From: Kiritimatiellia bacterium
GTDB lineage: Bacteria > Verrucomicrobiota > Kiritimatiellia > RFP12 > UBA1067
Direction: 5' to 3'
Assembly (NCBI GenBank): GCA_045598585.1
Contig: JAZLMG010000023.1
Location: 6,051 to 70,050 of the forward strand
DNA: 64,000 nucleotides
The translations under genes were made by a program, and so were the position numbers. Each line of letters begins with the position of its first letter. Positions within the stretch are counted from its first letter, which is position 1. The notes beneath the pieces were generated by a model. It did no database searches. It saw only the letters and a list, made by a program, of their open reading frames with translations, and was not told the DNA's origin. Below are positions 1-64,000 of the stretch, piece after piece.

Positions 1-148
1 AGGTCGGAGGGGGAATCCCTTCCGAGTTGTTGAGAACCTTTATCTTGATTTTCTCGCTCTCAATAAGTTCCGCGCTCGGCTTAAGTTGCGGCGCGGCAAA
101 AAGACCGAACGAGAAAGTAAGCGCGGCAAAAAATACGCAAGGTTTCAT
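1..148 (-). CDS. N-terminal part of a secreted protein; the gene runs off the left edge (partial)
   Basis: ATG at 148-146 on the minus strand, 4 nt after the stop of the SIMPL gene. My translation MKPCVFFAALTFSFGLFAAPQLKPSAELIESEKIKIKVLNNSEGIPPPT stays open to position 1 and starts with a signal-peptide-like hydrophobic stretch. Too short for a family call. Confidence 0.35.
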   Translation of the reverse strand, partial: MKPCVFFAALTFSFGLFAAPQLKPSAELIESEKIKIKVLNNSEGIPPPT

Positions 149-152
149 CACT

Positions 153-863
153 TCACTTTTCTTCGTCATCGGAGAAGATGATCGTGACCGACTCGGTAAG
201 AACGATGTCATCGACTTCGCTACTCGCCATGCCCATCCCATCCTCCGGTTCCATGCTGAACGCGGCAGCTTTCGCTAGCACCATATTGTTCTGACGATAG
301 GGAGTGACGGACGGAGCGCCATACGAAATCTCTTCGACTTTCCCGAGCGTAAGTCCGCCCGCTTCCGCCAAAGTCGCGGCAGTTTCCATCGCATCCTTGA
401 CCGCTTTCTTTTTGGCTTCGGTACGATAGGGCTTCTCGTTTTTGATCGAGAAGTTCATCGAGATGTCTTCGCTCGCTTTGGTGCCGACAATCGACTTGAA
501 GATCGTCTGAACTCGATCCATGTCGAGGGGAATCGAGATCACGAACGAGCAAGTTTGCTTGTAGCCCTCGAAGGTGCGACCACGCGCGGAGCCGTAGGTG
601 TGCTCCGGGTTCATGCGGATATTGGAAACTTTGATTTCCGATTCTTTGACGCCGATATTTTTAAGCGCCGCGCTGATCGCTTCGTTCTTCGCCTTGAGCT
701 GAGCGAAGCCCTGATCCATTTCTTTATTGAGGGTCGAGACCTCGAACTGGAGCTGCACCACATCGGGCCGCGCTCTCACGGTTCCTTTCCCGGAAACGGT
801 AATCGTACTCGCGACAGCGCAAAGGCTCATCGCCGAGATCATCATCACAACTAACTTTTTCAT
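153..863 (-). CDS. SIMPL/DUF541-family periplasmic protein
   Basis: 236-aa ORF with signal peptide MKKLVVMMISAMSLCAVAS. The body follows the SIMPL pattern (…RTEAKKKAVKDAMETAATLAEAGGLTLGKVEEISYG…). GGAGG lies 7 nt upstream of the ATG. Confidence 0.85.
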   Translation of the reverse strand: MKKLVVMMISAMSLCAVASTITVSGKGTVRARPDVVQLQFEVSTLNKEMDQGFAQLKAKNEAISAALKNIGVKESEIKVSNIRMNPEHTYGSARGRTFEGYKQTCSFVISIPLDMDRVQTIFKSIVGTKASEDISMNFSIKNEKPYRTEAKKKAVKDAMETAATLAEAGGLTLGKVEEISYGAPSVTPYRQNNMVLAKAAAFSMEPEDGMGMASSEVDDIVLTESVTIIFSDDEEK

Positions 864-900
864 TTCTTTTCCTCCTGATGAATGGCTTCTTACCTTATCT

Positions 901-909
901 ATTATATCA
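901..909 (-). promoter_or_regulatory. extended -10 box TGATATAAT upstream of the SIMPL gene
   Basis: Plus strand ATTATATCA is TGATATAAT on the minus strand, 38 nt upstream of the ATG at 863. The same box recurs upstream of most transcription units in the window. Confidence 0.45.
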
Positions 910-1007
910 AATATCCCGCCCTTTAGTCATCAACATTTTGCCGCGGAAGCGACGGCGCGGCACTTTGTTAGAGTAACTCTTGACTCTAGAAAAACCGCGG
1001 CCTCAAC

Positions 1008-1109
1008 TCTAGTCTAGAGAGCGCAACTTTTCTAGTCTAGAACGACACACCCTTCTAACCTAGAAACGACTCGATTTCTAGTCTAGACTTGCGCGCTCTC
1101 TAGCCTAGA
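1008..1109. repeat. iteron-like direct repeat array: five 11-bp near-palindromic units with a 22-23 bp period
   Basis: TCTAGTCTAGA at 1008-1018, 1031-1041 and 1077-1087. TCTAACCTAGA at 1054-1064. TCTAGCCTAGA at 1099-1109. Half-sites CTCTAGA at 984-990 and TCTAGA at 1223-1228. Spacing is 23,23,23,22 bp, about two helical turns. The array lies 130 bp downstream of the Rep-like gene. Confidence 0.85.
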
Positions 1110-1237
1110 ATTTTCCGCAGCCTACGGGGGATTGGTTCAAGCACAGCGAAGCATTAACCGAAAAGCTTGATTATGTCTTCAATTGCGCATTAACCGTATT
1201 AAATAGCAATGGTACCGGGCTCTCTAGACTGTCAGTA

Positions 1238-1933
1238 TCAGGTAATGTTTTTAGTTTGCCTGATAAGTTCATCCGAGAGAAACTTCGGGTTGTTTCTATC
1301 TTCTTCCGAAAGAGTTTCCATCCATTTAATAAACACGTCGACGAAGTGAAGAGCAGACTTCGGCTCTTGCTCAGCTTTAGGGCCGAGAAGAGCTTGAAAG
1401 GCACATTTAGTGCCTTCAATCTGCTCTTTGCTGAGACGACGTAACGAGAGGCTTGTATAAGCTAGCTCCCAAGCTTCGTTTATCTCCGCTTGTGAGCTTG
1501 TGTTGCTTATATTAGGTTGTTCCCGGGACAACTCATTGTTGTTTCCGAGACAACTCACTTCGGTTTTTGCTTTGGGCTTAACTTCCTCTTTTGGAAAACA
1601 TAAACGATAATTGTTGTGCGCATGCTTTGGAACGATTTCTTTTCCGTTAGCTTTGATCTTGACCGGTGATTTCGTTTTCCAAACTTTTACATATCCTTTT
1701 TTCTTAAGGCGCCCAAGTATCCTACTTACCGTTGGCTCATCAGCAAGATGAGTCATTGAGGCAAGCAACAAACCGGAAGGATAGCATTCGTAGGTTTGAT
1801 CATTACACTTATGCGCCAGCGCAGCCAAAAGGGCTTGCTCGGAAACATCAGTGCCGCCATTATCGGAATCGTCACTTAATTTAACGAACTTAGGTACTTC
1901 GTTATAAACTCTGTCAACTAAATGATAGCCCAT
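1238..1933 (-). CDS. winged-helix (HTH_36-like) protein resembling plasmid/phage replication initiators
   Basis: 231-aa ORF. The segment ALLAALAHKCNDQTYECYPSGLLLASMTHLADEPTVSRILGRLKKKGYVKV fits the HTH_36 pattern (…cfPS…la……s..tv.r.i..L.kkGli…). It is adjacent to the iteron array and is the last gene of a tightly packed three-gene operon. Confidence 0.65.
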   Translation of the reverse strand: MGYHLVDRVYNEVPKFVKLSDDSDNGGTDVSEQALLAALAHKCNDQTYECYPSGLLLASMTHLADEPTVSRILGRLKKKGYVKVWKTKSPVKIKANGKEIVPKHAHNNYRLCFPKEEVKPKAKTEVSCLGNNNELSREQPNISNTSSQAEINEAWELAYTSLSLRRLSKEQIEGTKCAFQALLGPKAEQEPKSALHFVDVFIKWMETLSEEDRNNPKFLSDELIRQTKNIT

Positions 1934-1938
1934 AACGA

Positions 1939-2499
1939 TTAGGCCTTCTTTGTCTTCTTGGTTTTCTTGATGGTCTTCTTAGGTTTAAGGATCTCATCAA
2001 GTGAAGGAAGATGCATATACTCGACTTCAGCCCAAAGTTTATTATAGGCAATATCGATTTGAGCAAGAAACTTTTTCATCTCATCTTCACTCATCTTAAA
2101 CGAATCCGACTTTTTAAGACGCTCAAGATAATGAAGGCAATCGACGAATTCGACTGAGGCGTGCTCAGCGCCGATTTCTTTCGAAAGTGCCGCGGTTAAA
2201 AGAAAGGCACGATACAATTTCGAAAAGAACTGTTGCCAAGACTCGAAATATTCGGATGCTCTTCGATGAGAAATCCCGCTACCCTTTTCACCGGGAATAA
2301 AAACTACCGGAGTAGAAGTGAATGCTCTTTTTATTACACCTAGCAGATATTTAGAGGGCTTTTCACAATCATCCAGATCGAGAGCTTCTAACTTCTCAAG
2401 CCACTTGTCGACTTCTTCCATCGTATATGGAATCTGCCTAAGCGCCATCTCATCATCGAAAGCAAGCTTAGGTGTTTCGGTAATCTCATGCGTGTCCAT
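1939..2499 (-). CDS. hypothetical protein with a lysine-rich C-terminus
   Basis: 186-aa ORF, 5 nt from the downstream gene and 16 nt from the upstream gene. I recognise no family. It ends in KPKKTIKKTKKTKKA. Confidence 0.55.
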   Translation of the reverse strand: MDTHEITETPKLAFDDEMALRQIPYTMEEVDKWLEKLEALDLDDCEKPSKYLLGVIKRAFTSTPVVFIPGEKGSGISHRRASEYFESWQQFFSKLYRAFLLTAALSKEIGAEHASVEFVDCLHYLERLKKSDSFKMSEDEMKKFLAQIDIAYNKLWAEVEYMHLPSLDEILKPKKTIKKTKKTKKA

Positions 2500-2515
2500 A
2501 TTGCACCCTACTTCT

Positions 2516-3637
2516 TTATGCCAACTTCTTCAAGTACTCGGCGAGAAAGAAATCGTAAATCTCGTAACCTTCAGTTCCCGGATAGACGATTTCTTTGTCG
2601 ATCAAAATATCCAAAGCCGATTTGACGCTGCTCGCCGCTCTGAGAGCATATTTATTTATAAAGTCTCCCGCTTGAGGGGCTTTAACTCGCCCTTCTTTAG
2701 CAATGGCCTTTGCCAAACGTTGTGCTCCATCCGGTAAAAGCGAGACAACTTGCTGACGATCATATTCATTCGCCTTTACCCGATCCTCGATTACCGCCTC
2801 GACCTGCTCAAAAGTCGTTACGCCTTCATGTGCGGCATAAAGACTCCAGAGTATCGTCTGCATATACCATGTTATGCCGCGGAATCGTGCGTACAGCCGT
2901 GCAAATACTTCGCGGTCCAACTTCAATGAAGCGGCCTTGAAGAACTTATCGGCAAAATCGAAATACGCCTCTTCCTTGATCACATCGAGGGGCATCATCA
3001 AAGTCGATTGATAGAACGGCTTCTTGGGCGAAATGAAAATATCACGAATGATGTGTTGCTTGGAGTCCGAGAAAATGAACTGCGCCGGACAAAACTGAAT
3101 ATGCGAGCGAAGAATTGCTTCGACATCGTGTTCCGGATATTCCCTAACCTGTTGAAATTCGTCGATTGCGATGACCGTCGGACAATTTCGCTCTTTCAAG
3201 TAATCGAAAATTTGCTCGAGCGTATGAACCGAATCGGTACCTGTCGCTAGACCGAAGGTGATCGTTGGCTGACCTGTTTGCGCGTCATAAGAAATAGATC
3301 CACGAGCCGCTTGCATCAAATGTTTTGCCGCGCCTTGCAACTTCTCGAAAGGAGTATCCAACTTGCCTAGCACCGATCTTGCGAAGAGATCGACAAATTC
3401 CGCAAGATTCTTCGTCCCGAAAATATCAATATAAATCGTTTGATACTCATGTTCTTCCGTCAAACGACTAAAGACATTATGAATCAACCCGGTTTTGCCA
3501 TAGCGACGCGGCGCAAGTAAGGTAACATTTGCGCCATTTCGGATATCTTCACAGAGTTTTCGAGTCTCTTCCACACGATCACAGAAGTACTCAGGACCGC
3601 GATAACCGCTAATAACGAAAGGATTGATCATTTTCAT
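2516..3637 (-). CDS. AAA-type ATPase of the Arch_ATPase/DUF234-like family
   Basis: 373-aa ORF. Walker A is LLAPRRYGKTG and Walker B is VIAIDEFQQV. The C-terminal part is wHTH-like. Overall layout is typical of COG1672-type ATP-binding proteins. Confidence 0.8.
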   Translation of the reverse strand: MKMINPFVISGYRGPEYFCDRVEETRKLCEDIRNGANVTLLAPRRYGKTGLIHNVFSRLTEEHEYQTIYIDIFGTKNLAEFVDLFARSVLGKLDTPFEKLQGAAKHLMQAARGSISYDAQTGQPTITFGLATGTDSVHTLEQIFDYLKERNCPTVIAIDEFQQVREYPEHDVEAILRSHIQFCPAQFIFSDSKQHIIRDIFISPKKPFYQSTLMMPLDVIKEEAYFDFADKFFKAASLKLDREVFARLYARFRGITWYMQTILWSLYAAHEGVTTFEQVEAVIEDRVKANEYDRQQVVSLLPDGAQRLAKAIAKEGRVKAPQAGDFINKYALRAASSVKSALDILIDKEIVYPGTEGYEIYDFFLAEYLKKLA

Positions 3638-3644
3638 GCAAGAT

Positions 3645-3673
3645 ATTATATCACATATTTTTCGTCACGTCAA
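3645..3673 (-). promoter_or_regulatory. sigma70-type promoter TTGACG-17 nt-TGATATAAT, positioned for a leaderless ATPase mRNA
   Basis: On the minus strand: -35 TTGACG at 3673-3668, a 17-nt spacer, and extended -10 TGATATAAT at 3653-3645. The ATG (A at 3637) begins 8 nt after the last T of the -10. There is no Shine-Dalgarno sequence in between. Confidence 0.6.
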
Positions 3674-3770
3674 TCCCGTCACGACTTTTCCGTGATGGCC
3701 ATAACGGGCGATAAGCGAAAGGTGTCTCTTTAGCGCTGCAGGGGAATGATGCTTAAATTCCGGCCCAACC

Positions 3771-3808
3771 GGAAAAACAAACCCCGCCGGAGAACGACTC
3801 AAGCGGGG
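3771..3808 (-). terminator. intrinsic terminator downstream of the lipoprotein gene
   Basis: Minus strand reads CCCCGC…loop…GCGGGG followed by TTTGTTTTTCC. Stems are at 3803-3808 and 3782-3787. It lies 29 nt after the stop at 3837. Confidence 0.6.
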
Positions 3809-3836
3809 CTTTATGATATACCAATGCCTCTATTAT

Positions 3837-4256
3837 TTATTCGAGCGTTATATTCTTTTCTTGCAGGGCAGATTTGCCATATTTATCGTATCGATAATAA
3901 TATAACATCTCTCGTTCGTTAAGCGTAATTGCGTCAACTGCACCTTGAGGCACACCCCATACAATCGAGATAGGCCAAAGGAGGAGATTAGTAAATCCGT
4001 AAACACATTGCACGGTATCATTACCCTGTCCAAAGGCAAGGTAGAAATTTCCAATGCCGGGTAAAATATTCAATCCTCCCGCGACGAGTGAAGAATTAGG
4101 CGCTTCAAAATCACCCGCCGGTCGATCTAGCGTTATCCCGTTTGCCCGTAGCATCGCTAAATTACGCTTTTCTTGATATGTTAATGACACGCAACCAGCG
4201 AATATCGTTCCAATCGTGATGCACATCATAGCAATCATTACTCTTGTTTTATCCAT
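3837..4256 (-). CDS. small lipoprotein, unknown function
   Basis: 139-aa ORF. Signal peptide with lipobox (…TIGTIFAGC|VSL). One further hydrophobic or glycine-rich segment (LVAGGLNILPGIGNFYLAFG). Low GC. Confidence 0.7.
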   Translation of the reverse strand: MDKTRVMIAMMCITIGTIFAGCVSLTYQEKRNLAMLRANGITLDRPAGDFEAPNSSLVAGGLNILPGIGNFYLAFGQGNDTVQCVYGFTNLLLWPISIVWGVPQGAVDAITLNEREMLYYYRYDKYGKSALQEKNITLE

Positions 4257-4292
4257 TTATCTTTCCTTCTTTTGTTTGCGCTGTTTTATTGG

Positions 4293-4328
4293 CAAAAAGA
4301 AAGAGCGCAATCTTTCGATTTGCACTCT
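4293..4328 (-). terminator. terminator-like hairpin plus U-run in the leader of the lipoprotein gene
   Basis: Minus strand: AGAGTGCAAATC-gaaa-GATTGCGCTCT followed by TTCTTTTTGCC. The stem is imperfect, with one mismatch and one bulge. Confidence 0.35.
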
Positions 4329-4360
4329 GCTGAAGGTCTTAGGATACCAAAACTGGAATG

Positions 4361-4387
4361 CAAAGAAAGACGCGCTCAAATGAGCGC
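4361..4387 (-). terminator. terminator-like hairpin plus U-rich tract (possible sRNA end or attenuator)
   Basis: Minus strand: GCGCTC-attt-GAGCGC followed by GTCTTTCTTTG. It lies about 150 nt downstream of the putative -10 at 4525-4533. Confidence 0.35.
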
Positions 4388-4524
4388 ATCCTCGCTTACA
4401 TGCCGTTCCAGTTTGAAAGTTTCCTAAGTTTTCAGCAGAACGTTCTGTAGCGTTGACGCTAAATTGTTTTCCGCGGCACTTTTGCCGCGCATTCAAACGG
4501 ATTTCTCCCCGCTGAACGATTTAT

Positions 4525-4533
4525 AGTATATCA
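4525..4533 (-). promoter_or_regulatory. putative extended -10 box TGATATACT
   Basis: Plus strand AGTATATCA is TGATATACT on the minus strand. It points toward the structured 260-nt region upstream of the lipoprotein gene. Confidence 0.3.
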
Positions 4534-4821
4534 TATTTGCCGCGGTGACTTCAACAACATTCGCACGGCCAGTGATGTCAAAACGGGCAAAAGAATAGAG
4601 TGAAAGTGCAAGGTTTTGCCCGAGATGGAGCGAAAAGTCGGGAGCGAAATGGATATCGCTTGAGACTAGTGATTTCGGGGATGGGAGTGTCTAAACTGAC
4701 TCCGTTGACTTTGGTGGATGAGCGGGAGAGCTTTTCGCGGAAGGGTCGGGCAAAACCTGGAACGGACGACGAAATGCGAGATAACTCAATTCGGTACTAT
4801 ACCAAAAGATCGTTTGGTGCT

Positions 4822-4851
4822 GAACAAAAAACAATTTGGTGCCACACCAAA
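4822..4851 (-). terminator. intrinsic terminator after the coiled-coil gene
   Basis: Minus strand: TTTGGTG-tgg-CACCAAA followed by TTGTTTTTGTTC. It lies 40 nt after the stop at 4892. The stem is AT-rich, so confidence is moderate. Confidence 0.4.
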
Positions 4852-4891
4852 ACTTCTTCCGGTGCAGCACCAAATCTAGCTCGGCCTACGC

Positions 4892-5608
4892 TTAGTAAGT
4901 ACGCGTCAGGATTTCGGAGGGGAGGAGGTAGGTCTCGCCGTTCTTGTGGGAGATGCCCGCTTCCTGAAGCTTCGCGAGAACTTCGCCGTCGATGATGTTC
5001 TGATGATCGGCGAAGAACTTTTCGAGCGCGGCGCGGCGCTTTTCGATTTCGTCCGACGACTCGTTCACGACGAGCACACCTTCGAGAATCTGAGCGCGGC
5101 GAATTCGACCGTTCGCACGAGCTTCTTCGAGCGCGACCTTGATCGCATTAATCACATGCTCACGAGTTTCGCCGAAGAAACGGTCGGGAAGTTCGAGGTT
5201 GCGATCCAGGAGCGCGATTTGGTTGGAAGTCGTCGACTCGGTATTCGCGACGAGCGCATCGGAAAGTTTCGCATTCTCTTCCTTGAGCTTAGCATTTTCC
5301 GCTTCGATCTTGACCGAATTGTTCGCGGCGTTTTTGATGACGAGCTTTTCGTCTTCGAGCTTCTTGTTAGCTTCGATTAGCGCCGCCTTCTCGGCTTCGA
5401 GTTCGACGATCTTTTTATTGAGCTCGTCGAGCTTAAGTTCCATCGCGACTTTTTCCGCGGCAAGTTCTTCGACGACCGCTTTCTGGACATCGAGATTTTC
5501 TTCCGCTACAATCTCTTCGGTCTCGACCGCTTCAGCTTCGGCGGGAGCACTCTCGACTTGAGTCGGCTCGACGCTTTCCGGCTTCTTCAAAAAATCAGTG
5601 TAATCCAT
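4892..5608 (-). CDS. acidic coiled-coil protein, unknown function
   Basis: 238-aa ORF. The N-terminal half is E/A/K-rich heptad-like sequence (…ELAAEKVAMELKLDELNKKIVELEAEKAALIEANKKLEDEKL…). Its start overlaps the upstream methyltransferase gene by 14 nt. Confidence 0.75.
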   Translation of the reverse strand: MDYTDFLKKPESVEPTQVESAPAEAEAVETEEIVAEENLDVQKAVVEELAAEKVAMELKLDELNKKIVELEAEKAALIEANKKLEDEKLVIKNAANNSVKIEAENAKLKEENAKLSDALVANTESTTSNQIALLDRNLELPDRFFGETREHVINAIKVALEEARANGRIRRAQILEGVLVVNESSDEIEKRRAALEKFFADHQNIIDGEVLAKLQEAGISHKNGETYLLPSEILTRTY

Positions 5609-6833
5609 TTTGACCTTTCAACTCGCAGCCACCATAGATGAAGAGGCGGCAATCAATCGGACCGTTGAAGAACGGAATGCGAGTTTGGTAGTAAAGATTT
5701 ACGAGATGCGAAAGCTCGGGGCTACCGGTGATGAGAGCACCCGTCCAACCGAAGCACTTCTCATTAAGGAAGGTTCCGATGCGCTCGTAGAGAGGCGCGA
5801 GCTCCTTCGGGTCGCCAAGACGAATACCGTACTCGGGATTGAAGAAGATATGCCCCTTCTCACCTTCGGGAATGGGAGTCTCGGCAAAGTCGCACGCCTT
5901 GAACTCGATGTAAGGAGCGACGCCTGCGGCAATGGCATTCGTGTGAGCGTTCTCGACCGCTTCGGGAGAGATGTCGGTCGCGATGATGCGCGGCAGATTT
6001 TGAGTCGTCTCTTTGTCTTTCGCTTCAAGGACAATCTCTTTCCAAATTTGTTCAGGCGTCGCTCCCGCCATCTGACGAGGCGCGACTTTAGGCGCACGCT
6101 CTCCGGGGATGATACGCTGATAACCTTTCAAACTCTGGAACGCAAAGTGACCCTTCAAACTTCCGGGCGCGCGATTCATCGCCATCATCGTAGCTTCGAT
6201 AGCCGGAGTTCCAGATCCGCACATCGGCGAGAGGAAGGGAGTATTTTTCTTCCAACCCATCGCCATCAAACACGCGGCAGCGAGAGTTTCCTGCATCGGC
6301 GCGGAGCCGGGAATCTTGCGATACCCGCGCTTCGAAAGAGGTTCGCCCGAAGTATCGAGATAGATGATGACTTCATTGCGTTCCCAATAAACGAAAACCG
6401 CGGCACCGATATTCTGACCACCCGAGTCGGGACGACGCTGGCACTTTTCGCGCATTCTGTCGGCAATGGCGTCCTTAGTGTACAACGAAGGAAGACGCGT
6501 ATCGCGAATCGTGTAGTTGTGAACGATCGAAGAAACCGAGAAGTACCCATCGGCATCGAGGAGGTTTTCCCAGTCGATAGAGTACGCCGATTCGTAGAGG
6601 TCGCGAATGTTGCGGCACTCCGTGCGAAGTAATGGAACGAGTACTCGGTGAGCCGTACGAAGCTGAAGATTCAGCTTCATCATGTCTCTCATATCGCCGC
6701 GCACGACGACCGTGTTTTCGGTAACTTCGATGGGCTCGTATCCGAGCTCACGAACTTCGATCTCGGTCCAACGCGAAAGTTCCTTCGCGCAGGAAATGAT
6801 GATCGGATAATTTTTGTCGGTCCAGATTTTCAC
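5595..6833 (-). CDS. THUMP-domain class I SAM-dependent RNA methyltransferase (RlmL/UPF0020-like)
   Basis: SAM-binding motif LSPMCGSGTPAIEA and catalytic-loop motif FFNPEYGIRLG, preceded by a THUMP-like N-terminal half. I moved the start to GTG 6833-6831, which forms a GTGA start/stop overlap with dnaN. The track ATG at 6878 would overlap dnaN by 49 nt. Confidence 0.8.
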   Translation of the reverse strand: MKIWTDKNYPIIISCAKELSRWTEIEVRELGYEPIEVTENTVVVRGDMRDMMKLNLQLRTAHRVLVPLLRTECRNIRDLYESAYSIDWENLLDADGYFSVSSIVHNYTIRDTRLPSLYTKDAIADRMREKCQRRPDSGGQNIGAAVFVYWERNEVIIYLDTSGEPLSKRGYRKIPGSAPMQETLAAACLMAMGWKKNTPFLSPMCGSGTPAIEATMMAMNRAPGSLKGHFAFQSLKGYQRIIPGERAPKVAPRQMAGATPEQIWKEIVLEAKDKETTQNLPRIIATDISPEAVENAHTNAIAAGVAPYIEFKACDFAETPIPEGEKGHIFFNPEYGIRLGDPKELAPLYERIGTFLNEKCFGWTGALITGSPELSHLVNLYYQTRIPFFNGPIDCRLFIYGGCELKGQNGLH

Positions 6834-7924
6834 GAGATACGAAGAGGCATGAGAACGTAGAGGAAAGGAATGGAGCACTTGATAACCGCAGGCGAGTGAC
6901 CGTCGTTCAAGTTGATCGTGACTTCATCATCATCGATGGCCTTCAAAGGATCCATGACGTAAGAAGGATTGAACATAATCTCGATGTTCTCACCCGCGTA
7001 CTTAATCGGCACTTCATCTTTCGCTTCACCGATGTCGGACGCGGCGGAAGTTACGGTAAGCTTGCCGGCGGAGAAAATGAGCTTAGTCGAGTGAGCTTCG
7101 TCCATCGTCATAACGCTCGCACGATCAAGCGCGTTCAAAAGAAGCTGACGATCAATAGTGATCTTTTCCTTCGTTTCCTTCGGGATGACCTGACTATAGT
7201 TCGGATAAGCTTCTTCCATGAGCTTCGAGTAAATCATCATCGAACCCAAGTTGAAAGAAATCTGACCCTTTTGAATCATGAGAGTAATCTCTCCTTCTCC
7301 GGAGAGAGAACGCATAAGTTCCTGAACGGCCTTGAAAGGAAGCACGATGTCCTTTTCGGCAGTCTTCGAAAATTCCATTTCTTTTTCGACGAGAGCGAGA
7401 CGACGACCGTCGGTTGCAACCATCGTAAGCTTCTCATCCTTGAAGCTCATGAGAACACCCTTCAAGCTACGACGAGTATCATCCTGGCTCGCGGCATAGC
7501 TGGTCTTGCGAAGCATTTCGCGTAAGGTTGCCTGCTCAATCGAGTAAATAGAAGCTTCTTCATCTTTAGGAAGACGAGGAAACTCGCTTTCAGCCATACC
7601 GGACAAACGGAACTTCGCACTGCCGGCGGAGATGGTCGCTTTTTCATGAGCGTCAACTTCTACGACAACGGGACCTTCGGCCATCTTCTGAATCGAGGAG
7701 AAAAGAAGCTTGACGGGAAGAGTTGTGGAACCGGCTTCTTCAACTACGCATTCTACGGTCGTCTTGATCGAAATGTCAAGATCGGTAGTGGTCATGGTAA
7801 GCTCTTTACCGACGGCTTCGATTTTGACGTTCTGCAAGATAGGCAAAGAAAGCTTGCCACCTACAATGTTCTGAACACCTTTAAGTCCTTCGATGAACTT
7901 ATTTCTGAGTATTGTGAATTTCAT
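6830..7924 (-). CDS. dnaN: DNA polymerase III beta sliding clamp
   Basis: MKFTILRNKFIEGLKGVQNIV… is the canonical DnaN N-terminus. The length (~364 aa) and position directly downstream of dnaA also fit. The track ORF extends 8 codons further, to a GTG at 7948. Confidence 0.95.
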   Translation of the reverse strand: MKFTILRNKFIEGLKGVQNIVGGKLSLPILQNVKIEAVGKELTMTTTDLDISIKTTVECVVEEAGSTTLPVKLLFSSIQKMAEGPVVVEVDAHEKATISAGSAKFRLSGMAESEFPRLPKDEEASIYSIEQATLREMLRKTSYAASQDDTRRSLKGVLMSFKDEKLTMVATDGRRLALVEKEMEFSKTAEKDIVLPFKAVQELMRSLSGEGEITLMIQKGQISFNLGSMMIYSKLMEEAYPNYSQVIPKETKEKITIDRQLLLNALDRASVMTMDEAHSTKLIFSAGKLTVTSAASDIGEAKDEVPIKYAGENIEIMFNPSYVMDPLKAIDDDEVTINLNDGHSPAVIKCSIPFLYVLMPLRIS

Positions 7925-7948
7925 GTTGCCTGTTCCCTTTTCTACCAC

Positions 7949-8191
7949 CTAACTTGTATTATATCAAATACTGCTACAGAATGAAATACTTATCTTATTA
8001 CTATTATTATTTTGTTGATAGTGTTGATAACTGAGTCTGTAGCCTTGCTTTTATTGATTGAGCCTTTTATTTGATATGTGAATAAGGTTTTTGATTGGAG
8101 GTTTAACTTTGGTTGATTAGTTTAGTCGGTTGTTAAGAGATGTTGATAGGTTATAGCTTTATTGACAATATATATTGGCTTTAAGAGCAAG
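7949..8191. promoter_or_regulatory. AT-rich dnaA-dnaN spacer with a DnaA-box-like cluster (oriC candidate part)
   Basis: TGTTGATAG at 8013-8021, TGTTGATAA at 8022-8030 and TGTTGATAG at 8141-8149. These are the reverse complement of (T/C)TATCAACA, one mismatch from TTATCCACA. Four weaker TTGAT(T/A) copies start near 8054, 8070, 8090 and 8112. Confidence 0.55.
7958..7966 (-). promoter_or_regulatory. extended -10 box TGATATAAT upstream of dnaN
   Basis: Plus strand ATTATATCA at 7958-7966, 34 nt upstream of the ATG at 7924. Confidence 0.4.
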
Positions 8192-9601
8192 TTATTTGGT
8201 TATCTCATCGGAGAGTTGATAACCTAAAGATCCTAAGATTTCCGAGATTGAATTCTTAAGTTCAGGTTCGGTTTCGATGCGCTTTTCAATAGTTCGTACG
8301 CCATGGAGAATGGTAGCATGAGACTTATCGAAGCTCTTGGCAATCTCCGGAAGAGAGTGAACGGTATACTTTCTACTGATGAACATCGATACTTGGCGCG
8401 GAGTTACCAAGGTTTGAGTTCTTTCGGCTGAAAGAATCTGAGACATGGTAACATTGTACTTCTTAGCTACTGCGCTTTGAATTTCTTCAACCGTAAGACG
8501 CTTTCGAGATTGTTCTTTTTCGATGGAGTCTTTAAGTAAGTATTGAAGCATGTTGTTATCGAGTCTCACATTAGGTTGTGAGGATAAGAAGATGGCAACT
8601 TTACTTAAAGCCCCTTCCATAGCTCTTACATGGCTCTTAATGTGATAAGCGATAAACTCGAGAAATGTACTTTCTATTTGAAGATTGGAGTCTTCACATT
8701 TCTTTTTAAGAATGGCTAATCGAGTTTCATAGCTAGGAGATTCGACTTCTTGAACAAAGCCGCCTTCAAAGCGAGAAATAAGACGAGCTTCCAAAGCAGG
8801 TAAGTACTTAGGAGCTACATCGCTCGTCATTACGATCTGCTTCTTAGCTTGCTGAAGAGCATTGAAAGTATTGAAGTATTCTTCCTGAATATCTTTACCA
8901 CGCTGGAAGAACTGAATGTCGTCTAATAGCAGTACGTCTACGGAACGATACTTGTTTCTGAAAACAGGTAACTCGTTTCTTTGCATGTAGTTGACGTACT
9001 CATTCAGAAACTGTTCGGCTGTAAGATAGCAGATTGCAAGCGACGGATTTTTTTCCTTAAGTTCATTTCCGATGGCTTGCATAAGATGGGTCTTACCAAG
9101 ACCTGTACCGCCATGAATGAATAAAGGATTATATCCGGTCTTGCCAGGATTTTCAACTACCGCCTTGGCAGCTGCAAAAGCGAAACTGTTAGAGGGACCT
9201 TTGACGAACTTTTCGAAAGTATAATCGTCATTAAGAGGCATTGTAGAGACGAAGCTTGCAGCTTTTGGAGACTCTATAGGAGAAATCATCTGAGTCTTGG
9301 TTTTCTCAACCAGAATCGGAGCTATAGGTTCTTCTACTTTGAAGATCATGCCTTTATTGCCGGCTCCCGCAAGCATCATGCAGCTTTTGATCTTATCAAG
9401 ATGATTTTCACGGAACTTTTCCGCGGCGTATTCGTTACTGCAGTAAACGACAATATCACTCGAAGTTTCTTCGAGCTTATTAACCAAACCGAAAAGTCTT
9501 TCAACTTGGCTCTTTTCTTCGGCACTTTGAATAGTCATTATGTAGAACTGCTTCACGCGGTCCCACATCGAGTTCAAAGCTTCATTTGGACTTGTATTCA
9601 T
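8192..9601 (-). CDS. dnaA: chromosomal replication initiator DnaA
   Basis: 469 aa. Walker A is GGTGLGKTHLMQAIGNEL. Also seen are the box VII region and the C-terminal DNA-binding helix-turn-helix (…SLPEIAKSFDKSHATILHGVRTIEKR…). Confidence 0.97.
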   Translation of the reverse strand: MNTSPNEALNSMWDRVKQFYIMTIQSAEEKSQVERLFGLVNKLEETSSDIVVYCSNEYAAEKFRENHLDKIKSCMMLAGAGNKGMIFKVEEPIAPILVEKTKTQMISPIESPKAASFVSTMPLNDDYTFEKFVKGPSNSFAFAAAKAVVENPGKTGYNPLFIHGGTGLGKTHLMQAIGNELKEKNPSLAICYLTAEQFLNEYVNYMQRNELPVFRNKYRSVDVLLLDDIQFFQRGKDIQEEYFNTFNALQQAKKQIVMTSDVAPKYLPALEARLISRFEGGFVQEVESPSYETRLAILKKKCEDSNLQIESTFLEFIAYHIKSHVRAMEGALSKVAIFLSSQPNVRLDNNMLQYLLKDSIEKEQSRKRLTVEEIQSAVAKKYNVTMSQILSAERTQTLVTPRQVSMFISRKYTVHSLPEIAKSFDKSHATILHGVRTIEKRIETEPELKNSISEILGSLGYQLSDEITK

Positions 9602-9784
9602 CTTCTTTACTCTATTTCAAATTTTCGAGCAATATTATATCATATATTATGAGGAGTGAGTAAAATAAAGATGTCTTCTTATGTATACAAGTTATCAACA
9701 AATATTGTAGATATCAACAGAAAATGTTAATATGTTAATTATTTTTTGGATATTCCTGCCAGATATTGTCGGATATAGGTGGAC
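9602..9784. promoter_or_regulatory. AT-rich mnmG-dnaA spacer with DnaA-box-like sites and a tandem AT-rich repeat (oriC/DUE candidate part)
   Basis: TTATCAACA at 9692-9700 and ATATCAACA at 9711-9719. A tandem ATGTTAAT-ATGTTAAT at 9724-9739 is followed by TATTTTTT. Confidence 0.5.
9634..9642 (-). promoter_or_regulatory. extended -10 box TGATATAAT upstream of dnaA
   Basis: Plus strand ATTATATCA at 9634-9642, 32 nt upstream of the dnaA ATG at 9601. Confidence 0.45.
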
Positions 9785-11581
9785 TTAAATGTGTCCCCTT
9801 TTAATGATAATAGCGAGGACGGAAATGTCGGCAGGATTCACTCCCGAGATTCTCGAGGCCTGTGCGAGAGTTTCCGGACGATACTTTTTCAGCTTTTCAC
9901 GACTTTCGAAACGAACTGCGTTGCACTTATCGTAGTCGAGCCAATGAGGAATCTTGATGTTTTCGTCGAGCTTTGCCTTTTCAGCCGCCTTGCGCTCTTG
10001 TTCGATGTATGGAGCATAATGACGCATAATATCCAATTCTCCACTGGCTCGTTCGGAGAGTGTTGACTCGATATCCGGATCGTTCTCAGTAACGAGTTTG
10101 TTGAGTAAGGCGTACTCTTGTTTAAAGCAAGATATTTCTTCTTTACTTCTCACACCGATTTTTTCAGCATAGGGAAGCAAGCGATAGATTGCATTATCTT
10201 GTCTTAAGAGTAATCTGCGTTCAGCGCGGCTGGTGAACATTCGATAAGGCTCATCAGTCCCCTTTGTTACCAAGTCATCTATCATTACACCGATGTAGGC
10301 GTCCTGACGACTGAGCACTATTTGATTCTCGCCTTTTACATTTAGCGCGGCATTTATACCTGCCATGATACCTTGCGCAGCAGCTTCTTCATAGCCCGTT
10401 GTACCGTTAATTTGACCGGCGAAGTATAGATTGGAAATTCGCTTTGATTCGAGCGTATGTTTCAGTTCACGCGCATCTATTCCGTCGTATTCAATTGCGT
10501 ATGCATAGGCAAGAAATTCGGCGGCTTCCAATCCGGGTACAGATCTTACCATCTTCTCCTGAATTTCTTTAGGTAAACAGCAACTCAATCCATTAGGATA
10601 TATTATTTCTCCTTCTGAATCTTCCGGCTCGAGCATTACATGATGCTGCTCTGCGGTTGCAAATCTTACAATTTTATCTTCAATACTTGGGCAATATCTT
10701 ACACCCGTACCCTCAATCGCCCCACCATAAAGAGCGGACTTATCCAGATTATCTCTTATGATTTGGTGGGTTATTGGGGTTGTATGAGTCATCCAACACG
10801 GCTTCTCAGGTAGTGTTCCACATGGAACACCGCCCAATTTTACTTGATTTGTTCCACGTGGAACAGTTGAATTTCCGATAAGGTTATTATGTTGCACGTG
10901 GAACAGAGGGCGAGGTAAAAGACCATCTTGTCGCGTACAAACCTTAAAATTGCAGCTTGATGCAGTGAGTCGTGGAGGTGTTCCGGTCTTGAGGCGGATT
11001 AATTTAAATCCGAGTTGAGATAAAGAAGTTGATAATTCATCAACCGCAGGACGATTATCGCCTCCTGATTTTTCGGATTCTTTGCCGATCCAAGTTCTGC
11101 CGCGAAGGGTAGTGCCGGCAGTAATAACGACGGTTTTTGAGTTGATTTCACCGTGATTTTCGGTGGCTATTCCGATGACTTTATTGTCCGATGTAAGTAT
11201 GCGAATCGCGGCATCTTCGATAACCGTAAGATTAGTTTGATTTAATACAACCGATTGCATGCGCTCTGTATACTCATTCTTAGCGCATTGAGTACGGGTT
11301 GCGTGAACTGCCGGACCACGAGAAAGATTGAGAGTCTTCGATTGAAGGGCGGTGGCATCAGCGTTTTTACCCATCTCTCCACCTAATGCATCAAGCTCGT
11401 AAACGAGGTGACTTTTGGCTAGCCCGCCGATTGAAGGGTTGCACGGCATACGCCCGATAGCATCGATTCGGGTTGTGATGAGAAGGGTATTGAGGCCCAT
11501 ACGAGCTGAAACGAGAGATGCTTCGCTTCCGGCATGACCGCCTCCAACTACGATAACGTCAAATACAGGATAATTATTCAT
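9785..11581 (-). CDS. mnmG: tRNA uridine 5-carboxymethylaminomethyl modification enzyme MnmG (GidA)
   Basis: 598 aa. N-terminal FAD motif is [15 protein letters not shown]. Also present are [25 protein letters not shown] and [18 protein letters not shown]. Confidence 0.97.
10814..10905. other. cluster of three parS-like 16-bp palindromes inside mnmG
   Basis: TGTTCCACATGGAACA at 10814-10829, TGTTCCACGTGGAACA at 10850-10865 (perfect palindrome) and TGTTGCACGTGGAACA at 10890-10905. The known ParB-site consensus is TGTTNCACGTGAAACA. Confidence 0.6.
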
Positions 11582-11591
11582 AGCACTGATT

Positions 11592-11600
11592 ATTATATCA
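11592..11600 (-). promoter_or_regulatory. extended -10 box TGATATAAT upstream of mnmG (near-leaderless)
   Basis: Plus strand ATTATATCA at 11592-11600. The last T of the -10 lies 11 nt from the A of the ATG at 11581, which leaves a leader of only a few nt. Confidence 0.4.
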
Positions 11601-11769
11601 AATTATACACTGATTTGTGAACAACTTTAGCGGAATAATTATGAGACAAATTAATATTGCAAAACTTGCAGTTTTGTAATGATTTCCGCGATAATAGTTA
11701 ATTATTATACCTTGTCAAGAGGGAAAATGGCGACTGATATCATCCGATATCTTCAAGTTATCAACAGGC

Positions 11770-11798
11770 TTGCGATTTGGTGGAGAATATGATATAAT
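11770..11798 (+). promoter_or_regulatory. sigma70-type promoter TTGCGA-17 nt-TGATATAAT for the plus-strand metabolic block
   Basis: -35 TTGCGA at 11770-11775 and extended -10 TGATATAAT at 11790-11798, 28 nt upstream of the GTG at 11826. A TTATCAACA box at 11758-11766 abuts the -35. Confidence 0.5.
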
Positions 11799-11825
11799 AT
11801 CAGCGGAAATTGAGAGTTAAGCCAA

Positions 11826-12683
11826 GTGAAAGTAATATATCTTTTTATCGATGGCGTAGGTGTCGCGGCACCTTCTGTTGATAACCCGGTCAATCCCGAG
11901 GTTTGCCCTACGCTTTGTCGATTGATAAAAAATCACTCTAAACCGATTGACGCGTGTCTAGGCGTGGAAGGGCTTCCTCAATCCGCTACCGGTCAGGCCA
12001 CGATGTTCACCGGCAAAAACTGCCCCGAGTTGATGGGAAAGCATTGCGAAGGTTTTCCGGGACCCGCCTTAAGAAAGATAATCGAAGATAACAATATTTT
12101 TCTCCAGCTCAAGCGCCGCGGAAAGAAAGTGAAATTCGCCGATGCGTACTTGATCGATGATGTGGGCCTACTCGAGAATCAGCGTTTCAAGTCGGTAACG
12201 ACCGTAATGGCGCTTACAATGCCGGAAGTCATTTCTACCGTTGAAGATCTAGTGAGCGACGGGGCGGTAATGCAGGATTTGACGCGGGAAACCATTCAAG
12301 ATCGATACCCGGAAATCCCCGTCATCAGTCCCCAGCGCGCGGCTGAGCATCTTTTCCAAGTCGCTCAGAAGAATGATTTCACCTTGTTCGAGTTCTTCCA
12401 GACCGACGTTTCCGGACACTCGATGGACTATGAAAGAGCATGCAATGTTCTACGCACCTACGATAAATTCCTTGCCGTGTTGCTGCGATTCGTCGAAGCG
12501 GCGGGTATAACGTTGGTCATGACCGCAGATCACGGGAATATAGAATGCATGAATGAAAGAGGGCATACCTTGAATCCGGTTCCCTTTATAACCTTCGGTC
12601 CCCGCGAAAAATTCCTCCGCGAGAGAGTGGAAAATCTTACCCAAGTGACCCCCGCATTACTTGCGGCTTTCGATCAATTTTGA
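11826..12683 (+). CDS. metalloenzyme-superfamily protein (alkaline-phosphatase / cofactor-independent phosphomutase-like)
   Basis: 285 aa. N-terminal metal-ligand region is LFIDGVG, followed by LPQSATGQATMFTG and a C-terminal TADHGNIE motif. This is typical of the iPGM/phosphopentomutase-like metalloenzyme domain. The start is GTG. Confidence 0.6.
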   Translation: MKVIYLFIDGVGVAAPSVDNPVNPEVCPTLCRLIKNHSKPIDACLGVEGLPQSATGQATMFTGKNCPELMGKHCEGFPGPALRKIIEDNNIFLQLKRRGKKVKFADAYLIDDVGLLENQRFKSVTTVMALTMPEVISTVEDLVSDGAVMQDLTRETIQDRYPEIPVISPQRAAEHLFQVAQKNDFTLFEFFQTDVSGHSMDYERACNVLRTYDKFLAVLLRFVEAAGITLVMTADHGNIECMNERGHTLNPVPFITFGPREKFLRERVENLTQVTPALLAAFDQF

Positions 12684-12689
12684 TACAAT
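12681..12689 (+). promoter_or_regulatory. putative extended -10 box TGATACAAT upstream of the ROK gene
   Basis: It overlaps the stop codon of the upstream gene. AAAGGAG at 12721-12727 and the ATG at 12736 follow. Confidence 0.3.
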
Positions 12690-12735
12690 ATATAAATAGT
12701 GATTTCAACTAATAATCCATAAAGGAGAAAATACA

Positions 12736-14175
12736 ATGGCCTGCAAATGCAAAAAGTGCTCTTGCAATCATGAGTTCATCGCTCCGATGAGCGTCCTCTG
12801 GGACATCTACTCGGGCATCGAAGGTGACGCGGACGTCGTCTCGATTGCGTGGGAGCGTGAAGAAGGTAAGATTTTCCGCTATGACCTCCCGATTCCGAAG
12901 ACGCTTTCTGCCGATGCGACGAACATCGTCAAGCTCGCCGTCGACCGTATCGCGAAGTTCATCGTTTGGTCCGCGGGTGGTTGGAAGCTTTATCTCTCGG
13001 GTCCCGACAAGATCGTCAAGCCGGTTGCCAAGGCCTACACCAAGAAGGGTGAGCGTGCTTTCGATTATGACTTCTTCACCTCGATCTACGGTCGTCCCGT
13101 CGAAGTCGTCATCGTTCCGCAGGATAAGATGCCCGAGACGAACGAGAAGCCCGCGCTCGTGAAGACTGTTGCCGACGGCTGCCGTATCGGTTTCGACCTC
13201 GGCGCTTCGGACTTCAAGATCTCCGCGCTTAATAAGGGCAAGGTCGTCTTCTCGAAGGAGTTCCCTTGGGATCCCGTTCCTCAGACCGATCCGGAGTATC
13301 ACTATCAGAAGCTCACTGCGGGCCACAAGGAAGCGGCAGCCGCGCTTCCGCGCGTCGATGCTATCGGTGGTTCCACGGCGGGTACGCACGTCGGTCAGAA
13401 GATGGGCATCGCCTCGCTCTTCCGCGGCGTCAAGACCCACAGCCCCGAAAAGTTCGAAACCGCTCAGAACATGTTCTACCGCATCGAAAAGGACTGGGGT
13501 GTTCCGTTCGCGATCTATAACGATGGCGACGTTACCGCACTCGCCGGTATGATCACGATGAACAAGAAGGGCATCCTCGGCGTCGCGATGGGCTCTTCGG
13601 AAGCTGTCGGTTATGTCGACATGAAGGGCCGCATGACGGGCCGCATCTCCGAACTCGCTTTCGCTCCTGTCGACTTCAACCCCCACGCGCCTTGCTGCGA
13701 ATGGTCGGGTGACTTCGGCGTCGGCGCCATGGCGTTCTCGCAGCAGGCCGTCAACTGGCTCGCCCAGAAGTACGGCTTCGAGTTCCCGAAGGAAATGAAG
13801 CTCCCCGAGCGTCTCAAAGTCGTTCAGGCCGCGATGGAGAAGGGCGACAGCCGTGCGCTCAAGGTTTACCTCGAAATCGGCCGCTTCCTCGCGCACGCGA
13901 TTCCGTGGTACAACGAGTTCTACGATTACGAGAACATGATGATTCTCGGTCGCGTCACCTCGGGTCTCGGCGGTGAAGTCATTCTCGAATCGGCGAAGAC
14001 TATCCTCAAGGACGTCTATCCCGAGTGGGCCGAAAAGATCGACATCTTCATGCCCGACGAAAAGGCGCGTCGTCTCGGTCAGTCCGTCGCTGCCGCGCAG
14101 ATTCCGGTCATCAAGGCTGCGAAGGCTCCTGCCAAGAAGCCCTGCGCCAAGAAGTGCTGCAAGAAAGCGAAGTAA
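12736..14175 (+). CDS. ROK-family sugar kinase-like protein with an extra N-terminal domain and Cys/Lys-rich termini
   Basis: 479 aa. The actin-fold/ROK core starts at CRIGFDLGASDFKISAL and includes …IGGSTAGTHV… and YNDGDVTALAG. About 145 aa precede the core. The N-terminus is MACKCKKCSCNHE and the C-terminus is KKPCAKKCCKKAK. Confidence 0.7.
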   Translation: MACKCKKCSCNHEFIAPMSVLWDIYSGIEGDADVVSIAWEREEGKIFRYDLPIPKTLSADATNIVKLAVDRIAKFIVWSAGGWKLYLSGPDKIVKPVAKAYTKKGERAFDYDFFTSIYGRPVEVVIVPQDKMPETNEKPALVKTVADGCRIGFDLGASDFKISALNKGKVVFSKEFPWDPVPQTDPEYHYQKLTAGHKEAAAALPRVDAIGGSTAGTHVGQKMGIASLFRGVKTHSPEKFETAQNMFYRIEKDWGVPFAIYNDGDVTALAGMITMNKKGILGVAMGSSEAVGYVDMKGRMTGRISELAFAPVDFNPHAPCCEWSGDFGVGAMAFSQQAVNWLAQKYGFEFPKEMKLPERLKVVQAAMEKGDSRALKVYLEIGRFLAHAIPWYNEFYDYENMMILGRVTSGLGGEVILESAKTILKDVYPEWAEKIDIFMPDEKARRLGQSVAAAQIPVIKAAKAPAKKPCAKKCCKKAK

Positions 14176-14177
14176 TC

Positions 14178-15215
14178 ATGTCCAATAGAGTCTATTCTAA
14201 GGAAGAGCTTGACCAGGCGCCCGCTCAGTTCGGCATCACCGATCAGACCGACGTCTCGCGTTACGGCTCCGGGCACATCAACGACACTTTCAAAGTCGAA
14301 ACCAAGTCGGGTACGCGCTACATCTTGCAGCGCGTCACCGACGCCTTCGATAAGGAAGTTCTCAAGTCGAACATCATTCGCGTCACGAACCATCTCAAGT
14401 CGAAGGGCGTGAAGACGCTTGAAGTCGTTGGTTACGAGAATCCCTGGCGCGTCTACAAGTTCCTCGAGGGCTATACCTCGGTCGATCAGATCAGCGATCC
14501 CTCTCAGGCGGAACTCGCCGCGGGAGCTTTCGCGGCGTTTCAGAACGCCCTCGCCGATCTCCCCGCGCCCGAGCTTCTCCCCGTCATCAAGAAGTTCCAC
14601 GATACGGTCGATCGTCTTCGCCTCCTCGATGAAGCGAAGAAGGTCAACTACAATAATCGTCTCGCTTTGGTCGAGAAGGAACTCGCGTTCGTCGATGCGC
14701 GCCGCGAAGAAGCGGCGAAGATCGTGACGATGATGGAGAAGGGCGAGATCCCGGTCCGCACGACTCACAACGACACGAAGATCAACAACGTGATGCTCGC
14801 TCCCGACGGCGGGAACGTCGTTATCGACCTCGATACGACGATGCCCGGTTCGGCCCTCTATGACTTCGGCGATATGGTCCGCACCTCGTCCGCCGCTGCC
14901 GCGGAAGACGAAAAGGATCTCTCGAAGGTCTACTCGAAGAAGGAATACTTCGAAGCTCTCGTCAAGGGTTATCTCGCGGGCGCGAAGTTCCTCACGGAAA
15001 ACGAGATTGCGAACCTCGCCTTCTCGGGCCGTCTCATCACGCTCACGATCGGCATCCGCTTCCTCACCGACTTCTTAAACGGCGACACCTACTTCCACAC
15101 GGCCTACGACGACCACAATCTCGTCCGCTGCCGTACCCAGTTCAAGATGGTCGAGTCGATGGAAGAACAGGCGGAGGAATACGAAGCTATCGTAAAGAAG
15201 TATGCCGGAAAATAA
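14178..15215 (+). CDS. N-acetylhexosamine 1-kinase-like phosphotransferase (APH/NahK family)
   Basis: Motifs YGSGHINDTF, RYILQRV, WRVYKF, THNDTKINNVM, IDLDTTMPG, EDEKDLSKV, DHNLVRCRTQFK. From memory these line up along the whole length with Bifidobacterium NahK. The start is set at ATG 14178, 2 nt after the ROK stop. The track ORF begins inside the upstream gene. Confidence 0.75.
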   Translation: MSNRVYSKEELDQAPAQFGITDQTDVSRYGSGHINDTFKVETKSGTRYILQRVTDAFDKEVLKSNIIRVTNHLKSKGVKTLEVVGYENPWRVYKFLEGYTSVDQISDPSQAELAAGAFAAFQNALADLPAPELLPVIKKFHDTVDRLRLLDEAKKVNYNNRLALVEKELAFVDARREEAAKIVTMMEKGEIPVRTTHNDTKINNVMLAPDGGNVVIDLDTTMPGSALYDFGDMVRTSSAAAAEDEKDLSKVYSKKEYFEALVKGYLAGAKFLTENEIANLAFSGRLITLTIGIRFLTDFLNGDTYFHTAYDDHNLVRCRTQFKMVESMEEQAEEYEAIVKKYAGK

Positions 15216-15894
15216 GCGAGTACTCGTTACCGGTTCTTCTCGCGGCATCGGTAAAGCGATCTCGGAGCGCCTCAAAGCGGAGGGCTTCGAGGTCGTCACT
15301 CATGCCGTAAAATCCCCGTCGGCCGATCTTCACTTCGATATCGCGAATCGTGAAGAGACGAGGCGGGTTCTCGAAGAAGAGGTCGAGAAAAACGGCCTCT
15401 TCTTCGGAGTGGTCTTGAACGCGGGCGTGAACGCCGACAACGCCTTTCCCGCGATGGAAGATGAAGAGTGGGATAAAGTCGTCGACACCGACCTCGGCGG
15501 ATTCTACAATGTTCTAAAGCCGCTCGTGATGCCGATGATTTCAAATCGCATCAAAGGGCGCATCGTCGCGATCTCCTCCGTCTCGGGCGTTATCGGGAAT
15601 CGCGGTCAGGTAAATTATTCCGCCGCGAAAGCGGGCGTCCAAGGAGCCGTAAAAGCGCTCGCGGTTGAGCTCGCGCGTCGCGGCATAACGGTTAATGCCG
15701 TCGCTCCCGGTGTAATCGAGACCGACATGATCGACTCGATTATTCCCGAAGCGGTCGATGAAGTGAAGAAGGCGATTCCGATGCGCCGTTTCGGAAAAGC
15801 CGAAGAAGTCGCCGCGACCGTCGCGTTCCTCATGAGCGAAGGGGCCGCGTACATCACGCGCCAAGTGATCTCCGTTAACGGCGGCATGTTCTAA
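15202..15894 (+). CDS. short-chain dehydrogenase/reductase (FabG-like 3-oxoacyl reductase)
   Basis: 230 aa. Contains [14 protein letters not shown], and the catalytic S…YSAAKAG pattern. It overlaps the upstream gene by 14 nt. Confidence 0.85.
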
Positions 15895-15920
15895 GATTTT
15901 CGAAAGGAAGTATCCTAACA

Positions 15921-16946
15921 ATGAAAGCTATCGCAAAGGTCGCCCCTCAGAAGGGCGTCGAACTCGTCGAGAAGCCGATTCCTACCGTCGGCATCAACGA
16001 CGTCCTCATCAAAATCAAGAAGACCGCTATCTGCGGCACCGACGTCCATATCTATGATTGGAACAGCTGGGCTCAGGAAACGATCAAGCCCCCGATGACG
16101 ATCGGTCACGAATATGTCGGTACCGTCGTCGAAGTCGGCTCGAACGTCACCTCCGTTAAGGTCGGTGATCGTGTCTCGGGCGAAGGCCACATCGTTTGCG
16201 GCCACTGCCGCAACTGCCGCGCCGGTCAGCGTCACCTCTGCCCGAACACGAAGGGTGTCGGCGTTAATCGTGACGGCGCTTTCGCTGAATATCTTTGCAT
16301 TCCCGAATCGAACGTTTGGAAGTGCGATCCTTCGATCCCCGACGATCTCTACGCGATCTTCGATCCCTTCGGTAACGCGACGCACACGGCGCTCTCGTTC
16401 AATATGGTCGGCGAAGACGTCCTCATCACGGGCGCGGGTCCGATCGGTTGTATGGCTGCCGGCATTTCGAAGTACGTCGGCGCGCGTAACGTCGTCGTCG
16501 TCGATATCAACGATTATCGTCTCGGCCTCGCGAAGACCCTCGGCGCGACGCGCACGGTCAACTCGAAGAACGAGAAGCTCGAAGACGTCATGAAGGAACT
16601 CGGCATGGTCGAGGGCTTTGACGTCGGTCTCGAAATGTCGGGCGCGGCGCCTTGCCTCAATCAGATGATCGAGACGATGAACACGGGTGGCCGCATCGCG
16701 CTTCTCGGCATTCAGGGCGCCGAAACGAAGGTCAATTGGAACCACATCGTTTGGAAGGGTCTCAAGATCAAGGGTATTTACGGCCGCGAGATGTTCGAGA
16801 CTTGGTACAAGATGGGCGCGATGATCCAGGGTGGCCTCGACATCTCGAAAATCATCACTCACCGCTACCACTACACCGACTTCGAAAAGGGCTTCCAGGA
16901 CATGATTTCGGGTCGCAGCGGAAAGGTTATTCTCGATTGGGAATGA
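15921..16946 (+). CDS. tdh: L-threonine 3-dehydrogenase
   Basis: 341 aa. …[46 protein letters not shown]… and the structural-zinc cysteines ([21 protein letters not shown]) closely follow the Tdh pattern. Confidence 0.9.
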
Positions 16947-16968
16947 TAAACGCATAAAAATCGCGTTT

Positions 16969-17009
16969 CGCCCGTTGGTTTTTTCACTTGCCAACGGGCG
17001 CTTTTTTTT
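16969..17009 (+). terminator. rho-independent terminator after tdh
   Basis: Perfect 10-bp stem CGCCCGTTGG (16969-16978) / CCAACGGGCG (16991-17000), followed by C and T8 (17002-17009). Confidence 0.9.
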
Positions 17010-17017
17010 GGTATAAT
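17009..17017 (+). promoter_or_regulatory. extended -10 box TGGTATAAT positioned for a leaderless transcript of the 863-aa gene
   Basis: TATAAT at 17012-17017. The ATG at 17023 begins 6 nt after the -10 (a second ATG is at 17026). There is no Shine-Dalgarno sequence. Confidence 0.45.
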
Positions 17018-17022
17018 GTGCA

Positions 17023-19614
17023 ATGATGAGAAAGGCACTTTCATTCCTAGGGTGCTTGTTGTTAAGCATAGGTTCGGTAGCCGCCGAGCCTAGCAAATGG
17101 CTTTCTTTCAACGATTATTGGTTCGTTGAGAAAGGTGCTTCGACAAGTACAACCATCGACGGCGAACAGGTCGTAGGGCGCACGCTAACCGCGGGCGATA
17201 CGATAGCGTATTGCACGTTTAAACCGGCGCAAACGCAAGAAGTCGAATCGGATGAAGAGGATGAGGAAGGTTTTCCTCTTTTGACCGATGCGCTCGTTTT
17301 CAACTCGACCGATTTGCTCGACCCTATTCCTGACGGTAGCGGCTACTTCGTCAGGCTTGAGGCGAAGTTCGCCCCGCGCACGACACCGAAAGTGTCCGCT
17401 AGCAGAGACTTCCCTTATCGCACGCTCCTTTATGTTAAGGAGGGCGGTGAGGAAGGTCCGAACCATCTCGCGTTCTTGGAGCGCGAAGATGGTGCGGTGG
17501 CCGCGAAAGAGGTAGTAACCGATATCGAAGCTACCGCTGATACACTCCTCAATATTACTGTCCAGATACTCAAAGATAAAACTTTCCGCGTTTACGTCGG
17601 AGAAAATGAAGTTACGGTTGGCGGTACGACTTATACCTACCTATCGCTTCAAAATGGCGAAGGCAATGGTGAAGGCAGCTACTATTATGCCGAATATTTA
17701 CATTCGTTTGCCTTTACCGGAAGCGTGGAATTTGACAGTATCGAGTTCACGACCGTCAATCCGTTTACTAAGACGGTAACTTCGATACCGTTTAAGTTCG
17801 AATACGATTCCGCCGCGCTTTCCGAGGTAGCCGGTGTCGAGGATACGCTCGATCTCTCCGTAACTAAAACTTATACGGTAACTTTTAAGCGCGATACGGA
17901 TCAATACGATTTCGAGGAGCCTACGCTTACCGGCAATAGTGCGAAGATTGACGAGACTACGGATGATTCGATTACTTTCACCGTTGCCGACACGTTGACC
18001 GACGATAACAAGCTTATTTTGACGCTTCCCTCGAAGGCCTACTTCTTTACCTTCGGTAACGAGAAGTACGGTACTTTCGCTGAGGTTATCGCGGCCGCAT
18101 CGAAAAGCGGGAATCCGATTCAGCTCACTCACGACATCAATCTCGACGGTCCTGTCACGCCAGGCCCTCAGGCGGAAATTACCGATAATCAAGATGTCGT
18201 CATTGACCTTAACGGTAAGACGATTGTCGGTCTTAATTATCGCAAAGATGCCAATGACGCGGCGGTTGTGAACCGCGGCAAATTGAAGATCGTCGACTCC
18301 GATCCGGAGAAGCGGGGTAAGATCGTCGCTAACGGTTATGCGCTTTCCGTGTCGCCCACTTCCGACACGCTCGCGCTCGGAAACTATAATAACGAGACGA
18401 TCATCAAGGCCGGCACATTCGTCGGCATCGTCACCAACGTCGCGGGCCGCATTCAGATCGACGGCGGTAGGTTCTTGAAGGTTTACGGTGCAGATACCGC
18501 TGCCGACTTTTATCTTCGTCGTCAGGCGGGCGTTTACATTGGTGCACGTTTCGATAACGCAATATTCACGACTGAAGAAGTAAATGGTTTCTCGCGAGAC
18601 TTTTGGACCGGTAATGAGAATACTGACTTAATCGAATTCCGCGTCGAAATTCCCTCGTATGCCACGCTTTCTCAGAAGCTTTATACGAAGACCGCTTATG
18701 ATGATGGCTCGCGTCCCGAGGTCACTGCGGCGGGCTACAAGGTCGACGAAGTCAATTGGCTCGCGCCCGACGAATATGGTATTGTCCGCGGCGAACTTAC
18801 CGCCGAGAATTATACTGTTTCTTACGATACCGGAGACAAGGCCGAGGTCTTGTCGTCCGCCCCGACTACTTACACGGTCGACGCTGAGCCCATGGAACTC
18901 CCGACGCTTACCAACGAACTTTGGGAGTTTGTCGGGTGGTATGTTAACGGCAAGGAGATCAAGACGCTCGGCGAATTCGCGACCTTCGATGGAACCGGCG
19001 TACTTCCCGACGATTTGATTTTCGACAACCTCACGCTCGTTGCGAAGTGGAAGCCGATCGAGAAGTCTTGGACGAATGCGATGAAGGGGTCGCGCTATAT
19101 GGCGATGTCCGAGGCGAACGGTTTTTATACCGAATCCACCAAGTGGCAATTCACGATCCCCTCCAATAACGGCTTCGAGTCGGGAGACTCGATTAAACTT
19201 AAGTCGATCACGCTTTCGACGGTTAATGCCTCGCCCAATAATCTCGCTCGTATGGCGCCGACGCTTCGCCTTGCAATCGGTGGCGCGACATACGATGCGA
19301 CTGCCAAGCTCGAGAAGAACGATTCTACCGAGTTCGATTACTTTGAAACGAACTTCGGCTTCCGTCCGAAAGTCGTTTACTCGTTTGATGCCCCTGTGAC
19401 GCTTACCATCGGCGCGCCGTATACGTTCACGCTTGTGAACGCCGAGGGCGCTCACCATCCCGTCCTTCTTCGCTTGGTTAAGAAGACGAGCGATACCGAA
19501 TTTCAGCTTATCGGCACGATCGGCAATAGTGTCCCGTCGCCCGATTATCAATCTTACGTTCCCATGTACGAAATCGTCGGTGAAGCTACCGATGTAATTG
19601 AAGGAGCCGAATAA
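17023..19614 (+). CDS. secreted 863-aa protein with beta-helix-like segments and one Listeria-Bacteroides (Flg_new) repeat
   Basis: Signal peptide MMRKALSFLGCLLLSIGSVAA. Contains an …IDLNGKTIVGLNY…AVVNRGKLKIVD… motif. Flg_new-like unit: YTVSYDTGDKAEVLSSAPTTYTVDAEPMELPTLTNELWEFVGWYVNGKEI. Its stop overlaps the pseudopilin ATG by 1 nt (TAATG). Confidence 0.85.
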   Translation: MMRKALSFLGCLLLSIGSVAAEPSKWLSFNDYWFVEKGASTSTTIDGEQVVGRTLTAGDTIAYCTFKPAQTQEVESDEEDEEGFPLLTDALVFNSTDLLDPIPDGSGYFVRLEAKFAPRTTPKVSASRDFPYRTLLYVKEGGEEGPNHLAFLEREDGAVAAKEVVTDIEATADTLLNITVQILKDKTFRVYVGENEVTVGGTTYTYLSLQNGEGNGEGSYYYAEYLHSFAFTGSVEFDSIEFTTVNPFTKTVTSIPFKFEYDSAALSEVAGVEDTLDLSVTKTYTVTFKRDTDQYDFEEPTLTGNSAKIDETTDDSITFTVADTLTDDNKLILTLPSKAYFFTFGNEKYGTFAEVIAAASKSGNPIQLTHDINLDGPVTPGPQAEITDNQDVVIDLNGKTIVGLNYRKDANDAAVVNRGKLKIVDSDPEKRGKIVANGYALSVSPTSDTLALGNYNNETIIKAGTFVGIVTNVAGRIQIDGGRFLKVYGADTAADFYLRRQAGVYIGARFDNAIFTTEEVNGFSRDFWTGNENTDLIEFRVEIPSYATLSQKLYTKTAYDDGSRPEVTAAGYKVDEVNWLAPDEYGIVRGELTAENYTVSYDTGDKAEVLSSAPTTYTVDAEPMELPTLTNELWEFVGWYVNGKEIKTLGEFATFDGTGVLPDDLIFDNLTLVAKWKPIEKSWTNAMKGSRYMAMSEANGFYTESTKWQFTIPSNNGFESGDSIKLKSITLSTVNASPNNLARMAPTLRLAIGGATYDATAKLEKNDSTEFDYFETNFGFRPKVVYSFDAPVTLTIGAPYTFTLVNAEGAHHPVLLRLVKKTSDTEFQLIGTIGNSVPSPDYQSYVPMYEIVGEATDVIEGAE

Positions 19615-20456
19615 TGAAGAAGGCCTTTACGCTTATTGAACTTTTGATCGTCATCGGCATTCTCGGTGTTTTGATGGGTGTTATTCTTTCTCAGTTCGGC
19701 GGTGCGACCGAAAGCTCGCGCGCGGCGGTTTGTCAGTCTCACATGCGTAACCTCGCTCAGGCCTGCCAGACCTACGCGATGTCCTGCAATTATTATCCGC
19801 GCGCCGGAACCCAGGAATTCGTTGACTATGATTCCAATACCGACCAGATGGTCTACGGTATTAAAGTCGGTTGGATTGCCCGTCTAGGCGACAAGGACAA
19901 TATCGGCCGCGTCGATTCCGGGCGTAAGAGCGGCAACTATAAGAGCGGTCTTACCATGAACGAAGATCAGATTGTCGAGTCGATCACGAACGGATGTCTT
20001 TACGCGACGCTCGGTAAGGATCGCGCTTCCTATACCTGTCCTCATGAAAAGGGCGCCGGTTGGTCGTACGCGATGAACTGCGACTTCGGTTTCACTCCTC
20101 CCGGAGAGAGCGATGCGACCGGTTCGAGGAACCCGGGCGCTATTTACTATAGCTCGATCAGCCGCGCCGACCGCAAGCTTCTCTTCGCCGAAATCGATCG
20201 TACGGATACTTCCGACGCGGCGAACGATCCGGTTCTTGATTACGATAACGAGCACATCGGCTTCAATCACAAGAACGGTAAGCTCACCGTCGCGCATGTC
20301 GTTTTCGCAGATTGTCACACCGCTCGCCTTGCACGTCCGAAGAACGCTTCGGAGAGCAAGCTTAGGGAATTGACCGAATGGCTCTGCCAGGGCTATGACG
20401 TCACTTACGTGGGCGGTCAATACGAAAAGGTGGAAGACTCCGCCACGGAAGATTGA
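19614..20456 (+). CDS. pseudopilin / type IV pilin-like protein with a prepilin-type N-terminal methylation domain
   Basis: N-terminus MKKAFTLIELLIVIGILGVLMGVILSQ is the class III signal (FTLIELL with Glu5), with Ala instead of Gly at -1. The C-terminal NHKNGKLTVAHVVFADCH resembles the H-X9-DG-type tail of PVC DUF1559-like pseudopilins. Confidence 0.85.
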   Translation: MKKAFTLIELLIVIGILGVLMGVILSQFGGATESSRAAVCQSHMRNLAQACQTYAMSCNYYPRAGTQEFVDYDSNTDQMVYGIKVGWIARLGDKDNIGRVDSGRKSGNYKSGLTMNEDQIVESITNGCLYATLGKDRASYTCPHEKGAGWSYAMNCDFGFTPPGESDATGSRNPGAIYYSSISRADRKLLFAEIDRTDTSDAANDPVLDYDNEHIGFNHKNGKLTVAHVVFADCHTARLARPKNASESKLRELTEWLCQGYDVTYVGGQYEKVEDSATED

Positions 20457-20458
20457 TA

Positions 20459-23400
20459 ATGAAGAATCTACTTAACAAACTCTTGATAATGGCTTTAGCG
20501 GGGGGGCTTGGCCTCCTAGCGCGAGCTGCTGCGCCGACGATGTTCGTCGACTCGCTTGAGCTCAAGGTCGGCTCGATAACCGACGAAACCAAGTCGTTCG
20601 AGGGCCTTCCCGTTCTCATTAAGGTCTATGAGTCCGATGAGAAATTCCCGGGCTTTATGATCTCCCGTACCGGTGGCCTTGACGGTAACGGCTCTGACAT
20701 TCGCTTCAGTCAAAATAACGTGATCCTTCCGCACGAAATGGTCGCCGCCGAGGAGGACGAAAACGGTAAGTATGTAAGTTTCTCGTTCTGGGTTCGCGTC
20801 CCGACCGTGGCCAAGGATTCGACGATTACGATGCACTGGGGCGTGAAGGATGGCCAGCGTCCCCCGGCGAACCGCTCCTCGCTCGTTTGGAGCGACTACA
20901 TTGCGGTTTGGCATGATGCGCCTTACTCGGCAAAAACCGTGAAAGATGTCTCCGAAAATAATCGCGATGCTTCCCGTGACGAGGATGGAAATCTCTATGT
21001 TAGCGGGCTCGGTTTAACCGGTCCCTTTACAATCAGCGCTCGATATATCGGTGATGGAATCGATGTTAATGCATATCCCGGCGGTGAAAGCAATATTGAG
21101 AAGAATCTGATCTTCGGTAACTTTCTCCGCAATCAATATGGTTGGGGTGCCGATGTATATTTCGTGAATCAGTATTGTGGCCGTGTAACATCCGGTGGCA
21201 AAAACGGATATGCGGCAAAAGCGAATATGAATCCTAACACGGTTACCGCGTGGCACAATGTGGCTTTTGTCGGTAACGATGATTTTACTTACTCTTTCTA
21301 TGTTGACAACACAAACATCGGACATAATGGTGACACTCAGAACTTTACTCACACCTCTTCCACCGTTCCGCTTCGTTTGGCTCGCGCCGGTTATTCCGCG
21401 AAGGAGATTCGACTCTCGGAAAAGGCGCTTTCGCTTGATCGCTTGAAAGAGGAGGTGAAGGCGGAAGGCGAGAATTATGTGACGCTCGCTGATGGTGCTC
21501 AGCATGTCATTGCCCAAGGCGAGAACTATTGGGTTCGCGAGCCCTCGCTTTCGCCGCTCGCCTTCTCCGATCCTTCGAAGGTTATACTTGATGTCGGACA
21601 GGCGAAGTTCGGTGGCCCTAGCCCGACGAGCTTCTCTGTCCAAGATGCCGCGGGCAAGAAGAAATTCTCCGGCGGCTTTGCTGATTTGGCTGATCCGGAA
21701 AAGAACCCTGCCGGTTTTGGTGCCTATCGTGTCGTGGTCACGACCTCTGATATCGACAATGAAGGCAAGCCGATTAAGCAGTTTCAAAAGATTATCTACT
21801 TCGCTTACGTTTCCGAAGTGATGAGTCAGGATCTTCGCGATAACCAAACGATGCTCTTCAATGACATTGAAGGTAGCGACAAGATCAATGATCAATCCTT
21901 CATCCTGGGCTCCAACTGGATTCATCCGACCGTTGTCGAGACGAATGATGTTGAGTATACGCGCGTCGCCGATGAGCACCTTACTCATAAGCGCGGTTGG
22001 CGCCTTCGTTATGGTACGATCGGCAACAGCCGAGAAAGCGACGCTGTTGGAAGTGATCTCGATCCGCTCAAGAACTACCTTCCCTTCGGTAAAGATGTCG
22101 GTGCTTTGAGCTACAAGAACCCCGGCGCGGCGGCTGAAGACTTGATCGATGCGGGCGCGGCGATTCTCTACAATTACTCCGACAAGACCGACCCTGCGGC
22201 GGTTTACTCTCCCGTCTATACTCAAGGTATCGGTGAAGTTTACTTCGATGCGGTCAATATGGACTGCGACTATCGCAATCGTCTTGAGCTCCAGTACATG
22301 ACGCTGTCGGATGTGACGAACGCTCTAGGGCGTGCCGATGCGACGATGGACGAAATCACGAATGATCTTTGGGCCAACGCGAAGCACACCTTTGGCGCGC
22401 TCGAGATTCTCCAAATTAAAGAGGGCGTGAAGGCTAATGTTTGGACCAATCGTTCTTACGTACCCTTGATGATGACGAAGAATAGTGACAAGGCGAACAC
22501 ATCGAGCTTCTATCGCGTCCGCGCGAAGCTCAATGTCGCCGAGCCCGTAATCTTCCGTATTGCTCGTACCGACTCGAGCTGGGGCGCGGGCGGTCTTACC
22601 GGCCCCGGTAAGATTCTTGTCGATAACATCCTCGTCAGCGATCCGACGACGGTCGTGAAGCTCCACCGCCTCGAGGACACTTGGGATCCCGAGCGTGATT
22701 TCGGCAAGTACCTCCACGGCGACCGCGGCACTTTGACGAAGCGCTTCCCGAAAGTCGGCGATACGAATGTTCGCGCTAAAGTCGCCGTTACTTACGAGGG
22801 CTTCGGTAGTAACGAGCTCGCGACTCGTGCGAAGAATGTCGCGGCGCTTATCTTCAAGTATCGTCGTCGCTACTTGAACGCGAATCTCGGTGAGAAGGGC
22901 GAGTGGAAGTCGGTTCGCATGGAGTGCGCGGATCCCGAGTCGGGCTCGATCTTTATGACGCCCGAGTCGGAGCCGCTCGATCTCGGCGAAGAGGGAGAAA
23001 GCGCGTTTGATGTCGAATATGCGTTTGAGTATACCCCGAATCCGACGAGCTACGATTACTTCGATTATTTCGGTCTTGCCGATTGCTCGTTTGCCGCCCG
23101 TGCTATGGATAGTGCGACAACCTTGCCTTATCGCGGCGTGGATGAAGGCATAACTCACACGCCTACGCTTGGCGATGACTTCTTCTTCCGTCTTCGCGAA
23201 GGCGCTTCCGACTATGAGCAGATGGAACTTCTTTGGCAGTTTGCTGATGAGAAGGGCGCGACCTCGAGTATCGTCACGAACAATCTTCACCTTATCGACG
23301 ATCATCTCTGGACCGGAGCGATTACGGTCACGAACGCGAACGCTCGCTTCGGTTTCAAGATGCGCGGTGTTAATAAGAATGAGCTTGGTGAGAACGGCTA

Positions 23401-26400
23401 TTGGATTTTGGATACAGACGATAAGGATGTCGAATCTTCGCCTTATTCCACGATTGCGATGGCGCTCCAAGGTGAGCAAGACGAATTGGCCGGCTATAAG
23501 TGGCTCTCGGCTGATGTTGTTAAGAACACTCGTCAGTTCGTCGTTCGCTTCAATGACAATACGGGCGCTTTCTCGATTTGCCGCGGTGACTATCAGGATT
23601 TCAACCACTGGACTGACGCGGCTGCGAAGTCGGAGGATAAGTTCGTTGCTCATGCGGGTCAAGTCGGTGATGATGGTGTGACGATTCCGATTGCGAACTC
23701 GATTCTTCAGCAGCGTTACCCGTCCGATCCCTCCAAGAATGTTTTTGAGGATTGGCAGGAGAATGTTTCCAGCGATGAGCTCTGGCAGGAAAAGTTCACC
23801 ACCACATGGAATGAAAACGAGCAGGCTCGCACCGGCACGACGCTTCTTGGTACGACTACCGGTGAGCGCACCTTCAACAACGGCTGGGTTGGGCATAACT
23901 TCATGTACGTGAACGAGTCGCTTAACAATCTCTTCTCGTCGAGCTATAATTCTCGCGCGGCGCTTTTGGAAGGTAAGGGCCGTGGCTCGTTTGAATGCGA
24001 TGAGTCTTCTCGTTATCCCGATGGTATCGGCGAAATCAACTTCGATGCGCGTCTCGGTCAGCAGCATACATATGACCGAATCTCGACTTATCAACCTAAT
24101 GGTGACGACTTTACCGATAAGGACTATCTTGTCTCGACTCGCGTCGTGATGTCGTCTAGGGCGACGAGCGCGACCGATCTCGGTTTCGATGGTCAGGGCA
24201 CGGTTTCGATCTTCGCTTATCATAACGCTAGCGGATCCTATGAATTTCGCATGAAGCGCCTTTCGCGCAATGAGTTGGAGCTCGGCCTTTATCGTTGGTA
24301 TCAGGAAAAGACCGGTGCGCCTTTGAAGGTGAAGGAGATCTACCGCGCCGTTCGTAATGCCACTAGCTATGATAGCGACACCAACGCGGGGCGTGTTCCC
24401 GGAACGACGCTTTGCTCTACGAAGCTTGCCGACGGCGAAGGTGAGAACACGACCGCGTATGTTGCCTTCTTGAGCGTTAAGTCGATTTATGAAGGAGAGG
24501 GTGCGAATCGCACCTTTGTCGGCAACCAGCTCTATGCCGGTTTCACGAATAACAATGGTGCCGGCGGCGCCTTCAGCAACCGTCCTTCGGTTGCGACCGA
24601 TATTGCCGGTCGTGAAATGAAGTGGCACTCTTTCTACGCTCAGGATCGCGGCTTTACCGATAGTAACAATCGTCAGGTCAAGCCGCTTCGTAACGGTACT
24701 TTCGGCTTCCTTTCGACCGACTGTCCCGCGCGCTTCATGCGTCCTCAGGTTCATAACGCGCTCGATCGCATCTCCGGTAGGAATCTCGCGTATGCCGACA
24801 CGATTGCGCTTCCGCCGGTCCGCGTTGACGATGGTAATACTTACATAAAGAGTCAGAAGAACGATAGTGACGCTAAAAACGATTTCTGGGATCACTGGTA
24901 CATTGCACCCTCTGCCGATATCGGTAAGTGGAATGTTTTGAATGAGGATTATTATGGTATCGTGACGCCCGAAGTCACTCAGAAGATCGTTGTCTCGACT
25001 CGCCCGAAGAACAGCTCCGAATGGACCGAGTTCAAGAAAGTCGATGTAGCTTCCTTTAACTATTCTTCGATTACCATCCCCGCTCACACGACAACTCCGA
25101 CTTGCGTCCGTCTCTCGACGTATGATGATGGCGATGATTCGCCGCGTTGTGATGTGATTCTTGACAACCTCGAAATGACTCAGTGGCACGCCACGACTAC
25201 GGCGAATCTTTCTTCGCTTGATAACGACAAGTTCGTGTTTACCGGCGTCTGGACCGAAAGCGTGAAGGGTTCGAAGAAGGCGGAGTTCTGGCCGCTTCGC
25301 GTGGCGACAGATGAGCTGCAGACGATTCGCTCGCCGTTCCTTGAGCACGGCATCGGCGCGATCTCCATCTCTTACGATCTTGAGACGCTTGATGAGCGCG
25401 CCGTGCTTGACATCGAATACGTTTCCGCCGAAGATTTGGCCGATTACAATGTAGTCAATTATACGAACAACAGCCGCTATCAAGACGAGTGGCAACAATA
25501 TAAGCGCTTTAACTACGATGATCTCGTTGCTGCCGGCGGTCGTATAACCGAGTATATCGGTTTGCGCGGCAAGCCGTCGCTCATTCGTCTTCGCGTTCCT
25601 CAGTCCGTAATTGAGGCCGCCCACACAGATACCGACAATGGTAAATACGGTCGTATCGACATTAAGTCGATTGCGGTATGGGACGAGCCGAATGTCGACG
25701 AGCGCTCTTGGACGGCGTGGAACGTTCGCGTCGCTAACGCGAATACTGCCGCGAAGGAATATGTTTCTTACGACAAGCTCCTTAACATCGATAGCTGGCT
25801 TGATCGTAGCGAAACCTCAGGTATGTCGATGGAACTTAATAACGGCATTCTCGATATCGCTGAAAACGATCCCGACTTCTATCGTGCGCACCTCCCGTAC
25901 ATTCAGTCTCCCGCGCTCACGACTCCCGAAGACAAGAACTCCGGCATCACCGTTGGTGAGATTAATTTCCGTGCCCGTAAGAGCGGCTTTGATACGGAAG
26001 ACGCCTGTGTCGGCATTTATGCGGTTAAAGACTTGAAGGGCGACGATAAGGATATGGTGCTTGTCGGTACTACCAATCTTACCTCCACCGCTTGGCAGAA
26101 TATCACGATCAAGAATAAAGAGTCCGGCGTGATGGCGATTCGTCTCGTCATCATGGATAAGGACGCGGAAGGCAATCCTGTTCATTCCGACCGCGCACTC
26201 TTCGATGAACTCTCGGTCACCGAGCGTGTCGACCCGAATGTCGTCGTTACCTTCGCGCGTCCGTTCCGTAGCGATCTTAGCTTCACCGCCCCCGTCGCTA
26301 CGATTACCCTTCCTGAAGAGCAGCCGCTCTGTCGAGAAGAGTTCGGTATCCAATGCGAACTCGCGTTGAAGCAGCTCGAGCCGGTGATTATTCCCGAGAC

Positions 26401-28498
26401 GATTGAAGTTTGGTGTGATTACTATATTGAGAGCTTCTATAACTTGAGCGATAGTAATTGGGGCTACTCTTTATGGAAGGGTGATGATGATTCGAATAAG
26501 CGCGGCACTATCAAGCTTTCGCCTGCGGTGAACGCCGCTGATCCTTCTCGCCTTATCTATCGTATGACTCGCCACACCGATGGCAGCGCCGATTACATTC
26601 CGCCGGTTGAGACGCCGAACACGGTAGTTCAGTATAACTTCCGCATTACCTTCAAGACGACTCAGGATGAAGATATTCATGAGGCCGCGCCGTTCAATCC
26701 TAATGATGTGAACCAGTGGACGATTCCCGAGTGGTACTATCCTGTCGATCTTAATGGCGACTATGCCGGCGCTTCCGCTTATACGATTATCGATAATGTC
26801 GCTCCTAAGCGTGCTTGGATTAACGAAGTTAACGCGTGGGATGCTCGTGACCTTAACCAAGAGGGTGCCATCGAGACTACTACCAACTCCTGGGTTGAAA
26901 TCGCCATTCCCTCCGGCGTAGACATGACCGATTGGCGTCTTGAGGCGGTTTCGACGGTTAATGACAAGAAGAAGATCATGACCTATGCGTTGATGACCTT
27001 CGGAGATGGCTGCGCCTCCTCGCTCTCGTCGAACGATCCTTTCGCGTTCTACGTCGTCGCGAACAAGAAGTCTGCCGTTGCTCATGATGCGGTAATGGAC
27101 ATTCCTTCTTATTCTTCGCTTGGCTATTCCGATCAAATTTTCGATGGTTCCGCTTTGAGCTACTATATGCCTTATGCACTTCGCCTTGTGCGTCCTACCG
27201 GCATTGTCGATCACGAGATACTTGTCGGTGCCGGCAATGAAGTCTATGAGCTTGATTCCATTTACGACGATTTGGTAGATGGCGAGACCGGTCATAATAA
27301 GACTGTGATTACCGCGATGGATAATGCTGCGGACTTTGACGCTCAAGGCAATTCCGTTACCGTTAGCATGAAGAATATCGCGATGTCCACCGATCTGGCG
27401 GCCTCTAAGTCGTGGGATAATACGATGACTGCGACGCCCGGTAAGATTAACATCGATCAGACGATTGCCGATGACTACGTGATCTATCCTAATGACGATA
27501 CTCTTCGCGTCCTTTGCACTGTCAGCGGTGAAGGTGGTATCGAGCAAGATATCGGTAATGGTCGTACAATCGACTCGCAGCTTACGACTGTTGCGAAGGG
27601 CAAGGGTGAAGCTGTTACGATTTGGTATTACCTCGCTCCTTGGTATGAGATCGGGACTATCTTCGTGAATGGTGTTGAGGTTGAGAACCTTCAGCTCGGT
27701 CGTGATGAAAATACCGGGGCTTACTCCTTTAGCTATGTGCCCGAGATGAATACGACGATTGAGGCCGTTTCGCGCACTACGAAGGTGCTTACTGATCTTA
27801 TCAATGACGAAGACTATCCGAACGGCAATCCTTACGAGAGCGCGATTCTTGATTGGATGAGGACGGAATATCCGACTTTGGATCCCGAAAAGCTTGCGAA
27901 TAACCTTACCGAGCTTGTGGATGCGAACGGCAATGTTTATGGTAATCTTACGCTTACAGAGATGTACTGGATTGGCGCTGATCCCTCGACCCCGGAATGG
28001 AAGCTTGTGTTCTGGAACTCCGCTCCTACGCCGGATGATAATATTGTTGACGAATTCGGCGATAGCGTTATCAGAATGACGCTTCACATCGAGTATACGA
28101 ATGGCGCCATCTCCAAGAAGTTGACGAATCTCGCTTCGAGGACCTATGGTATTAACAGTGCTAACTGGAAGAGTTCGGACGTTGAGGTTAAGTTCGAAGA
28201 CTGGACTTCTAATGGCCCGACGCTTCAGGTCATTGGCAGTCTCTGGGCCACGAGTCCGCATGGCGTTTCGCTTGCCGATCGATACGTCCCGATCAAGTGT
28301 TACATCCTCGATGCCAACTCTTTTGATGATAACTGCGAATGTGAGGTCTACTTGCCCGATCCCTTTGGTCCGCTTTCGATTACCGGTGCGTACCTCGATT
28401 GGAATAAGTATTCTCGCGATACCTTCGTCGGCTGGAAACTCCAGCTCGGCGAGCGCTCTGAAAAGCTCCCCGGTTACTCACTCGACTACCTTCGCTAA
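20459..28498 (+). CDS. giant secreted protein (~2,679 aa) with N-terminal DUF2341-like and LamG/ConA-like lectin domains
   Basis: Signal peptide MKNLLNKLLIMALAGGLGLLARAAA. DUF2341-like segment at ~20600-20850 (LPVLIKV…GSDIRFSQNNVILPHEMV…YVSFSFWVRVP…ITMHWG). LamG-like segment at ~20990-21450. The rest is uncharacterised beta-rich sequence. The ATG at 20459 is 2 nt after the pseudopilin stop. The track ORF starts at TTG 20453. Confidence 0.9.
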   Translation: MKNLLNKLLIMALAGGLGLLARAAAPTMFVDSLELKVGSITDETKSFEGLPVLIKVYESDEKFPGFMISRTGGLDGNGSDIRFSQNNVILPHEMVAAEEDENGKYVSFSFWVRVPTVAKDSTITMHWGVKDGQRPPANRSSLVWSDYIAVWHDAPYSAKTVKDVSENNRDASRDEDGNLYVSGLGLTGPFTISARYIGDGIDVNAYPGGESNIEKNLIFGNFLRNQYGWGADVYFVNQYCGRVTSGGKNGYAAKANMNPNTVTAWHNVAFVGNDDFTYSFYVDNTNIGHNGDTQNFTHTSSTVPLRLARAGYSAKEIRLSEKALSLDRLKEEVKAEGENYVTLADGAQHVIAQGENYWVREPSLSPLAFSDPSKVILDVGQAKFGGPSPTSFSVQDAAGKKKFSGGFADLADPEKNPAGFGAYRVVVTTSDIDNEGKPIKQFQKIIYFAYVSEVMSQDLRDNQTMLFNDIEGSDKINDQSFILGSNWIHPTVVETNDVEYTRVADEHLTHKRGWRLRYGTIGNSRESDAVGSDLDPLKNYLPFGKDVGALSYKNPGAAAEDLIDAGAAILYNYSDKTDPAAVYSPVYTQGIGEVYFDAVNMDCDYRNRLELQYMTLSDVTNALGRADATMDEITNDLWANAKHTFGALEILQIKEGVKANVWTNRSYVPLMMTKNSDKANTSSFYRVRAKLNVAEPVIFRIARTDSSWGAGGLTGPGKILVDNILVSDPTTVVKLHRLEDTWDPERDFGKYLHGDRGTLTKRFPKVGDTNVRAKVAVTYEGFGSNELATRAKNVAALIFKYRRRYLNANLGEKGEWKSVRMECADPESGSIFMTPESEPLDLGEEGESAFDVEYAFEYTPNPTSYDYFDYFGLADCSFAARAMDSATTLPYRGVDEGITHTPTLGDDFFFRLREGASDYEQMELLWQFADEKGATSSIVTNNLHLIDDHLWTGAITVTNANARFGFKMRGVNKNELGENGYWILDTDDKDVESSPYSTIAMALQGEQDELAGYKWLSADVVKNTRQFVVRFNDNTGAFSICRGDYQDFNHWTDAAAKSEDKFVAHAGQVGDDGVTIPIANSILQQRYPSDPSKNVFEDWQENVSSDELWQEKFTTTWNENEQARTGTTLLGTTTGERTFNNGWVGHNFMYVNESLNNLFSSSYNSRAALLEGKGRGSFECDESSRYPDGIGEINFDARLGQQHTYDRISTYQPNGDDFTDKDYLVSTRVVMSSRATSATDLGFDGQGTVSIFAYHNASGSYEFRMKRLSRNELELGLYRWYQEKTGAPLKVKEIYRAVRNATSYDSDTNAGRVPGTTLCSTKLADGEGENTTAYVAFLSVKSIYEGEGANRTFVGNQLYAGFTNNNGAGGAFSNRPSVATDIAGREMKWHSFYAQDRGFTDSNNRQVKPLRNGTFGFLSTDCPARFMRPQVHNALDRISGRNLAYADTIALPPVRVDDGNTYIKSQKNDSDAKNDFWDHWYIAPSADIGKWNVLNEDYYGIVTPEVTQKIVVSTRPKNSSEWTEFKKVDVASFNYSSITIPAHTTTPTCVRLSTYDDGDDSPRCDVILDNLEMTQWHATTTANLSSLDNDKFVFTGVWTESVKGSKKAEFWPLRVATDELQTIRSPFLEHGIGAISISYDLETLDERAVLDIEYVSAEDLADYNVVNYTNNSRYQDEWQQYKRFNYDDLVAAGGRITEYIGLRGKPSLIRLRVPQSVIEAAHTDTDNGKYGRIDIKSIAVWDEPNVDERSWTAWNVRVANANTAAKEYVSYDKLLNIDSWLDRSETSGMSMELNNGILDIAENDPDFYRAHLPYIQSPALTTPEDKNSGITVGEINFRARKSGFDTEDACVGIYAVKDLKGDDKDMVLVGTTNLTSTAWQNITIKNKESGVMAIRLVIMDKDAEGNPVHSDRALFDELSVTERVDPNVVVTFARPFRSDLSFTAPVATITLPEEQPLCREEFGIQCELALKQLEPVIIPETIEVWCDYYIESFYNLSDSNWGYSLWKGDDDSNKRGTIKLSPAVNAADPSRLIYRMTRHTDGSADYIPPVETPNTVVQYNFRITFKTTQDEDIHEAAPFNPNDVNQWTIPEWYYPVDLNGDYAGASAYTIIDNVAPKRAWINEVNAWDARDLNQEGAIETTTNSWVEIAIPSGVDMTDWRLEAVSTVNDKKKIMTYALMTFGDGCASSLSSNDPFAFYVVANKKSAVAHDAVMDIPSYSSLGYSDQIFDGSALSYYMPYALRLVRPTGIVDHEILVGAGNEVYELDSIYDDLVDGETGHNKTVITAMDNAADFDAQGNSVTVSMKNIAMSTDLAASKSWDNTMTATPGKINIDQTIADDYVIYPNDDTLRVLCTVSGEGGIEQDIGNGRTIDSQLTTVAKGKGEAVTIWYYLAPWYEIGTIFVNGVEVENLQLGRDENTGAYSFSYVPEMNTTIEAVSRTTKVLTDLINDEDYPNGNPYESAILDWMRTEYPTLDPEKLANNLTELVDANGNVYGNLTLTEMYWIGADPSTPEWKLVFWNSAPTPDDNIVDEFGDSVIRMTLHIEYTNGAISKKLTNLASRTYGINSANWKSSDVEVKFEDWTSNGPTLQVIGSLWATSPHGVSLADRYVPIKCYILDANSFDDNCECEVYLPDPFGPLSITGAYLDWNKYSRDTFVGWKLQLGERSEKLPGYSLDYLR

Positions 28499-28583
28499 CA
28501 GGTAGTCGAGAAGTAATCAAAAAGTAATCAACAGACTTGTTCACAAAAAAATCTCTTTTTATTCCCACAAAAGGAGTAAAAAG

Positions 28584-28592
28584 TGGTATAAT
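28584..28592 (+). promoter_or_regulatory. extended -10 box TGGTATAAT upstream of the lipoprotein / 6,654-aa gene pair
   Basis: Located in the 215-bp gap after the 2,679-aa gene, ~120 nt upstream of the ATG at 28714. Confidence 0.4.
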
Positions 28593-28713
28593 ATTAAGTG
28601 AACATGGACATATTGACTCTGCACATATCTACCGTTATAAACATGGTGAATAAATGCGGCGCGTTACACCCTGGTGTGACGCGTGAAGGTCGTTGTTTTT
28701 CGGAGGTGGTGAA

Positions 28714-29100
28714 ATGCGCATAAGACCCTTGATTTTATTGGCTGTAATTGCGCTTGTTGTCGGTTGCGAAAAAGCTCCCGAAGCGCCGAAAGAAGTGCCC
28801 GAAGTGTACACGATGAAAGACAATTCGTACATGGAAGATCCGGCGTTTCAATTAAAACTCCGAGAACTGCGCGAGGCGCGCGGGGGGGTCGAAAGCCGTC
28901 GCGAGAAGATTTTGTCCCGACTCGCCTCTTTGGACGAAAGTGAGAGTGCGAAGCGCGCGGAGCTCCAAAAAATGCTTGATGAAGCAAATACCGAACTCGA
29001 AAATATCCGTCAGCGGGTAATCGTGGTATCGCGTGATCGTATCAACCAAGCCGTCGCCGACACCAAGCTTGTCGAAGAAGGTAAGGCCAAGGCCAAGTAA
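28714..29100 (+). CDS. small coiled-coil lipoprotein
   Basis: MRIRPLILLAVIALVVGC|EK (lipobox), followed by a helical, charged region. GGAGG at 28702-28706. The track ORF starts 7 codons earlier at TTG 28693. Confidence 0.75.
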   Translation: MRIRPLILLAVIALVVGCEKAPEAPKEVPEVYTMKDNSYMEDPAFQLKLRELREARGGVESRREKILSRLASLDESESAKRAELQKMLDEANTELENIRQRVIVVSRDRINQAVADTKLVEEGKAKAK

Positions 29101-29115
29101 GGATTTAAATTTAAC

Positions 29116-32100
29116 ATGAAAGCAGGTAACAATATGATGAAGAAATTCCTCTCGCTCATTGCCGCGTTCACTCTCTCGACGCTTGCGGCTTCCGCTGCCG
29201 ACGTCTGGAAGATGTATACGATTCAGGATCGCTACAATCCTACAACGCCGAAGAAGTATACCGCGGCGACGCCCGTTGTCCCCGGTAATACGGTTACTTT
29301 CGCGGTTGAAATCCTTAACAAGGGTTCGGCTTACAATACTACCAAGGATGATGGGGCTCTTCCCACTACCCTTGGAACACCTTGGGGCTTTGTTAATAGC
29401 GGAACCGGTTTCGATGCCGCTTATCCGACGATTTCCGTAAGTGTCGGCGGTCGCCGCGACGAGGCCTCGATTGTCGGCGTATATACCTCGGCTTCGGCGG
29501 GCTATGCTACGGCTCTCGTCTGCGAATATGTCGTCAAACCCGGCGATTTGGCTCGTCCGCTCAAGATTTGGAATAATGAATTCATCGTTACCCCCACCAT
29601 CGGCGGTACCACTATCGGTATCAAGAATAGCGATGGTACGATTTCGACCCCTCAGTGGGGTGATGGCTGGGTCGCGCCTGTAAAGACCGCTAGCCAGGGC
29701 GCAAAGATCGAAACTTCTGAGTCTTATAACTCGGAAGAACGTTTGAACAAGACGCTCGCCGGTTCCAATATCTATGTCGAAGGCGTTCGTTTTGCGACTT
29801 CCGCCCCTGAAAGTAACTCCGCGCCCGGGACTTGGCTCTCGGTTCGCGCCAACTCGACCGAGCTTTTCGGTGGCGAAGCGGCGATCGAAGTGACCGGTGT
29901 TTCGACCTCGAATGGTGCTTCTACTCTCTATATTTGGTCCGGTAATGAAGATGTTATCGATATCGTCGGCGATTCGAACGTCCTCAAGCTCGTTGAGATC
30001 GATCCGAATGCGGAAGTGATTTACAATCCTAGCGACAATCTCGCCGACAAGAAGACCGCCAATGTTTATCAGCTTGTCTTCGCTCAGGGTTCTTGCCGTT
30101 TCAAGCTTCACGCGAAGGATGGTACTTACGATGCCAATAATCGTAAGAGCGCGAAGATTTATGTTTCCACCATGCCCGGCATGGTTCTCAACAACGCGAC
30201 TACAATTATCAACGACTTCATTGAAGCGACGGTTGATGTCATCGCTCCTTCGAAGCCCTCGGTTTGGGTTCGCCTTGATGGCGCTTATGAGCGCGCCGTT
30301 GTTATCGGCTCCGCTTCCCAGCCCAAGATGACCTTGTCGCTCTCCGGGCGCAGCTTCAATGAAACCGTTAAGGTTGACCTCAAGGTCACCTACAATGGTA
30401 TCGAAGAAGATGCGACGACGCCCGAGTTCATCGTTCTCGGCACCGAGTCGGTTAAGGAAACGCGCAACAACATCCTTTCTTACGAGTTCGACCCCGGTGA
30501 GACCGAGAAGGAGATCCACTATTTCTTGAGAGGTGTCCCGGCGGGCGGCAGCTTCTTAATTACTCCTATTTGCAACAAGGTCGCGACGATCGACTGCCAC
30601 GAAGCGCACATGGTCGTGATGCCGAATCCTGCGATTACGAAGGTTGAGGCGAAGGGCTTCCAATCCGGCCGCGCCGGCAAGGTTACCGTTACGATCACCG
30701 ACTCCGAGCGTAACTTCACGCTTGCCGACGATTACAAGGTCGAGTGGTTCTTGAACACCGCTGATGACACTCCTGCTACGGTCAAGAGCGTTACATTCGC
30801 CGACGGTAAGTTCACGCTCACCGGTATTGAGTATAAGCTTCCGGGTAACTATACGAGCCGTGTCGCGGTTACGACTCCTGATGGTGTTACCGTTTCCACC
30901 GATGTCGAAGTTATCGTCAAGGAACTTACCGTCGCGAAGCTCGTTCGCGCGGATGGTACGGCGCTCAAAGAAGCTGTCGGCGAAGATGGTGCCGAGTATA
31001 AGATCGTTCTCGAGCCGAATCCCGGTCACGAAGGCGACCTCTATGCCTATATCGTGGCGACGGATGACGCGGGCGAAAAGCTTATCAAGACGACCGATCA
31101 GGCGCTTCCTTATGCGATGACTGACCGCGCCGGTCTTGACGTGACGAGCGGCGCGACCGAGCCGTTCATGATTAACTTTAATGATAACGGCGTGGTTTCG
31201 GTCACGGTTGTTCTCTCGACCTCGGCTTACTATGATGATACGACTGATGAGACCTATGGCCTCTCGACCGCTAAGCTCAACGTGAAGAACATCGCGGCGG
31301 TTGTCGGTAAGTTCCGTGTCCAGCCCCATGGCAAGACGACTTGGAGCTCCGCCTCGGCTAAGTCAGTTGCCGGTAAGGAATATGCCTACGAAGCTACCTA
31401 CACGGGAACGCTTAAGAGCGAAGAAGAATACAAGCTTCAGGCCTCGATTACCGATGTCACGAACGATCTCGGCTCCGATGTTATCGTCGAATGGCGCGTT
31501 CTTGATGCCGATGGTAACCAGACGGCTATTTTCTACACGAAGACGAAGCCCACGAGCGGTTGGGTCTCGTGTCCTGAGATTCCCGAGTTGACTTGGGAAG
31601 GCAAGCATTTCGTCGAAGTTCGCGCTCTCGATAAGGATCAGATCGCCGCGCTCGTCGTCGGCAATGAAGCCGTTGAAGCGCTTAACGACGATGCGAATTA
31701 TACCGACGGCTTGTTCAACGAGACCTTCGGCCCTGGCGATACGCCGCTCTTTGAAGACTTCGGTACCAATGTAGTCGCGACCCGCTTGGCTCTTACCGTT
31801 ACCAACAAGCCCGGTATGACGGTTGCGCTTGACCGCTTCGCGTATCCTTCCGAAGACGGCACATACCTCGGCTGGCTCGAAGGCGCCGAAGAGCACGAGG
31901 TCACGATTACGCTCGATCAGAATGTGACCGGTGTCAAGGAATCGAAGTTCGATGTTACAATTCTTACGATCGATGATAAGGTTCCTGCGATTACCGATTT
32001 GGCGATTTCCGGAAGCGCTGTCAATAACAAGACTACCGTCACGATTGCCGCGAACAAGAAGACCGCTTCTTTCAAGCTTGTTACGAAGGACGGCAACAAC

Positions 32101-35100
32101 TCCGCGAAGTATAAGATCAACGTTAAGGAACAGGCGCGTCAGGACGGCTCGGTTCAGTTCGCCGATAGCGAAGGCGATTGCACGTTTGCGATTTATAACC
32201 GCACGCCCCAGCTCACGATTTTGAGCGGCGAAGTTATCTCCGATGACAACAACGTTTCTCTTTCGACGAATGCGATTGTCGTCTCCGTTGGCCAGAAGAT
32301 CAACCTCAAGTGGGGTCTCGTCGATGGTTCCGAGACGAATGTAAACGGTAACTGGGACGGCACGACCGTTACCTGGTATAATGGCGAAACCGGCAAGACG
32401 ATTGTCGATAAAGCTGTCCCGAACGCTGAAGGCGAGGGTGAGCTCTCCGTCGCGTTCAAGTCGCCTACCGCCGAAGGTGTTACCTACTCGCTTCGCGTCA
32501 CTTGGGCCGATAAGGATAAGGCCGGCGCTTCGATGACCTGGAAGATCACGGTCGTCGCCGCAAAGACGATTACCCTCTACCCGATGGGTCCGTCGACCGG
32601 CGTTAACTCCACGGGTCTTAACTACCTCTTCCAGAATGCTCTTGGTCTTGGTGCCGGTAAGGTTGAAGTCTATGAATATGCCAAGAACGAGGTGACCGAG
32701 CCGACGGTCTCTAATCACCGCCAGGAATGGACGCTCCCCGGCAATCCTTCCGCCGTTCAGATTTATGCTGAGGGCTACAAGTGGGCTGACGGCGACAACA
32801 AGGGCTATACCCAGTATGAACAGTTCGGAACTGAAGGCGGCGAAAAGTACACCTATAACTACGCTGATCCGCTTTTGAACCGTGCGCGTGATTCGTTCTT
32901 CTATGGCTGGCTTGAAGCCGCACAGGCTGAGAATTCCTCGGTTTACACGGTTACCCGCGTCGGTATGCCCGCTCCCGGCAAGAGCAACGTCTACGAAGTC
33001 TCGCTTCCTACGACCCGCAATGATGATGGCGCGTTCCCGCGCATCATTTACGAAGCGATCTTCTCGCGCGAATCCCGTGAATCCGATAACTGCGGTGATA
33101 TTAACCAAGATGGCATTCCGGATGCTTATGTGACAAAGTTCAAGTTTGGTGTCATTAACGAGGAGAACGAGCTCGCCGGTACTTCCGTTGATATCGATAC
33201 GAACTTGAAGGACTTCAACGAAGATAACGACTTCCTTCCTAGCGCCTCGAGCCAGGGTGGTATTGTTCCCGGACCTCAGTCCAACTGGGCCAATGAGCAG
33301 CACGCTTTTACCGCTTATCAGGAAATCCGTGGTTTCGGCGATGGTCTCAATAACTTCTACTTTGAGGATAACATGGTCGCGAATGCGTCTCGTGTCGGTC
33401 CTCCCGCTGGCACGGCTCGTGACTTTACCCGCGCTGAAGAAATCGCCTTCCAGTTGGCGACGCGCGAAGCTGAGTCCGCCCTCAGTAATGGTGCTCACTC
33501 GAGCCAGCTTACGAGCTCGGCTACCGATACCGCCGTCTCCGCGATGCAGGAAATCGCGAACGCCTTCGTCGATAAAGAAGACGGCGCGATTAAGGCCTAT
33601 ATCGAGGAGCTTGCTACCGCGTCCGAAATGGACTATGTCTATAGCTATCTTAACAAGCAATATCCGCTTCACGCGCTCAATTCCGCGATGAATCCCGATC
33701 GTACGGCCTACAACGAGTTCCTCGCTGATACCGAGGAGCTTGATAAGAAGAAGGCCGAGGGTCACAACGCTAAGGTTAAGTCGCTTACTTCCTCGCTGAA
33801 GAACTCGATTGCCGAGACGCTTAAGACGGCCTATGAAAACGGCCTAAAGCAGGTGAATAACGACATTTCGACCTACGCTCTTAACCACAAGATTGAGGTT
33901 GAAGGTGTCGAACAGCTCTCGGTTAAAGAAGAGCTTTGGAATCCCGATATCATGGGTGCGAAGTGGGGCAATAAGGGCGGCGACATCGCAGCCGTTACCA
34001 ACAAGTATGTCCTTTGCGTGAAGGAGGGCTTCACCGCGAATGCGACGAAGGTCGTTGAGGATAATGGCGAAACGGCGATTTATATTGCCGTCCGCAGCGC
34101 GCTTGAAAAGATGGCTGAAGAAACCGGTGCTGCTGCTCCTACCGTGTACGATGGAGATATCGAAGTTAATATCGATCTTGAGCAGTTTGCCTCGACGCTC
34201 GACTCGAAGATCAACGTCGATCAGATTGCCGCGACCGCCGAAACGGTTGTCGGTTCGATCTTCCGTTGGACGCCAGAACGTCCTACCGATCCTACCGTTT
34301 CCGATACCGATGGCGACGGAATTCCCGACGGCTATGAATACTGGTACTGGTATCGTGCTCATGTCGGCTGGATGCAGGAATGGTCCTATAATGGTGTAAC
34401 CGTTACGAACTATTGCCGTCTTGGCCTTGATACTCGTGAGTTCGAGTGGACCGAGATGGTTAAGGATGCTGCGGGCAATCTCGTTGAGAAGAAGTTCTCG
34501 AACGATTGGACGAAGCCCGATGGTTGGAGGAATACTCCCGGCAAGCCTATGCCCGGTGACAACCGTTGCAAGAAGTTCGACTACGCCGAACCCTTGTCCT
34601 ACAAGTACATTTCCTCCGCCGAGATCAAGAAGATCTACGACCCGCTCGTTAAATCCGGCATGAACTTCGCGACTGTCGATACCGATAACGACGGTCTTCC
34701 CGACCAGCTCGAACTCGAAATCGGCACCGATCCTTTCAATTGCGATTCCGATGGCGATGACATGATCGATGGTTGGGAACACGCCAATGGTCAGGATCCG
34801 CTTACTTGGAACGATTCGAACGATAAGGACTCGACCTTGCGCAATCGCGACGGCGATATGATGGCGATCGGTAAGATCCACTACCTCGCCTTTACCGCCG
34901 GCGGTAAGAAGCATGTCTGGCTCGTCCCGAATCTTGGTTATACGATAGATGGAAAGGGTCTCGACCTTATCGCGTCCGAGCTTACTCATATCCAGAATGG
35001 TGTCGTTACCCAGCGTGTAACGCTCAAGAACCTTACTACTCCGATTCCCGCTGCCGTCTTCTGCGATGGCGAAGCGGAATATAAGTATCCTACCACGACC

Positions 35101-38100
35101 TTGTTGAGCCACGGTAAGGTTCTCAATGTCGCTCCTGACGCTCTCCGCTCGCGCAAGCTTATTCTTCCTCCCGACGCGACTGATTTCGAGTATGGCGACG
35201 AAATGGTCATCATGCATAGCCAGGTCTATAATTTCTACGGTTTCGACCCGGCTATCGCTTGGTCGCAGAAGTGGGACGGCGCTACCGTCAGCGAGCACTG
35301 CAAAGCGATAATTCGTCGTTTTGACGATGCTTCCGACTATACTTCGATTCCTTACACGGGCTACGATGAGTATGAGCTCGCGTGGTGGAAGCGTTTCTGC
35401 TGCGGTGAAAACGTTTCGAACTTCAATGGCCTCGTTAAGGCGACCACCATTGCCGGTGATATCCGCAATGCAGATGGTGAAGTTACGACTTACGGCGCCG
35501 ATACCGATGGCGACGGCATGCCCGATGGCTGGGAACTCTATGTCGGCCTTAATCCGCGAGATCCCGAGGATGCGAAACGTGGTCAGGATGGCGACGGTCT
35601 CATCAATTCTGCCGAATTCGCCGGTACCGACTCCTGCGCCGCTTACGCGGGCGTTCCTTCAATCGCCTCGAAGCTCGATCGTTCGTGGCCGAACAAGATT
35701 CTTCCTACCGATCCGAACGATGGCGATACCGATGGTGACGGTATTACCGACAGTAACGAAAAATCGTACTTCAATTACGCTTGGCTTGATAAAGACAAAG
35801 ATCATCAGCCTAGTGCCGGAAGCTTCAACTTCATCAGCAATTGCGTCCGAGGCGGTGGCTTGAATCCTTGCTCGGTTGATACTGACCTCGATGGTCTTCC
35901 TGACGGTTGGGAAGTTCAGTACATGGGTCAGACCGTCCAGATGTACACGGAAGGCGCTTACTATCCCTTTGATGAGGAGATCGGTGCCCGCTCCCTTTAC
36001 ACTCCCTATATGGAATCGAAGGAAGCTCAAATCGCTGACGGCTACAAGGGCGATGGTACTTTCACGCTTCCTTTGAACGTTAATGTGATCAAGTTCGTTG
36101 TCATGGGCATGGACGGCACCTTCGCCCAGGATAGCGGCACTCTCGTCGCTCCTGCCGGTGATGCGATTGCCCAAGATCAGCTTACCGATAAGGTTCGTGA
36201 CTATGACTTCGATCATGACGGTCTCGAAAACTATCAGGAATACATGACTCAAACGATTCGTGGCTTCCGCTACGACGATACCGAAACCCCGCTCATGGGC
36301 CATGCGCTTATTTGGAATGGCGATAATGGCGATGCCGCCAATTTGGCGAATGCGACGGATGTCGTGTTGTCGCAGGATGTGGAAGAGCTCGCTCAGGCGC
36401 TTCCCGCGTTCAACTACTCTTCGGCGGAAGACTTCCTCGCTTCGATGACTGTCGAAGATCTTGACCTCGAGGGCAATATCACCACCAAGCCGAGCGAACT
36501 TTATAATGCGATTATGGCCGACGGCGCTAACCGCATGTTTGCTCCTGTCGCCGCGAAGCAGCTTAAGACGCTCTACGCCCGTCACCCGCTCTTCCACAAT
36601 TTCCACTCCGATACGGAGACGTGGTATGTCGATTTGGATGGTGTCCCGACGAATGGTGACGATCTTGATCCTACGATTTACACGAAGATCGAGGCTGAAG
36701 ACGGCTCGAGCTGCAAGTTCACCTACGTTGTCGACGCGATGGTTCCCGGCACTAAGAATACCGTTATCTACACTCCCGGCACCGGTTATGATTACCGTGC
36801 GCTCGGTTACTTCGCCGATGCGAAGCTTGCCAGCGATCCTACGGTCGACCTTGGCTATAAGCACATGTACAAGCCCCAGTCCCAGTCTCATTACATCACC
36901 GAGCTCTCGATGATCAAGAACGTGAGTGACCGCTCGAACGCCGATTGGGATTACTGCGGCTTCGGTCCTAAGCGCACCGCTTCCGATCGCTATATCGGCA
37001 CGAGCCCGCTTGCTCGCGATACCGATGGCGACGGTATGGACGACTACTACGAACTCTTCCACGGCCTCAACCCGCTCTACGGCTCGAGCGACACGATCTC
37101 CGTCGCTTACGGTTCGGCAATTACCGCGAAGGGCTTGAGCAACCTTTGGGTCGGTCTCGTCGGCGAATTCGATGCTCAGATGAACTTGATGCCGAACTAC
37201 CTTACGCTTCCTTGGCTTAACGGTACGACCGGCGCCGACCCCGACGGCGATGGCCTCAGCAACAACGAAGAATCGATCGTTGCTAACTTCACGAGCCCGC
37301 GTCCGTACCATACCGACCCGACGCCTCGTTGGATGACCGACGCTGCCGGTACCTTCTCTTATACCCGTCAGTACTATAAGGATATTACCTCGCTTACCGG
37401 GAAGCTTCCGTGGGTCCGCGTCGAAGATCAGATCGACGAGAAGTACTCGGGTCCTGATCGCTCCGGCGAACGCACGGGCTTCCTCTTCGCGTTCGAAGAG
37501 AACGAAGGTTACGATACCGATGGCGACTGGCGCGGTGACGCCCAGGAACTTATCTCGGGCATTACCTCCGGTTCCGATCCTCAGGACTTCACGAGCCCCG
37601 CGCGTCGCCAGGCGATGTACTTCGACGGCGAACTCGGTTCGGCGATGATGACTCGCTTCGACCAAACCTTTATCTCCTATGACGCTATCGACCAGTTCCG
37701 TCAGTTCACGGTCGAAGCTTGGGTCCGTCCCGACGCTAATGATGTCGAGCAGGTCATTATCGAACGTGACTTCTGGTACGAAGGTTCGACGATGATCAAC
37801 AACGTTGGCCACTATCGCGCCAACTTCCGTCTCGGTATTGCCGCGGATGGCCGCGTCTACGCGCTCTTCGATAACGCGAATCCCGTCGAATCCGCGTCGG
37901 ATCTCGTTAACTCCACCCAGCGCATCTCCGGTGATAAGCTCGAATGCGGCAAGTGGTATCATATCGCCGCGACCTTTGACGGCAAGACGATCCGTCTTAT
38001 GATCAATGGGGTCGCTAAGGCCTGGAGTGAATCGACCTTGATTCCTGCGAACGGCATTACCGACATCAGCTCCGGTCTCGGTACTGACGAGGTGTATCCT

Positions 38101-41100
38101 TCGATGGGTGCGTCTCGTCGTGAAGGCGCCTTCATTATCGGCGCTCACTTGACCGATGCCGCTCACGATAACGTGCCCGCGATGCGCTCGTTTGGCAACG
38201 ACCTCGTCGATTGCTTCTGTGGTTACATCGACGAAGTCCGCGTTTGGGATGGTGCCCGCTCCGTCGCCGAAATCCTCGCCGACCATCAGAAGAGCTACAC
38301 TCGCGCCGATGTCGAAGAAATCCGCGGCACCGTCTACGATGCTTGGGTTGAAAAGTCGACCCGTAATGACAATGTCACGAACTCGATGCTCCCGCCCCAG
38401 CTCATGATCTCCTTGAGCTTCGACACGCTTCCCGCCGCTGACGGTGAAGAGGGTATTTCGACGAGCCCCGTCGGCTTCGAGAACAAGGTCCTCGGTAATA
38501 TTACCTTCAATGGTCAGCCCGTTACCGACGACATGATCGCGATTAACTGGTATAATAAGCTTACGGGTCTCAAGAGCCAGGTCTACACGAATCCTGCGAT
38601 TGTCCCGCGTGCTCGTAATACCGCCGCGCATCTCTCGGCGCTCAATGGTAGCTTCGATGATTCGATGTTCTGGGGCAACAACTTCTCCGGATTCGTACCG
38701 GCTGCCGATCGTAAGCAGTCGAGCTTCGCGATTCCTCAGACGATGAATCCCTATGCCGATAGCTTCATCACTCGTCAGCGCGTCCTCCAGACTTGGAGAA
38801 TGAAGCGTTATTCCAACCAGGCCGGTGACGATTCCGTTGCCAATCTCGTTAAGATGGCTCGTTTCGATAATCGTAGCCGCTTCGATGTCTCGACCGACTT
38901 CTATCCGCTCGGTCATGCTTATGCGAAGACTTGCCCCGACTTCTGGGACAATGCCGGTGCGACCGACAGCTGGCTCGACGCGATGGCTGATACCGACGCC
39001 GATGGTCTCCCCGATTGGTGGGAAATGTATGCGATTGAGAAGTATGGTCTCGATCCCGAAGCCGACATTACCTCGCTTACGCTCATTAATCGCGATGGCG
39101 TCATGATGCTCGCGAAGGACGTTTACCTCCTCGACTATGCGGAGATCTATGGTAATACCTCCACTGCCGATATCAACAAGAACGGCATCCCCGATTGGTG
39201 GGAAGATCTCTACGGCGTCACTGATGCGAATGCCGATGAAGATTCCGATGGTCTCTCGAACTATCAAGAATACTTGATCAGCTATGGTCCGAATGCCTCG
39301 AAGTTCAACCTTAAGCTCGATCCGAAGAATGCCTTCTCTAATCCAAATTTTGCGGTCACTGACTATTTCGCTGAAGGCCCGACCGAGGATGTTGGTATCG
39401 ATGGCAAGCATATCTTCGCTAATGAGTACATCGGCGAGATCATGACCGACCACGACTTCGTTGAAGATTGGTGGGAAAATAAGTATGGTAACGGTTATTC
39501 CAGCGCGAGCATTTACGATCCTTATCTCGATCGTGACGGTGATGGCTGGGATAATTACTCCGAAGTCCGCTCTGCTCTTTGGGGTGGTCTTGTCGCCTCC
39601 AGCTTGATTGACAAGTCGCTTGATAATCACAACTTGGTTACTTGCTATCCCGAGCCGCAGATCGGCCTCCGCGTCACCTACTTTGGCGACAAGGATATTA
39701 CCGGTAAGCCGCTTGTGGCCCGCGCGACGAGTACTCAGACAAAGCGTGTTGATGCCGTTTATAATGTACGTGGGGCAGCTGCATCGGACAATGCTATCGA
39801 ACGTAGCTACTATTTGGCCGGCTCAATGTACGATGAAAACAGCATAATTCGTGGCTCGCTCCATCCCGGCTCTATTCTTCCCGGTGATGCTCGCTTTGAA
39901 TACGTTACTCTATCGGGCGAAAGTTCCTTCGCGTGGATTGTTTGGGAGGATATTGACCACAAGAATGTCCATCATTATGGTTCAGGAACCTTCGATGACT
40001 ACCGTGATGCTGTAAGACGTTATGGACGTCGTCGCGTTGAGCTTCTTGATAGTGTGATCGATTGGCAGCCGCTTGCGAACACCATTTCGGATGGTGAAGG
40101 CGTTGCCGGCAAGATTCTCTGTATTGCCGATAGTGTTAATGGAGCTCCCTTTATTGGTGAGATTAACTTCAATACCGGTGACTTTGAAGTTAATTGCGCG
40201 AAACTCGTTTCGGCAGGTTTTGCAATCAATGATGTACTCCTTCGTGTTAACTACTCCTATAAGATTGGTTACAACTGGCCTCAGACAATTTACTTGAGCG
40301 AGGCTGAGACGGGCCGTATCCTTCAGGGTAAGAATTTCATCGAAGTCTTCATTGATATTGATGAAAATGGAGAGCGTTCCGAAGGCGAACCTTACGCCAT
40401 CGTCAAGAACGTTGAAGTCGGTTGGCACAAGGTCCCGACGATTACCGTCGAACTTAAGGACGGGAACACTGAGTTTGGTATTGAGCGTACGGTCGCGACC
40501 TCGATCTCCCCGATTCACTCCGCACCGGTTTACTCCGCCGCGCCGACCTTCACCTGGTCGACGACGAACGATAACTCGACTGAGTTCGCTGTCCGCATTC
40601 TCGATTCCGAAGGTAAGGTCGTCTTCACCGGCGAACGCCAACGTATTACCGGTCGCGACTCGACGACCGTCGGTGGCTACACTTATAGATATACGGCTCC
40701 CGCTTATGTTGGCGAGGCGCTGAAGGATGGTGAAACCTACACATGGCAGGTTATTGTCGGTAACGCAAAGTTCCCGGTCGACGAAGTTACTATGACGAAC
40801 GATGACTTCTGGTCAATCCCGGCCGAATTCCAGATGGACGTCGCTAACGCCAATCGTTATCCCGGCATCCCGACCGGCCATAAGAGTGCCGAAATTACGG
40901 TTCGTTACTTCGGTCCCGTCGCGAGCGAAGTTACGGCTGATGAAGTTATCGTCGAAGCGTATGAGACGGCCGACTTTACGGGTCAGCCGATGGCGCGTAT
41001 GCCGCTCACCGTTGCCTCGAAGCTCTCGAGCCGCGATGACGTTTCGACCGCTGATGTGACGCTCATCGGTCTCGACAACAAGCCCGTCTACGTGATGGCC

Positions 41101-44100
41101 TATATCGACCGCAATGGCAACGGTAAGCACGATAAGTTCGAACCTTGGGGCTATGTTAACCAGCTCAACATGGGTCTTAAGGCGATCTATCAGCCCAAGG
41201 CGGTTGGGGAAACCGGCTCGATCATCTTCATCGAAGATACTGATGTCAATCAGAACGAGATCCCGGATATCAAGGAATTCGATCTCTTCTCGGCTGAAGA
41301 TGACTCCGATGACATCAGCAGCGACGACTCCGATGGCGATTCGATTCCGGATGAAGCGGAATTGATTATGGGCTCCGATCCGTTCACCGCCGACGCTGAT
41401 GTTGCCGGCGATGGTGATGTGATGGCATACGCCGAGATGCTTTGCGATGTCGCGCTCTTCTCGAATGGTAAGAGCTATGCGATCAATCCCAAGACCAAGG
41501 AGCTCTATACGACCTTCACCTTCGGCGGCAAGATGATTGTCGGCCGTAAGCTCGAGGGTGCTAATGTCGCCGATGCCGTTTCGATTTCGCGTCGCGTTGT
41601 GACGCTTATCCACGGTGCGGTTTGTGATTTCCTCGGCTATGATGATACGACCGCTCGTGCGACGACTTCGATCGGCGAGGATGGCAAGGTTGTCGTTTCA
41701 TTCGGCAAGGATACGATAGCGTTCTCCAATTACTGGAAGTACATCACGAACGAGAAGTATCTCCCCGAATTCGGCGACTACTCCTATCCCGTTTGCTCGA
41801 ACTATGTCGACTCTAACGCCAACGGCATCGACGACGGCTGGGAGCTTTACTTCGGCTTCTCGAATGCGTTGTCCGCCCATCAGTTCCCAATCGGAGCCAA
41901 CAACATTCGCATTGCCGAGATCGTTTACAACCACAAGATGAGCGAGGCCTCGTCCGCGAGCGACGTGATGGCTTACGCCGAAGTTACCGCGAAGATCGCG
42001 GTTGTTGGCAGCGAGAAGTATGTCCTCGTCTATAATAACGACGGCTCGATTCGCACCTTCCTCCGCACGGCTGAAGTTCCCGGCGCGCAGCACCTCGTTG
42101 CCTACGGTCCGGAAACCGCCGTTCAGCTTAAGGATGTCGTCGTCGATATCGAATCCGGCGAAGTTCTTAGCGAAAACTACCGCGGCGACACCTATGTCTA
42201 CGAAGATACGGTCATCCTTATCCACGGCGCCGTCTTGCAGTACTTCGGCTTCAACGGCTCGACTGCCCGCGTCAACGCGCTCTCGACCCACGACGAAGAA
42301 GAGGGCGGTGAAGAAGGTGGTGAAGAAGGCGATGCTGTCGTAACTCCGACCCTTCCCTCGTTCGGTGGTGCTAACACTGTTCCCTTCACGTACTACTGGA
42401 AGTATGTGACGAGAGAGATGCTCGGCCTCACTCTTGCGGATGGCTCGGAGCTTATCTACGACGCGCTCGACTCGCAGCCGAATGGCATCACGGATGGCTG
42501 GGAACTCTACACGGGTAGCGACGATCCGTTCGCCTTCGCGAATGGCTATGATCCCTACAGCGGCGATGCCGATATGGATGGTATCCCGAATGATTGGGAA
42601 ATCGCCCACGGCATGAATCCCGGCAGTATGTTCGATGGCCTCTTCGCCACGAACGACGATGACGTGATGGCCTACGCGGAAGTCGAGATGACGCTCGTCA
42701 CGAATTCCGAAAGCGGCGAGATCTTCGCGACCTTCGGTAAGCCTCAGGTTGGTGACCTCTTCAAGGACGGCAAGTACTATGCTACCTACCGCTATGGCGC
42801 CTCGCTCTTCTCGACGGTGAACTATGGTATCGGTGCAGAAGTTGATCCCGAAATCTATGGTGAGGCGAGAATCGACCAGGTCGTCGAAACTACGGTTGCC
42901 TTAATTCATAACCAGGTTAAGGAATACTTCGGTTTCGATCCCAAGACGGCGAATGCAGCGGTTCCTGAAGCTGAGCGCGTTAATACGAAGGAATTCACGC
43001 CCTTCGACAAGTACATCACGTTCGTTTACGCTCACGCCTGCAAGTTCCTTGATTTCGACAACTACGACCTCGATCCGTTCTCGGTTGATACCGATATGGA
43101 TGGTCTCCCGGATGGTTGGGAACTCTATGTCGGTACGAAGGCCAACACCTTCGACCGCGACGAAGACCTTGATGGCGATGGTCTCTCGAACCTCGAGGAA
43201 TACAACAAGGGTGATAAGCCGCTCGATCCGACCTCCGGTTCGACCCTCGGCGAGCTTACCGACGATATCGTCGCGAAGTTCGGCCTCAAGACCGAAGCCG
43301 ACCGCTTGAGCGATCCTGATATGGATGGTCTTACCAACTATCAGGAATATCTCGCTTATCTCGCGGGCTATGGTGACTTCGACATCACGAAGGCCGACTC
43401 CGATGAGGATGGTGTCCTCGATTACTTCGAAAAGGTCACCTTCAACGGTAAGGATACCTACGTCGGCTTTGCGGTCTCCGACCACGATATGATGCTCGAC
43501 ACGACGGAAGCTGACTACGATCCGACCTATGTCACTACCGCCAAGTATGACCCGAAGGGCGATGTCGATAAGGATGGTTGGTCGAACTACGCGGAAATGA
43601 CCGCCGGCACCGACCCGACCCGCCTTATCACGAAGGGTATCGACGGCTACACCTTGACCGAGCACCCGGTTCCGCACCTCCCGCTCGAGCTCATCAGCGA
43701 AGATGAGATCAAGGCCTCCGACCGTATCTTCATCACCGCTACTCAGAACGGTAAGACCACCGCGAAGTGGGAAATCGGCAAGGGTGAAGAACGCGAAGCC
43801 GGTGAAGTTACGACCACGGCTCGTCAGTACTCAATGTATGTCGGTATGAATCCCGGCGTTAAGAAGACCTTCCGTCTCTCGCCCGGCAACCTCGATCCTC
43901 GCCGCTTCCGCATCCGTGCAATCCCGACCTTGTGGGAATTGACCGGTAAGAAGAAGAAAGACGACGATTCTTATGAGTATAAGTATGCTCACCGCGATAT
44001 TGACTCCGCGACTTGGGCTGAAATCGCTCAGGACGTCACCCATAACGACGATCCTCACACGGGCTACATCCGTCTCGGTGTCGGAACGACGAACATCGGT

Positions 44101-47100
44101 TCGATCAACTATGTGACCGGCGAAGTTACGATTGATTTCGAGTCCTTCTTCGATGGCTCTATGGTCTGGCAGACCGATATGTCGCGCACAGGCCGCGAAT
44201 GGAACCCGGGCGACGGCTACCAGATCTCGTCCGAATACTACTTCGACCAGGCCTACTTCGTCCTTGAATGGGACGCGACGCCTGAATTCGGCGGCTCGAA
44301 GTCGATCTATCGTCTCAACGACGCGAACGAGGGATTCCTCCGCGAAGGTAAGGCCGACTTCACCGTCTTCGTCGACCAGAACGGTAACGGCGAATACGAC
44401 GAGGGCGAACCTCGCGGCACTCAGCACGATGTTGAAATCGGCTGGGATGTTGTCCGCGGCGTCAAGATCAACCTCGCGAAGTCGACGACCGACCTCTCCA
44501 ACGCGAAGCTCGAACTCATCGCCCCGACGGCTGCGGCCGACGCGGTCGTGACGACCGGCTCGCCGATCTTCCGCTTCAAGTCGCTCGATGGCTACGCCTC
44601 CTACGCTTACACGGTTAAGAAGGGCGACGAAATCATCGAAGAGGGCACGAAGCTCATTAATGGTTCTGCCGCGTTCGAACAGAACTTCCGCTTGACGAAG
44701 CCGCTCTCCGAAGCGGGCGAATACACCTGGTCGGTCATGATCGGTAAGACCACGGCTACCGCCTCGTTTGTCCTTGCCGAGGTCGCCGATTGCACCGAAT
44801 GCGGTTCGATCGAAGTCTCGACGAAGTACTTCGGTCCGAAGTCCGGTAAGACGATCGTCCGCGTCTATGACTCGGCCGACTTTACGGGCACCGTTGTTGG
44901 CGAAGCGACTGCCGACTCTGCGAACTCGATCGTCAAGATCGATCGCATCCCCGCGGGTGACCACTATGTCGTCGCCTTCATCGACGATAACTTGAGCGGC
45001 GAGCGCAACGCTTACGAAAGCTGGGGCTATGTCAACTATCTCGGCGAGAACTCACTCATGACCTTTGTTCCGAAGGCCGTCACGGTCGAAAAGGCGAAGA
45101 CAGCCGCCGCGGTTCTCTACATCGAAGATAGCGATCTTAACAATAACGGCATTGCCGATTCGCTCGAAGATCCGTCGCAGTTCGTGATGTATGACGAGGT
45201 TGAAGAACCCGCCGATACCGATGGCGACGGCATCCCGGACGCATGGGAGAACGAGCAGGGTCTCGACTCCGAAGACGCCTCCGACGCCGCTTCTGCGGTT
45301 GAGGGCGATGTGATGGCCTATATCGAAGTTCCGATGTACCTCGTTACGACCGAGAAGGGTACTTACTTGACCGACAAGAAGCTTATCGTCGGCGATGATG
45401 TCAATCGTATTGCCGGTACGACCTTCTACAGCGTCTATAAGTATGGCTCGCTCAGCAATAGCCCGTATGGTCGCGGTGCTGCGGTGGCGGCCGAAGGTAC
45501 GATCTCGAAGATCGAACCTGTCACGGTCGCCCTCGTCCACAAGCAGGTCTACGATAAGTACGGCTTCAACTCGAAGACGGCGAATCCCTCGATTCCCGCG
45601 AGCGAGCTCGTCAACTCGAAGCCCTTCACGGCTCTCGATAAGTACCTCGCTTCCGCCTATGCGAAGGCCAATGGTTTTGAGGTCTCGCTCCGTGCGGGTG
45701 AAGCTGATGTCGATCTCGATGGTATCCCGGATGGTTGGGAACTCTATGTCGGCCTTAACCCGAACTCCTTCGAAGATCGTCTCTCCGATGGCGACGGTGA
45801 CGGCCTCGCGGCTATCGACGAATATAACGGCGGTAACGTTACCGACCCGAATAACGATCATACTCTCGATCCCGGCATTTCCGATAACTTCGTGATGCTC
45901 TACAACCTCACGAAGGCGAGCGCCGATGACGATGGTGACGGTCTTTCGAACTACGCCGAATACTTGATTACCGAAGTCTTCCGCTTTAAGGAGCTTAATC
46001 CGAAGAATGCCGACTCCGACGGTGACGGCGTCTCCGACTACTTCGAAAAGGTCGGTAACTTCTACCTCGGTGAAGTCTTCGCTGACCACGACCAGATCGA
46101 CGATCAGTGGGAACTTGCTCACGCGACGCTCCCGGGCGCCGATAAGATCTTCGCCAACAGCTCGATCTTCGATCCTACTCGCGATGAAGATAACGATGGT
46201 TGGTCGAACTACGCTGAATTCAAGGCGGGCACCGATCCTCGTGGCGAGTTCACTATCGGCCTTGACAACTACACCGTTGCCGAGTATCCGATTCCGCTCG
46301 TGAAGCTCGATGTTCTTGATAATGTGAAGTCGACCAAGGTCGGCGCGCTCAAGATCGTCGCTTGGAACGATGAAAAGGATCCCAACATGACCGGCGTTCC
46401 GGACGCGATCTGGACGATCGGCTCCGGCTCCGAATCCTCGGGCTCCGGCACTGCCGGCTCGACCGGCGCTCAGACGCTTAACGAATCCTCGCGTTATATC
46501 GGTCAGATTCCTATGGGCGGTATCAAGAGCTTCTACATCGGACCCGGCTCCGTCGCGCCTACCTCGATCGAGATTCAGTTCAACGATCCTGCCGCGATCA
46601 AGAACTTCAGCGAAACCTCCGCTGATGACGAGAAGGTCAACGAGAGCGAAACGCTCGATGCTACGTTCGGTTGGTTCGTGGCGATCAAGGATAACGGTCT
46701 CGGCGATTTGATCCTCGGCGGTACGAACGGTCGTGCGGTCGGTAAGATCGACTACTCGACCGGTTACATGATGATCGACTTCGGCGATCCTACCTTCGAT
46801 ATCCGCCTCGTGGGTAACGAGTACAATCCTTCGTCGACGGATACGACGGTCACGCCGATCAATCCTCGTAACTGCCACGCTCTCGTCAGTTGGAAGGCGA
46901 CGAAGCTCTCGAACTCCGTCTCGGGAACTTATTACCTCGCTGATCCCGACAAGGTCGTTGATGGCAATAGCCGCGGCCGTCTCCGTGAAGGCAAGAACAC
47001 GTTCATGGTCTTTGTCGATACCGAGGCCGGCTCGTCTGAAGGTGATGACACCTTCGGCGACAAGATCGGCTTCACCGTCGGCGAGCCCATGGGCATCGTC

Positions 47101-49080
47101 CGTGGCGTTGATGTCGGCTGGGCCGGCGCTTCCCTTAAGGTCGAACTCACTCGTACGAGCCCGATCTTCGAGCGTATCGATATCTTGAACTCGACCTCCG
47201 ACCGCATCGCGGTTCTCTACCCGAACGCGGCGACCGCCGGCTCTTCGAGCTCGACTACGACGACCGAGTCGGAAGATGGTGATGAAACCACGTCCGCTAT
47301 CGGCTCGTCCTCCTCGAGAAAGATCAAGGATTCGCTCGATAAGATCGGTGAGGAAGTGACCGTCCAGATCTACGTCAAGAGCTACGACACGATCGATGGT
47401 GTCCATACGCTCAATCCGGGCGCGCTCGAGACCAAGCATCACGTCATTTCTGAGACGAATCCTTACCGCATTATCCGTTCGATCCGCATGAACCTCCCTG
47501 TCCGTGGCTTCATCACGGAAGCGGATGTCCTTAACGCGGGTGAATATGATGTCGCTTGGAATGTCTTTAAGAACTTGAAGGAAAATACCGGTCATAACAT
47601 CACGTTCATGAACCTCGGTCTCCAGCTCGTTCTCGATAGCCAGGAAACGCTTGACCTCGGATACGATATCGTTCGCTACTTCGATCAGGCCAATGTCCGG
47701 CTTACGCCGAGCAACCTCTCGGTCACCGATGGCGTGGTTTACGGAGCTCGTCCGACCTTCAATTGGGAAATGCCCGAAACGGCCGATACGAATATGCCGT
47801 TCAATACCTATCCCGCCTTCTTGATCGAGATTGCGGAGGTTAACGGCACCACGACCAATAAGGTCTACGATACCGGCATCAAGTCGCTCACCGTCTTCAA
47901 TGAAGGTAAGTACTCGTGGAAGGCCGACTTCTCGGTTGGTGATCAGCTCCTCTATCGTGATGAGGATGACGTCGATTGCGGCTTCGTCTTGAAGCACAAT
48001 GCCAACTATGTCTGGCGTATCGCGATGCTTAATACGAAGTTCAACATCGCCTTCAATAATGAGGACTTCTCGAAGTACGCTCCTCTCGTCACGGCGGTCA
48101 ACGCCGTCCAGGCGATGAACGACCACAACTACGGCTCGATTAAGGTCGATGTCGCTTACGCGGGTTACTCGAAGGTACTCGCCAAGGTTGCCGAGACGGG
48201 CAGCGAGGCGACTGAACTCGCGGGGCAGATCCGTGTCCAGGCCTTCACAGGCGCCGACTTCGCGGGAACTCCCGTTGCGGAATCGATCGCGACCAAGAAC
48301 GCCGACGGTACGATTACCGCGACCCTCCGTGGCCTCGTCATGGGTGGTACCTACTATGTCCGCGCGTACATCGATCAGGATGGCGATCATACGAAGAGCG
48401 CTTGGGAATCGTGGGGTGTCGCGTCCGATGACATCACGCTCTCGGGCAACCTCGTTCCTGAAATCTCGCTCTTCCTTGAAGATTGCGATGTTGATCAGGA
48501 TTGGCTCCCCGACGCTTGGGAATACGAGAATGCTCGTGACTCGAAGACGGGTAAGGTTCCTGCGAACTTCCTCGCCGTCGAAACCGCCGCGGTTGTCGGA
48601 GATGATAAGGTTGCGCTTAAGAAGGATATCTATGAGAGATTCGCCGCGCGTCTCGCCGCGTTCTCGAATGGTCTCCCCGGCGCTTCGCTTACCACCTTTG
48701 AGAATGCGACGTTCGCCGCGAACCTCCTCGGTGTTGCGAAGAACGATCTCGTCACCGGCAAGCTTCCTTACGAAATCGCCGATGGCTCCGTTAAGATCAT
48801 CGACTTCAAGCTCTCCGCGACCAAGGTTTCGCTTACCTTCGGCGCCGAAGTCTTGACGACGGTCGATCCTACCGCGAAGCACCTCTATGATCTCGCGACC
48901 GATGCCAAGGTTACTGTTAAGATTTTGAAGAAGACCAACTTGACTGACGCGACTTGGACGACCGTCACTACCAAGACCGGTGTGTCGATCGGCGCTGATG
49001 GTACGACCGTCGACGTCAACCTCGGAACGACGCTCAATCTCTCGAGTGGCTTCTTCACGATTGAACTCATCAAGGAATAA
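29116..49080 (+). CDS. giant secreted, repeat-rich, probable Ca-binding surface protein (6,654 aa) with TSP type-3-like repeats, a LamG domain and DUF2141-like modules
   Basis: One uninterrupted 19,965-nt ORF. Signal peptide …MMKKFLSLIAAFTLSTLAASAADVW. N-terminal ~1,700 aa are Ig-like, beta-rich sequence. From nt 34303 onward there are more than 25 D-x-D-x-DG-x-x-D-x-x-E motifs (DTDGDGIPDGYE, DSDGDGVSDYFE, DEDNDGWSNYAEF…). LamG-like domain at ~37600-38275 (AMYFDG…FTVEAWVRP…WYHIAATFDG…IDEVRVWDGARS). Three DUF2141-like ends (YVMAYIDRNGNGKHDKFEPWGYVN and paralogues). Confidence 0.93.
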   Translation: MKAGNNMMKKFLSLIAAFTLSTLAASAADVWKMYTIQDRYNPTTPKKYTAATPVVPGNTVTFAVEILNKGSAYNTTKDDGALPTTLGTPWGFVNSGTGFDAAYPTISVSVGGRRDEASIVGVYTSASAGYATALVCEYVVKPGDLARPLKIWNNEFIVTPTIGGTTIGIKNSDGTISTPQWGDGWVAPVKTASQGAKIETSESYNSEERLNKTLAGSNIYVEGVRFATSAPESNSAPGTWLSVRANSTELFGGEAAIEVTGVSTSNGASTLYIWSGNEDVIDIVGDSNVLKLVEIDPNAEVIYNPSDNLADKKTANVYQLVFAQGSCRFKLHAKDGTYDANNRKSAKIYVSTMPGMVLNNATTIINDFIEATVDVIAPSKPSVWVRLDGAYERAVVIGSASQPKMTLSLSGRSFNETVKVDLKVTYNGIEEDATTPEFIVLGTESVKETRNNILSYEFDPGETEKEIHYFLRGVPAGGSFLITPICNKVATIDCHEAHMVVMPNPAITKVEAKGFQSGRAGKVTVTITDSERNFTLADDYKVEWFLNTADDTPATVKSVTFADGKFTLTGIEYKLPGNYTSRVAVTTPDGVTVSTDVEVIVKELTVAKLVRADGTALKEAVGEDGAEYKIVLEPNPGHEGDLYAYIVATDDAGEKLIKTTDQALPYAMTDRAGLDVTSGATEPFMINFNDNGVVSVTVVLSTSAYYDDTTDETYGLSTAKLNVKNIAAVVGKFRVQPHGKTTWSSASAKSVAGKEYAYEATYTGTLKSEEEYKLQASITDVTNDLGSDVIVEWRVLDADGNQTAIFYTKTKPTSGWVSCPEIPELTWEGKHFVEVRALDKDQIAALVVGNEAVEALNDDANYTDGLFNETFGPGDTPLFEDFGTNVVATRLALTVTNKPGMTVALDRFAYPSEDGTYLGWLEGAEEHEVTITLDQNVTGVKESKFDVTILTIDDKVPAITDLAISGSAVNNKTTVTIAANKKTASFKLVTKDGNNSAKYKINVKEQARQDGSVQFADSEGDCTFAIYNRTPQLTILSGEVISDDNNVSLSTNAIVVSVGQKINLKWGLVDGSETNVNGNWDGTTVTWYNGETGKTIVDKAVPNAEGEGELSVAFKSPTAEGVTYSLRVTWADKDKAGASMTWKITVVAAKTITLYPMGPSTGVNSTGLNYLFQNALGLGAGKVEVYEYAKNEVTEPTVSNHRQEWTLPGNPSAVQIYAEGYKWADGDNKGYTQYEQFGTEGGEKYTYNYADPLLNRARDSFFYGWLEAAQAENSSVYTVTRVGMPAPGKSNVYEVSLPTTRNDDGAFPRIIYEAIFSRESRESDNCGDINQDGIPDAYVTKFKFGVINEENELAGTSVDIDTNLKDFNEDNDFLPSASSQGGIVPGPQSNWANEQHAFTAYQEIRGFGDGLNNFYFEDNMVANASRVGPPAGTARDFTRAEEIAFQLATREAESALSNGAHSSQLTSSATDTAVSAMQEIANAFVDKEDGAIKAYIEELATASEMDYVYSYLNKQYPLHALNSAMNPDRTAYNEFLADTEELDKKKAEGHNAKVKSLTSSLKNSIAETLKTAYENGLKQVNNDISTYALNHKIEVEGVEQLSVKEELWNPDIMGAKWGNKGGDIAAVTNKYVLCVKEGFTANATKVVEDNGETAIYIAVRSALEKMAEETGAAAPTVYDGDIEVNIDLEQFASTLDSKINVDQIAATAETVVGSIFRWTPERPTDPTVSDTDGDGIPDGYEYWYWYRAHVGWMQEWSYNGVTVTNYCRLGLDTREFEWTEMVKDAAGNLVEKKFSNDWTKPDGWRNTPGKPMPGDNRCKKFDYAEPLSYKYISSAEIKKIYDPLVKSGMNFATVDTDNDGLPDQLELEIGTDPFNCDSDGDDMIDGWEHANGQDPLTWNDSNDKDSTLRNRDGDMMAIGKIHYLAFTAGGKKHVWLVPNLGYTIDGKGLDLIASELTHIQNGVVTQRVTLKNLTTPIPAAVFCDGEAEYKYPTTTLLSHGKVLNVAPDALRSRKLILPPDATDFEYGDEMVIMHSQVYNFYGFDPAIAWSQKWDGATVSEHCKAIIRRFDDASDYTSIPYTGYDEYELAWWKRFCCGENVSNFNGLVKATTIAGDIRNADGEVTTYGADTDGDGMPDGWELYVGLNPRDPEDAKRGQDGDGLINSAEFAGTDSCAAYAGVPSIASKLDRSWPNKILPTDPNDGDTDGDGITDSNEKSYFNYAWLDKDKDHQPSAGSFNFISNCVRGGGLNPCSVDTDLDGLPDGWEVQYMGQTVQMYTEGAYYPFDEEIGARSLYTPYMESKEAQIADGYKGDGTFTLPLNVNVIKFVVMGMDGTFAQDSGTLVAPAGDAIAQDQLTDKVRDYDFDHDGLENYQEYMTQTIRGFRYDDTETPLMGHALIWNGDNGDAANLANATDVVLSQDVEELAQALPAFNYSSAEDFLASMTVEDLDLEGNITTKPSELYNAIMADGANRMFAPVAAKQLKTLYARHPLFHNFHSDTETWYVDLDGVPTNGDDLDPTIYTKIEAEDGSSCKFTYVVDAMVPGTKNTVIYTPGTGYDYRALGYFADAKLASDPTVDLGYKHMYKPQSQSHYITELSMIKNVSDRSNADWDYCGFGPKRTASDRYIGTSPLARDTDGDGMDDYYELFHGLNPLYGSSDTISVAYGSAITAKGLSNLWVGLVGEFDAQMNLMPNYLTLPWLNGTTGADPDGDGLSNNEESIVANFTSPRPYHTDPTPRWMTDAAGTFSYTRQYYKDITSLTGKLPWVRVEDQIDEKYSGPDRSGERTGFLFAFEENEGYDTDGDWRGDAQELISGITSGSDPQDFTSPARRQAMYFDGELGSAMMTRFDQTFISYDAIDQFRQFTVEAWVRPDANDVEQVIIERDFWYEGSTMINNVGHYRANFRLGIAADGRVYALFDNANPVESASDLVNSTQRISGDKLECGKWYHIAATFDGKTIRLMINGVAKAWSESTLIPANGITDISSGLGTDEVYPSMGASRREGAFIIGAHLTDAAHDNVPAMRSFGNDLVDCFCGYIDEVRVWDGARSVAEILADHQKSYTRADVEEIRGTVYDAWVEKSTRNDNVTNSMLPPQLMISLSFDTLPAADGEEGISTSPVGFENKVLGNITFNGQPVTDDMIAINWYNKLTGLKSQVYTNPAIVPRARNTAAHLSALNGSFDDSMFWGNNFSGFVPAADRKQSSFAIPQTMNPYADSFITRQRVLQTWRMKRYSNQAGDDSVANLVKMARFDNRSRFDVSTDFYPLGHAYAKTCPDFWDNAGATDSWLDAMADTDADGLPDWWEMYAIEKYGLDPEADITSLTLINRDGVMMLAKDVYLLDYAEIYGNTSTADINKNGIPDWWEDLYGVTDANADEDSDGLSNYQEYLISYGPNASKFNLKLDPKNAFSNPNFAVTDYFAEGPTEDVGIDGKHIFANEYIGEIMTDHDFVEDWWENKYGNGYSSASIYDPYLDRDGDGWDNYSEVRSALWGGLVASSLIDKSLDNHNLVTCYPEPQIGLRVTYFGDKDITGKPLVARATSTQTKRVDAVYNVRGAAASDNAIERSYYLAGSMYDENSIIRGSLHPGSILPGDARFEYVTLSGESSFAWIVWEDIDHKNVHHYGSGTFDDYRDAVRRYGRRRVELLDSVIDWQPLANTISDGEGVAGKILCIADSVNGAPFIGEINFNTGDFEVNCAKLVSAGFAINDVLLRVNYSYKIGYNWPQTIYLSEAETGRILQGKNFIEVFIDIDENGERSEGEPYAIVKNVEVGWHKVPTITVELKDGNTEFGIERTVATSISPIHSAPVYSAAPTFTWSTTNDNSTEFAVRILDSEGKVVFTGERQRITGRDSTTVGGYTYRYTAPAYVGEALKDGETYTWQVIVGNAKFPVDEVTMTNDDFWSIPAEFQMDVANANRYPGIPTGHKSAEITVRYFGPVASEVTADEVIVEAYETADFTGQPMARMPLTVASKLSSRDDVSTADVTLIGLDNKPVYVMAYIDRNGNGKHDKFEPWGYVNQLNMGLKAIYQPKAVGETGSIIFIEDTDVNQNEIPDIKEFDLFSAEDDSDDISSDDSDGDSIPDEAELIMGSDPFTADADVAGDGDVMAYAEMLCDVALFSNGKSYAINPKTKELYTTFTFGGKMIVGRKLEGANVADAVSISRRVVTLIHGAVCDFLGYDDTTARATTSIGEDGKVVVSFGKDTIAFSNYWKYITNEKYLPEFGDYSYPVCSNYVDSNANGIDDGWELYFGFSNALSAHQFPIGANNIRIAEIVYNHKMSEASSASDVMAYAEVTAKIAVVGSEKYVLVYNNDGSIRTFLRTAEVPGAQHLVAYGPETAVQLKDVVVDIESGEVLSENYRGDTYVYEDTVILIHGAVLQYFGFNGSTARVNALSTHDEEEGGEEGGEEGDAVVTPTLPSFGGANTVPFTYYWKYVTREMLGLTLADGSELIYDALDSQPNGITDGWELYTGSDDPFAFANGYDPYSGDADMDGIPNDWEIAHGMNPGSMFDGLFATNDDDVMAYAEVEMTLVTNSESGEIFATFGKPQVGDLFKDGKYYATYRYGASLFSTVNYGIGAEVDPEIYGEARIDQVVETTVALIHNQVKEYFGFDPKTANAAVPEAERVNTKEFTPFDKYITFVYAHACKFLDFDNYDLDPFSVDTDMDGLPDGWELYVGTKANTFDRDEDLDGDGLSNLEEYNKGDKPLDPTSGSTLGELTDDIVAKFGLKTEADRLSDPDMDGLTNYQEYLAYLAGYGDFDITKADSDEDGVLDYFEKVTFNGKDTYVGFAVSDHDMMLDTTEADYDPTYVTTAKYDPKGDVDKDGWSNYAEMTAGTDPTRLITKGIDGYTLTEHPVPHLPLELISEDEIKASDRIFITATQNGKTTAKWEIGKGEEREAGEVTTTARQYSMYVGMNPGVKKTFRLSPGNLDPRRFRIRAIPTLWELTGKKKKDDDSYEYKYAHRDIDSATWAEIAQDVTHNDDPHTGYIRLGVGTTNIGSINYVTGEVTIDFESFFDGSMVWQTDMSRTGREWNPGDGYQISSEYYFDQAYFVLEWDATPEFGGSKSIYRLNDANEGFLREGKADFTVFVDQNGNGEYDEGEPRGTQHDVEIGWDVVRGVKINLAKSTTDLSNAKLELIAPTAAADAVVTTGSPIFRFKSLDGYASYAYTVKKGDEIIEEGTKLINGSAAFEQNFRLTKPLSEAGEYTWSVMIGKTTATASFVLAEVADCTECGSIEVSTKYFGPKSGKTIVRVYDSADFTGTVVGEATADSANSIVKIDRIPAGDHYVVAFIDDNLSGERNAYESWGYVNYLGENSLMTFVPKAVTVEKAKTAAAVLYIEDSDLNNNGIADSLEDPSQFVMYDEVEEPADTDGDGIPDAWENEQGLDSEDASDAASAVEGDVMAYIEVPMYLVTTEKGTYLTDKKLIVGDDVNRIAGTTFYSVYKYGSLSNSPYGRGAAVAAEGTISKIEPVTVALVHKQVYDKYGFNSKTANPSIPASELVNSKPFTALDKYLASAYAKANGFEVSLRAGEADVDLDGIPDGWELYVGLNPNSFEDRLSDGDGDGLAAIDEYNGGNVTDPNNDHTLDPGISDNFVMLYNLTKASADDDGDGLSNYAEYLITEVFRFKELNPKNADSDGDGVSDYFEKVGNFYLGEVFADHDQIDDQWELAHATLPGADKIFANSSIFDPTRDEDNDGWSNYAEFKAGTDPRGEFTIGLDNYTVAEYPIPLVKLDVLDNVKSTKVGALKIVAWNDEKDPNMTGVPDAIWTIGSGSESSGSGTAGSTGAQTLNESSRYIGQIPMGGIKSFYIGPGSVAPTSIEIQFNDPAAIKNFSETSADDEKVNESETLDATFGWFVAIKDNGLGDLILGGTNGRAVGKIDYSTGYMMIDFGDPTFDIRLVGNEYNPSSTDTTVTPINPRNCHALVSWKATKLSNSVSGTYYLADPDKVVDGNSRGRLREGKNTFMVFVDTEAGSSEGDDTFGDKIGFTVGEPMGIVRGVDVGWAGASLKVELTRTSPIFERIDILNSTSDRIAVLYPNAATAGSSSSTTTTESEDGDETTSAIGSSSSRKIKDSLDKIGEEVTVQIYVKSYDTIDGVHTLNPGALETKHHVISETNPYRIIRSIRMNLPVRGFITEADVLNAGEYDVAWNVFKNLKENTGHNITFMNLGLQLVLDSQETLDLGYDIVRYFDQANVRLTPSNLSVTDGVVYGARPTFNWEMPETADTNMPFNTYPAFLIEIAEVNGTTTNKVYDTGIKSLTVFNEGKYSWKADFSVGDQLLYRDEDDVDCGFVLKHNANYVWRIAMLNTKFNIAFNNEDFSKYAPLVTAVNAVQAMNDHNYGSIKVDVAYAGYSKVLAKVAETGSEATELAGQIRVQAFTGADFAGTPVAESIATKNADGTITATLRGLVMGGTYYVRAYIDQDGDHTKSAWESWGVASDDITLSGNLVPEISLFLEDCDVDQDWLPDAWEYENARDSKTGKVPANFLAVETAAVVGDDKVALKKDIYERFAARLAAFSNGLPGASLTTFENATFAANLLGVAKNDLVTGKLPYEIADGSVKIIDFKLSATKVSLTFGAEVLTTVDPTAKHLYDLATDAKVTVKILKKTNLTDATWTTVTTKTGVSIGADGTTVDVNLGTTLNLSSGFFTIELIKE
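39531..48420 (+). repeat. three divergent protein-level supermodules within the giant gene (A 39531-41160, B 43561-45040, C 46183-48420)
   Basis: Each starts D(x)DGW(S/D)NY(A/S)E. Each contains a (F)VD…NG(E)…EGEP…VE(I/V)GW element and a (S/A/R)P(I/T)F(R/T/N)(F/W) domain start. Each then has …(Y/V)(F/A)G(P/Y)… leading into a DUF2141-like …A(Y/F)ID…(E/F)(S/P)WG(Y/V). The DNA copies are strongly diverged. Confidence 0.7.
41416..43134 (+). repeat. three tandem copies of an unrecognised ~150-185-aa 'DVMAYAE…LIHxxV…(F/L)G(F/Y)(D/N)…DGWELY' module
   Basis: Copies at 41416-41856, 41962-42516 and 42661-43134. A fourth lies at 45307-45752. A divergent fifth lies at ~34846-35548 (DGDMMAIGKIHY…VIMHSQVYNFYGFDP…PDGWELYVG). 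Confidence 0.7.
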
Positions 49081-49100
49081 TCAAGAGGTTTGTGTATAAA

Positions 49101-50234
49101 ATGAAGAAGGCGATTAAGAACGTTCTTGTTATCAACTCGGGCTCCAGTTCGCTCAAGTACCAGGTCTTTGACATGGTCAAGGGCGAGCGCATCGCGAAGG
49201 GTCTTGTCGAGCGCATCGGCTGCGGTGGTCCTAAGGATCACACCGCCGCGCTCGACCAGGTCGTCGCCGATCTCGGTGAGCTCGCGAAGGGAATTGATGC
49301 TATCGGCCACCGCGTCCTCCACGGCGCGGAGGTCTTCAAGGATTCGGTTAAGGCAACGACGGCGAACATGAAGAAGCTCGAAAAGCTCGTCAAGTTCGGC
49401 CCCTTGCACATGCCTGCGAATCTTGGCGGCATCAAGGCCTGCGAGAAGATCTTCAAGGGCGTTCCCAACGTCGCCGTCTTTGACACGGCTTTCCACCAGA
49501 CGATGCCCGACTGCGCGGCGATGTACGCGATCGACCCGAAGTACTACAAGAAGATGGGTATCCGCAAGTACGGTTTCCACGGTACGAGCCATAAGTTCAT
49601 TACCGCTGCCGCTGCGGCCTTCCTCAAGAAGCCGGTCGATAAGGTCAATCTCGTCACTTGCCACATGGGTAACGGCTCCTCGCTCGCGGCTGTCAAGAAC
49701 GGTCAGTGCGTCGATACTACGATGGGTCTTACCCCGCTCGCGGGTATGGTTATGGGTACGCGTTGCGGCGATATCGACGCCGCGGCGGTTCTCTCGATCA
49801 TGGAAGCTGAAAAGCTTACTCCCGCCGAGACCGACACACTCCTTAACAAGAAGTCGGGCCTCCTCGCGCTTACCGGCTCGAGCGACTGCCGCGATATCGT
49901 CGGTAAGGCCGAGAAGGGCGATAAGGCCGCCGAGCTCGCGCTCGAAATGCTCGCTTATCGTACCGCGCTCTACATCGGTGGCTACAACACGGTTATCGGT
50001 GGCGCCGACGCGATCATCATGACCGGCGGCATCGGCGAAAACTCCTCCGAGGTTCGTGAGCGTATCATCAATCGTCTCGGTGCTCTCGGCATCAAGCTCG
50101 ACAAGAAGGCCAACCAGAAGCGCGGCCAGGTTGTCGTCCTCTCCGCCAAGGGCTCGAAGATCCCCGTCATCGCGATCCCGACGAACGAAGAGCTCGCCAT
50201 CGCCCAAGACACCGTCCGAGTATTAGGAGAGTAA
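49101..50234 (+). CDS. ackA: acetate kinase
   Basis: MKKAIKNVLVINSGSSSLKYQVF…, GHRVLHG, FDTAFHQTMP, YGFHGTSH, GGIGENS. The ATG at 49101 has AAGAGG upstream. The track ORF starts at GTG 49092. Confidence 0.95.
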   Translation: MKKAIKNVLVINSGSSSLKYQVFDMVKGERIAKGLVERIGCGGPKDHTAALDQVVADLGELAKGIDAIGHRVLHGAEVFKDSVKATTANMKKLEKLVKFGPLHMPANLGGIKACEKIFKGVPNVAVFDTAFHQTMPDCAAMYAIDPKYYKKMGIRKYGFHGTSHKFITAAAAAFLKKPVDKVNLVTCHMGNGSSLAAVKNGQCVDTTMGLTPLAGMVMGTRCGDIDAAAVLSIMEAEKLTPAETDTLLNKKSGLLALTGSSDCRDIVGKAEKGDKAAELALEMLAYRTALYIGGYNTVIGGADAIIMTGGIGENSSEVRERIINRLGALGIKLDKKANQKRGQVVVLSAKGSKIPVIAIPTNEELAIAQDTVRVLGE

Positions 50235-50235
50235 A

Positions 50236-51273
50236 ATGGACGCTATCAAGAAGATTATTGAAAACGCCTCGAAGTTGAACGGCACGATCGTTCTTCCTGA
50301 AGGCATGGACCCTCGCGTCATTACCGCCGCGTGCGCTTGCGTTTCGCGCAAGATTTGTACGCCCGTCGTTCTCGGAACCGACGCGGAAATCGCGACTGCC
50401 GAATCGCTCGCTCACATGAAGCTCTCCGACTACGGCATCAAGACGATCGACTATACCGCCGGTGATGCCGAACTCGAAGCCGCCTACCTCGAAGCGTGGA
50501 ACGCGAAGGAATCGAAGAAGCCCGTCGAAAAGCAGAAGATCATCGATCTCGCGACCGCCGAAAAGACTCTCCGCACGAAGCGCATCTACTTCGGCGGTAT
50601 GATGGTCAAGCTCGGCCGCGTCAATGGTCTCGTCGCGGGTTCGATCGCCTCGACGGGCGATATGCTCCGTGCCGCGTTCCACACGCTCGGCACTCAGAAG
50701 GGCGTCAAGACCGCTTCCTCCTGCTTCATCATGGATCTTCAGGCCCCGACCGCTTCGGGTGACTCGGTTCTTGCTTTCGGCGACTGCGCCGTCATTCCTA
50801 ACCCGACCGCCGAACAGCTCGTCGATATCGGCCTCGCTACCGCTCAGACCTACAAGGACTTGACCGGCTGCGAACCGCGCGTTGCGTACCTCTCGTTCTC
50901 CACGAAGGGCTCGGCTGCCGGTGACCTCGTCGAGAAGGTTCAGAAGGCTGTTGAACTCGCGCGTCCCGTTTTCGCCGAAAAGGGCACCAAGATGGATGGC
51001 GAAATGCAGTTCGATGCCGCGATCGTTCCTTCGGTCGGTGAACTCAAGAACCCGAAGGGCGAGATCAAGGGCAACGCCAATGTCTTCATCTTCCCCGACC
51101 TCCAGGCCGGCAACATCGGTTACAAGATCGCCCAGCGTCTCGGTGGCGCGACGGCTATCGGTCCTAACCTCCAGGGTCTTGCGAAGGCGATGAACGATCT
51201 CTCTCGCGGTTGCTCCGCCGAAGATATCGTCGGAACTATCTGTGTAACTTTGTTGCAGTCTGCAACAAAGTGA
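50236..51273 (+). CDS. pta: phosphate acetyltransferase (short form)
   Basis: 345 aa. …GTIVLPEGMDPRVI…, GLVAGSIASTGDMLRAAF, FPDLQAGNIGYKIAQRLGGA. It starts 1 nt after the ackA stop. Confidence 0.93.
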   Translation: MDAIKKIIENASKLNGTIVLPEGMDPRVITAACACVSRKICTPVVLGTDAEIATAESLAHMKLSDYGIKTIDYTAGDAELEAAYLEAWNAKESKKPVEKQKIIDLATAEKTLRTKRIYFGGMMVKLGRVNGLVAGSIASTGDMLRAAFHTLGTQKGVKTASSCFIMDLQAPTASGDSVLAFGDCAVIPNPTAEQLVDIGLATAQTYKDLTGCEPRVAYLSFSTKGSAAGDLVEKVQKAVELARPVFAEKGTKMDGEMQFDAAIVPSVGELKNPKGEIKGNANVFIFPDLQAGNIGYKIAQRLGGATAIGPNLQGLAKAMNDLSRGCSAEDIVGTICVTLLQSATK

Positions 51274-51312
51274 AGGCGTAGGGAAAAGGTGTAGGTGTAG
51301 AGGAGTTGATAA

Positions 51313-52296
51313 ATGACTAAGGACGAACAGCTTAAGCGCGCTTCCGAGGTCTTCGATATCGAGATCGAAGGTCTTAAGAAAGTGAAGGCATCGCTCGGTG
51401 AATCTTTCACCGATTCGATCGAGCTTATGCTCGAATGCGTGAAGAACGATGGCATTATCGTCGTCTCCGGCGTCGGCAAGAATCTTGCGATTGCTGAGAA
51501 GATGTCGGCGATCTTCGCTTCGACCGGCACGCGTTCGATCGTCCTTAATCCTGTCCAAGCGATGCACGGCGACCTCGGTATGGTCGCTCCTCGTGACGTC
51601 CTTATCGCGCTCTCGTTCTCGGGCGAATCGGACGAAATCTTGAAGCTTATTCCCGCGATCCGTCGCCACGGCCTTAAGGTTATTTCGATGACCGGTAAGA
51701 GTGAATCGACGCTTGCGAAACTCTCCGACATTCATCTCGCCATCCCCTGCGGCAAGGAAGCTTGCCCCTTCGGCATGGCCCCGACGAACTCGACTACCGC
51801 CACGATGGCGATGGGCGACGCGCTTGCGATGGTCATGATCGACGCGATGAAGTTCGAGCTTTCTTCCTACGCTCTCAATCACCCGGCGGGCGCCATCGGT
51901 CGCGCGCTTGTCATGAAGGTGACGGATATTATGCGTACGGGCGAAAAGCTCGCGAAGGTAGCGCCTACGGCTACCGTGATGGAAACTCTTATGGCGATGA
52001 CCAAGGCCAAGAGCGGCTCGGCAGTCATTGCAGGCGAAGACGGTAAGCTCCTCGGTATCTTTACCGATGGTGACTTCCGCCGCCAAATCTCCGAAGGCGC
52101 CGAAGTGCTCCTTCACTCCCCGATTTCCGAACACATGACGAAGAGCCCCTCGTTCGTCTTCGATACCGTTTACGCGGCGGAACTTCTTAAGGTCTTCGAG
52201 CGTAAGCATATTGACGATTTGCCGGTTTGCAACGCGGAAGGTAAAGTTGTCGGTCTCGTCGACATCCAGGACCTCCCGAAGATGAAAGTACTTTAA
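51313..52296 (+). CDS. kpsF: arabinose-5-phosphate isomerase (KpsF/GutQ family: SIS domain plus two CBS domains)
   Basis: 327 aa. VVSGVGKNLAIAEKMSAIFASTGTRSIVLNPVQAMHGDLGMV and SFSGESDEI form the SIS domain. A C-terminal CBS pair follows (…AVIAGEDGKLLGIFTDGDFRR… / …LPVCNAEGKVVGLVDIQDL). Confidence 0.9.
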   Translation: MTKDEQLKRASEVFDIEIEGLKKVKASLGESFTDSIELMLECVKNDGIIVVSGVGKNLAIAEKMSAIFASTGTRSIVLNPVQAMHGDLGMVAPRDVLIALSFSGESDEILKLIPAIRRHGLKVISMTGKSESTLAKLSDIHLAIPCGKEACPFGMAPTNSTTATMAMGDALAMVMIDAMKFELSSYALNHPAGAIGRALVMKVTDIMRTGEKLAKVAPTATVMETLMAMTKAKSGSAVIAGEDGKLLGIFTDGDFRRQISEGAEVLLHSPISEHMTKSPSFVFDTVYAAELLKVFERKHIDDLPVCNAEGKVVGLVDIQDLPKMKVL

Positions 52297-52313
52297 CGAA
52301 AGGATATTTGAAC

Positions 52314-53033
52314 ATGAAGAAGATGATGTTTGCTATGGTAACGCTTCTTGCCGCGACGACGGTTATCGCCGCGACTCCCAAGAAGTCCGGTGCGAAGCGC
52401 TCTGCCGCGAAGCCTGCGGCTGCCGCCGAAGCCGATGCTCCCGCGATTGAAGGTCGCGAAGGTCAGGTCTCGATCTCGGCACCCGTTCGCCTCGGTCGTC
52501 AGGCCTGCTTCCCCGCTCCTCAGCTTCAGGGCCAGTCCTCCGTCGGTCAGGTCTTCAAGAAGCCGCGTAGTTGGATCGTTCTCGAAGCGAAGTACGAAAC
52601 CTTTGCGAAGTGGCAGGATCAGCTTACCTTCACGTGGCACGTTCTTCTTGACTCGAAGAGCGCCACCGAGAATAAGGGTGGCGAGGATATCGCGCCTTAC
52701 AGCTATTTCACGACTCAGATCAGCTGCATGAACGTCCCGAAGGGCTTCCATGTTTCTTCCGCTGTTCTTCACCCGAGCTACCTCGAGCGCTTCGGCGAGC
52801 CGAAGGCCGTCGGCGTCGTCATTACCGATAAGAATGGCGCGGTTGTTGGCGGTGACAGCTGGAGCGAGGTCAGCGGCATCAAGTCGGGTACACTCTTCTG
52901 GGACGATCCGAAGATCATGGAAGCGACGAAGGATGGCGCTCCGATGATCGAGCGTCGCACGGGTCTCGTCGATCGCGCGAAAACCATTTGGGGTCTCGTC
53001 AATCCTAACGACTACGAAAACACGGTGCTTTAA
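52314..53033 (+). CDS. secreted hypothetical protein, first gene of the pilus-like cluster (positional equivalent of Akkermansia Amuc_1102)
   Basis: MKKMMFAMVTLLAATTVIAATP signal peptide, then an A/P/K-rich linker and a ~170-aa globular part. It starts 17 nt after the kpsF stop. I recognise no family. Confidence 0.7.
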   Translation: MKKMMFAMVTLLAATTVIAATPKKSGAKRSAAKPAAAAEADAPAIEGREGQVSISAPVRLGRQACFPAPQLQGQSSVGQVFKKPRSWIVLEAKYETFAKWQDQLTFTWHVLLDSKSATENKGGEDIAPYSYFTTQISCMNVPKGFHVSSAVLHPSYLERFGEPKAVGVVITDKNGAVVGGDSWSEVSGIKSGTLFWDDPKIMEATKDGAPMIERRTGLVDRAKTIWGLVNPNDYENTVL

Positions 53034-54679
53034 TGAAAAAGATTCAAACTCTTAACATCGGCTCTTCGTCGGTTCAGCTCGCCGAGTACGAACTCGGTGG
53101 CAAGGGATCGATCAAGCTCGTCAATTATGGCGTAGCTAAGCTCGCTGCTCCGCTCGACAGCGGCAACGCTTCGGCGATTCTTTCACCGGCGATTCTCGAG
53201 ATCGTTCGTGAAAAGGGCATTCGCCCCGGCAATATCGCCGTCTCCCTCCCCGGTCAGATGGTCTTCCCGAAATTCGCCGCGATTCCTTTCGCCGGCGGTC
53301 AGGATAAGTTCGACTCGATGGTTAAGATGGAAATCGAGCAGAACATCCCGTTCCCGATCGACGAAATGGTCTGCGATACTCAGGTCTTGGGAGATACTGA
53401 GTCGGGCGATAAGTCCGTCATGATCATCGCCTCGAAGCTTGATCAGGTCGAACCCATCACGAGCGCGATTTCCGCGTGTGGATTCTCGCCTGTTCTCGTC
53501 GATGCCGCACCGCTCGCCGTTTCGAACGCGCTCCATTTCAACACAATGGGTTCCGATGAGTGCTCGGTTATCCTCGACATCGGCGCGAAGACGTCTTCGC
53601 TTATCATTGTCGAAGGCGATAAGCTCTACAATCGCTCGGTTCCCGTCGCCGGCAATAACTTGACGCGCGAAATCGCCCAGGTTCTTGGTGTCGATCAGGC
53701 TGCGGCCGAAGAGCTCAAGATCTCGAAGGGCTATGTTGCTGCGGGTGGCGTCGAAGAGAATGAAGATCCTGAGGCCGATGCGATTTCGAAGTCCGCGCGC
53801 TCGGTTCTTTCGCGTCTTAACGCCGAAGTCTTGCGTTCAATCAACTTCTATCGCGGTCAGCAAGGCGGCGGTAATCCCACGAAGCTTTACATCACGGGCG
53901 GTACTGCGCTTCTTCCTCAGATCGCAGAGTTCTTCTCCGAGTCGCTCGGAATCGAAGTCGAATTCTTGAATCCTTTTGATCGCATCACGACGGGTGGCTC
54001 GGTTGATGCCGCCTCGCTCGAATCCGACATCGCTTATCTTGCCGCGTCTGCGGGTCTTGCGATTCATGCCGCTAGCGAGTCGCGTTATACGATTAACCTC
54101 CTTCCTCCCGCGATTATCGCCGAGCGCAAGGAAAAAGCTCGTATTCCGTTCGTGATCGTTTCGGCGGTTATGGTTATCGCGGCGGCGGTTTGCTGTTACA
54201 TCGGCGTTCTCCATCGCGGCAGCTCTCTCGCGGCTGAACTCGAAGCCGTCAACGCTCGCTCGACTGCGCTCGAGAATATCGAAAAGAAGATTCAGCTCGC
54301 TCAGAAGAAGGAAGCCGCTGCGACCAAGAAGGCCGAAGAGCTTAAGAGCTACATGCTTCGCCGAGGAGAGGGCGTTGTTCGTACGAACGCGATTCGCAAC
54401 TCGCTAGGCGACGCGTTTTGGATCGACTCGTTTGTCAGCAATCGTGCGACAGTTCGCGGTTGGAAGGACAAGGTCGACAAGGCCGTCCAGAATCACAACG
54501 AAAAGAACGGTGTTAAGCGCACTGCGCCCGAAATCGTCGCTACCCGCTTCGCATCGGCGACGGCGCTCGATCCCGACAACATCAAGATTACCGACATGAC
54601 CAAGCTCGGTAAGAACGGTGAAGTCGAACAGTTCGTTCTTGAACACTACTTCAAACCCACGGAGCCGAATCAGAAATGA
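53033..54679 (+). CDS. pilM: PilM-like actin-fold ATPase fused to a PilN-like transmembrane coiled-coil domain
   Basis: The PilM part is LNIGSSSVQLAEYE…, VLVDAAPLAVSNAL, ILDIGAKTSSLIIV, LYITGGTALLPQIAEFF. Then comes YTINLLPP…IPFVIVSAVMVIAAAVCCYIGVL (PilN signature plus a TM helix), followed by a coiled coil. Its ATG overlaps the upstream stop by 1 nt. Confidence 0.85.
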   Translation: MKKIQTLNIGSSSVQLAEYELGGKGSIKLVNYGVAKLAAPLDSGNASAILSPAILEIVREKGIRPGNIAVSLPGQMVFPKFAAIPFAGGQDKFDSMVKMEIEQNIPFPIDEMVCDTQVLGDTESGDKSVMIIASKLDQVEPITSAISACGFSPVLVDAAPLAVSNALHFNTMGSDECSVILDIGAKTSSLIIVEGDKLYNRSVPVAGNNLTREIAQVLGVDQAAAEELKISKGYVAAGGVEENEDPEADAISKSARSVLSRLNAEVLRSINFYRGQQGGGNPTKLYITGGTALLPQIAEFFSESLGIEVEFLNPFDRITTGGSVDAASLESDIAYLAASAGLAIHAASESRYTINLLPPAIIAERKEKARIPFVIVSAVMVIAAAVCCYIGVLHRGSSLAAELEAVNARSTALENIEKKIQLAQKKEAAATKKAEELKSYMLRRGEGVVRTNAIRNSLGDAFWIDSFVSNRATVRGWKDKVDKAVQNHNEKNGVKRTAPEIVATRFASATALDPDNIKITDMTKLGKNGEVEQFVLEHYFKPTEPNQK

Positions 54680-55704
54680 AGAAACCTTTGATTATTATGG
54701 CCTCGGTCGGTGGCATCGCGCTTGTCGCGGTCGCGCTTATCGGCTACTTGGCTTTTGCCGCTTACTCCGAACAGGAGGAAACGCGTGAGTCGATCGATTC
54801 GGCGCTTTCGAATGTTCAGCGCATCAACTCGCGCCCGGTCGCTCCGATCATGGACAGCGTCACGGCGATCGATGCGAACACCGCGACTCTCGAGAAGTGG
54901 TATGGCGACGCGCTCCAGCTCGTCTCCGTCGGCGATCTCGAAGTCGATTCTTCGCTTACGCCTTCGTCCTTCAAGGAAAAGCTCGTTGAAGAAGCCGCGG
55001 CACTTTCGAAAGCGCCCGGCAACGTCCTCGGCGCGATCGTGAAGGAAGGCTATGCGTTCGGTTTCGATCGTTTCATCACCGGTAGTGATCTTCCCGAAGC
55101 CGAAAAGCTTGCCGAGTATAGCCGTCAGTGGGAAGATATCAAGGTTCTTGTAAAGGCGCTTTCGAACGCGGGCGGTAGCGAGTTCGTCTCCATCGAAATG
55201 AAGGCCGTGCCCGAAATCTTGAAGGCGATCGGCGTTAACGTAGAAGACGATAAGGCCGCAGCGAAGAAAGATGATAAACGCGGCGGCCGCGCAAATCAGC
55301 GCAACAAGAAGAAAGCCGAAGAAGAGAAGCCGGTCGAGAGCTACTCGATGCAGGGTTACCATATCGTCTATCGCGCTCGTCCGCAGGCTCAGGTCAAGTT
55401 CCTTAACGAACTCGCTTCCTGCAAGCGCTTTGTGACGACGTTCTATTTGAACTTCGCGCACGAAGCCGATCCGATCGCGACTGTCCTCGCGCCCGAGAAG
55501 AAGTCCGCCGATACGTCGTCTGCTAAGAAGAGTCGTCGCGGCAAGAAGCGCGCTGAGGCCGAAGAAGCCGAGGTGACCGAGTCGAATGTGAAGGCGCCCT
55601 CGGGCATGGTTATCGATACCGTCAATGGCGGCGAACTCGTCGTTACGCTCGATCTTGCCACTATCGACTTCAAGACCAAGGCCGAAGTGAAGGAGGCTGA
55701 ATAA
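54676..55704 (+). CDS. membrane-anchored Amuc_1100-like / PilO-like protein
   Basis: 342 aa. N-terminal TM anchor (IIMASVGGIALVAVALIGYLAF), a helical region, a polybasic low-complexity insert, and a C-terminal beta segment (GELVVTLDLATIDFKTK). From memory, order and layout parallel Amuc_1100. ATGA overlap with the upstream gene. Confidence 0.75.
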   Translation: MKKPLIIMASVGGIALVAVALIGYLAFAAYSEQEETRESIDSALSNVQRINSRPVAPIMDSVTAIDANTATLEKWYGDALQLVSVGDLEVDSSLTPSSFKEKLVEEAAALSKAPGNVLGAIVKEGYAFGFDRFITGSDLPEAEKLAEYSRQWEDIKVLVKALSNAGGSEFVSIEMKAVPEILKAIGVNVEDDKAAAKKDDKRGGRANQRNKKKAEEEKPVESYSMQGYHIVYRARPQAQVKFLNELASCKRFVTTFYLNFAHEADPIATVLAPEKKSADTSSAKKSRRGKKRAEAEEAEVTESNVKAPSGMVIDTVNGGELVVTLDLATIDFKTKAEVKEAE

Positions 55705-56849
55705 TGAAGACCAAGGGTAATTTCCTCGCCGACTATTGGCATTTCCTCGTCTTGGCGGTTTCGTTCGCGATTCTCGCGCTTGGCGTTGTCTTTATGCTCT
55801 CTTCGCTCTCCGTCGATGCCGATCAGGCGATTCAGGAATCGCTCTCGATGGTCGATAAGAAGCATGTTAAGACCGGTGTTGCCGAAGTCGATATGACCGA
55901 GTACAATGCCGCGTACAAGAATACCTTGACGCCCGGCAAGATTCCCGAAATCGCCGAAGGTGCCGCGAGCTTCTTAGGCCCGGAAAGCCGTGTCTTCTGT
56001 GAACAGGGCGAAGCCGGCAAGGAGCCGAGCTGCGGCATGCCGATTCCGTTCGGTTCGAAGGAGTGCCCCTTGTGTGGCGCTTTGCAGCCCGGCGAAGTCC
56101 AGGCGAACAAGGCTGACGGCGATGAAGACGGTCTTCCCGATGAGTGGGAGAAGAAGTATGGTTTGAGTCTCGCCGAAAATGACGCGAACGGAGACCTCGA
56201 CAATGACGGCTTCACGAACATGGAAGAATTCCTCGCGAAGACGAATCCTGCCGATCCGACGAGCCATCCCCCCTATGTCGCTTCGCTTACCGTCCTTCCT
56301 CAGGTTACCAAGGTCGAAGTTCCGTTTGACTTGAAGCGCGTTCTTGAAATTCCCTCGGGCACTCGTTTCGTCTTCCGCGATCCGAACGCCGAGACGATTA
56401 AGTACGGCAAGAAGGTCAAGGGCGTCGATCACGAATGCGTCGTCGACAAGGCGAAGCCCGAGGCGGTTGCGATCGGCACGACCGGTTATACGCTCAAGTC
56501 GTTCGAAAAGAAAAACGTCAAGAAAGCCAACAAGCGCGTCAAGGGTCTCATGGTCGATACGGTAGTTTTCGAGGTCAAGGCCGAACGCGATAGCGACAAG
56601 AAGGAAGTTGCGTTCAGATACGCGGAAGGGGAGAAATCCAAGCGCGCGGTTATCGATACGCAGGCGACACTCGTCTATAATCGTGGCGGCGTTAAAGAAA
56701 TTCCCGTCGTTCCCGGAACCGAGTTTGAGCTCTCGAATGGCGCCAAATACAAGGTTTTATTGATTGAAACCGCGCAAACGGGCGTTAAGGTCATAGTCAA
56801 AGACTTGACTTCGGGCGAAGAAACTACAATTTCGGCACTTGAACAATAA
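55704..56849 (+). CDS. membrane-anchored protein with a 4-Cys zinc-ribbon-like motif and two TSP type-3-like Ca-binding repeats
   Basis: 381 aa. TM helix (FLADYWHFLVLAVSFAILALGVVFML). C-x10-C-x10-C-x2-C (FCEQGEAGKEPSCGMPIPFGSKECPLCG, nt ~55995-56078). DGDEDGLPDEWEKKYGL…DLDNDGFTNMEEFLAKTNPADP (nt ~56112-56270). A 1-nt start/stop overlap with the upstream gene. Confidence 0.8.
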   Translation: MKTKGNFLADYWHFLVLAVSFAILALGVVFMLSSLSVDADQAIQESLSMVDKKHVKTGVAEVDMTEYNAAYKNTLTPGKIPEIAEGAASFLGPESRVFCEQGEAGKEPSCGMPIPFGSKECPLCGALQPGEVQANKADGDEDGLPDEWEKKYGLSLAENDANGDLDNDGFTNMEEFLAKTNPADPTSHPPYVASLTVLPQVTKVEVPFDLKRVLEIPSGTRFVFRDPNAETIKYGKKVKGVDHECVVDKAKPEAVAIGTTGYTLKSFEKKNVKKANKRVKGLMVDTVVFEVKAERDSDKKEVAFRYAEGEKSKRAVIDTQATLVYNRGGVKEIPVVPGTEFELSNGAKYKVLLIETAQTGVKVIVKDLTSGEETTISALEQ

Positions 56850-56861
56850 TCTAAAATATCG

Positions 56862-56867
56862 TATAAT
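56862..56867 (+). promoter_or_regulatory. possible internal -10 box TATAAT upstream of the secretin gene
   Basis: cGTATAAT in the 44-nt gap. AAGAGGAG at 56876-56883 and the ATG at 56894 follow. Confidence 0.3.
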
Positions 56868-56893
56868 ATCCACATAAGAGGAGTGGGACTATT

Positions 56894-59800
56894 ATGATTA
56901 AAATTAAGACTCTTGTCGCAGTCGGAGCGGCCATGACGCTTACCGTCATGTCGGGCAATAGCTTTGCCCAAGACGATCTCGATGACCTTTTGAAGGATCT
57001 CGAGAGTGAAGCTGTAGCGGAGGCCCCGGCCCCCGACGAAGAAGCTGACGCTGATGAAGCGGAGGTGGAAACGGCCGAACCCGAAGAAACTGTCGAGGAA
57101 GAAGCTGCTGAAGCTGAAGAAGCTACTGATGCGGAAGAACCCGCTGAAGAAGCTGAAGAGCCTGCCGAAGCTGCTGAAGCCGAGGATGCCGAAGAGGCGG
57201 TCGAAGAAGACGCCGTCGACGCCGACGCGGAAGAGCCTGTCGAAGCTGAAGAAGCTACCGACGCGGAAGAACCCGTTGAAGCTGAAGACGCCGACACCGA
57301 CGAGGCTGAGGAAGTCGCCGAGCCCACTGAAGCGACTCCCGAGGAAGAACCCGCCGAAGAAGCTGACACCGACGAAGTTGAGGAAGTCGCCGAGGCTACC
57401 GAAGAGCCCACTGAGGCGACGCCCGAGGCCACTCCCGTCCCCGAGACCGTCCCCGCTCCTGTTGCCGACGATGAAGTCGACGAAGAAGTAGACAATGTCC
57501 TTTCCCTCTTGAGCGAATTGTCTGCCGAAGTCGACGCCAAGCCGGAGCCTGCTGTTGCTGAACCCGCTCCCGCTCCTGCCGTCGAAGAACCTGCTGTTGC
57601 TGAAGAAGAGCCCGCTCCTGCGCCTGCCGCCAAGCCCGCGAAGAGCGCTCATCCCGATGCCGAACTTCTCGCCAACGTCCGCGCGACCGAGAAGATTCGT
57701 ATCGAAGCCCTCGAGATGCAGGCGAAGCGTACGATGAAGGATGCCCAGACCGCGATGAAGTCGGGCGACTATACCGAAGCCGTTCGTCAGTACTCCCTTG
57801 CGTACAAGTGGCTCGGCGATCGTCCCACTAACCGCGACCTCAAGAAGATCTGCGAACATGGTATTGCCGAAGGCCTCTATCGTGAAGCTTGCCAGAACTA
57901 TGAACTCGGCCGCCGCGAAACCGCGAAGTCGATTATGCAGGAAGCCGTCAAGATGCGTCACCCGAAGGCCGCGAAGACCTTGGAGAAGTGGCTCACGACC
58001 GATGAAGAAAGCTTCCGCAAGCCCGACCTCTCCGAAATCACCCACGTCCGTAATGATGCCAAGTACAAGGTTGAGCGTTCGAACATCCGCAAGCACCTCA
58101 AGCGTTCGCGCCAGTACCTCGCCGTCAAGGACATCGATAAGGCGCTTGAAGAGTGCGAACTCGTCATCGTCAACGATCCTTACAATCAGGAAGCGCTTAA
58201 GCTCCGCTCCTCGATCTTGAAGAAGAAGGCCGCCATCCTCCAGCAGGAGCGCGATGTCGCTCGCGAAGGTATGATTGCCGATGTCGATCGCGTTTGGCGT
58301 CCGTTGTATGCTCCGAACTCGACCCAGCTAGACTTCGCTCCCGTCGAAACCCAGAAGGTTCAGATCGGTGAAGATCCCGAGCGCACGATGGAGCAGGACA
58401 TCGAAAAGCGCATGAAAGAAATGCGCCTTCCCACGATCTCGTTCAAGCCGCCGGCCACGATCATCGATGCCATTGACTTCTTCCGTCAGGCCTCGAAGGA
58501 CTATGACCGTCCCGATATCCCGATCGAAAAGCGTGGTTTCAACTTCGTCCTCAAGACCCCCGATCAGGTTCAGGCTGCGGTCGCGTCCTCGTCCGACGAC
58601 GATAGCGATGACTTCTCCTCGACCGATAACGAAGAGGAAGTTGGACCTTCCGTCACTGGCGTCCCCGTCATCCCGACGATCACCGCGAGCGACATTTCCT
58701 TCTATGAAGCTCTTAAGCTCGTCACCGATCAGGTCGGCTACAAGTTCCGTCTCCGTGGCTCGATCATCATGATCATGCCCAAGACGATGTCGATCGATGA
58801 ACTCCTCACCCGCAACTATAACGTTCCTGATTCGCTCTCCGAACGCGTCACTAGCGCTTCGAGCGATATTAAGGAAATGAAGAGCTCTGGCTTCGGTGGC
58901 GGCTCTTCGAAGAGCTCTGGCGATGATGACGAGAATCAGGAACGCGACTGGAAGGATACTTTCAAGCAGCTCGGCGTTGAATGGCCCGAAGGTTCGTCGA
59001 TCATGTACATCAAGTCTCTCGGTAAGCTCCGTGTCCGCAACACGAGCGAGAACTTGGCGCTCATGGAACAGGCGCTCTCCGAACTCGGCGGCGTCGTCAA
59101 GCTCATCGAAATCGAAACCCGCTTCGTCGAAGTTTCTCAGGAAGACTTGAACTCGCTCGGCTTCGAGTGGATTCTCAACAGCGACTACAACCTCGACGTC
59201 GGCTCTAAGCTCGGCAAGGCGCTCGGTGTTCGTCACGCTGGCAATATCACGACGGGTGGCACGACGACGACCGAAATCGTCCCCGTTACCCAAAATGGTC
59301 AAACTACCTACCAGTATCGTGAAACCACCACGGGCGGTGTCACCGGCTGGCAGCGCGGCGGTGATACCCGTAACGTCAACATCGGCGCGATGGGTGGCTC
59401 CTCCGACTATGCTAACGGCAATCGTTACCTCTCCCAGACGGGTAACCACGTCTCCGGTCAGGGTCAGTCGAACAACGACCAGTTCATGCGCGTCAATGCC
59501 TTCCTCGGCAATGCTGACCTCTCGATGATTCTCCACATGCTCTCGCAGCGTAGCGATACGGACCTCCTCTCGGCTCCTAAGGTCGTCACGAAGTCCGGTA
59601 CCGAAGCTACGATCAAGGTCGTGACGGAGTACATCTACCCGACTGATTATAATGTTCAGCTCCAGTCGAGCTCGAGCTCCTCGGGCAACAACGGCGGTAG
59701 CCAGAGCGCGATTCTCGCGATCGTCGAACCTGAAAACTTCCAGACCCGTCCCGTCGGTGTTATCTTGACGGTCACCCCGACCTACACCGAAACGAACGGC

Positions 59801-60388
59801 GGCTTGATTGACCTCGAACTCAATCCTCAGGTCGTTGATGAGCCGACTTGGAAGAACTACGGTATGAAGATTCCGTATTCGGGTAATAGCTCCCTCCAGA
59901 ACTTCGAAGGTATCGGCGACATCTTCTCGGGTCTCGGTTCGATCTTTGAACAGCTCGGTACGGGCTTAAGCGACGCGATTCGCGAAACCTTCGCGACGAA
60001 GGCGCTCGACTCGGCTTCCAACGCTCTCGATGGTCTCACCCGTTCGAACTCCGACAACCTCACCTATTACGATGCCCCGATGGAACAGCCGTTCTTCCAC
60101 GTTCGTGAAGTTTCGACCTCCGTCTCCATCAACCCGGGTTCGACGGTTGTTCTCGGCGGTCTCATCACCGAACAGCGCAAGGCGATGGACGACAAGGTTC
60201 CGTTCCTCGGCGACCTTCCCTTCATCGGCCGCTTGTTCCGCTCGCACGCCGAGCAGACGGTTAAGCGTAACCTTCTCATCTTCGTAACCGGCCGTCTCAT
60301 CACCCCGAGCGGTCGTGAAGTCCGCACGAATGACGCGGTCGATAACATGACAGACGATGAGATCAAGGCGGCGCCTTCTGCCGACTGA
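56894..60388 (+). CDS. secretin (GspD/PilQ family) with a long polyacidic N-terminal extension and a TPR-like region
   Basis: 1,164 aa. Signal peptide MIKIKTLVAVGAAMTLTVMSGNSFA. The C-terminal secretin domain has …LLSAPKVVTKSGTEATIKV…, …VLGGLITEQRK…DKVPFLGDLPFIGRLFRS…RNLLIFVTGRLI. Confidence 0.92.
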   Translation: MIKIKTLVAVGAAMTLTVMSGNSFAQDDLDDLLKDLESEAVAEAPAPDEEADADEAEVETAEPEETVEEEAAEAEEATDAEEPAEEAEEPAEAAEAEDAEEAVEEDAVDADAEEPVEAEEATDAEEPVEAEDADTDEAEEVAEPTEATPEEEPAEEADTDEVEEVAEATEEPTEATPEATPVPETVPAPVADDEVDEEVDNVLSLLSELSAEVDAKPEPAVAEPAPAPAVEEPAVAEEEPAPAPAAKPAKSAHPDAELLANVRATEKIRIEALEMQAKRTMKDAQTAMKSGDYTEAVRQYSLAYKWLGDRPTNRDLKKICEHGIAEGLYREACQNYELGRRETAKSIMQEAVKMRHPKAAKTLEKWLTTDEESFRKPDLSEITHVRNDAKYKVERSNIRKHLKRSRQYLAVKDIDKALEECELVIVNDPYNQEALKLRSSILKKKAAILQQERDVAREGMIADVDRVWRPLYAPNSTQLDFAPVETQKVQIGEDPERTMEQDIEKRMKEMRLPTISFKPPATIIDAIDFFRQASKDYDRPDIPIEKRGFNFVLKTPDQVQAAVASSSDDDSDDFSSTDNEEEVGPSVTGVPVIPTITASDISFYEALKLVTDQVGYKFRLRGSIIMIMPKTMSIDELLTRNYNVPDSLSERVTSASSDIKEMKSSGFGGGSSKSSGDDDENQERDWKDTFKQLGVEWPEGSSIMYIKSLGKLRVRNTSENLALMEQALSELGGVVKLIEIETRFVEVSQEDLNSLGFEWILNSDYNLDVGSKLGKALGVRHAGNITTGGTTTTEIVPVTQNGQTTYQYRETTTGGVTGWQRGGDTRNVNIGAMGGSSDYANGNRYLSQTGNHVSGQGQSNNDQFMRVNAFLGNADLSMILHMLSQRSDTDLLSAPKVVTKSGTEATIKVVTEYIYPTDYNVQLQSSSSSSGNNGGSQSAILAIVEPENFQTRPVGVILTVTPTYTETNGGLIDLELNPQVVDEPTWKNYGMKIPYSGNSSLQNFEGIGDIFSGLGSIFEQLGTGLSDAIRETFATKALDSASNALDGLTRSNSDNLTYYDAPMEQPFFHVREVSTSVSINPGSTVVLGGLITEQRKAMDDKVPFLGDLPFIGRLFRSHAEQTVKRNLLIFVTGRLITPSGREVRTNDAVDNMTDDEIKAAPSAD
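57008..57645 (+). repeat. low-complexity E/A/P/D/T-rich region (~210 aa) with imperfect ~40-bp DNA repeats
   Basis: Example: GAAGCTGAAGAAGCTAC(T/C)GA(T/C)GCGGAAGAACCCG at ~57108 and ~57243. GACACCGACGA(G/A)G(C/T)TGAGGAAGTCGCCGAG occurs twice. The peptide is EAVAEAPAPDEEADADEAEVETAEPEETVEEEAAEAEEATDAEEPAEE…. Confidence 0.85.
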
Positions 60389-60401
60389 TAAGGAACGCTT
60401 A

Positions 60402-63400
60402 ATGCCGATTAAGGCGATACTAAAGCTCCTGCGGCGCACATTTATCTTGTGCGCCGCGCTTTCTTTCTCCGCACCGCTTTATGCGGAGAATGCGCCGGAT
60501 TTTCATCGTTGGAATACGCTTGTAGAAAGTGGCAGTACATTACTCTTCTATAAGACCGAAGCTCAGCTAAAGAACATAACGACCAATAACACGAGCGGTA
60601 GTACTTTGCTTCATGGTAAGAGCGAACTTAAGAGAGAGCCGGCCGCCTCGCCGCTAACCTATACCTATGTGGCTACTCCTGATCTCGGGTATCATTTCGC
60701 TCATTGGAGTTGCACGCCGATTCAAATTACAGAGGTTGAGTCCTCCATTTATCCTTTCTGTTATGGCGAGAATCCGGAGCTTGTTTTTTATGTGAATAAG
60801 GGTTCCGACTCAAGAACGTTTAAGATCAATCTTTGCCCGCTCTTTGAACCTAATGCCTACACGATCAAATTTGCTGCGAATGGTGCATCGGGCTCTATGG
60901 CCAATCTCGCGATGACATATGATACGGCCAAGAATCTCACCGCCAACGGCTTTACCAAGACCGGCTATAGTTTCAAGTCCTGGCTCAATAAGGCCGATAA
61001 TAAGACCTATAATAATAAAGCATCGGTCAAAAATCTTACCTCCGTTAAAGGGGCGACGGTTACGCTTACCGCTCAATGGACTAATAACGTCTATACCGTT
61101 ACCTTCGATACTCGAGGCGGCTCGGACGTTTCCAAGATCAGTGTCCAATTCGATAAGGCCTATAAGGACACTATCGGTACCGCTTTCCCCGGCAGTCCCA
61201 CCAAAACTGGTTATAACTTTATGGGCTGGTCTCTCGAGAGCGACGCGTCCAGCGGCAATATTACCGGTGACTCGACCGTCAAGACTGCAGCTGATCATAT
61301 TCTCTATGCTACGTGGCAAGCTATTCCCTACACAATTACTCTCGATCGCGACGGCGGTAGTGGCGGTAGCGAGACTATTTCAACCGGTTTCGATGAACTG
61401 ATGCCGACTATTACTTCGCCCTCGCGACTCGGCTACAGCTTCGATGGTTATTACAAATTTAAGAACGGCTCCGGAACTAAGTACTATAACGCCGACGGAA
61501 CCGGTGCCCATGTTTGGGATGTAAACTCTTATAACTTCGTTGATACGCTTTACGCGCATTGGATTCCTAACACCTACACTATCGTTTTCGACAAGAACGA
61601 TTCCGATGCCACCGGAACAATGTCCGCTCAGGTAATGACATACGACAAGTCGGCCGCGCTTACGCCGAATGCTTATACGAAGAGCGGCTACGACTTCGCG
61701 GGTTGGACTTCCGATATGGGCGAGTATTCCGATAAGCAAACGGTCTTAAATCTTTCGTCCGAGAACGGTGCGATGATTACGTTAAAAGCGAAGTGGGCTC
61801 CGAAGGGCTATACGGTTAAGTTCGATGGTAACGGTTTCTCTTCCGGAACCATGTATCCTCAATCGGTCGCATATGAGGCCGTCGCTAAGCTTAAGACGAA
61901 CGCCTTCTCAAGGACGGGTTATACTTTCGGTGGTTGGGCGACAACCGCCGCTGGTGATGCCGAATTCGGTAATGAGGAGGAGATAAAAAATCTCGCCTCG
62001 CCGGGAGGAGAAGTTACGCTCTTTGCCGTTTGGACGCCGATCAAGTACAAACTCGCTTTCAATTCGTATGGTGGCGAAGGTAAAATGGATGAGATCGAGC
62101 TCACCTACGACCATGAGACCAAACTTCCCGCCAACACCTTTACTCGCGAACACTATGACTTCAGCGGCTGGAAACTCGATTCCAAGGATTATGCCGACGG
62201 AGCATCGGTGATTAATCTTACGACGAGCGAGACGACGCTTACTTTCTATGCTCAATGGACCGCTAAGACCTGCACGGTAACTTTCGATCCCGGCGAGAGC
62301 ACGATTGCGGTGGAAAATGCCACGAAAACAGTTCAGTATAATACTAAGTACGATGTACTCCCGACACCGGATGAACGACATGGCTACAACTTCATCGGTT
62401 GGCATCTCGAATCGACCAATTATTCGGGTCAGATTTATCCGACCACTTACGTAGGCCTAAGCACCGACCATACTGTTACGGCGATTTGGATGGCGAAGGC
62501 GGAGTTTCTGGTTTCGTTCAATGTCGACGGAGGTGAAGCGCTTGAACCGCGGAAGTATATCGGTGATTACACCTATGGTGACCGCGGACTCCCGACGCCC
62601 GTTAAGACCGGTTATACTTTCGTCAAGTGGCACTATGCGGGTAGTGAAGATGCGGTGACCGACTCTACGCCGATGCTTAAGAAGGATCATATGCTTTATG
62701 CTGCGTGGCAAGCGAATCAATATAGCGTTACCTTCGTTGCCGACGGCGAGACGTATGAAACGATTAACGAGACGTACGACTCGACCTATGCGCTTCCTGC
62801 GACCGATCCGGAGAAGGCGGGTTATACGTTCCTCGGTTGGTATACTGCCGCGACCGAAGGAGTGGAAGTGACGGCTGAAACCAAGGTCGCGATAACTGCC
62901 GCGCAAACTCTCTATGCTCGATTCGGTGCGAAGGAGTACAAGATCGTTTTCGATAAGAATCATCCCAACGCCGTTGCCGCGCCTGCATCCAAGACGCTTA
63001 AGTACGATGATGTATATACTCTTCCCGACTTTGCTGCGGAAGGCGAAGCTCATCCTAATCCCTCGTATCGTTTCGTCGGTTGGAAGCATAATCCCGAAGA
63101 CTCGTCCGATCCGCTTCCTGCGGGTACTGAAGTTTCGAAGCTTTCGACCGGTGATGCTTATATTTTCTACGCGATCTGGGAACTTGATCTCAATGACCTC
63201 TCCGCCGCGGCACATTGTAAGAATGCCGAAGTTTCCTCCGAAGATTGGGAGATCGTCGAAGGCGATCCGACTTCAATTCGCAGCAAGATCTCTGCGATCG
63301 GAGGTAACGCCGACGACAAGGCGTTGACCTTGGCGATTCGTGGCTCCGGCACCTTGTATTTCCTCGCTAAGCAATCTTCAAATATGAGCGAAAACCTGTC

Positions 63401-64000
63401 GCTCCACTTGCGTGGCGAAGACAACGGCGTGAATATTGACGAAACGATTGCTACTACGGCGAACTGGCAGCTCAAATCGTATTCCCTTACCAACGTTACC
63501 AAGGATTTTTGGTTTGCGATAGATTACAAAATTTCATCGGCACCACCGGAGCATCATTACTATCTCGACGAGATCGTTTGGCTTCCGGATGGCGAAAGCT
63601 ACGAGGAGTCTCGCGAGAAATTCGAGGTGACGGTTACCGCGACGAACTTTGAGAGTTGGACTTCGAGTCCGGCGGCCGACGCGGATGGTGTGATTATCGT
63701 TTATGACGGCGACTCCGTTAAAGTCTGGGGCACGCCTCTCGAGGGCTATACGACTTCGTACAAGTCCGAAGAGACAGCATACGTACTTACCTCGGTGAAG
63801 CAGAACGAGACCATCGTTCTGACCGCGACTCAAGATATTAAGCTCAGCGATCTCGCCAAAGCCGCGAACTGCAAGAATATCGACATCACAAGTTCGACTA
63901 ATGGTGGCGCTTGGTCTAAAACCACCTTGGTCGATGCAGTAGGTATTTGGAGCGCTCCCACCACTAGATATACTTCGAATGATGACATTGTCCTGACGGC
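60402..64000 (+). CDS. secreted Listeria-Bacteroides-repeat (Flg_new) protein, C-terminally truncated by the window edge (more than 1,199 aa)
   Basis: It is absent from the ORF track because there is no stop before 64000. I translated the frame by hand from ATG 60402 (MPIKAILKLLRRTFILCAALSFSAPLYAENAP…) to the end and found no stop. It starts 13 nt after the secretin stop. Confidence 0.85.
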   Translation, partial: MPIKAILKLLRRTFILCAALSFSAPLYAENAPDFHRWNTLVESGSTLLFYKTEAQLKNITTNNTSGSTLLHGKSELKREPAASPLTYTYVATPDLGYHFAHWSCTPIQITEVESSIYPFCYGENPELVFYVNKGSDSRTFKINLCPLFEPNAYTIKFAANGASGSMANLAMTYDTAKNLTANGFTKTGYSFKSWLNKADNKTYNNKASVKNLTSVKGATVTLTAQWTNNVYTVTFDTRGGSDVSKISVQFDKAYKDTIGTAFPGSPTKTGYNFMGWSLESDASSGNITGDSTVKTAADHILYATWQAIPYTITLDRDGGSGGSETISTGFDELMPTITSPSRLGYSFDGYYKFKNGSGTKYYNADGTGAHVWDVNSYNFVDTLYAHWIPNTYTIVFDKNDSDATGTMSAQVMTYDKSAALTPNAYTKSGYDFAGWTSDMGEYSDKQTVLNLSSENGAMITLKAKWAPKGYTVKFDGNGFSSGTMYPQSVAYEAVAKLKTNAFSRTGYTFGGWATTAAGDAEFGNEEEIKNLASPGGEVTLFAVWTPIKYKLAFNSYGGEGKMDEIELTYDHETKLPANTFTREHYDFSGWKLDSKDYADGASVINLTTSETTLTFYAQWTAKTCTVTFDPGESTIAVENATKTVQYNTKYDVLPTPDERHGYNFIGWHLESTNYSGQIYPTTYVGLSTDHTVTAIWMAKAEFLVSFNVDGGEALEPRKYIGDYTYGDRGLPTPVKTGYTFVKWHYAGSEDAVTDSTPMLKKDHMLYAAWQANQYSVTFVADGETYETINETYDSTYALPATDPEKAGYTFLGWYTAATEGVEVTAETKVAITAAQTLYARFGAKEYKIVFDKNHPNAVAAPASKTLKYDDVYTLPDFAAEGEAHPNPSYRFVGWKHNPEDSSDPLPAGTEVSKLSTGDAYIFYAIWELDLNDLSAAAHCKNAEVSSEDWEIVEGDPTSIRSKISAIGGNADDKALTLAIRGSGTLYFLAKQSSNMSENLSLHLRGEDNGVNIDETIATTANWQLKSYSLTNVTKDFWFAIDYKISSAPPEHHYYLDEIVWLPDGESYEESREKFEVTVTATNFESWTSSPAADADGVIIVYDGDSVKVWGTPLEGYTTSYKSEETAYVLTSVKQNETIVLTATQDIKLSDLAKAANCKNIDITSSTNGGAWSKTTLVDAVGIWSAPTTRYTSNDDIVLT
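60858..63180 (+). repeat. about ten tandem Flg_new-type repeat units (~70-80 aa each)
   Basis: Units begin YTIKFAANG, YTVTFDTRGG, YTITLDRDGG, YTIVFDKND, YTVKFDGNG, YKLAFNSYGG, CTVTFDPGE, FLVSFNVDGG, YSVTFVADG, YKIVFDKNH. Each contains …(K/R)(T/S)GY.F.GW…. Confidence 0.8.

Follow-up and report, generated by a model that had tools for sequence, protein, structure and literature searches.

A probable parS array translated within a lineage-specific insertion of MnmG, close to dnaA, in a Kiritimatiellia bacterium

On the F plasmid, the centromere sopC consists of 12 tandem 43-bp repeats, each of which carries a 16-bp SopB site. Among chromosomes, intragenic parS sites and origin-proximal parS clusters are both well known, and the parS sites of Bacillus subtilis reportedly include intragenic examples, such as that inside spo0J. 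For ParABS systems generally, the ParB-CTP sliding clamp, ParA-driven movement and the recruitment of SMC are established (reviewed in PMC7022226 and PMC7333895). In Pseudomonas putida and P. aeruginosa, the 16-bp palindrome TGTTCCACGTGGAACA has been established by experiment as parS (PMC7022226). Our literature search found no paper on parS inside mnmG (gidA) and no parS map for the phyla considered below; GidA is not mentioned in the paper on PVC signature indels, nor is ParB in the Kiritimatiella genome paper or in the Verrucomicrobium spinosum Tn-seq paper and its supplements.

We have analysed a 64,000-nucleotide stretch of DNA from a Kiritimatiellia bacterium, hereafter the window, in which three 16-mers of this type lie within mnmG. 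It is highly probable, as judged from sequence, that they constitute a chromosomal centromere, a parS array, embedded in the reading frame of mnmG, where it encodes part of a disordered surface loop, 1.2 kb from dnaA.

The three words, their host gene and the origin neighbourhood

Each of the three sites is a 16-bp inverted repeat with no more than two mismatches to the general parS consensus TGTTNCACGTGAAACA, which is matched at 14 of 16 positions by TGTTCCACATGGAACA and at 15 of 16 by both TGTTCCACGTGGAACA and TGTTGCACGTGGAACA (Table 1). The original prediction had named three such words, the middle one a perfect palindrome, agreeing with the consensus at 14-15 positions and read in two frames as VPCGT, VPRGT and FHVQH; the words, the counts and the peptides were all recovered, with frame 1 used once and frame 2 twice. 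Searching the whole 64 kb with TGTTNCACGTGAAACA and up to three mismatches returned the three sites, each on both strands, and one 3-mismatch match at 24539. Approximately 0.9 chance matches are expected in such a search, and the observed count was reached in 0 of 100 shuffles. Outside the mnmG cluster, no further parS word with two or fewer mismatches was found in the 64 kb.

Table 1. Features of the mnmG-dnaA-dnaN region, in window coordinates
Feature	Coordinates	Strand	Description
dnaN (beta clamp)	6830..7948	-	three DNA_pol3_beta Pfam domains
dnaA-dnaN spacer, AT-rich	7949..8191	.	repeated TGTTGATA / TTATCAACA DnaA-box-like words; candidate oriC
dnaA	8192..9601	-	directly downstream of mnmG, same orientation; Pfam Bac_DnaA 2e-63, Bac_DnaA_C
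mnmG-dnaA spacer	9602..9784	.	DnaA-box-like words at 9692 and 9711
mnmG (gidA)	9785..11581	-	intact 598-aa ORF hosting the putative parS array; Pfam GIDA PF01134 6e-144, SAM_GIDA_C PF13932 2e-23; PDB MnmG 2ZXH 2e-156
Variable GTPPR-RYCPS segment of mnmG	10700..10969	-	90 aa, versus 69-70 aa in lineages without sites
parS site 3	10814..10829	.	TGTTCCACATGGAACA; 1 mismatch, in central CACGTG; mnmG frame 2, (G)VPCGT
Predicted disordered MnmG loop bearing the three sites	10820..10912	-	residues 224-254; AlphaFold2
parS site 2	10850..10865	.	TGTTCCACGTGGAACA, perfect 16-bp palindrome; mnmG frame 2, (T)VPRGT
parS site 1 (gene order)	10890..10905	.	TGTTGCACGTGGAACA on + strand; 1 mismatch to lineage consensus TGTTCCACGTGGAACA; mnmG frame 1, (L)FHVQH
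Spacer upstream of mnmG	11582..11825	.	DnaA-box-like word at 11758; another at 11876

The sites start 36 and 40 bp apart, leaving gaps of 20 and 24 bp between the words. A repeat search across the three found nothing in common beyond a 17-mer, the spacers being unrelated and unequal; constant-length head-to-tail units with related spacers, of the kind that define a sopC-like tandem-repeat centromere, are not present in the window. A recent 36-bp duplication giving rise to sites 2 and 3 was considered and rejected, since the spacers are unrelated. Several copies in a short stretch could also represent a selfish or structural palindromic repeat, REP- or MITE-like, that landed in a tolerant loop, and in two relatives (L086 and L013) the copies do lie within longer tandem repeats. 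Such elements are recognised by many dispersed copies with conserved flanks; here a single locus was observed in 64 kb, with no further copies, and the sequences flanking the 16-mers have nothing in common. The same loop of the same gene is occupied across classes, and the 8-20 kb flanks of relatives contain no other copies of the word except directly beside mnmG. A repeat origin is, on this evidence, barely credible.

The host ORF has both the FAD-binding and the C-terminal helical domains expected of MnmG/GidA. As anticipated, the sites lie between the KTGTPPR motif and a second conserved motif, with site 1 overlapping the position of the ancestral P-x-P-x-F-S motif of MnmG. The segment from GTPPR to RYCPS is 69-70 aa long and devoid of sites in Bacillota, in Alpha-, Gamma- and Deltaproteobacteria, in three Planctomycetota and in one Chlamydiales MAG; an insertion of roughly 20 aa, proposed from a comparison with E. 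coli MnmG, is therefore real and amounts to 21 aa relative to other phyla. In an AlphaFold2 model of the window's MnmG (mean pLDDT 82 and pTM 0.86 overall), residues 224-254, which bear the sites, are predicted with pLDDT below 50 and without secondary structure, and such a loop can probably accept an arbitrary peptide. The reading frame remained open across the insert in every locus checked. MnmG pays for hosting the word with a lineage-specific insertion of variable length, located where the protein is predicted to lack structure.

The original prediction placed the cluster approximately 1-3 kb from dnaA, and the start of dnaA was found 1.2 kb away. Downstream of dnaA-dnaN, and in the same orientation, lies a gene for an RlmL-like methyltransferase, and the order mnmG-dnaA-dnaN-rlmL is kept in two relatives. 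Exact copies of TTATCAACA occur in the window at four positions only (8022, 9692, 11758 and 11876), all around dnaA and mnmG; with one mismatch allowed the number rises to 37, 10 of which fall in 8013-11884. The AT-rich spacer between dnaA and dnaN is the best candidate for oriC. An origin-proximal location of the sites was established for the window's own clade, to which this conclusion applies: in the broader Verrucomicrobiota set, dnaA was found within 8 kb of mnmG in only 2 of 105 site-bearing loci. Multi-site arrays together with dnaA adjacency are therefore features of the window's Kiritimatiellia clade; keeping parS in or near mnmG is a habit of a far broader group.

Conservation of the DNA word and of the insertion

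No exact record of the window's MnmG protein was found. Gut and faecal metagenomes yielded related strains, with at most 45% of sampled words in common with the window, and four such strains from gut metagenomes were compared with it. Sites 2 and 3 are unchanged in all four, and seven spacer positions vary. Position 10894 is C in three of the four strains, which makes site 1 a perfect palindrome, and the mismatch at site 1 of the window is therefore strain-specific. A 96%-identical relative (L083) likewise has the perfect word at site 1 and, at site 3, the same one-mismatch form that is found in the four gut strains.

At greater distance, a protein search retrieved as its best 120 matches MnmG homologues of 62-100% identity, one of them named as a Kiritimatiellae MAG. 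Between GTPPR and RYCPS, all 120 contain FHVE[HQ], CSTWN or VPRGT, in one to five copies altogether; these peptides are TGTTCCACGTGGAACA translated in frames 1, 0 and 2, respectively, and can be read as footprints of the DNA word. The 120 homologues comprise 97 distinct variants of the segment, with two footprints in 74, three in 13, four in 7 and five in 1; at least two are thus kept in 95 of the 97, despite protein divergence of up to 38%. Throughout these variants the first footprint is always the frame-1 peptide, and its position, over the ancestral P-x-P-x-F-S motif, does not change; the others occur in any frame.

DNA was available for 26 related loci, which contain 58 perfect copies of TGTTCCACGTGGAACA and 7 one-mismatch words, distributed 35/14/9 over the frames. 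In these loci the entropy of the 16-mer is approximately 0 bits at each of its positions, compared with 1.0-2.0 bits at third codon positions in the invariant motifs KTGTP and RYCPS, which indicates that synonymous divergence is saturated, and the spacers between sites are unalignable already at 86% protein identity. A word held at 0 bits in three frames, against 1-2 bits at these third positions, is what selection on DNA regardless of coding context predicts, and at the level of sequence these comparisons show that the DNA word, and not the peptide, is under selection. This had been one of the two central claims of the original prediction, and it is upheld by one 16-mer found without variation in all three frames across more than 130 related species.

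Two alternatives bear directly on this invariance. The sites could be relics, the lineage having lost ParB or using other sites; two of the three window sites do carry a mismatch, site 1 varies among strains, and in two Akkermansiaceae the site in the loop has decayed to 6 mismatches with the insert persisting. An unselected 16-mer should nevertheless decay like the spacers, and the perfect palindrome and site 3 are invariant in the four gut strains, just as multiple footprints persist in nearly all segment variants; we consider decay of a disused array very unlikely. The second alternative is an element acting in RNA, namely mRNA hairpins that affect translation, stability or processing of mnmG. 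A 131-nt stretch of the mRNA indeed folds better than its shuffles (-40.7 kcal/mol, z = -3.5), but strong folding arises automatically when a palindrome is repeated. A hairpin would accept G-U pairs and compensatory changes, yet no compensatory change was seen and every base of the word is invariant; the copies differ freely in number and spacing, and in other phyla the same word is intergenic. A function in RNA therefore appears extremely unlikely. No Rfam family or tRNA was found in the window.

The insertion and the sites largely travel together. Relatives with sites have segments of 74-260 aa, and segment length rises with the number of sites (Spearman rho 0.43, p = 1e-5). In some of them the insert consists of tandem units with one parS each, of approximately 66 bp in L013 and 120-156 bp in L086, from which it follows that inserts grow by in-frame duplication. 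The predicted hosting of a parS-like cluster by a coding-sequence insertion is supported by the absence of that insertion from lineages without sites. Co-occurrence of insertion and palindromes in aligned orthologues, the form in which this claim could be checked, held generally and failed in the two Akkermansiaceae, which keep an insert of approximately 18 aa without a loop palindrome. Both of these have a perfect parS elsewhere in mnmG or just upstream, and the pattern resembles a move of the site, of which the insert is the scar, rather than a refutation.

Distribution of the arrangement, partition proteins and a proposed mechanism

One genome per GTDB species was scanned for doublets, defined as two perfect words 8-38 bp apart, yielding at least 120 loci in many phyla. 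The 120 listed loci, of 8 kb each, were classified by tblastn against marker genes. Doublets lie inside mnmG in 10 loci and outside mnmG but within 300 bp of it in 31; they are beside parA in 22, rsmG in 15 and parB in 5 (42 for these three genes together), further than 300 bp from any marker gene in 16, and in a locus without any marker gene in 21. Inside mnmG, the 10 doublets come from entries labelled Kiritimatiellia, Pontiella (the cultured P. sulfatireligans F21 among them), Opitutales, Puniceicoccaceae, Oceanipulchritudo and Verrucomicrobia, with one labelled only 'bacterium'. Tight doublets were listed in Acidobacteriota, Bacteroidota, Bacillota and Planctomycetota, among others, and in Planctomycetota they adjoin parAB, as in most phyla. 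The idea that tight parS doublets are a speciality of this group was consequently rejected; they are common in many phyla and only the position inside mnmG is specific.

A second GTDB scan, in which the KTGTP codons had to be followed at 95-125 nt by a perfect word, also gave at least 120 loci. Among the matches listed, the labels are Opitutia, Verrucomicrobiia, Limisphaerales, Puniceicoccales, Kiritimatiellia and Victivallales, with the exception of two unclassified 'bacterium' entries and one 'Bifidobacteriaceae' contig, which is probably misbinned. By this GTDB-wide measure, parS inside mnmG is found in more than 120 species. A single frame-1 site is present in 82 of 105 genes of the broader set, and 23 loci have extra sites just upstream or downstream of mnmG. 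These scans show that the arrangement is common to Kiritimatiellia, Opitutia, Verrucomicrobiia and Victivallales.

Genes for the partition proteins were not found near these sites. A tblastn search with Soj, Spo0J, Noc and RsmG of Domibacillus detected no homologue of ParA, ParB or RsmG in the window, and HMMs built from 80 ParB and 70 ParA sequences gave no ParA or ParB match there, in agreement with the original prediction that the window has neither parA nor parB. Neither gene was detected in the flanks of approximately 25 related mnmG loci or in 110 further 8-kb loci. A genome scan with two ParBs of Planctomycetota as seeds yielded loci from Planctomycetota, Omnitrophota, Bacillota and further groups, with no Verrucomicrobiota or Kiritimatiellota label among the matches. 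Two loci labelled 'uncultured bacterium' (64-67% GC), with parS beside parB, were considered as evidence of ParB for the lineage and set aside as uninformative. ParB in this lineage is instead suggested by the argument from conservation and by one statement in the literature, in which ParABS homologues and 1-10 parS sites per genome are reported for all 12 OMM12 genomes, including Akkermansia muciniphila (PMC10197239).

The failure to find ParB in the window, in the roughly 135 related loci or among lineage-labelled scan matches is also what would be expected if the palindromes were operators of some other DNA-binding protein, for instance a regulator of the mnmG-dnaA unit, that merely resemble parS; their position inside a gene directly upstream of a co-oriented dnaA would suit such a role. 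The word is, however, identical over 16 bp to an experimentally validated parS, and in neighbouring phyla it occurs, again as tight doublets, beside parA, parB, rsmG and mnmG. Most site-bearing Verrucomicrobiota have no adjacent dnaA, and a dnaA-specific operator therefore fails to explain the conservation. Resemblance by an unrelated operator is accordingly most improbable.

For the parS array that we favour, the following sequence of events is proposed. ParB dimers would recognise each palindrome, bind CTP and close into sliding clamps, and the clamps would spread into the mnmG-dnaA-dnaN origin region, forming a partition complex that would be segregated by ParA and would load SMC. Close packing of the sites, at the spacings given above, may increase the loading rate and provide redundancy, so that in this proposal single sites may drift by one base as long as at least one perfect site is kept. 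Transcription through the array should be no obstacle, since intragenic parS sites such as that of Bacillus spo0J are known to work. Historically, an ancestral parS may have flanked mnmG, as it still does in many phyla, and then moved inside the gene in this group; the sites would have stayed in mnmG even without parAB as a neighbour, and the array would grow and shrink by in-frame duplication and decay.

As mnmG lies directly upstream of dnaA-dnaN in the same orientation in the window's clade, a ParB-CTP array within it could in addition gate read-through transcription into dnaA, or be cleared by it; we regard this as a doubtful extension. If true, assembly of the segregation complex would be coupled to expression of the replication initiator, and the translated array would be an evolvable dual-coding cassette, its copy number, changed by in-frame duplication, tuning the coupling.

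The arrangement is of interest as a case of overlapping codes, in which a gene appears to have been extended on repeated occasions and to differing lengths, solely so as to carry a DNA-binding site that is translated in whichever frame it falls. It provides a likely centromere for a large and poorly studied group, comprising Kiritimatiellia, Opitutia, Verrucomicrobiia and Victivallales, and indicates that parS has been linked to mnmG for longer, and more tightly, than to parAB. The peptides FHVE[HQ], CSTWN and VPRGT in MnmG may serve as markers of parS in protein-only databases, and a parS-bearing mnmG would flag the partition locus in metagenome bins and, in this clade, the origin as well. 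Cultured strains suited to testing these proposals are Pontiella sulfatireligans F21 and Rubritalea profundi.

Comparison with known partition sites

With F sopC, the window has in common several ParB-type sites placed tens of bp apart, and the arrays of L086 and L013 resemble it further in being tandem repeats. Unlike sopC, the spacers in the window are unrelated and unequal, and the array is chromosomal and translated.

The parS site inside spo0J of B. subtilis, which has a counterpart in the spo0J homologue of a Domibacillus locus, resembles the present sites in being part of translated sequence, where it specifies ordinary codons; an intragenic position is therefore compatible with function. 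The B. subtilis sites are, in contrast, single and occupy pre-existing codons, whereas the mnmG insertion is of variable length, holds one to five copies in any frame and is conserved only in the DNA word.

In Pseudomonas the same 16-bp palindrome is present in few copies near the origin, with single-base variants beside perfect sites (PMC4368675, PMC7022226). The central site of the window is also, letter for letter, the validated parS of Myxococcus type. The four sites of Pseudomonas occupy roughly 15 kb, whereas the window has three in 92 bp of one ORF, with parAB not nearby.

The dense clusters at the side of parAB in Myxococcus, Corynebacterium and Caulobacter (PMC7022226) are comparable in having multiple close sites and a mnmG-rsmG-parA-parB neighbourhood. 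Those clusters, and the doublets of other phyla, are intergenic, unlike the sites described here, which are inside mnmG only in Verrucomicrobiota, Kiritimatiellota and Lentisphaerota and are uncoupled from parAB. New relative to all of these systems is an array that is translated, independent of frame and variable in copy number, that is carried by a lineage-specific insertion in a housekeeping enzyme, and that is conserved in several classes and uncoupled from parAB.

Architecture of the lengthened mnmG segment

In the MnmG homologue P0057 and the JGI metagenome contig L086 (nt 1040-1700, encoding homologue P0067), the insert in the mnmG segment between GTPPR and RYCPS is made up of tandem repeats of ∼120-156 bp, which hold, in addition to a parS, runs of CATGTAGAG, translated as HVEHVEH, together with PTCSTC(P/S)TWL peptides. 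These runs and peptide stretches resemble parS units that slippage has left degenerate or halved. Across 97 distinct insert variants, start-to-start spacing between neighbouring sites peaks at 27-28, 37-40, 45-48 and 54-58 bp, a periodicity of ∼9-10 bp obtained from a phylogenetically correlated sample in which spacing is bound to the reading frame. Phasing of ParB dimers along the DNA helix could account for this periodicity.

Candidate origin and other genes of the window

The DnaA-box-like word in the window is TTATCAACA / TGTTGATAA, not TTATCCACA, and all four exact copies detected in the whole 64 kb reside within the spacers beside dnaA and mnmG. Four boxes, one exact and three with one mismatch, lie in the AT-rich spacer between dnaA and dnaN, making this spacer the likely oriC candidate.

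On the plus strand, the 280-aa protein carries a prepilin-type N-terminal methylation motif, the 2,681-aa ORF has no Pfam match and the 6,654-aa ORF combines Laminin_G_3 with bacterial TSP3 repeats. Such genes for giant surface proteins are typical of the bacterial group to which the window belongs. The minus-strand 186-aa ORF likewise has no match, and the 1.25 kb past this gene group (3638-4891) contains no ORF of at least 150 aa. Genes and gap may together constitute a mobile or defence island.

Features of the window and of related loci
Feature	Record	Position	Strand	Remark
280-aa protein, then 2,681-aa ORF, then 6,654-aa ORF	window	19614-49080	+	
Weak HTH_36 protein; 186-aa ORF; 373-aa ATPase_2/AAA protein	window	1238-3637	-	downstream of rlmL-like gene
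Spacer with DnaA-box-like words	window	7949-8191		
Spacer with DnaA-box-like words	window	9602-9784		
Spacer with DnaA-box-like words	window	11582-11884		
Further intragenic parS in mnmG	L015	nt 1574		
Further intragenic parS in mnmG	L070	nt 1563		
Further intragenic parS in mnmG	L080	nt 1584		
Further intragenic parS in mnmG	L019	nt 1584		
Further intragenic parS in mnmG	L051	nt 1382		
mnmG-adjacent parS doublets	among L093-L202, e.g. L096, L098, L119, L137, L154, L158			Bacteroidota

Source and lineage of the loop site

Among public runs, relatives of window positions 10300-11300 are observed only in gut or faecal metagenomes and in runs that carry the label of a single coded host organism, and no run shares more than 45% of the sampled words with this region. 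The source of the window is a gut-associated Kiritimatiellia-like bacterium of which several strains co-exist. Among the matches listed in the GTDB scan for the perfect word 95-125 nt after the KTGTP codons, the sole label naming a taxon outside the PVC group is uncultured Bifidobacteriaceae (CAYWCK010000001.1); L323 and L352 bear no label beyond 'bacterium'. The MnmG encoded on the Bifidobacteriaceae-labelled contig is 44% identical to that of the window, the loop site is present and GC content is 53.7%. This contig is probably a misbinned Verrucomicrobiota sequence.

In Verrucomicrobium spinosum, the record opens with mnmG (VSP_RS00005), which Tn-seq scores as non-essential (supplement of PMC12283558), and this species may therefore be tractable for recoding of the loop, provided its mnmG has a site.

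parS within and beside mnmG in other lineages

A second recurring intragenic position lies in the C-terminal domain of MnmG, in a variable linker at ∼aa 521-528. There parS is translated as MFHVEH in one Akkermansia MAG; the translation is VSRET in Geobacterales and Desulfuromonadales, whereas Pelagibacteraceae have VSREI, with one mismatch. Litorimonas mnmG carries its site at aa 461. mnmG seems to be a repeated parS host in several phyla. In a Candidatus Binatia MAG (L040), CGTTTCACGTGAAACA occurs at nt 665 of mnmG, translated as SFHVKH at the P-x-P-L-F-S position, as for site 1 of the PVC group, and alignment indicates a segment of normal length lacking the insertion. Use of the same codons here looks like convergence.

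Among the matches listed in the perfect-doublet scan, Bacteroidota carry tight perfect parS doublets no more than tens of bp from the mnmG start or stop, and parAB was not detected in the 8-kb locus surrounding each. Because these doublets adjoin mnmG without parAB in the same locus, linkage of parS to mnmG looks older and more general than linkage of parS to parAB.

Follow-up and report, generated by a model that had tools for sequence, protein, structure and literature searches.

Large secreted proteins and type IV filaments

In the MSHA structural operon (mshO-mshP-mshQ), minor pilin genes lead directly into the gene for MshQ, a large LamG-type protein that is secreted, has about 1,200 aa and is encoded inside a complete pilus operon. 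The PilY1/PilC tip adhesins are large non-pilin proteins whose function is linked to minor pilins of type IV filaments, and in the PVC group the genes of the Verru_Chthon cassette (TIGR02596-TIGR02600) join prepilin-type proteins with a large protein. Here we describe a 64-kb stretch of DNA from a gut Kiritimatiellia bacterium, referred to as the window, in which three co-directional ORFs encode proteins of 863, 280 and 2,679 aa (ORF1, the pseudopilin and giant 1). Only about the first 13% of giant 1 resembles the MSHA-type architecture, and the protein gives no match to the Neisseria_PilC/PilY1 beta-propeller and differs from PilY1/PilC in size and in its predicted fold of tandem beta-sandwiches. 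It matches no Verru_Chthon cassette model, and proteins C and D of that cassette show weak N-terminal matches to the pseudopilin, far under the cut-off. MshQ and PilY1 had been offered as loose precedents in the preliminary description of this DNA; giant 1 has no MshQ or PilY1/PilC model match at E <= 0.1.

Minor pseudopilins of type II secretion systems (T2SSs) are described as capping the endopilus that pushes exoproteins out (PMC6211770). The likeness to the T2SS tip complex GspK-I-J(-H) is that paralogues of the window pseudopilin come after a GspK-like gene in T2SS operons; the family differs in being an extra pseudopilin of ~280-360 aa beyond the canonical set, with a DUF1559-like 'FNH...FAD(G/C)H' globular domain. 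Giant genes beside T2SS-like loci are already known in Omnitrophota, where the loci that precede them include genes with class III signals (West-Roberts et al., bioRxiv 10.1101/2023.11.21.568195). In both cases, T2SS/T4P-like genes and small genes with class III signals are closely followed by genes for proteins of great size and little annotation that have attachment- and carbohydrate-related domains. However, the Omnitrophota proteins reach >30,000 aa, are rich in transmembrane regions, contain SecA-DEAD domains and come after a complete secretion locus of >10 genes (10.1101/2023.11.21.568195), whereas the window giants have 2,679 and 6,654 aa, plain Sec signals, no transmembrane or ATPase domains and a single pseudopilin; the two are likened by arrangement. 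The arrangement had been called undescribed, which has to be tempered by this precedent for giants after T2SS-like loci. Homologues of Amuc_1101, 1100, 1099 and 1098 of the Akkermansia pilus-like cluster (PMC4960237, PMC5332112) are found at 53033-60388 of the window. Literature searches on DUF1559, on Kiritimatiellia pilins or prepilins and on MshQ/DUF2341 found nothing relevant. Judged from sequence, what is new is a previously unannotated giant-protein family that is genomically tied to the Kiritimatiellia T2SS pseudopilin operon.

Organization of the locus

The trio is best read as the front part of a surface/secreted-protein island of ~32 kb in gut Kiritimatiellia, with the order ORF1, pseudopilin, giant 1, lipoprotein and giant 2. 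Its treatment as a unit in the preliminary description is right in that the three genes are tightly packed, but the unit is larger, since the lipoprotein and the second giant come next. The features of the window are as follows.

16969-17009, forward strand: intrinsic terminator with an 11-bp GC-rich stem, a 10-nt loop and C-T8, ending an L-threonine dehydrogenase-like gene
16988-17017, forward strand: sigma-70-type promoter, TTGCCA-18-TG-TATAAT, with an extended -10
17023-19614, forward strand: ORF1, 863 aa, with a Sec-type signal read from the sequence; start probably at 17026
19614-20456, forward strand: pseudopilin, 280 aa, with the class III signal MKKA/FTLIELL and E at +5
20459-28498 (ORF from 20453), forward strand: giant 1, 2,679 aa from its ATG, with a Sec signal read from the sequence
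20687-20842, forward strand: DUF2341-like segment of giant 1, aa 77-128, sub-threshold
20909-21463, forward strand: LamG/ConA-like variable head cassette of giant 1, aa 151-335
21866-28495, forward strand: conserved body of giant 1, aa ~470-2679, predicted tandem beta-sandwich/CBM-like
28714-29100, forward strand: lipoprotein between both giants, 128 aa, lipobox VVGC, with a coiled-coil look by eye
29116-49080, forward strand: giant 2, 6,654 aa, with a Sec signal, Laminin_G_3 and bacterial TSP3 repeats
53033-60388, forward strand: Akkermansia-type pilus-like envelope cluster, comprising PilM-like (Amuc_1101 family), Amuc_1100-like, Amuc_1099-family and secretin genes

The terminator hairpin (16969-17000) folds with -20.7 kcal/mol (z = -3.65), and its stem and T-run are identical in six genomes, two loop bases alone differing. 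The -35 element of the promoter sits inside the 3' arm of the terminator, and the promoter score of 11/12 is the best within the 13.5-kb region scanned. The -10 element ends 8 nt ahead of ATG 17026 and only 5 nt ahead of ATG 17023, which makes a leaderless or near-leaderless ORF1 mRNA plausible. Hence, the strong terminator and leaderless-type promoter seen earlier are supported by the hairpin fold and the promoter score, with a presumptive transcription start. The intergenic stretch that contains both elements is 96-100% conserved across the six genomes. The first ATG of ORF1 reads ACG in the distant loci L009 and L015, and therefore the true start is probably ATG 17026.

At the junction between ORF1 and the pseudopilin, GGAGccgaaTAATG, stop and start codons share a 1-nt overlap (TAATG, at 19614) next to an SD-like GGAG, and the pseudopilin and giant 1 are separated by a 2-nt gap (TGAtaATG, 20456/20459). 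These sequences agree with the packing of the three ORFs as originally reported, and loci L001-L003 and L009 keep it, with a 4-nt overlap followed by a gap of 2-8 nt. The accompanying claim that coupling implies stoichiometric co-production over-reads the evidence, as the overlap of the genes suggests co-translation only. Phage, toxin or diversity-generating (DGR) genes are not seen among the annotated ORFs of the window, and an explanation of the island by such elements was set aside on this ground.

The pseudopilin

The N-terminus of the pseudopilin reads MKKA followed by FTLIELLIVIGILGVL, and the protein matches N_methyl (PF07963; E = 7.9e-6, 25.7 bits, cut-off 21.2) and TIGR02532 (25.1 bits, cut-off 16.3), both above cut-off, which bears out the class III (prepilin) signal noticed in the middle gene. 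By its N-terminal methylation motif it belongs to the type IV pilin/pseudopilin superfamily, and the class III motif is unique to it within the 64-kb window. The residue at -1 of the prepilin peptidase site is Ala, not Gly, in the window pseudopilin and its orthologues, and Gly in many paralogues. The pseudopilin profile matches pilins in the PDB and GspG across the N-terminal helix. Canonical GspG or GspH membership is not supported by TIGR01710 (35.8 bits, cut-off 88.85) or TIGR01708 (26.8 bits, cut-off 80), whose matches are confined to residues 4-64 and 4-48, respectively, that is, to the N-terminal helix.

The globular domain aligns at 35-41% identity over 96-100% of its length to >100 proteins and contains the conserved motifs 'IGFNH-x(9-10)-V-FAD(G/C)H' and 'LTxWLC'. 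The DUF1559/SBP_bac_10 model (PF07596) reaches 18.6 bits (cut-off 23.3) over aa 33-89 only, precomputed PF07596 matches are present on several paralogues, and the NCBIfam H-X9-DG-type model is absent among the matches of the pseudopilin at E <= 0.1. With the operon-terminal pseudopilin of locus L006, phmmer gives E = 3.8e-54. Over the full length of its globular domain, the window pseudopilin thus qualifies as a member of the Kiritimatiellia T2SS-operon-terminal pseudopilin family, as defined in this analysis.

ORF1, the giants and the genes downstream

ORF1 belongs to a small family of secreted proteins of ~840-1,000 aa that are encoded upstream of these giants. About 14 near-full-length relatives are found in an exhaustive search, with an iterated HMM 22 of 42 loci show a member encoded ahead of the giant, and in L011 and L013 the ORF1-like gene overlaps the giant directly. 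Residues 597-642 give a sub-threshold Listeria-Bacteroides repeat match, and the ORF1 profile has no usable match to PDB sequences. The 916-aa upstream protein of L004 was considered as a further member and rejected, since phmmer does not detect it and the resemblance is weak and at the level of motifs. A relationship to the ~1,070-aa protein that precedes T2SS-terminal pseudopilins was likewise discarded: that protein is GspK-like, no homology to ORF1 was found and the giant is unrelated to it as well. By BLASTP, no domains are common to ORF1, giant 1 and giant 2.

Homologues of giant 1 align over its full length at 23-93% identity, and with a broader alignment the family has at least 113 relatives among GTDB species genomes. 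An initial view of the family as tiny was a sensitivity artefact of word-indexed homology searches, which gave 12-14 proteins, and of first genome and metagenome scans, which gave none. The whole protein has zero matches to Pfam and NCBIfam at E <= 0.1 and its body, cut into eight pieces, gives nothing at this threshold; about 2,300 aa are without Pfam coverage, and the giant 1 profile finds nothing usable among PDB sequences. A Lamin-tail domain considered at aa ~2112-2165 has no Pfam support. No enzymatic domain is found in giant 1 with Pfam or NCBIfam, nor the repeat or anchor domains of the repetitive giant-adhesin type (RTX/Bap/Ig-repeat), and neither giant 1 nor giant 2 has internal repeats detectable as BLASTP self-matches at E <= 1e-3.

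When the first 350 aa are scanned alone, DUF2341 (PF10102) is matched at aa 77-128 (E = 0.083, 13.8 bits, cut-off 23.4). The match recurs at the corresponding position in the four other relatives scanned (E = 0.0016-0.056, 14-19 bits) and in distant homologues, with a strong precomputed match in L011. Laminin_G_3 (PF13385) is matched at aa 228-310 (E = 1.6e-4, 22.3 bits, cut-off 27.6). The DUF2341-like and LamG-like opening ascribed to the giant on first inspection consequently stands in so far as it recurs in relatives and fits the predicted fold, although in the window giant itself it is sub-threshold. The body (aa ~470-2679) is common to all family members, including 'short' giants without the head; a split N-terminus was considered for the latter and dismissed, as no upstream ORF carries the missing part.

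Giant 1 is predicted to be all-beta. The AF2 model of aa 1-1140 has a pLDDT of 62.8 (63-65 for the AF2 models overall), and Foldseek relates it to the botulinum-toxin receptor-binding region in the PDB (E ~1e-6, aligned query residues unreported), which presumably contains a ConA-like jelly roll. Predicted folds of giant 1 also match CBM22, SGBP-B, MAM and a gingipain adhesin domain. These fold matches are generic and the AF2 confidence is moderate, which counts against the reading preferred below.

Of 58 loci, 28 have a small ORF similar to the lipoprotein gene after the giant, and 43 have a second giant ORF there. The domains recognised in giant 2 are one LamG and TSP3 repeats only. The Amuc-type cluster lies 24 kb downstream of the pseudopilin, an adjacency to giants unseen in other loci, and among its four matches the Amuc_1099 family alone passes the NCBIfam cut-off, the other three being below. 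Its 1,164-aa secretin of the Amuc_1098 family is the sole secretin in the window and a candidate for the outer-membrane conduit.

Conservation of the neighbourhood and the link to T2SS operons

Close relatives retain the trio (shown directly for L001-L003 and taken from contigs of matching length for six more), as do the distant L009/L015, with identities of 30% for ORF1, 49% for the pseudopilin and 29% for the giant. We surveyed 79 further loci from Kiritimatiellia gut MAGs, covering 1.55 Mb around the giants. All 12 prepilin-motif genes in this survey precede the giant in the same orientation, eight of them directly adjacent, and none is found elsewhere, at odds with the earlier proviso that the pseudopilin might be a randomly placed paralogue. 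Among eligible species-level loci, 7 of 47 have this pseudopilin <=200 nt upstream of the giant, and three more have it farther upstream on the same strand. About 80% of the family loci are without a pseudopilin beside the giant, and thus it is not needed in cis, which counts against the reading preferred below. Conservation of the trio as neighbours had been proposed as a check; it is seen in L001-L003 and L009/L015 and not in these ~80%. In gene order, the conserved core is the ORF1-like protein and the giant, whose genes often overlap.

The gene neighbourhoods indicate that the pseudopilin family normally closes the Kiritimatiellia T2SS pseudopilin operon, right after a GspK-like protein of ~1,000 aa. 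The nearest paralogues of the window pseudopilin (37-39% identity) end GspF / GspG-like / minor-pseudopilin / GspK-like operons in three of three sampled cases, and in L058 and L045 the T2SS pseudopilin operon continues straight into the ORF1-like and giant genes (the order in L058 is s182-s156-s161-GspK-like-pseudopilin-ORF1-like-giant-giant2, and that in L045 is similar). In the lineage of the window and in several others the pseudopilin is found directly in front of the giant, and giant-adjacent and operon-terminal pseudopilins are intermixed in a neighbour-joining (NJ) tree. Four loci (L035, L046, L079 and L092) combine an adjacent pseudopilin with a giant that lacks the whole DUF2341/LamG head. 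An interface between the pseudopilin and the first ~350 aa of the giant, as had been envisaged, is therefore unlikely.

Variation between genomes

The flanks of the island are 88-94% identical in DNA between genomes, whereas the proteins encoded inside it are 29-88% identical, and the drop begins about 65-200 nt into ORF1. Across these genomes the identities are 45-55% for ORF1, 43-67% for the giant and ~50% for the lipoprotein; the pseudopilin, at 57-88%, is well above its neighbours. The window giant and its relative P0001 are 99% identical over aa 1-150, 35% over aa 151-335 and 99% over aa 336-2679. Alleles that are nearly identical elsewhere have exchanged the LamG-like head (aa 151-335) as a cassette. 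The pseudopilin occurs in two types. A Mantel test finds no association between pseudopilin type and the LamG-like cassette (r = 0.05, p = 0.35), while the correlation with the remainder of the giant is moderate (r ~0.55). The giants P0009 and P0011 are 86% identical and their pseudopilins only 54%. On chromosomes that are otherwise nearly identical, this locus is one of the regions that vary most, and its lectin-like head is exchangeable. This pattern suggests diversifying pressure on the island and speaks for the reading preferred below, while the pseudopilin tree is partly discordant with that of the giant, which counts against it.

A proposed T2SS-linked module and its alternatives

We favour a T2SS-linked module for giant adhesin-like proteins in which the pseudopilin is an accessory component, a reading that we consider about evenly poised between right and wrong. 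In its favour are the conserved neighbourhood, the adjacency to T2SS operons and the Omnitrophota precedent. ORF1 and the giants would pass the inner membrane via Sec and fold in the periplasm. The pseudopilin would be cleaved by prepilin peptidase and join the T2SS endopilus, probably at or near its GspK-like tip, where it may couple the machine to very large cargoes that exit through a secretin. Outside the cell, the giants would be glycan- or surface-binding adhesin-like proteins, with specificity residing in the exchangeable LamG-like head; an extracellular binding role is supported by the Sec signals, the all-beta predicted folds and the failure to find an enzymatic domain. The window contains no GspD/E/F core genes and its sole secretin is of the Amuc_1098 pilus type, which counts against a T2SS cargo, as does the size of the giants, roughly 300-700 kDa as estimated from their lengths of 2,679 and 6,654 aa. 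To our knowledge, T2SS cargoes of this size would far exceed any characterised substrate. In a more specific and rather doubtful form, the accessory pseudopilin would be a dedicated cargo adaptor or tip anchor by which a T2SS-type endopilus exports or displays non-repetitive giants of this size. These would constitute a novel class of surface proteins dependent on type IV filaments in gut Kiritimatiellia, with a ligand specificity re-tuned by recombinational swap of the ~185-aa LamG-like head.

Alternatively, instead of being released, the giant may be attached through the pseudopilin to a type IV filament, at its tip or along its side, as a filament-borne adhesin in the manner of PilY1 or MshQ, with an Amuc_1098-1101-like secretin complex as conduit. 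The order of a minor pilin gene and then a large LamG/DUF2341-type protein gene resembles that of the mshO-mshP-mshQ and pilY1 operons, the Akkermansia-type cluster lies downstream in the same window, and a variable head cassette would suit a distal binding domain. We nevertheless regard tip display as improbable, given the lack of Neisseria_PilC/PilY1 and MshQ model matches, the headless giants that keep adjacent pseudopilins, the absence of an Amuc-like cluster near giants in other loci and the majority of giants that have no pseudopilin in cis. If the linkage is merely historical, an ORF1/giant module once stood beside a T2SS pseudopilin operon and a rearrangement stranded its last pseudopilin, which would still serve the general T2SS without a giant-specific role. 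L058 and L045 could represent the ancestral layout, the pseudopilins are not monophyletic by context, about 80% of loci do without one, and missing co-variation with the cassette beside r ~0.55 with the rest of the giant is what linkage alone would give. However, the 1-4-nt overlaps and 2-8-nt gaps are kept while the flanking proteins fall to 29-30% identity, and the 12 prepilin-motif genes in the flanks of the 79 loci are all upstream and co-directional. Moreover, in the clade of the window the pseudopilin gene comes after ORF1 and ahead of the giant, not before ORF1, so that at least one extra rearrangement must have been fixed and kept. Even then, adjacency of T2SS and giant genes would in itself suggest a functional link, and we consider a purely historical origin unlikely.

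The sharp contrast between flanks of 88-94% DNA identity and island proteins of 29-67% identity, the swap of the head cassette and the two pseudopilin types would also suit a generic antigenic-variation island, in which five surface antigens or phage receptors are replaced together and co-location reflects shared selection, not machinery. We consider this very unlikely, as the pseudopilin (57-88%) is far better conserved than its neighbours and neither the link to the T2SS operon nor the exclusive upstream, co-directional position would be accounted for.

Significance for gut Kiritimatiellia

Kiritimatiellia are common yet barely studied in horse, ruminant and human gut communities. If the pseudopilin does adapt a secretion pilus to the giants, this would broaden both the range of sizes and the logic known for T2SS and type IV filament substrates, and the giants would become candidate determinants of attachment to host glycans or particles, or phage targets, in gut Kiritimatiellia.

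Organization of the locus

The unit around giant 1 exceeds a trio. The three ORFs of the preliminary description were all confirmed at their coordinates, and the features of the window are as follows.

6830-11581, minus strand: dnaN, dnaA and mnmG
17023-19614: ORF1, 863 aa
19614-20456: pseudopilin, 280 aa
20459 (ATG) to 28498: giant 1, 2,679 aa
28714-29100: lipoprotein, 128 aa, coiled-coil in appearance by eye
29116-49080: giant 2, 6,654 aa, non-repetitive, with LamG and TSP3 domains
53033-60388: Akkermansia-type pilus-like cluster

ORF1 and the pseudopilin gene overlap by 1 nt (GGAGccgaaTAATG), and a 2-nt gap separates the latter from giant 1 (TGAtaATG). The terminator and promoter described ahead of ORF1 are present, namely the terminator of the L-threonine dehydrogenase-like gene tdh (11-bp stem then C-T8; -20.7 kcal/mol, z = -3.65) and a promoter (TTGCCA-18-TGgTATAAT, 11/12) whose -35 element lies within the terminator 3' arm and whose -10 element ends 5 nt before the ATG. 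Since this first ATG is ACG in two of the six genomes compared, the aligned sequences suggest that the true start is probably 17026. Across six genomes, conservation of the tdh-ORF1 intergenic block (16937-17075), in which the terminator overlaps the promoter, reaches 96-100%. It is better conserved than the coding flanks, even where ORF1 is only 30% identical, and may serve for regulation, as a fixed anchor for recombination, or for both.

The lipoprotein and giant 2 recur as a pair 3' of the first giant in many loci. An extended -10-like TGgTATAAT at 28584-28592, ahead of the lipoprotein gene, may start a separate transcript. Next after giant 2 come ackA, pta and a KpsF-like gene. The cluster at 53033-60388 encodes homologues of Amuc_1101, 1100, 1099 and 1098 of the Akkermansia muciniphila outer-membrane pilus-like cluster, including a 1,164-aa secretin. 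The dnaN, dnaA and mnmG genes and an AT-rich stretch (8001-10000, GC 0.39) probably mark the chromosomal replication origin region.

Divergence among close relatives

The close relatives of the window are Kiritimatiellia, and the trio is conserved among them: the order adh_short, tdh, ORF1, pseudopilin, giant, lipoprotein and giant 2 is kept, with the same tight junctions, in three loci (L001-L003). Flanking DNA is 93-94% identical to L001 and L003, and Tdh is 98.5-99% identical to its counterparts in close relatives. Protein identities to L002, L001 and L003, respectively, are 55, 47 and 45% for ORF1, 88, 78 and 57% for the pseudopilin, 67, 45 and 43% for giant 1, and 48, 50 and 48% for the lipoprotein. 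For L015, a horse-faeces MAG, the flank is 88% identical, the giant 29% and the pseudopilin 49%; ORF1 of this type is 30% identical, a value taken from L009, a locus essentially identical to L015. DNA identity to related genomes, 88-94% in the flanks, is no longer detectable from about 65-200 nt inside ORF1 (about 200 nt for the close relatives), and on the far side of the island pta is at least 90% identical on the contig of L001. Compared with the flank at 13885-17220, the stretch 17220-49080 is a surface-protein island that is hypervariable among genomes.

Giant 1 and P0001, an otherwise nearly identical allele, share 99, 35 and 99% identity over aa 1-150, 151-335 and 336-2679, and the P0001 cassette (aa 151-335) is 75-77% identical to cassettes of giants whose identity elsewhere is 45-54%. 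This LamG-like head (20909-21463) recombines as a cassette and occurs in at least three types that cut across the phylogeny of the remaining protein.

Architecture of the large proteins

The DUF2341-like and LamG-like opening ascribed to giant 1 holds in part. The whole protein gave no match to domain families, and its first 350 aa alone gave sub-threshold matches to Laminin_G_3 (aa 228-310, E = 1.6e-4) and DUF2341 (aa 77-128), the latter at a site also matched in relatives. Beyond this head there is no Pfam coverage, BLAST found no internal repeats and no enzyme was detected. Both AF2 models of giant 1 are all-beta: that of aa 1-1140 (pLDDT 62.8) resembles the botulinum-toxin receptor-binding region in the PDB, which contains a ConA-like jelly roll, and that of aa 1534-2679 (pLDDT 65) resembles tandem CBM22, SGBP-B, MAM, reelin and a gingipain adhesin domain. 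Giant 1 is predicted from these models to have a generic binding-module architecture. It aligns with its relatives over the full length, and a 'short' sub-family wholly lacks aa 1 to ~470.

The ORF1 family is small, with about 14 near-full-length relatives in 1.84 billion representatives, and no solved structural relative was found. In four distant loci (L011, L013, L016 and L017) the giants carry an N-terminal extension of ~250-300 aa that is matched by the ORF1-family HMM in its N-terminal domain (positions about 5-326, E = 1e-18 to 1e-21); in some lineages, then, a module is common to ORF1 and the giants.

The pseudopilin and its linkage to giants

The class III signal described for the middle gene is supported by scores above the N_methyl and TIGR02532 thresholds, and its prepilin motif is the sole one in the 64-kb window. 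The orthologue group is clear (45-90% identity), and a wider Kiritimatiellia family at 32-41% identity conserves IGFNH...FAD(G/C)H and LTxWLC motifs. All three paralogues sampled are the final gene of a T2SS-type operon, in the order GspF, GspG-like, minor pseudopilins, small ORFs, a ~1,000-aa GspK-like protein and pseudopilin. In such operons at six loci (L005-L008, L045 and L058) the GspK-like protein is unusually large (~980-1,070 aa) and the GspG-like protein has 370-396 aa.

A broader alignment yielded 113 giant relatives among GTDB species genomes, from which 80 loci, mostly gut or rumen MAGs titled Kiritimatiellia, Verrucomicrobia or Lentisphaerae, were retrieved and surveyed with our own HMMs. 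Several giant-bearing contigs among L015-L094 lie in bins with names of Firmicutes or other taxa (Lachnospira, Faecalibacterium, Gemmiger, Christensenella, Azospirillum) and may be mis-binned. In 47 loci the 5' end of the giant is complete and the upstream flank is at least 1.3 kb long; seven of these have this pseudopilin at most 200 nt upstream of the giant, as does L035, whose slightly shorter flank places it outside this count; in three further loci it lies farther upstream on the same strand. No pseudopilin is found near the giant in about 80% of surveyed loci. All prepilin-motif ORFs found in 1.55 Mb (12/12) are upstream of a giant and co-directional, with none elsewhere. The alternative that the pseudopilin is a paralogue placed at random is refuted.

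Of 42 loci, 22 have an ORF1-family gene ahead of the giant; downstream of it, 43 of 58 loci have a second giant and 28 of 58 a small lipoprotein-like ORF. In L058 the tail of a T2SS operon leads directly into an ORF1-like gene, giant and giant 2, and L045 is similar. L011 and L013 show a direct overlap of the ORF1-like gene with the giant, and in L004 an unrelated gene separates the ORF1-position gene from the giant. At L004 8560-10000, in the place of the pseudopilin, lies a gene with a C-terminal Zn-ribbon (Pfam Zn_ribbon_Top1), otherwise helical by eye. Inverted arrays of GGACAGAGGACAGACGG-like repeats border it on either side, and it resembles a mobile or selfish insertion. Giant-adjacent and operon-terminal pseudopilins are interspersed in an NJ tree. 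Pseudopilin identity correlates only moderately with that of the giant N-terminus and body (r ~0.55) and does not correlate with that of the head cassette (r = 0.05); headless giants, too, have adjoining pseudopilins. These results, the layouts of L004, L011 and L013 and the ~80% of loci lacking a nearby pseudopilin temper the tie between pseudopilin and giant.

Relation to known systems and interpretation

MSHA MshO/P/Q and PilY1 are looser analogues of the pseudopilin-giant arrangement, and the MshQ and PilY1 models have no match in giant 1. The closest described arrangement is that of Omnitrophota, whose giant genes lie downstream of T2SS-like loci that include class III-signal genes (bioRxiv 10.1101/2023.11.21.568195), so that the arrangement has a partial precedent. 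Our literature search turned up no paper on this Kiritimatiellia family. Novel here are a family of uncharacterised giants, its recurrent coupling to one pseudopilin family, the extreme inter-strain divergence of the island and a swappable giant head.

Stoichiometric co-production, as previously proposed, does not follow from gene overlap. The most economical reading is a functional tie to T2SS-type machinery. The data point to the pseudopilin being an accessory component of the T2SS that is at times encoded with giants; it is not obligately partnered with the lectin head of the giant. As for the fate of the giant, release and filament display would both be compatible with the sequence data.

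Follow-up and report, generated by a model that had tools for sequence, protein, structure and literature searches.

What is the 6,654-aa protein that a single reading frame encodes in the genome of an uncultured gut or rumen Kiritimatiellae bacterium, and how would a chain of this size leave the cell? Knowledge of giant Ca-binding adhesins in diderm bacteria comes mainly from the T1SS, T5SS and T9SS routes. We analyzed the giant gene, its relatives and its neighborhood within a 64-kb window, which is the whole stretch of DNA under study, and the features of the locus are collected in Table 1. The original prediction started from a 19,965-nt ORF without a stop, and its translation indeed consists of 6,654 uninterrupted sense codons and one terminal stop. 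That this ORF arose by misassembly or is a pseudogene in decay is scarcely credible. Split relatives exist, with an in-frame TAG (L002), a scaffold gap (L003) or several ORFs (L005), but the frame studied here is stop-free, the DNA repeats inside the gene are short (at most 69 nt) and diverged (at most 82% identical), and 52 intact full-length representatives of the family are known. Moreover, P0259, a 6,305-aa relative with its own database entry, has the same three-supermodule layout as the giant, and the two proteins run collinear through the last 2,390 aa with 78% identity. The giant is a real protein with an intact ORF and no repeat collapse. Its relatives have their N-terminus at the position corresponding to MKKFLSL, and the true start may therefore lie 18-21 nt 3' of position 29116. 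The mature protein has a mass of ~725 kDa and a pI of 4.4, as computed from the sequence.

Table 1. Features of the giant-protein locus (nt, positions in the window; aa, residues of the 6,654-aa giant).
Feature	Position (nt)	Strand	Basis or remarks
Upstream unit with overlapping starts and stops	17023-28498	+	863-aa secreted protein, pseudopilin, giant-1
GspG-like DUF1559 pseudopilin	19614-20456	+	In the upstream unit
giant-1, 2,681-aa secreted protein	20453-28498	+	In the upstream unit
Extended -10-like element TGGTATAAT	28584-28592	+	Sequence inspection
Small partner protein, 129 aa from ATG	28711-29100	+	Lipobox (LVVGC); ORF listed from TTG 28693
Giant ORF, 6,654 aa	29116-49080	+	ATG start, single terminal stop
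Sec-type signal peptide, aa 1-28, ASA↓AD	29116-29199	+	Sequence
Family-specific N-terminal region, aa 29-1300	29200-33015	+	Collinear with orthologues
Presumed degenerate PKD-like Ig domain, aa ~1025-1147	32188-32556	+	Alignment to a relative
Helix-prone insertion, aa 1446-1712	33451-34251	+	Composition, orthologue alignment gaps
First TSP3-rich region, aa 1718-2800	34267-37515	+	Degenerate DVMAY-type module at aa ~1914
LamG/concanavalin-like lectin domain	37603-38295	+	Pfam core aa 2861-2971 (nt 37696-38028)
Supermodule 1, aa 3290-4090	38983-41385	+	TSP3 repeats, beta-sandwiches, DUF2141-like 'WESWG' domain
Two extra DVMAY modules, aa 4099-4515	41410-42660	+	
Supermodule 2, aa 4516-5390	42661-45285	+	
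Supermodule 3, aa 5398-6480	45307-48555	+	Sequence, AlphaFold2, Foldseek
Family-specific C-terminal beta-sandwich, aa 6530-6654	48703-49077	+	Ends ...SSGFFTIELIKE
ackA, pta, kpsF	49092-52296	+	Housekeeping; gaps 1-39 nt; separate the giant gene from the pilus-like cluster
MUL2-like pilus/secretin locus	52308-60388	+	NCBIfam/Pfam; PMC13174399, PMC5332112
Intrinsic-terminator-like hairpin	60430-60458	+	11 pairs, 8 G-C

To establish the domain census, the giant was scanned with Pfam as 10 tiles and the terminal tiles also with NCBIfam. The original prediction had described a Sec signal, ~1,700 aa of Ig-like sequence, a helical stretch at ~33450-34250, TSP type-3-like Ca-binding motifs from 34303, a LamG domain at ~37600-38275, three supermodules and 4-5 copies of an unrecognised module; each of these parts is recovered except the Ig-like one, which holds only in part. 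The N-terminus (MKAGNNMMKKFLSLIAAFTLSTLAASA↓AD) contains a typical n-h-c signal (MKKFLSLIAAFTLSTLAASA↓AD) and is the sole hydrophobic segment of the whole protein; the signal lacks a Cys, a twin-Arg and a prepilin motif. By a simple regular expression, 49 of the 52 full-length family representatives have a signal-like N-terminus. The region downstream of the signal (aa 29-1300) diverges fast, being 24-54% identical to orthologues, and neither Pfam nor the PDB offers a match to it; a PDB sequence search with aa 1-1700 gives no match, and neither does a protein-database search with aa 1-1200, the latter probably being an effect of the word pre-filter and not a true absence. What stands of the Ig-like claim is a PKD-like alignment, in which aa ~1120-1183, where the presumed PKD-like domain of the giant ends, are weakly aligned to the end of a PKD domain detected by Pfam in a relative (35% over 66 aa, E 0.004), while the rest of the first ~1,700 aa is without a Pfam or PDB match. 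The helical stretch is helix-prone by composition only, aa ~1421-1600 being the most helix-former-rich and Gly/Pro-poor part of the giant, and alignment gaps show it to be an insertion that is missing from the ~4,000-aa orthologues. TSP3_bac (PF18884) matches 7 of the 10 tiles, six of them with 27.8-45.5 bits, above the 25-bit Pfam cutoff. The giant contains 27 strict DxDxDGxxDxxE motifs, of which the first, at aa 1730, lies exactly at nt 34303, and 32 DxDxDG motifs compared to 1.2 in shuffled sequences; the TSP3-type loops are predicted from these motifs to bind Ca2+. The LamG domain occurs in one copy (Laminin_G_3, PF13385; E 7e-19, 68.9 bits versus a cutoff of 27.6), and LamG is found in 12 of 12 family representatives.

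The three supermodules are diverged, with a pairwise identity of 25-45%. Supermodule 1 is the ancestral copy, common to the ~4,000-aa orthologues, and supermodule 3 contains, in order, a DVMAY alpha/beta domain, a Ca-binding TSP3 segment, a beta domain, FN3-like sandwiches and a DUF2141-like domain. Five copies of the unrecognised module, here called DVMAY, are counted, starting at aa 1914 (degenerate), 4101, 4283, 4516 and 5398. The AlphaFold2 model of aa 5390-6040 has a pLDDT of 79.7 and includes a confident DVMAY alpha/beta domain, and a Foldseek search with this model gives no significant match, none in the PDB; as modelled, DVMAY is a novel alpha/beta domain. The DVMAY module alone also gives no match as a sequence query, for which the pre-filter is again the probable reason, and a supermodule profile searched against PDB sequences gives a weak lanmodulin/EF-hand match and nothing else. 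The model of aa 6000-6654 (pLDDT 72.6) resembles FN3 arrays, the mastigoneme filament, complement MG domains and Gram-positive pilins in Foldseek. The giant ends in a conserved domain that is particular to its family and that had been missed in the original prediction. Dockerin and F5_F8_type_C have no Pfam match in the giant.

A profile of this C-terminal domain (A2), a ~125-aa beta-sandwich ending SGF[FY]K[VI], defines the giant's family. At least 270 representative clusters belong to it, and its 52 full-length members span 3.1-7.8 kaa, the longest having 7,774 aa. The family is large, uncharacterised and common in gut and rumen Kiritimatiellae. The giant has the full family set, namely the A2 C-terminus, a Sec signal, LamG, TSP3 and a small anchored coiled-coil gene upstream. 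The length classes of the family follow the number of supermodules (1-4 copies, r = 0.84), of which the giant has 3.

The small coiled-coil lipoprotein gene reported 15 nt upstream is confirmed, the gene ending at 29100. Its product begins MRIRPLILLAVIALVVGC..., with a lipobox followed by coiled-coil-like sequence, and shows a conserved Y.M.D..Y...L motif and a coiled-coil-like tail; the probable ATG at 28711 is preceded by GGAGG. Lipobox- or TM-anchored coiled-coil-like proteins are encoded directly 5' of the giant gene in many relatives, non-syntenic ones included. This conservation of the lipoprotein partnership had earlier gone unnoticed. For anchoring, the lipoprotein partner and the family C-terminal domain are the more promising leads. 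In the AT-rich 195-nt gap 5' of the lipoprotein gene, TGGTATAAT may serve as the promoter of a lipoprotein-giant transcription unit, a candidate to be read in the light of how poorly PVC promoters are known. Further upstream, giant-1 is homologous to a 3,100-3,500-aa protein at the equivalent position in relatives, and neither giant-1 nor the 863-aa protein has detectable similarity to the 6,654-aa giant. Rfam gives no match in the window.

Export of the giant by one of the classical routes of giant adhesins (T1SS, T5SS or T9SS), with a signal or partner genes that were overlooked, is very improbable, since this explanation fails every sequence test run on the giant. The protein contains 0 GGxGxD matches, no HemolysinCabind match in any Pfam tile and no C-terminal T1SS-type region, and carries a cleavable-looking N-terminal signal instead. 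No autotransporter or TPS model of Pfam or NCBIfam matches the N- and C-terminal tiles, and the type A/B sorting domain of T9SS is unmatched by both libraries in the C-terminal tile. The original prediction had seen no recognisable C-terminal sorting signal, and the present searches agree: LPxTG and a C-terminal hydrophobic segment are absent, PEP-CTERM/sortase-type signals have no NCBIfam match, and the last 30 residues include 1 K/R and 4 D/E. The class III pilin signal (G↓F/M-xxxE) is also absent from the giant and is present in the separate pseudopilin gene. T1SS or T5SS partner genes, which would offer another explanation of export, were sought as well, and the 64-kb window encodes neither ABC/MFP/TolC proteins nor an Omp85-type protein (the TpsB partner); a search for partner genes of T9SS and of sortase-type systems was likewise negative. 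Nothing speaks for the classical routes beyond NCBIfam matches to CglD/MtsD, and these are weak matches that arise because TSP3 repeats are shared. This indirect evidence gives good support to the reading of the giant as a Sec-exported surface fibre or adhesin that uses none of the T1SS, T5SS and T9SS routes.

The genes that follow ackA, pta and kpsF encode an Amuc_1102-like protein, a PilM-like protein (Amuc_1101 family), Amuc_1100-family and Amuc_1099-family (TSP3) proteins and an Amuc_1098-family secretin. The cluster was assigned with the NCBIfam families Amuc_1101, 1100, 1099 and 1098, and with Pfam for Amuc_1102; Amuc_1099 alone reaches the curated NCBIfam cutoff and the rest score below the equivalog cutoffs, so the proteins are distant homologues. 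The secretin gene lies 7.8 kb 3' of the giant gene on the same strand, and the giant carries a Sec-type signal. A GspE/PilB ATPase and a platform protein (GspF/PilC) are absent from both the cluster and the 64-kb window. The intergenic gaps from the giant to the secretin are 1-44 nt, and the hairpin after the secretin gene is the only strong terminator-like one in the scanned region 48000-62000 (from ~1 kb before the giant's stop), the scan showing no strong hairpin terminator between the giant's stop codon and 60430. The genes from the giant to the secretin are probably co-transcribed. Orthologues and their neighborhoods, proposed earlier as a check, show that the order giant, ackA, pta, kpsF, Amuc_1102-1098 recurs in 56 of 78 related loci, and that the secretin cluster is missing in distant members. 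Five non-syntenic relatives from a GTDB scan and the distant locus L085 have no secretin nearby, and other large proteins follow their giants, in L085 an M4 peptidase and GH10. Across the syntenic loci, ackA is 56-92% identical and PilM down to 39%.

We favor, with moderate confidence, the reading that the giant is a Sec-exported modular surface fibre forming a two-gene unit with its lipoprotein, with the Amuc_1098-family secretin as the leading candidate export route. The giant would be an acidic 725-kDa fibre located outside the cytoplasmic membrane, most likely at the cell surface, in which beta-sandwich domains (FN3/Ig/PKD-like and DUF2141-like) alternate with TSP3/EF-hand-like loops, and the uptake of Ca2+ by these loops would stiffen the chain. 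The one LamG domain, a putative lectin, and the several DVMAY domains are candidate ligand-binding parts, and the copy number of the supermodules may tune the reach of the fibre over evolution. The lipoprotein partner presumably tethers or chaperones the giant via one of the giant's conserved terminal domains. The outer membrane might be crossed through the co-directional secretin module of the MUL2-like locus, and the fibre would then capture glycans or particles beside a pilus-like system. The original prediction of a Ca-rigidified surface fibre exported by Sec plus a type II or pilus-like route is borne out in the Sec signal, the TSP3 motifs and the lack of T1SS features, and not in the use of the secretin; secretin-mediated export of the giant is no more than plausible, since in distant family members the secretin does not adjoin the giant gene.

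The same Sec-exported fibre could instead pass the outer membrane by another route, a general T2SS or an unknown system encoded elsewhere, with the adjacency to the cluster merely inherited in the gut clade. Because the giant gene is set apart from the cluster by ackA, pta and kpsF, the synteny may indeed be inherited order and not a functional link; in addition, non-syntenic members retain the lipoprotein partner and not the secretin cluster, and the GspG-like pseudopilin is located in a separate upstream unit. We nevertheless consider this explanation rather unlikely, since the gene order is conserved at that frequency despite the divergence of ackA and PilM, the genes are tightly packed with a single strong terminator after the secretin gene, and no second outer-membrane channel gene is found within the window. 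We know of no T2SS substrate of ~725 kDa, and T2SS cargo, to our knowledge, carries no sequence signal. A bolder version of the secretin link seems doubtful to us, in which the lipoprotein-giant pair would itself be the cargo or filament of a PVC Amuc_1098-1102/MUL2-type secretin machine, with one polypeptide of 725 kDa passing through the secretin as a 'one-chain pilus' and capturing glycans or particles for the uptake system. Less probable still is a giant that is never surface-exposed and acts as a structural or scaffolding matrix of the periplasm or envelope. The Sec signal without a recognised outer-membrane sorting signal and the membrane-anchored coiled-coil partner would fit such a matrix, but TSP3, LamG, FN3/PKD-like arrays and a length that varies with copy number are what extracellular adhesins typically show, the fast evolution of the N-terminal region hints at environmental exposure, and a 725-kDa fibre would be hard to fit into the periplasm.

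The giant family combines a Sec signal with the lack of the hallmarks of T1SS, T5SS and T9SS, and it offers three handles for study, namely the conserved lipoprotein partner, the private C-terminal domain and the conserved place at the head of a MUL2-like operon. If the secretin link is true, it becomes testable how a very large folded fibre crosses the outer membrane without T1SS, and what an Amuc_1098-1102-type system handles. If the giant were a one-chain pilus, the Amuc_1098-1102 locus, which is biomedically prominent and mechanistically obscure, would gain a defined, long-sought substrate.

Among known systems, RTX/T1SS giant adhesins of the LapA, SiiE and MpIBP type are giant, acidic, Ca2+-dependent chains of beta-sandwiches whose length is set by repeat number. 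The giant resembles them in its Ca2+-type beta-sandwich chain, ligand-binding modules, repeat-driven length and predicted role as a surface adhesin, but it has a Sec signal and lacks RTX nonapeptides, a C-terminal T1SS signal and nearby ABC/MFP/TolC genes; its Ca2+ would be bound by TSP3-type loops, whereas the adhesins use RTX or BIg interfaces. SprB-type T9SS adhesins of Flavobacterium are Sec-dependent, repetitive surface filaments of ~6,500 aa in a diderm. The giant is similar in size, Sec dependence and repetitiveness, but no T9SS C-terminal domain is detected in it. Myxococcus CglD/MtsD (NF033765, NF047639) are adhesion/cohesion envelope proteins that share TSP3 repeats with the giant, which scores 13-26 bits against cutoffs of 400-800, a repeat-only similarity, while size and architecture differ.

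The Amuc_1098-1102 proteins of Akkermansia are abundant in the envelope and are thought to build pili-like structures; a role in attachment has been proposed for MUL2, and mucin uptake requires MUL genes, among them pili genes (PMC5332112, PMC13174399, PMC12418764). The genes downstream of the giant match this locus in the same order, a likeness of neighbors and not of the giant gene, and the literature searched on the Akkermansia locus contains no mention of an adjoining giant TSP3/LamG gene. The 'Dockerin-type' giants of Omnitrophota are TSP3-rich, predicted to be extracellular and encoded by T2SS-like loci; they have at least 30,000 aa with dockerin and discoidin, and their locus has more than 10 genes including gspD/E/F (West-Roberts et al., bioRxiv 10.1101/2023.11.21.568195). 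Both kinds of giants come from PVC-related lineages, contain bacterial TSP3 repeats and have type II/IV-like genes nearby. The Kiritimatiellae giant differs in its length of 6.7 kaa, in LamG plus the novel DVMAY, in the lack of a Pfam dockerin and in the five-gene locus of Amuc_1102-1098 type, which has no ATPase. A report on Apilactobacillus kunkeei describes Giant1-5, extracellular surface proteins of 3,000-8,000 aa encoded by consecutive genes (PMC12863079). Giant-1 and the 6,654-aa giant are likewise in tandem, a likeness in arrangement; A. kunkeei is a monoderm with another envelope, and its giants have other domains.

We also considered the C-terminal domain as a general sorting tag of unrelated proteins and rejected this. 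Among 150 matches listed of the 270, nearly all carry the domain at the extreme C-terminus; the long matches are family giants, most of the short ones begin mid-domain in the manner of fragments, and a few short ones open with unrelated sequence. Apparent 'stand-alone' homologues of the last supermodule (1,200-1,600 aa) prove to be artefacts at the two loci inspected, one caused by an in-frame stop and one by a scaffold gap, and other short homologues likewise start mid-domain and have no signal peptide. Many database 'hypothetical proteins' of 900-2,200 aa are fragments of family giants.

The original prediction of a secreted giant encoded by an uninterrupted 19,965-nt ORF holds in its main points. 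The ORF comprises 6,654 codons with a single terminal stop, and a stop-free run of this length at ~53% G+C cannot be of random origin. The N-terminus of the product (MKAGNNMMKKFLSLIAAFTLSTLAASA|AD) is the sole hydrophobic segment of the entire protein and contains no Cys, twin-Arg, or prepilin motif; it has the form of the proposed Sec signal. Because the N-termini of the relatives begin at the equivalent of MKKFLSL, the actual start may lie 18-21 nt downstream of position 29116. Repeats within the giant gene are short and diverged at the DNA level (at most 69 nt and at most 82% identical, with a single trivial tandem repeat), and therefore assembly collapse or expansion is unlikely. P0259, a 6,305-aa relative from a separate database sequence, is collinear with the giant along its length. 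Identity is 54% across the first 2,400 aa, falls to 40% in the central part, and reaches 78% in the C-terminal 2,390 aa, where the alignment has only 35 gap positions. The layout of three supermodules is thus real.

Features of the window and of the giant protein
Feature	Position	Strand	Evidence or remark
dnaN, dnaA, mnmG	6830-11581	-
479-aa ORF	12736-14175	+
Promoter-like site	16988-17017		strong; 11/12 matches, with TG
Upstream unit	17023-28498	+	overlapping starts/stops
863-aa secreted protein	within 17023-20456	+	first gene of upstream unit
GspG-like DUF1559 pseudopilin	within 17023-20456	+	overlaps giant-1 start/stop
giant-1, 2,681-aa secreted protein	20453-28498	+	Sec-like signal
Antisense ORF in giant-1 gene	22325-25624	-	1,099 aa
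Lipoprotein partner	28711-29100	+	likely ATG at 28711, preceded by GGAGG
Giant	29116-49080	+	one ORF
Antisense ORF in giant gene	35659-39630	-	1,323 aa
Antisense ORF in giant gene	45052-48882	-	1,276 aa
Supermodules of giant	aa 3290-4090, 4516-5390, 5398-6480		tile-against-rest BLAST
DVMAY modules of giant	aa 1914 (degenerate), 4101, 4283, 4516, 5398		tile-against-rest BLAST and motif count
Amuc_1102-like gene	downstream cluster		Pfam
Amuc_1101 PilM-like family gene	downstream cluster		373 bits
Amuc_1100 gene	downstream cluster		E 7e-17
Amuc_1099-family gene	55704-56849	+	71 bits, exceeds its cutoff
Amuc_1098 secretin gene	downstream cluster		432 bits
Terminator-like hairpin	60430-60458		after secretin gene

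A Pfam census of ten overlapping tiles of the giant shows only two domain types, TSP3_bac and Laminin_G_3. TSP3_bac matches occur in seven of the ten tiles, six of them exceeding the Pfam cutoff, and the first of 27 strict DxDxDGxxDxxE motifs lies at aa 1730 (nt 34303), exactly where the TSP3-like region had been proposed to begin; DxDxDG occurs 32 times versus 1.2 in shuffled sequence. The proposed LamG domain corresponds to the single Laminin_G_3 match (aa 2861-2971, E 7e-19). The three predicted supermodules are recovered with pairwise identities of 25-45%, and the unrecognised module expected in four to five copies, here named DVMAY, is present five times. The supposed helical stretch matches aa 1446-1712, by composition only the giant's part richest in helix formers, which is absent in the shorter orthologues. 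A weak similarity (35% over 66 aa, E 0.004) links aa ~1120-1183 with the end of a relative's PKD domain. The AlphaFold2 model of aa 5390-6040 (mean pLDDT 79.7) consists of the DVMAY alpha/beta domain (pLDDT 90-95), a helix-and-loop TSP3 segment, and a beta domain, and Foldseek found no PDB match to it better than E 0.03. Searched inside this multi-domain model, DVMAY appears to be a well-predicted domain with no known structural relative. The model of aa 6000-6654 (mean pLDDT 72.6; beta-sandwich domains ~80-95) is a chain of sandwiches that includes the C-terminal domain; in Foldseek, these sandwiches matched fibronectin FN3 arrays (E 4e-7), as well as the mastigoneme filament of Chlamydomonas, MG domains of complement, and Gram-positive pilins.

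Among GTDB species genomes, 293 stretches related to the giant were detected, and the best 78 loci were analysed. These are mostly gut or rumen MAGs tagged Kiritimatiellae, Verrucomicrobia, Lentisphaerae, or 'uncultured bacterium' RUG bins, and a few bear bin labels from unrelated taxa. Most orthologues are complete ORFs of 3,900-4,350 aa, collinear with aa 1-4056 of the giant plus its C-terminal domain; hence two additional supermodules were acquired in the lineage of the window. Proteins of 30-37% identity were recovered with the C-terminal 1,265 aa as query, and the NCBI-named ones among the closest matches are all from Kiritimatiellae MAGs. Of eight 90%-identity clusters checked for proteins of the window, two (KpsF and the dehydrogenase) likewise include members named by NCBI as Kiritimatiellae MAG proteins. 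Stand-alone homologues of 1,200-2,200 aa were considered and rejected, since they are fragments of giants in both loci inspected: in L002 an in-frame TAG (9940-10010) stands in place of the F in a conserved RYFGP motif, whether by sequencing error, real nonsense mutation, or recoding, and in L003 a scaffold gap (~9850) splits the gene. In another locus (L005) the giant relative is broken into several ORFs, and other short homologues likewise start mid-domain and have no signal peptide. It follows that many Kiritimatiellae 'hypothetical proteins' of 900-2,200 aa in the databases are pieces of such giants.

When a profile built from the final ~125 aa was run against 1.84 billion representative proteins, it gave 270 matches, and the domain lies at the extreme C-terminus in nearly all of the 150 matches listed. 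Fifty-two representatives are 3,123-7,774 aa long; 49 of them have a signal-like N-terminus by a simple regex, usually followed next by a G(D/N)I.(E/S)I-type motif. Most short matches begin mid-domain, like fragments, and a few begin with unrelated sequence. A general sorting tag was rejected in view of the near-constant extreme C-terminal place in family giants; this placement and the fragment-like short matches point to a domain, ending SGF[FY]K[VI], that is private to the family. Family members fall into four length classes (4.0-4.4, 5.0-5.6, 6.3-6.65, and 7.3-7.8 kaa), which follow the count of DUF2141-like 'WESWG' domains (one to four; r = 0.84). Among twelve full-length representatives, LamG is found in all 12, TSP3 in 10, and PKD in the N-terminal part in 3-4.

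The small gene predicted 15 nt upstream of the giant ORF does encode a lipobox (MRIRPLILLAVIALVVGC) and a coiled-coil-like tail. In most relatives, the giant gene is immediately preceded by a gene for a small anchored coiled-coil protein. Five loci whose wider context differs (L085, L067, L069, L070, and L078) keep this gene as well; its product there has a shared 'RM.D..Y...L'-type motif and is anchored by a lipobox or by a TM segment at the N-terminus. The most conserved unit is thus the lipoprotein-giant pair. Natural candidates for fibre anchoring are this conserved partner and the giant's conserved terminal domains. In the first ~800 nt of L034, L044, L045, L050, L057, L058, and L065, the large protein before the lipoprotein gene ends ...KKFYKLVVTDVKP, which resembles the giant's C-terminal SGFFKV motif; a terminal strand motif shared by adjacent large proteins might have a functional role.

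Downstream of the giant gene, ackA, pta, and kpsF are followed by the Amuc_1102-1098-like cluster with intergenic gaps of 1-44 nt, and a single strong terminator-like hairpin was found, after the secretin gene. Among the best 78 of the 293 loci, ackA directly follows the giant gene in 69, and the full collinear series extends to PilM in 56 and to the secretin gene in 44; missing members mostly reflect contig ends. Identity across related loci is 56 to 92% for ackA and 39 to 57% for PilM. In five loci, the giant gene is followed by a gene for a ~1,500-aa protein in place of this series, and the distant relative L085 has an M4 peptidase and a GH10 there, with no secretin gene nearby. The Akkermansia cluster codes for envelope proteins that are abundant and are thought to make pili-like structures (PMC5332112). 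It is now named MUL2, with an attachment role proposed and Amuc_1102 described as archaeal type IV pilin-like (PMC13174399), and mucin uptake needs MUL genes, a set that includes pili genes (PMC12418764). The Amuc_1099-family protein has its own TSP3 repeat, which at 28 bits exceeds the Pfam cutoff; this is the same Ca-binding motif as fills the giant.

The giant had been proposed to be a Ca-rigidified fibre exported by Sec plus a type II or pilus-like pathway rather than by T1SS. We lean modestly towards this overall picture: the sequence evidence is consistent with a giant that would leave by Sec and form a Ca-stiffened, lectin-bearing fibre, whose length would be set by the number of supermodules. 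The defining tests for T1SS, T5SS, T9SS, and sortase-type export all came out negative, and, as had been noted for C-terminal sorting signals, Pfam, NCBIfam, and motif scans of the giant found no RTX, LPXTG, T9SS-CTD, PEP-CTERM, autotransporter, or TPS signature. Passage of the outer membrane through the Amuc_1098-type secretin is the best available candidate, given the co-directional gene packing, the single terminator after the secretin gene, the conserved gene order, and the precedent of Omnitrophota giants, which are encoded beside T2SS-like loci. This step, which we judge somewhat less likely than not, stays tentative, since three housekeeping genes separate the giant gene from the cluster, the adjacency is missing in distant family members, neither an ATPase gene nor a platform gene was found near the cluster, and a T2SS cargo of 725 kDa would, to our knowledge, be without precedent.

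A giant repeat adhesin or fibre is a known kind of object, and PVC giants bearing TSP3 repeats have already been reported (bioRxiv 10.1101/2023.11.21.568195; PMC12057145). To judge by the literature searched, there is no earlier description of the present family with its private C-terminal domain and its obligate small lipoprotein partner, of the DVMAY domain, or of the conserved place of the giant gene as the first member of a MUL2-like secretin operon.

The unit upstream of the lipoprotein gene looks like a separate surface-protein operon with its own pseudopilin. Its product giant-1 has no Pfam or NCBIfam match and shares no detectable similarity with the giant of 6,654 aa; its homologue in relatives is a protein of 3,100-3,500 aa encoded in the corresponding place (25% identity, E ~1e-131), for which two of three precomputed entries have a Gly_rich_2 match. 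A promoter-like site lies before this unit. The long antisense ORFs within both giant genes are probably shadow ORFs from codon bias and could misdirect gene callers. The grouping of dnaN, dnaA, and mnmG probably places the window near the replication origin of the chromosome. G+C is 39-50% over the first 12 kb versus 52-57% elsewhere. The 479-aa ORF, with no Pfam or NCBIfam match, has Cys/Lys-rich termini (MACKCKKCSC... and ...KKPCAKKCCKKAK) and overlaps the start of an APH-family kinase ORF at 14025.
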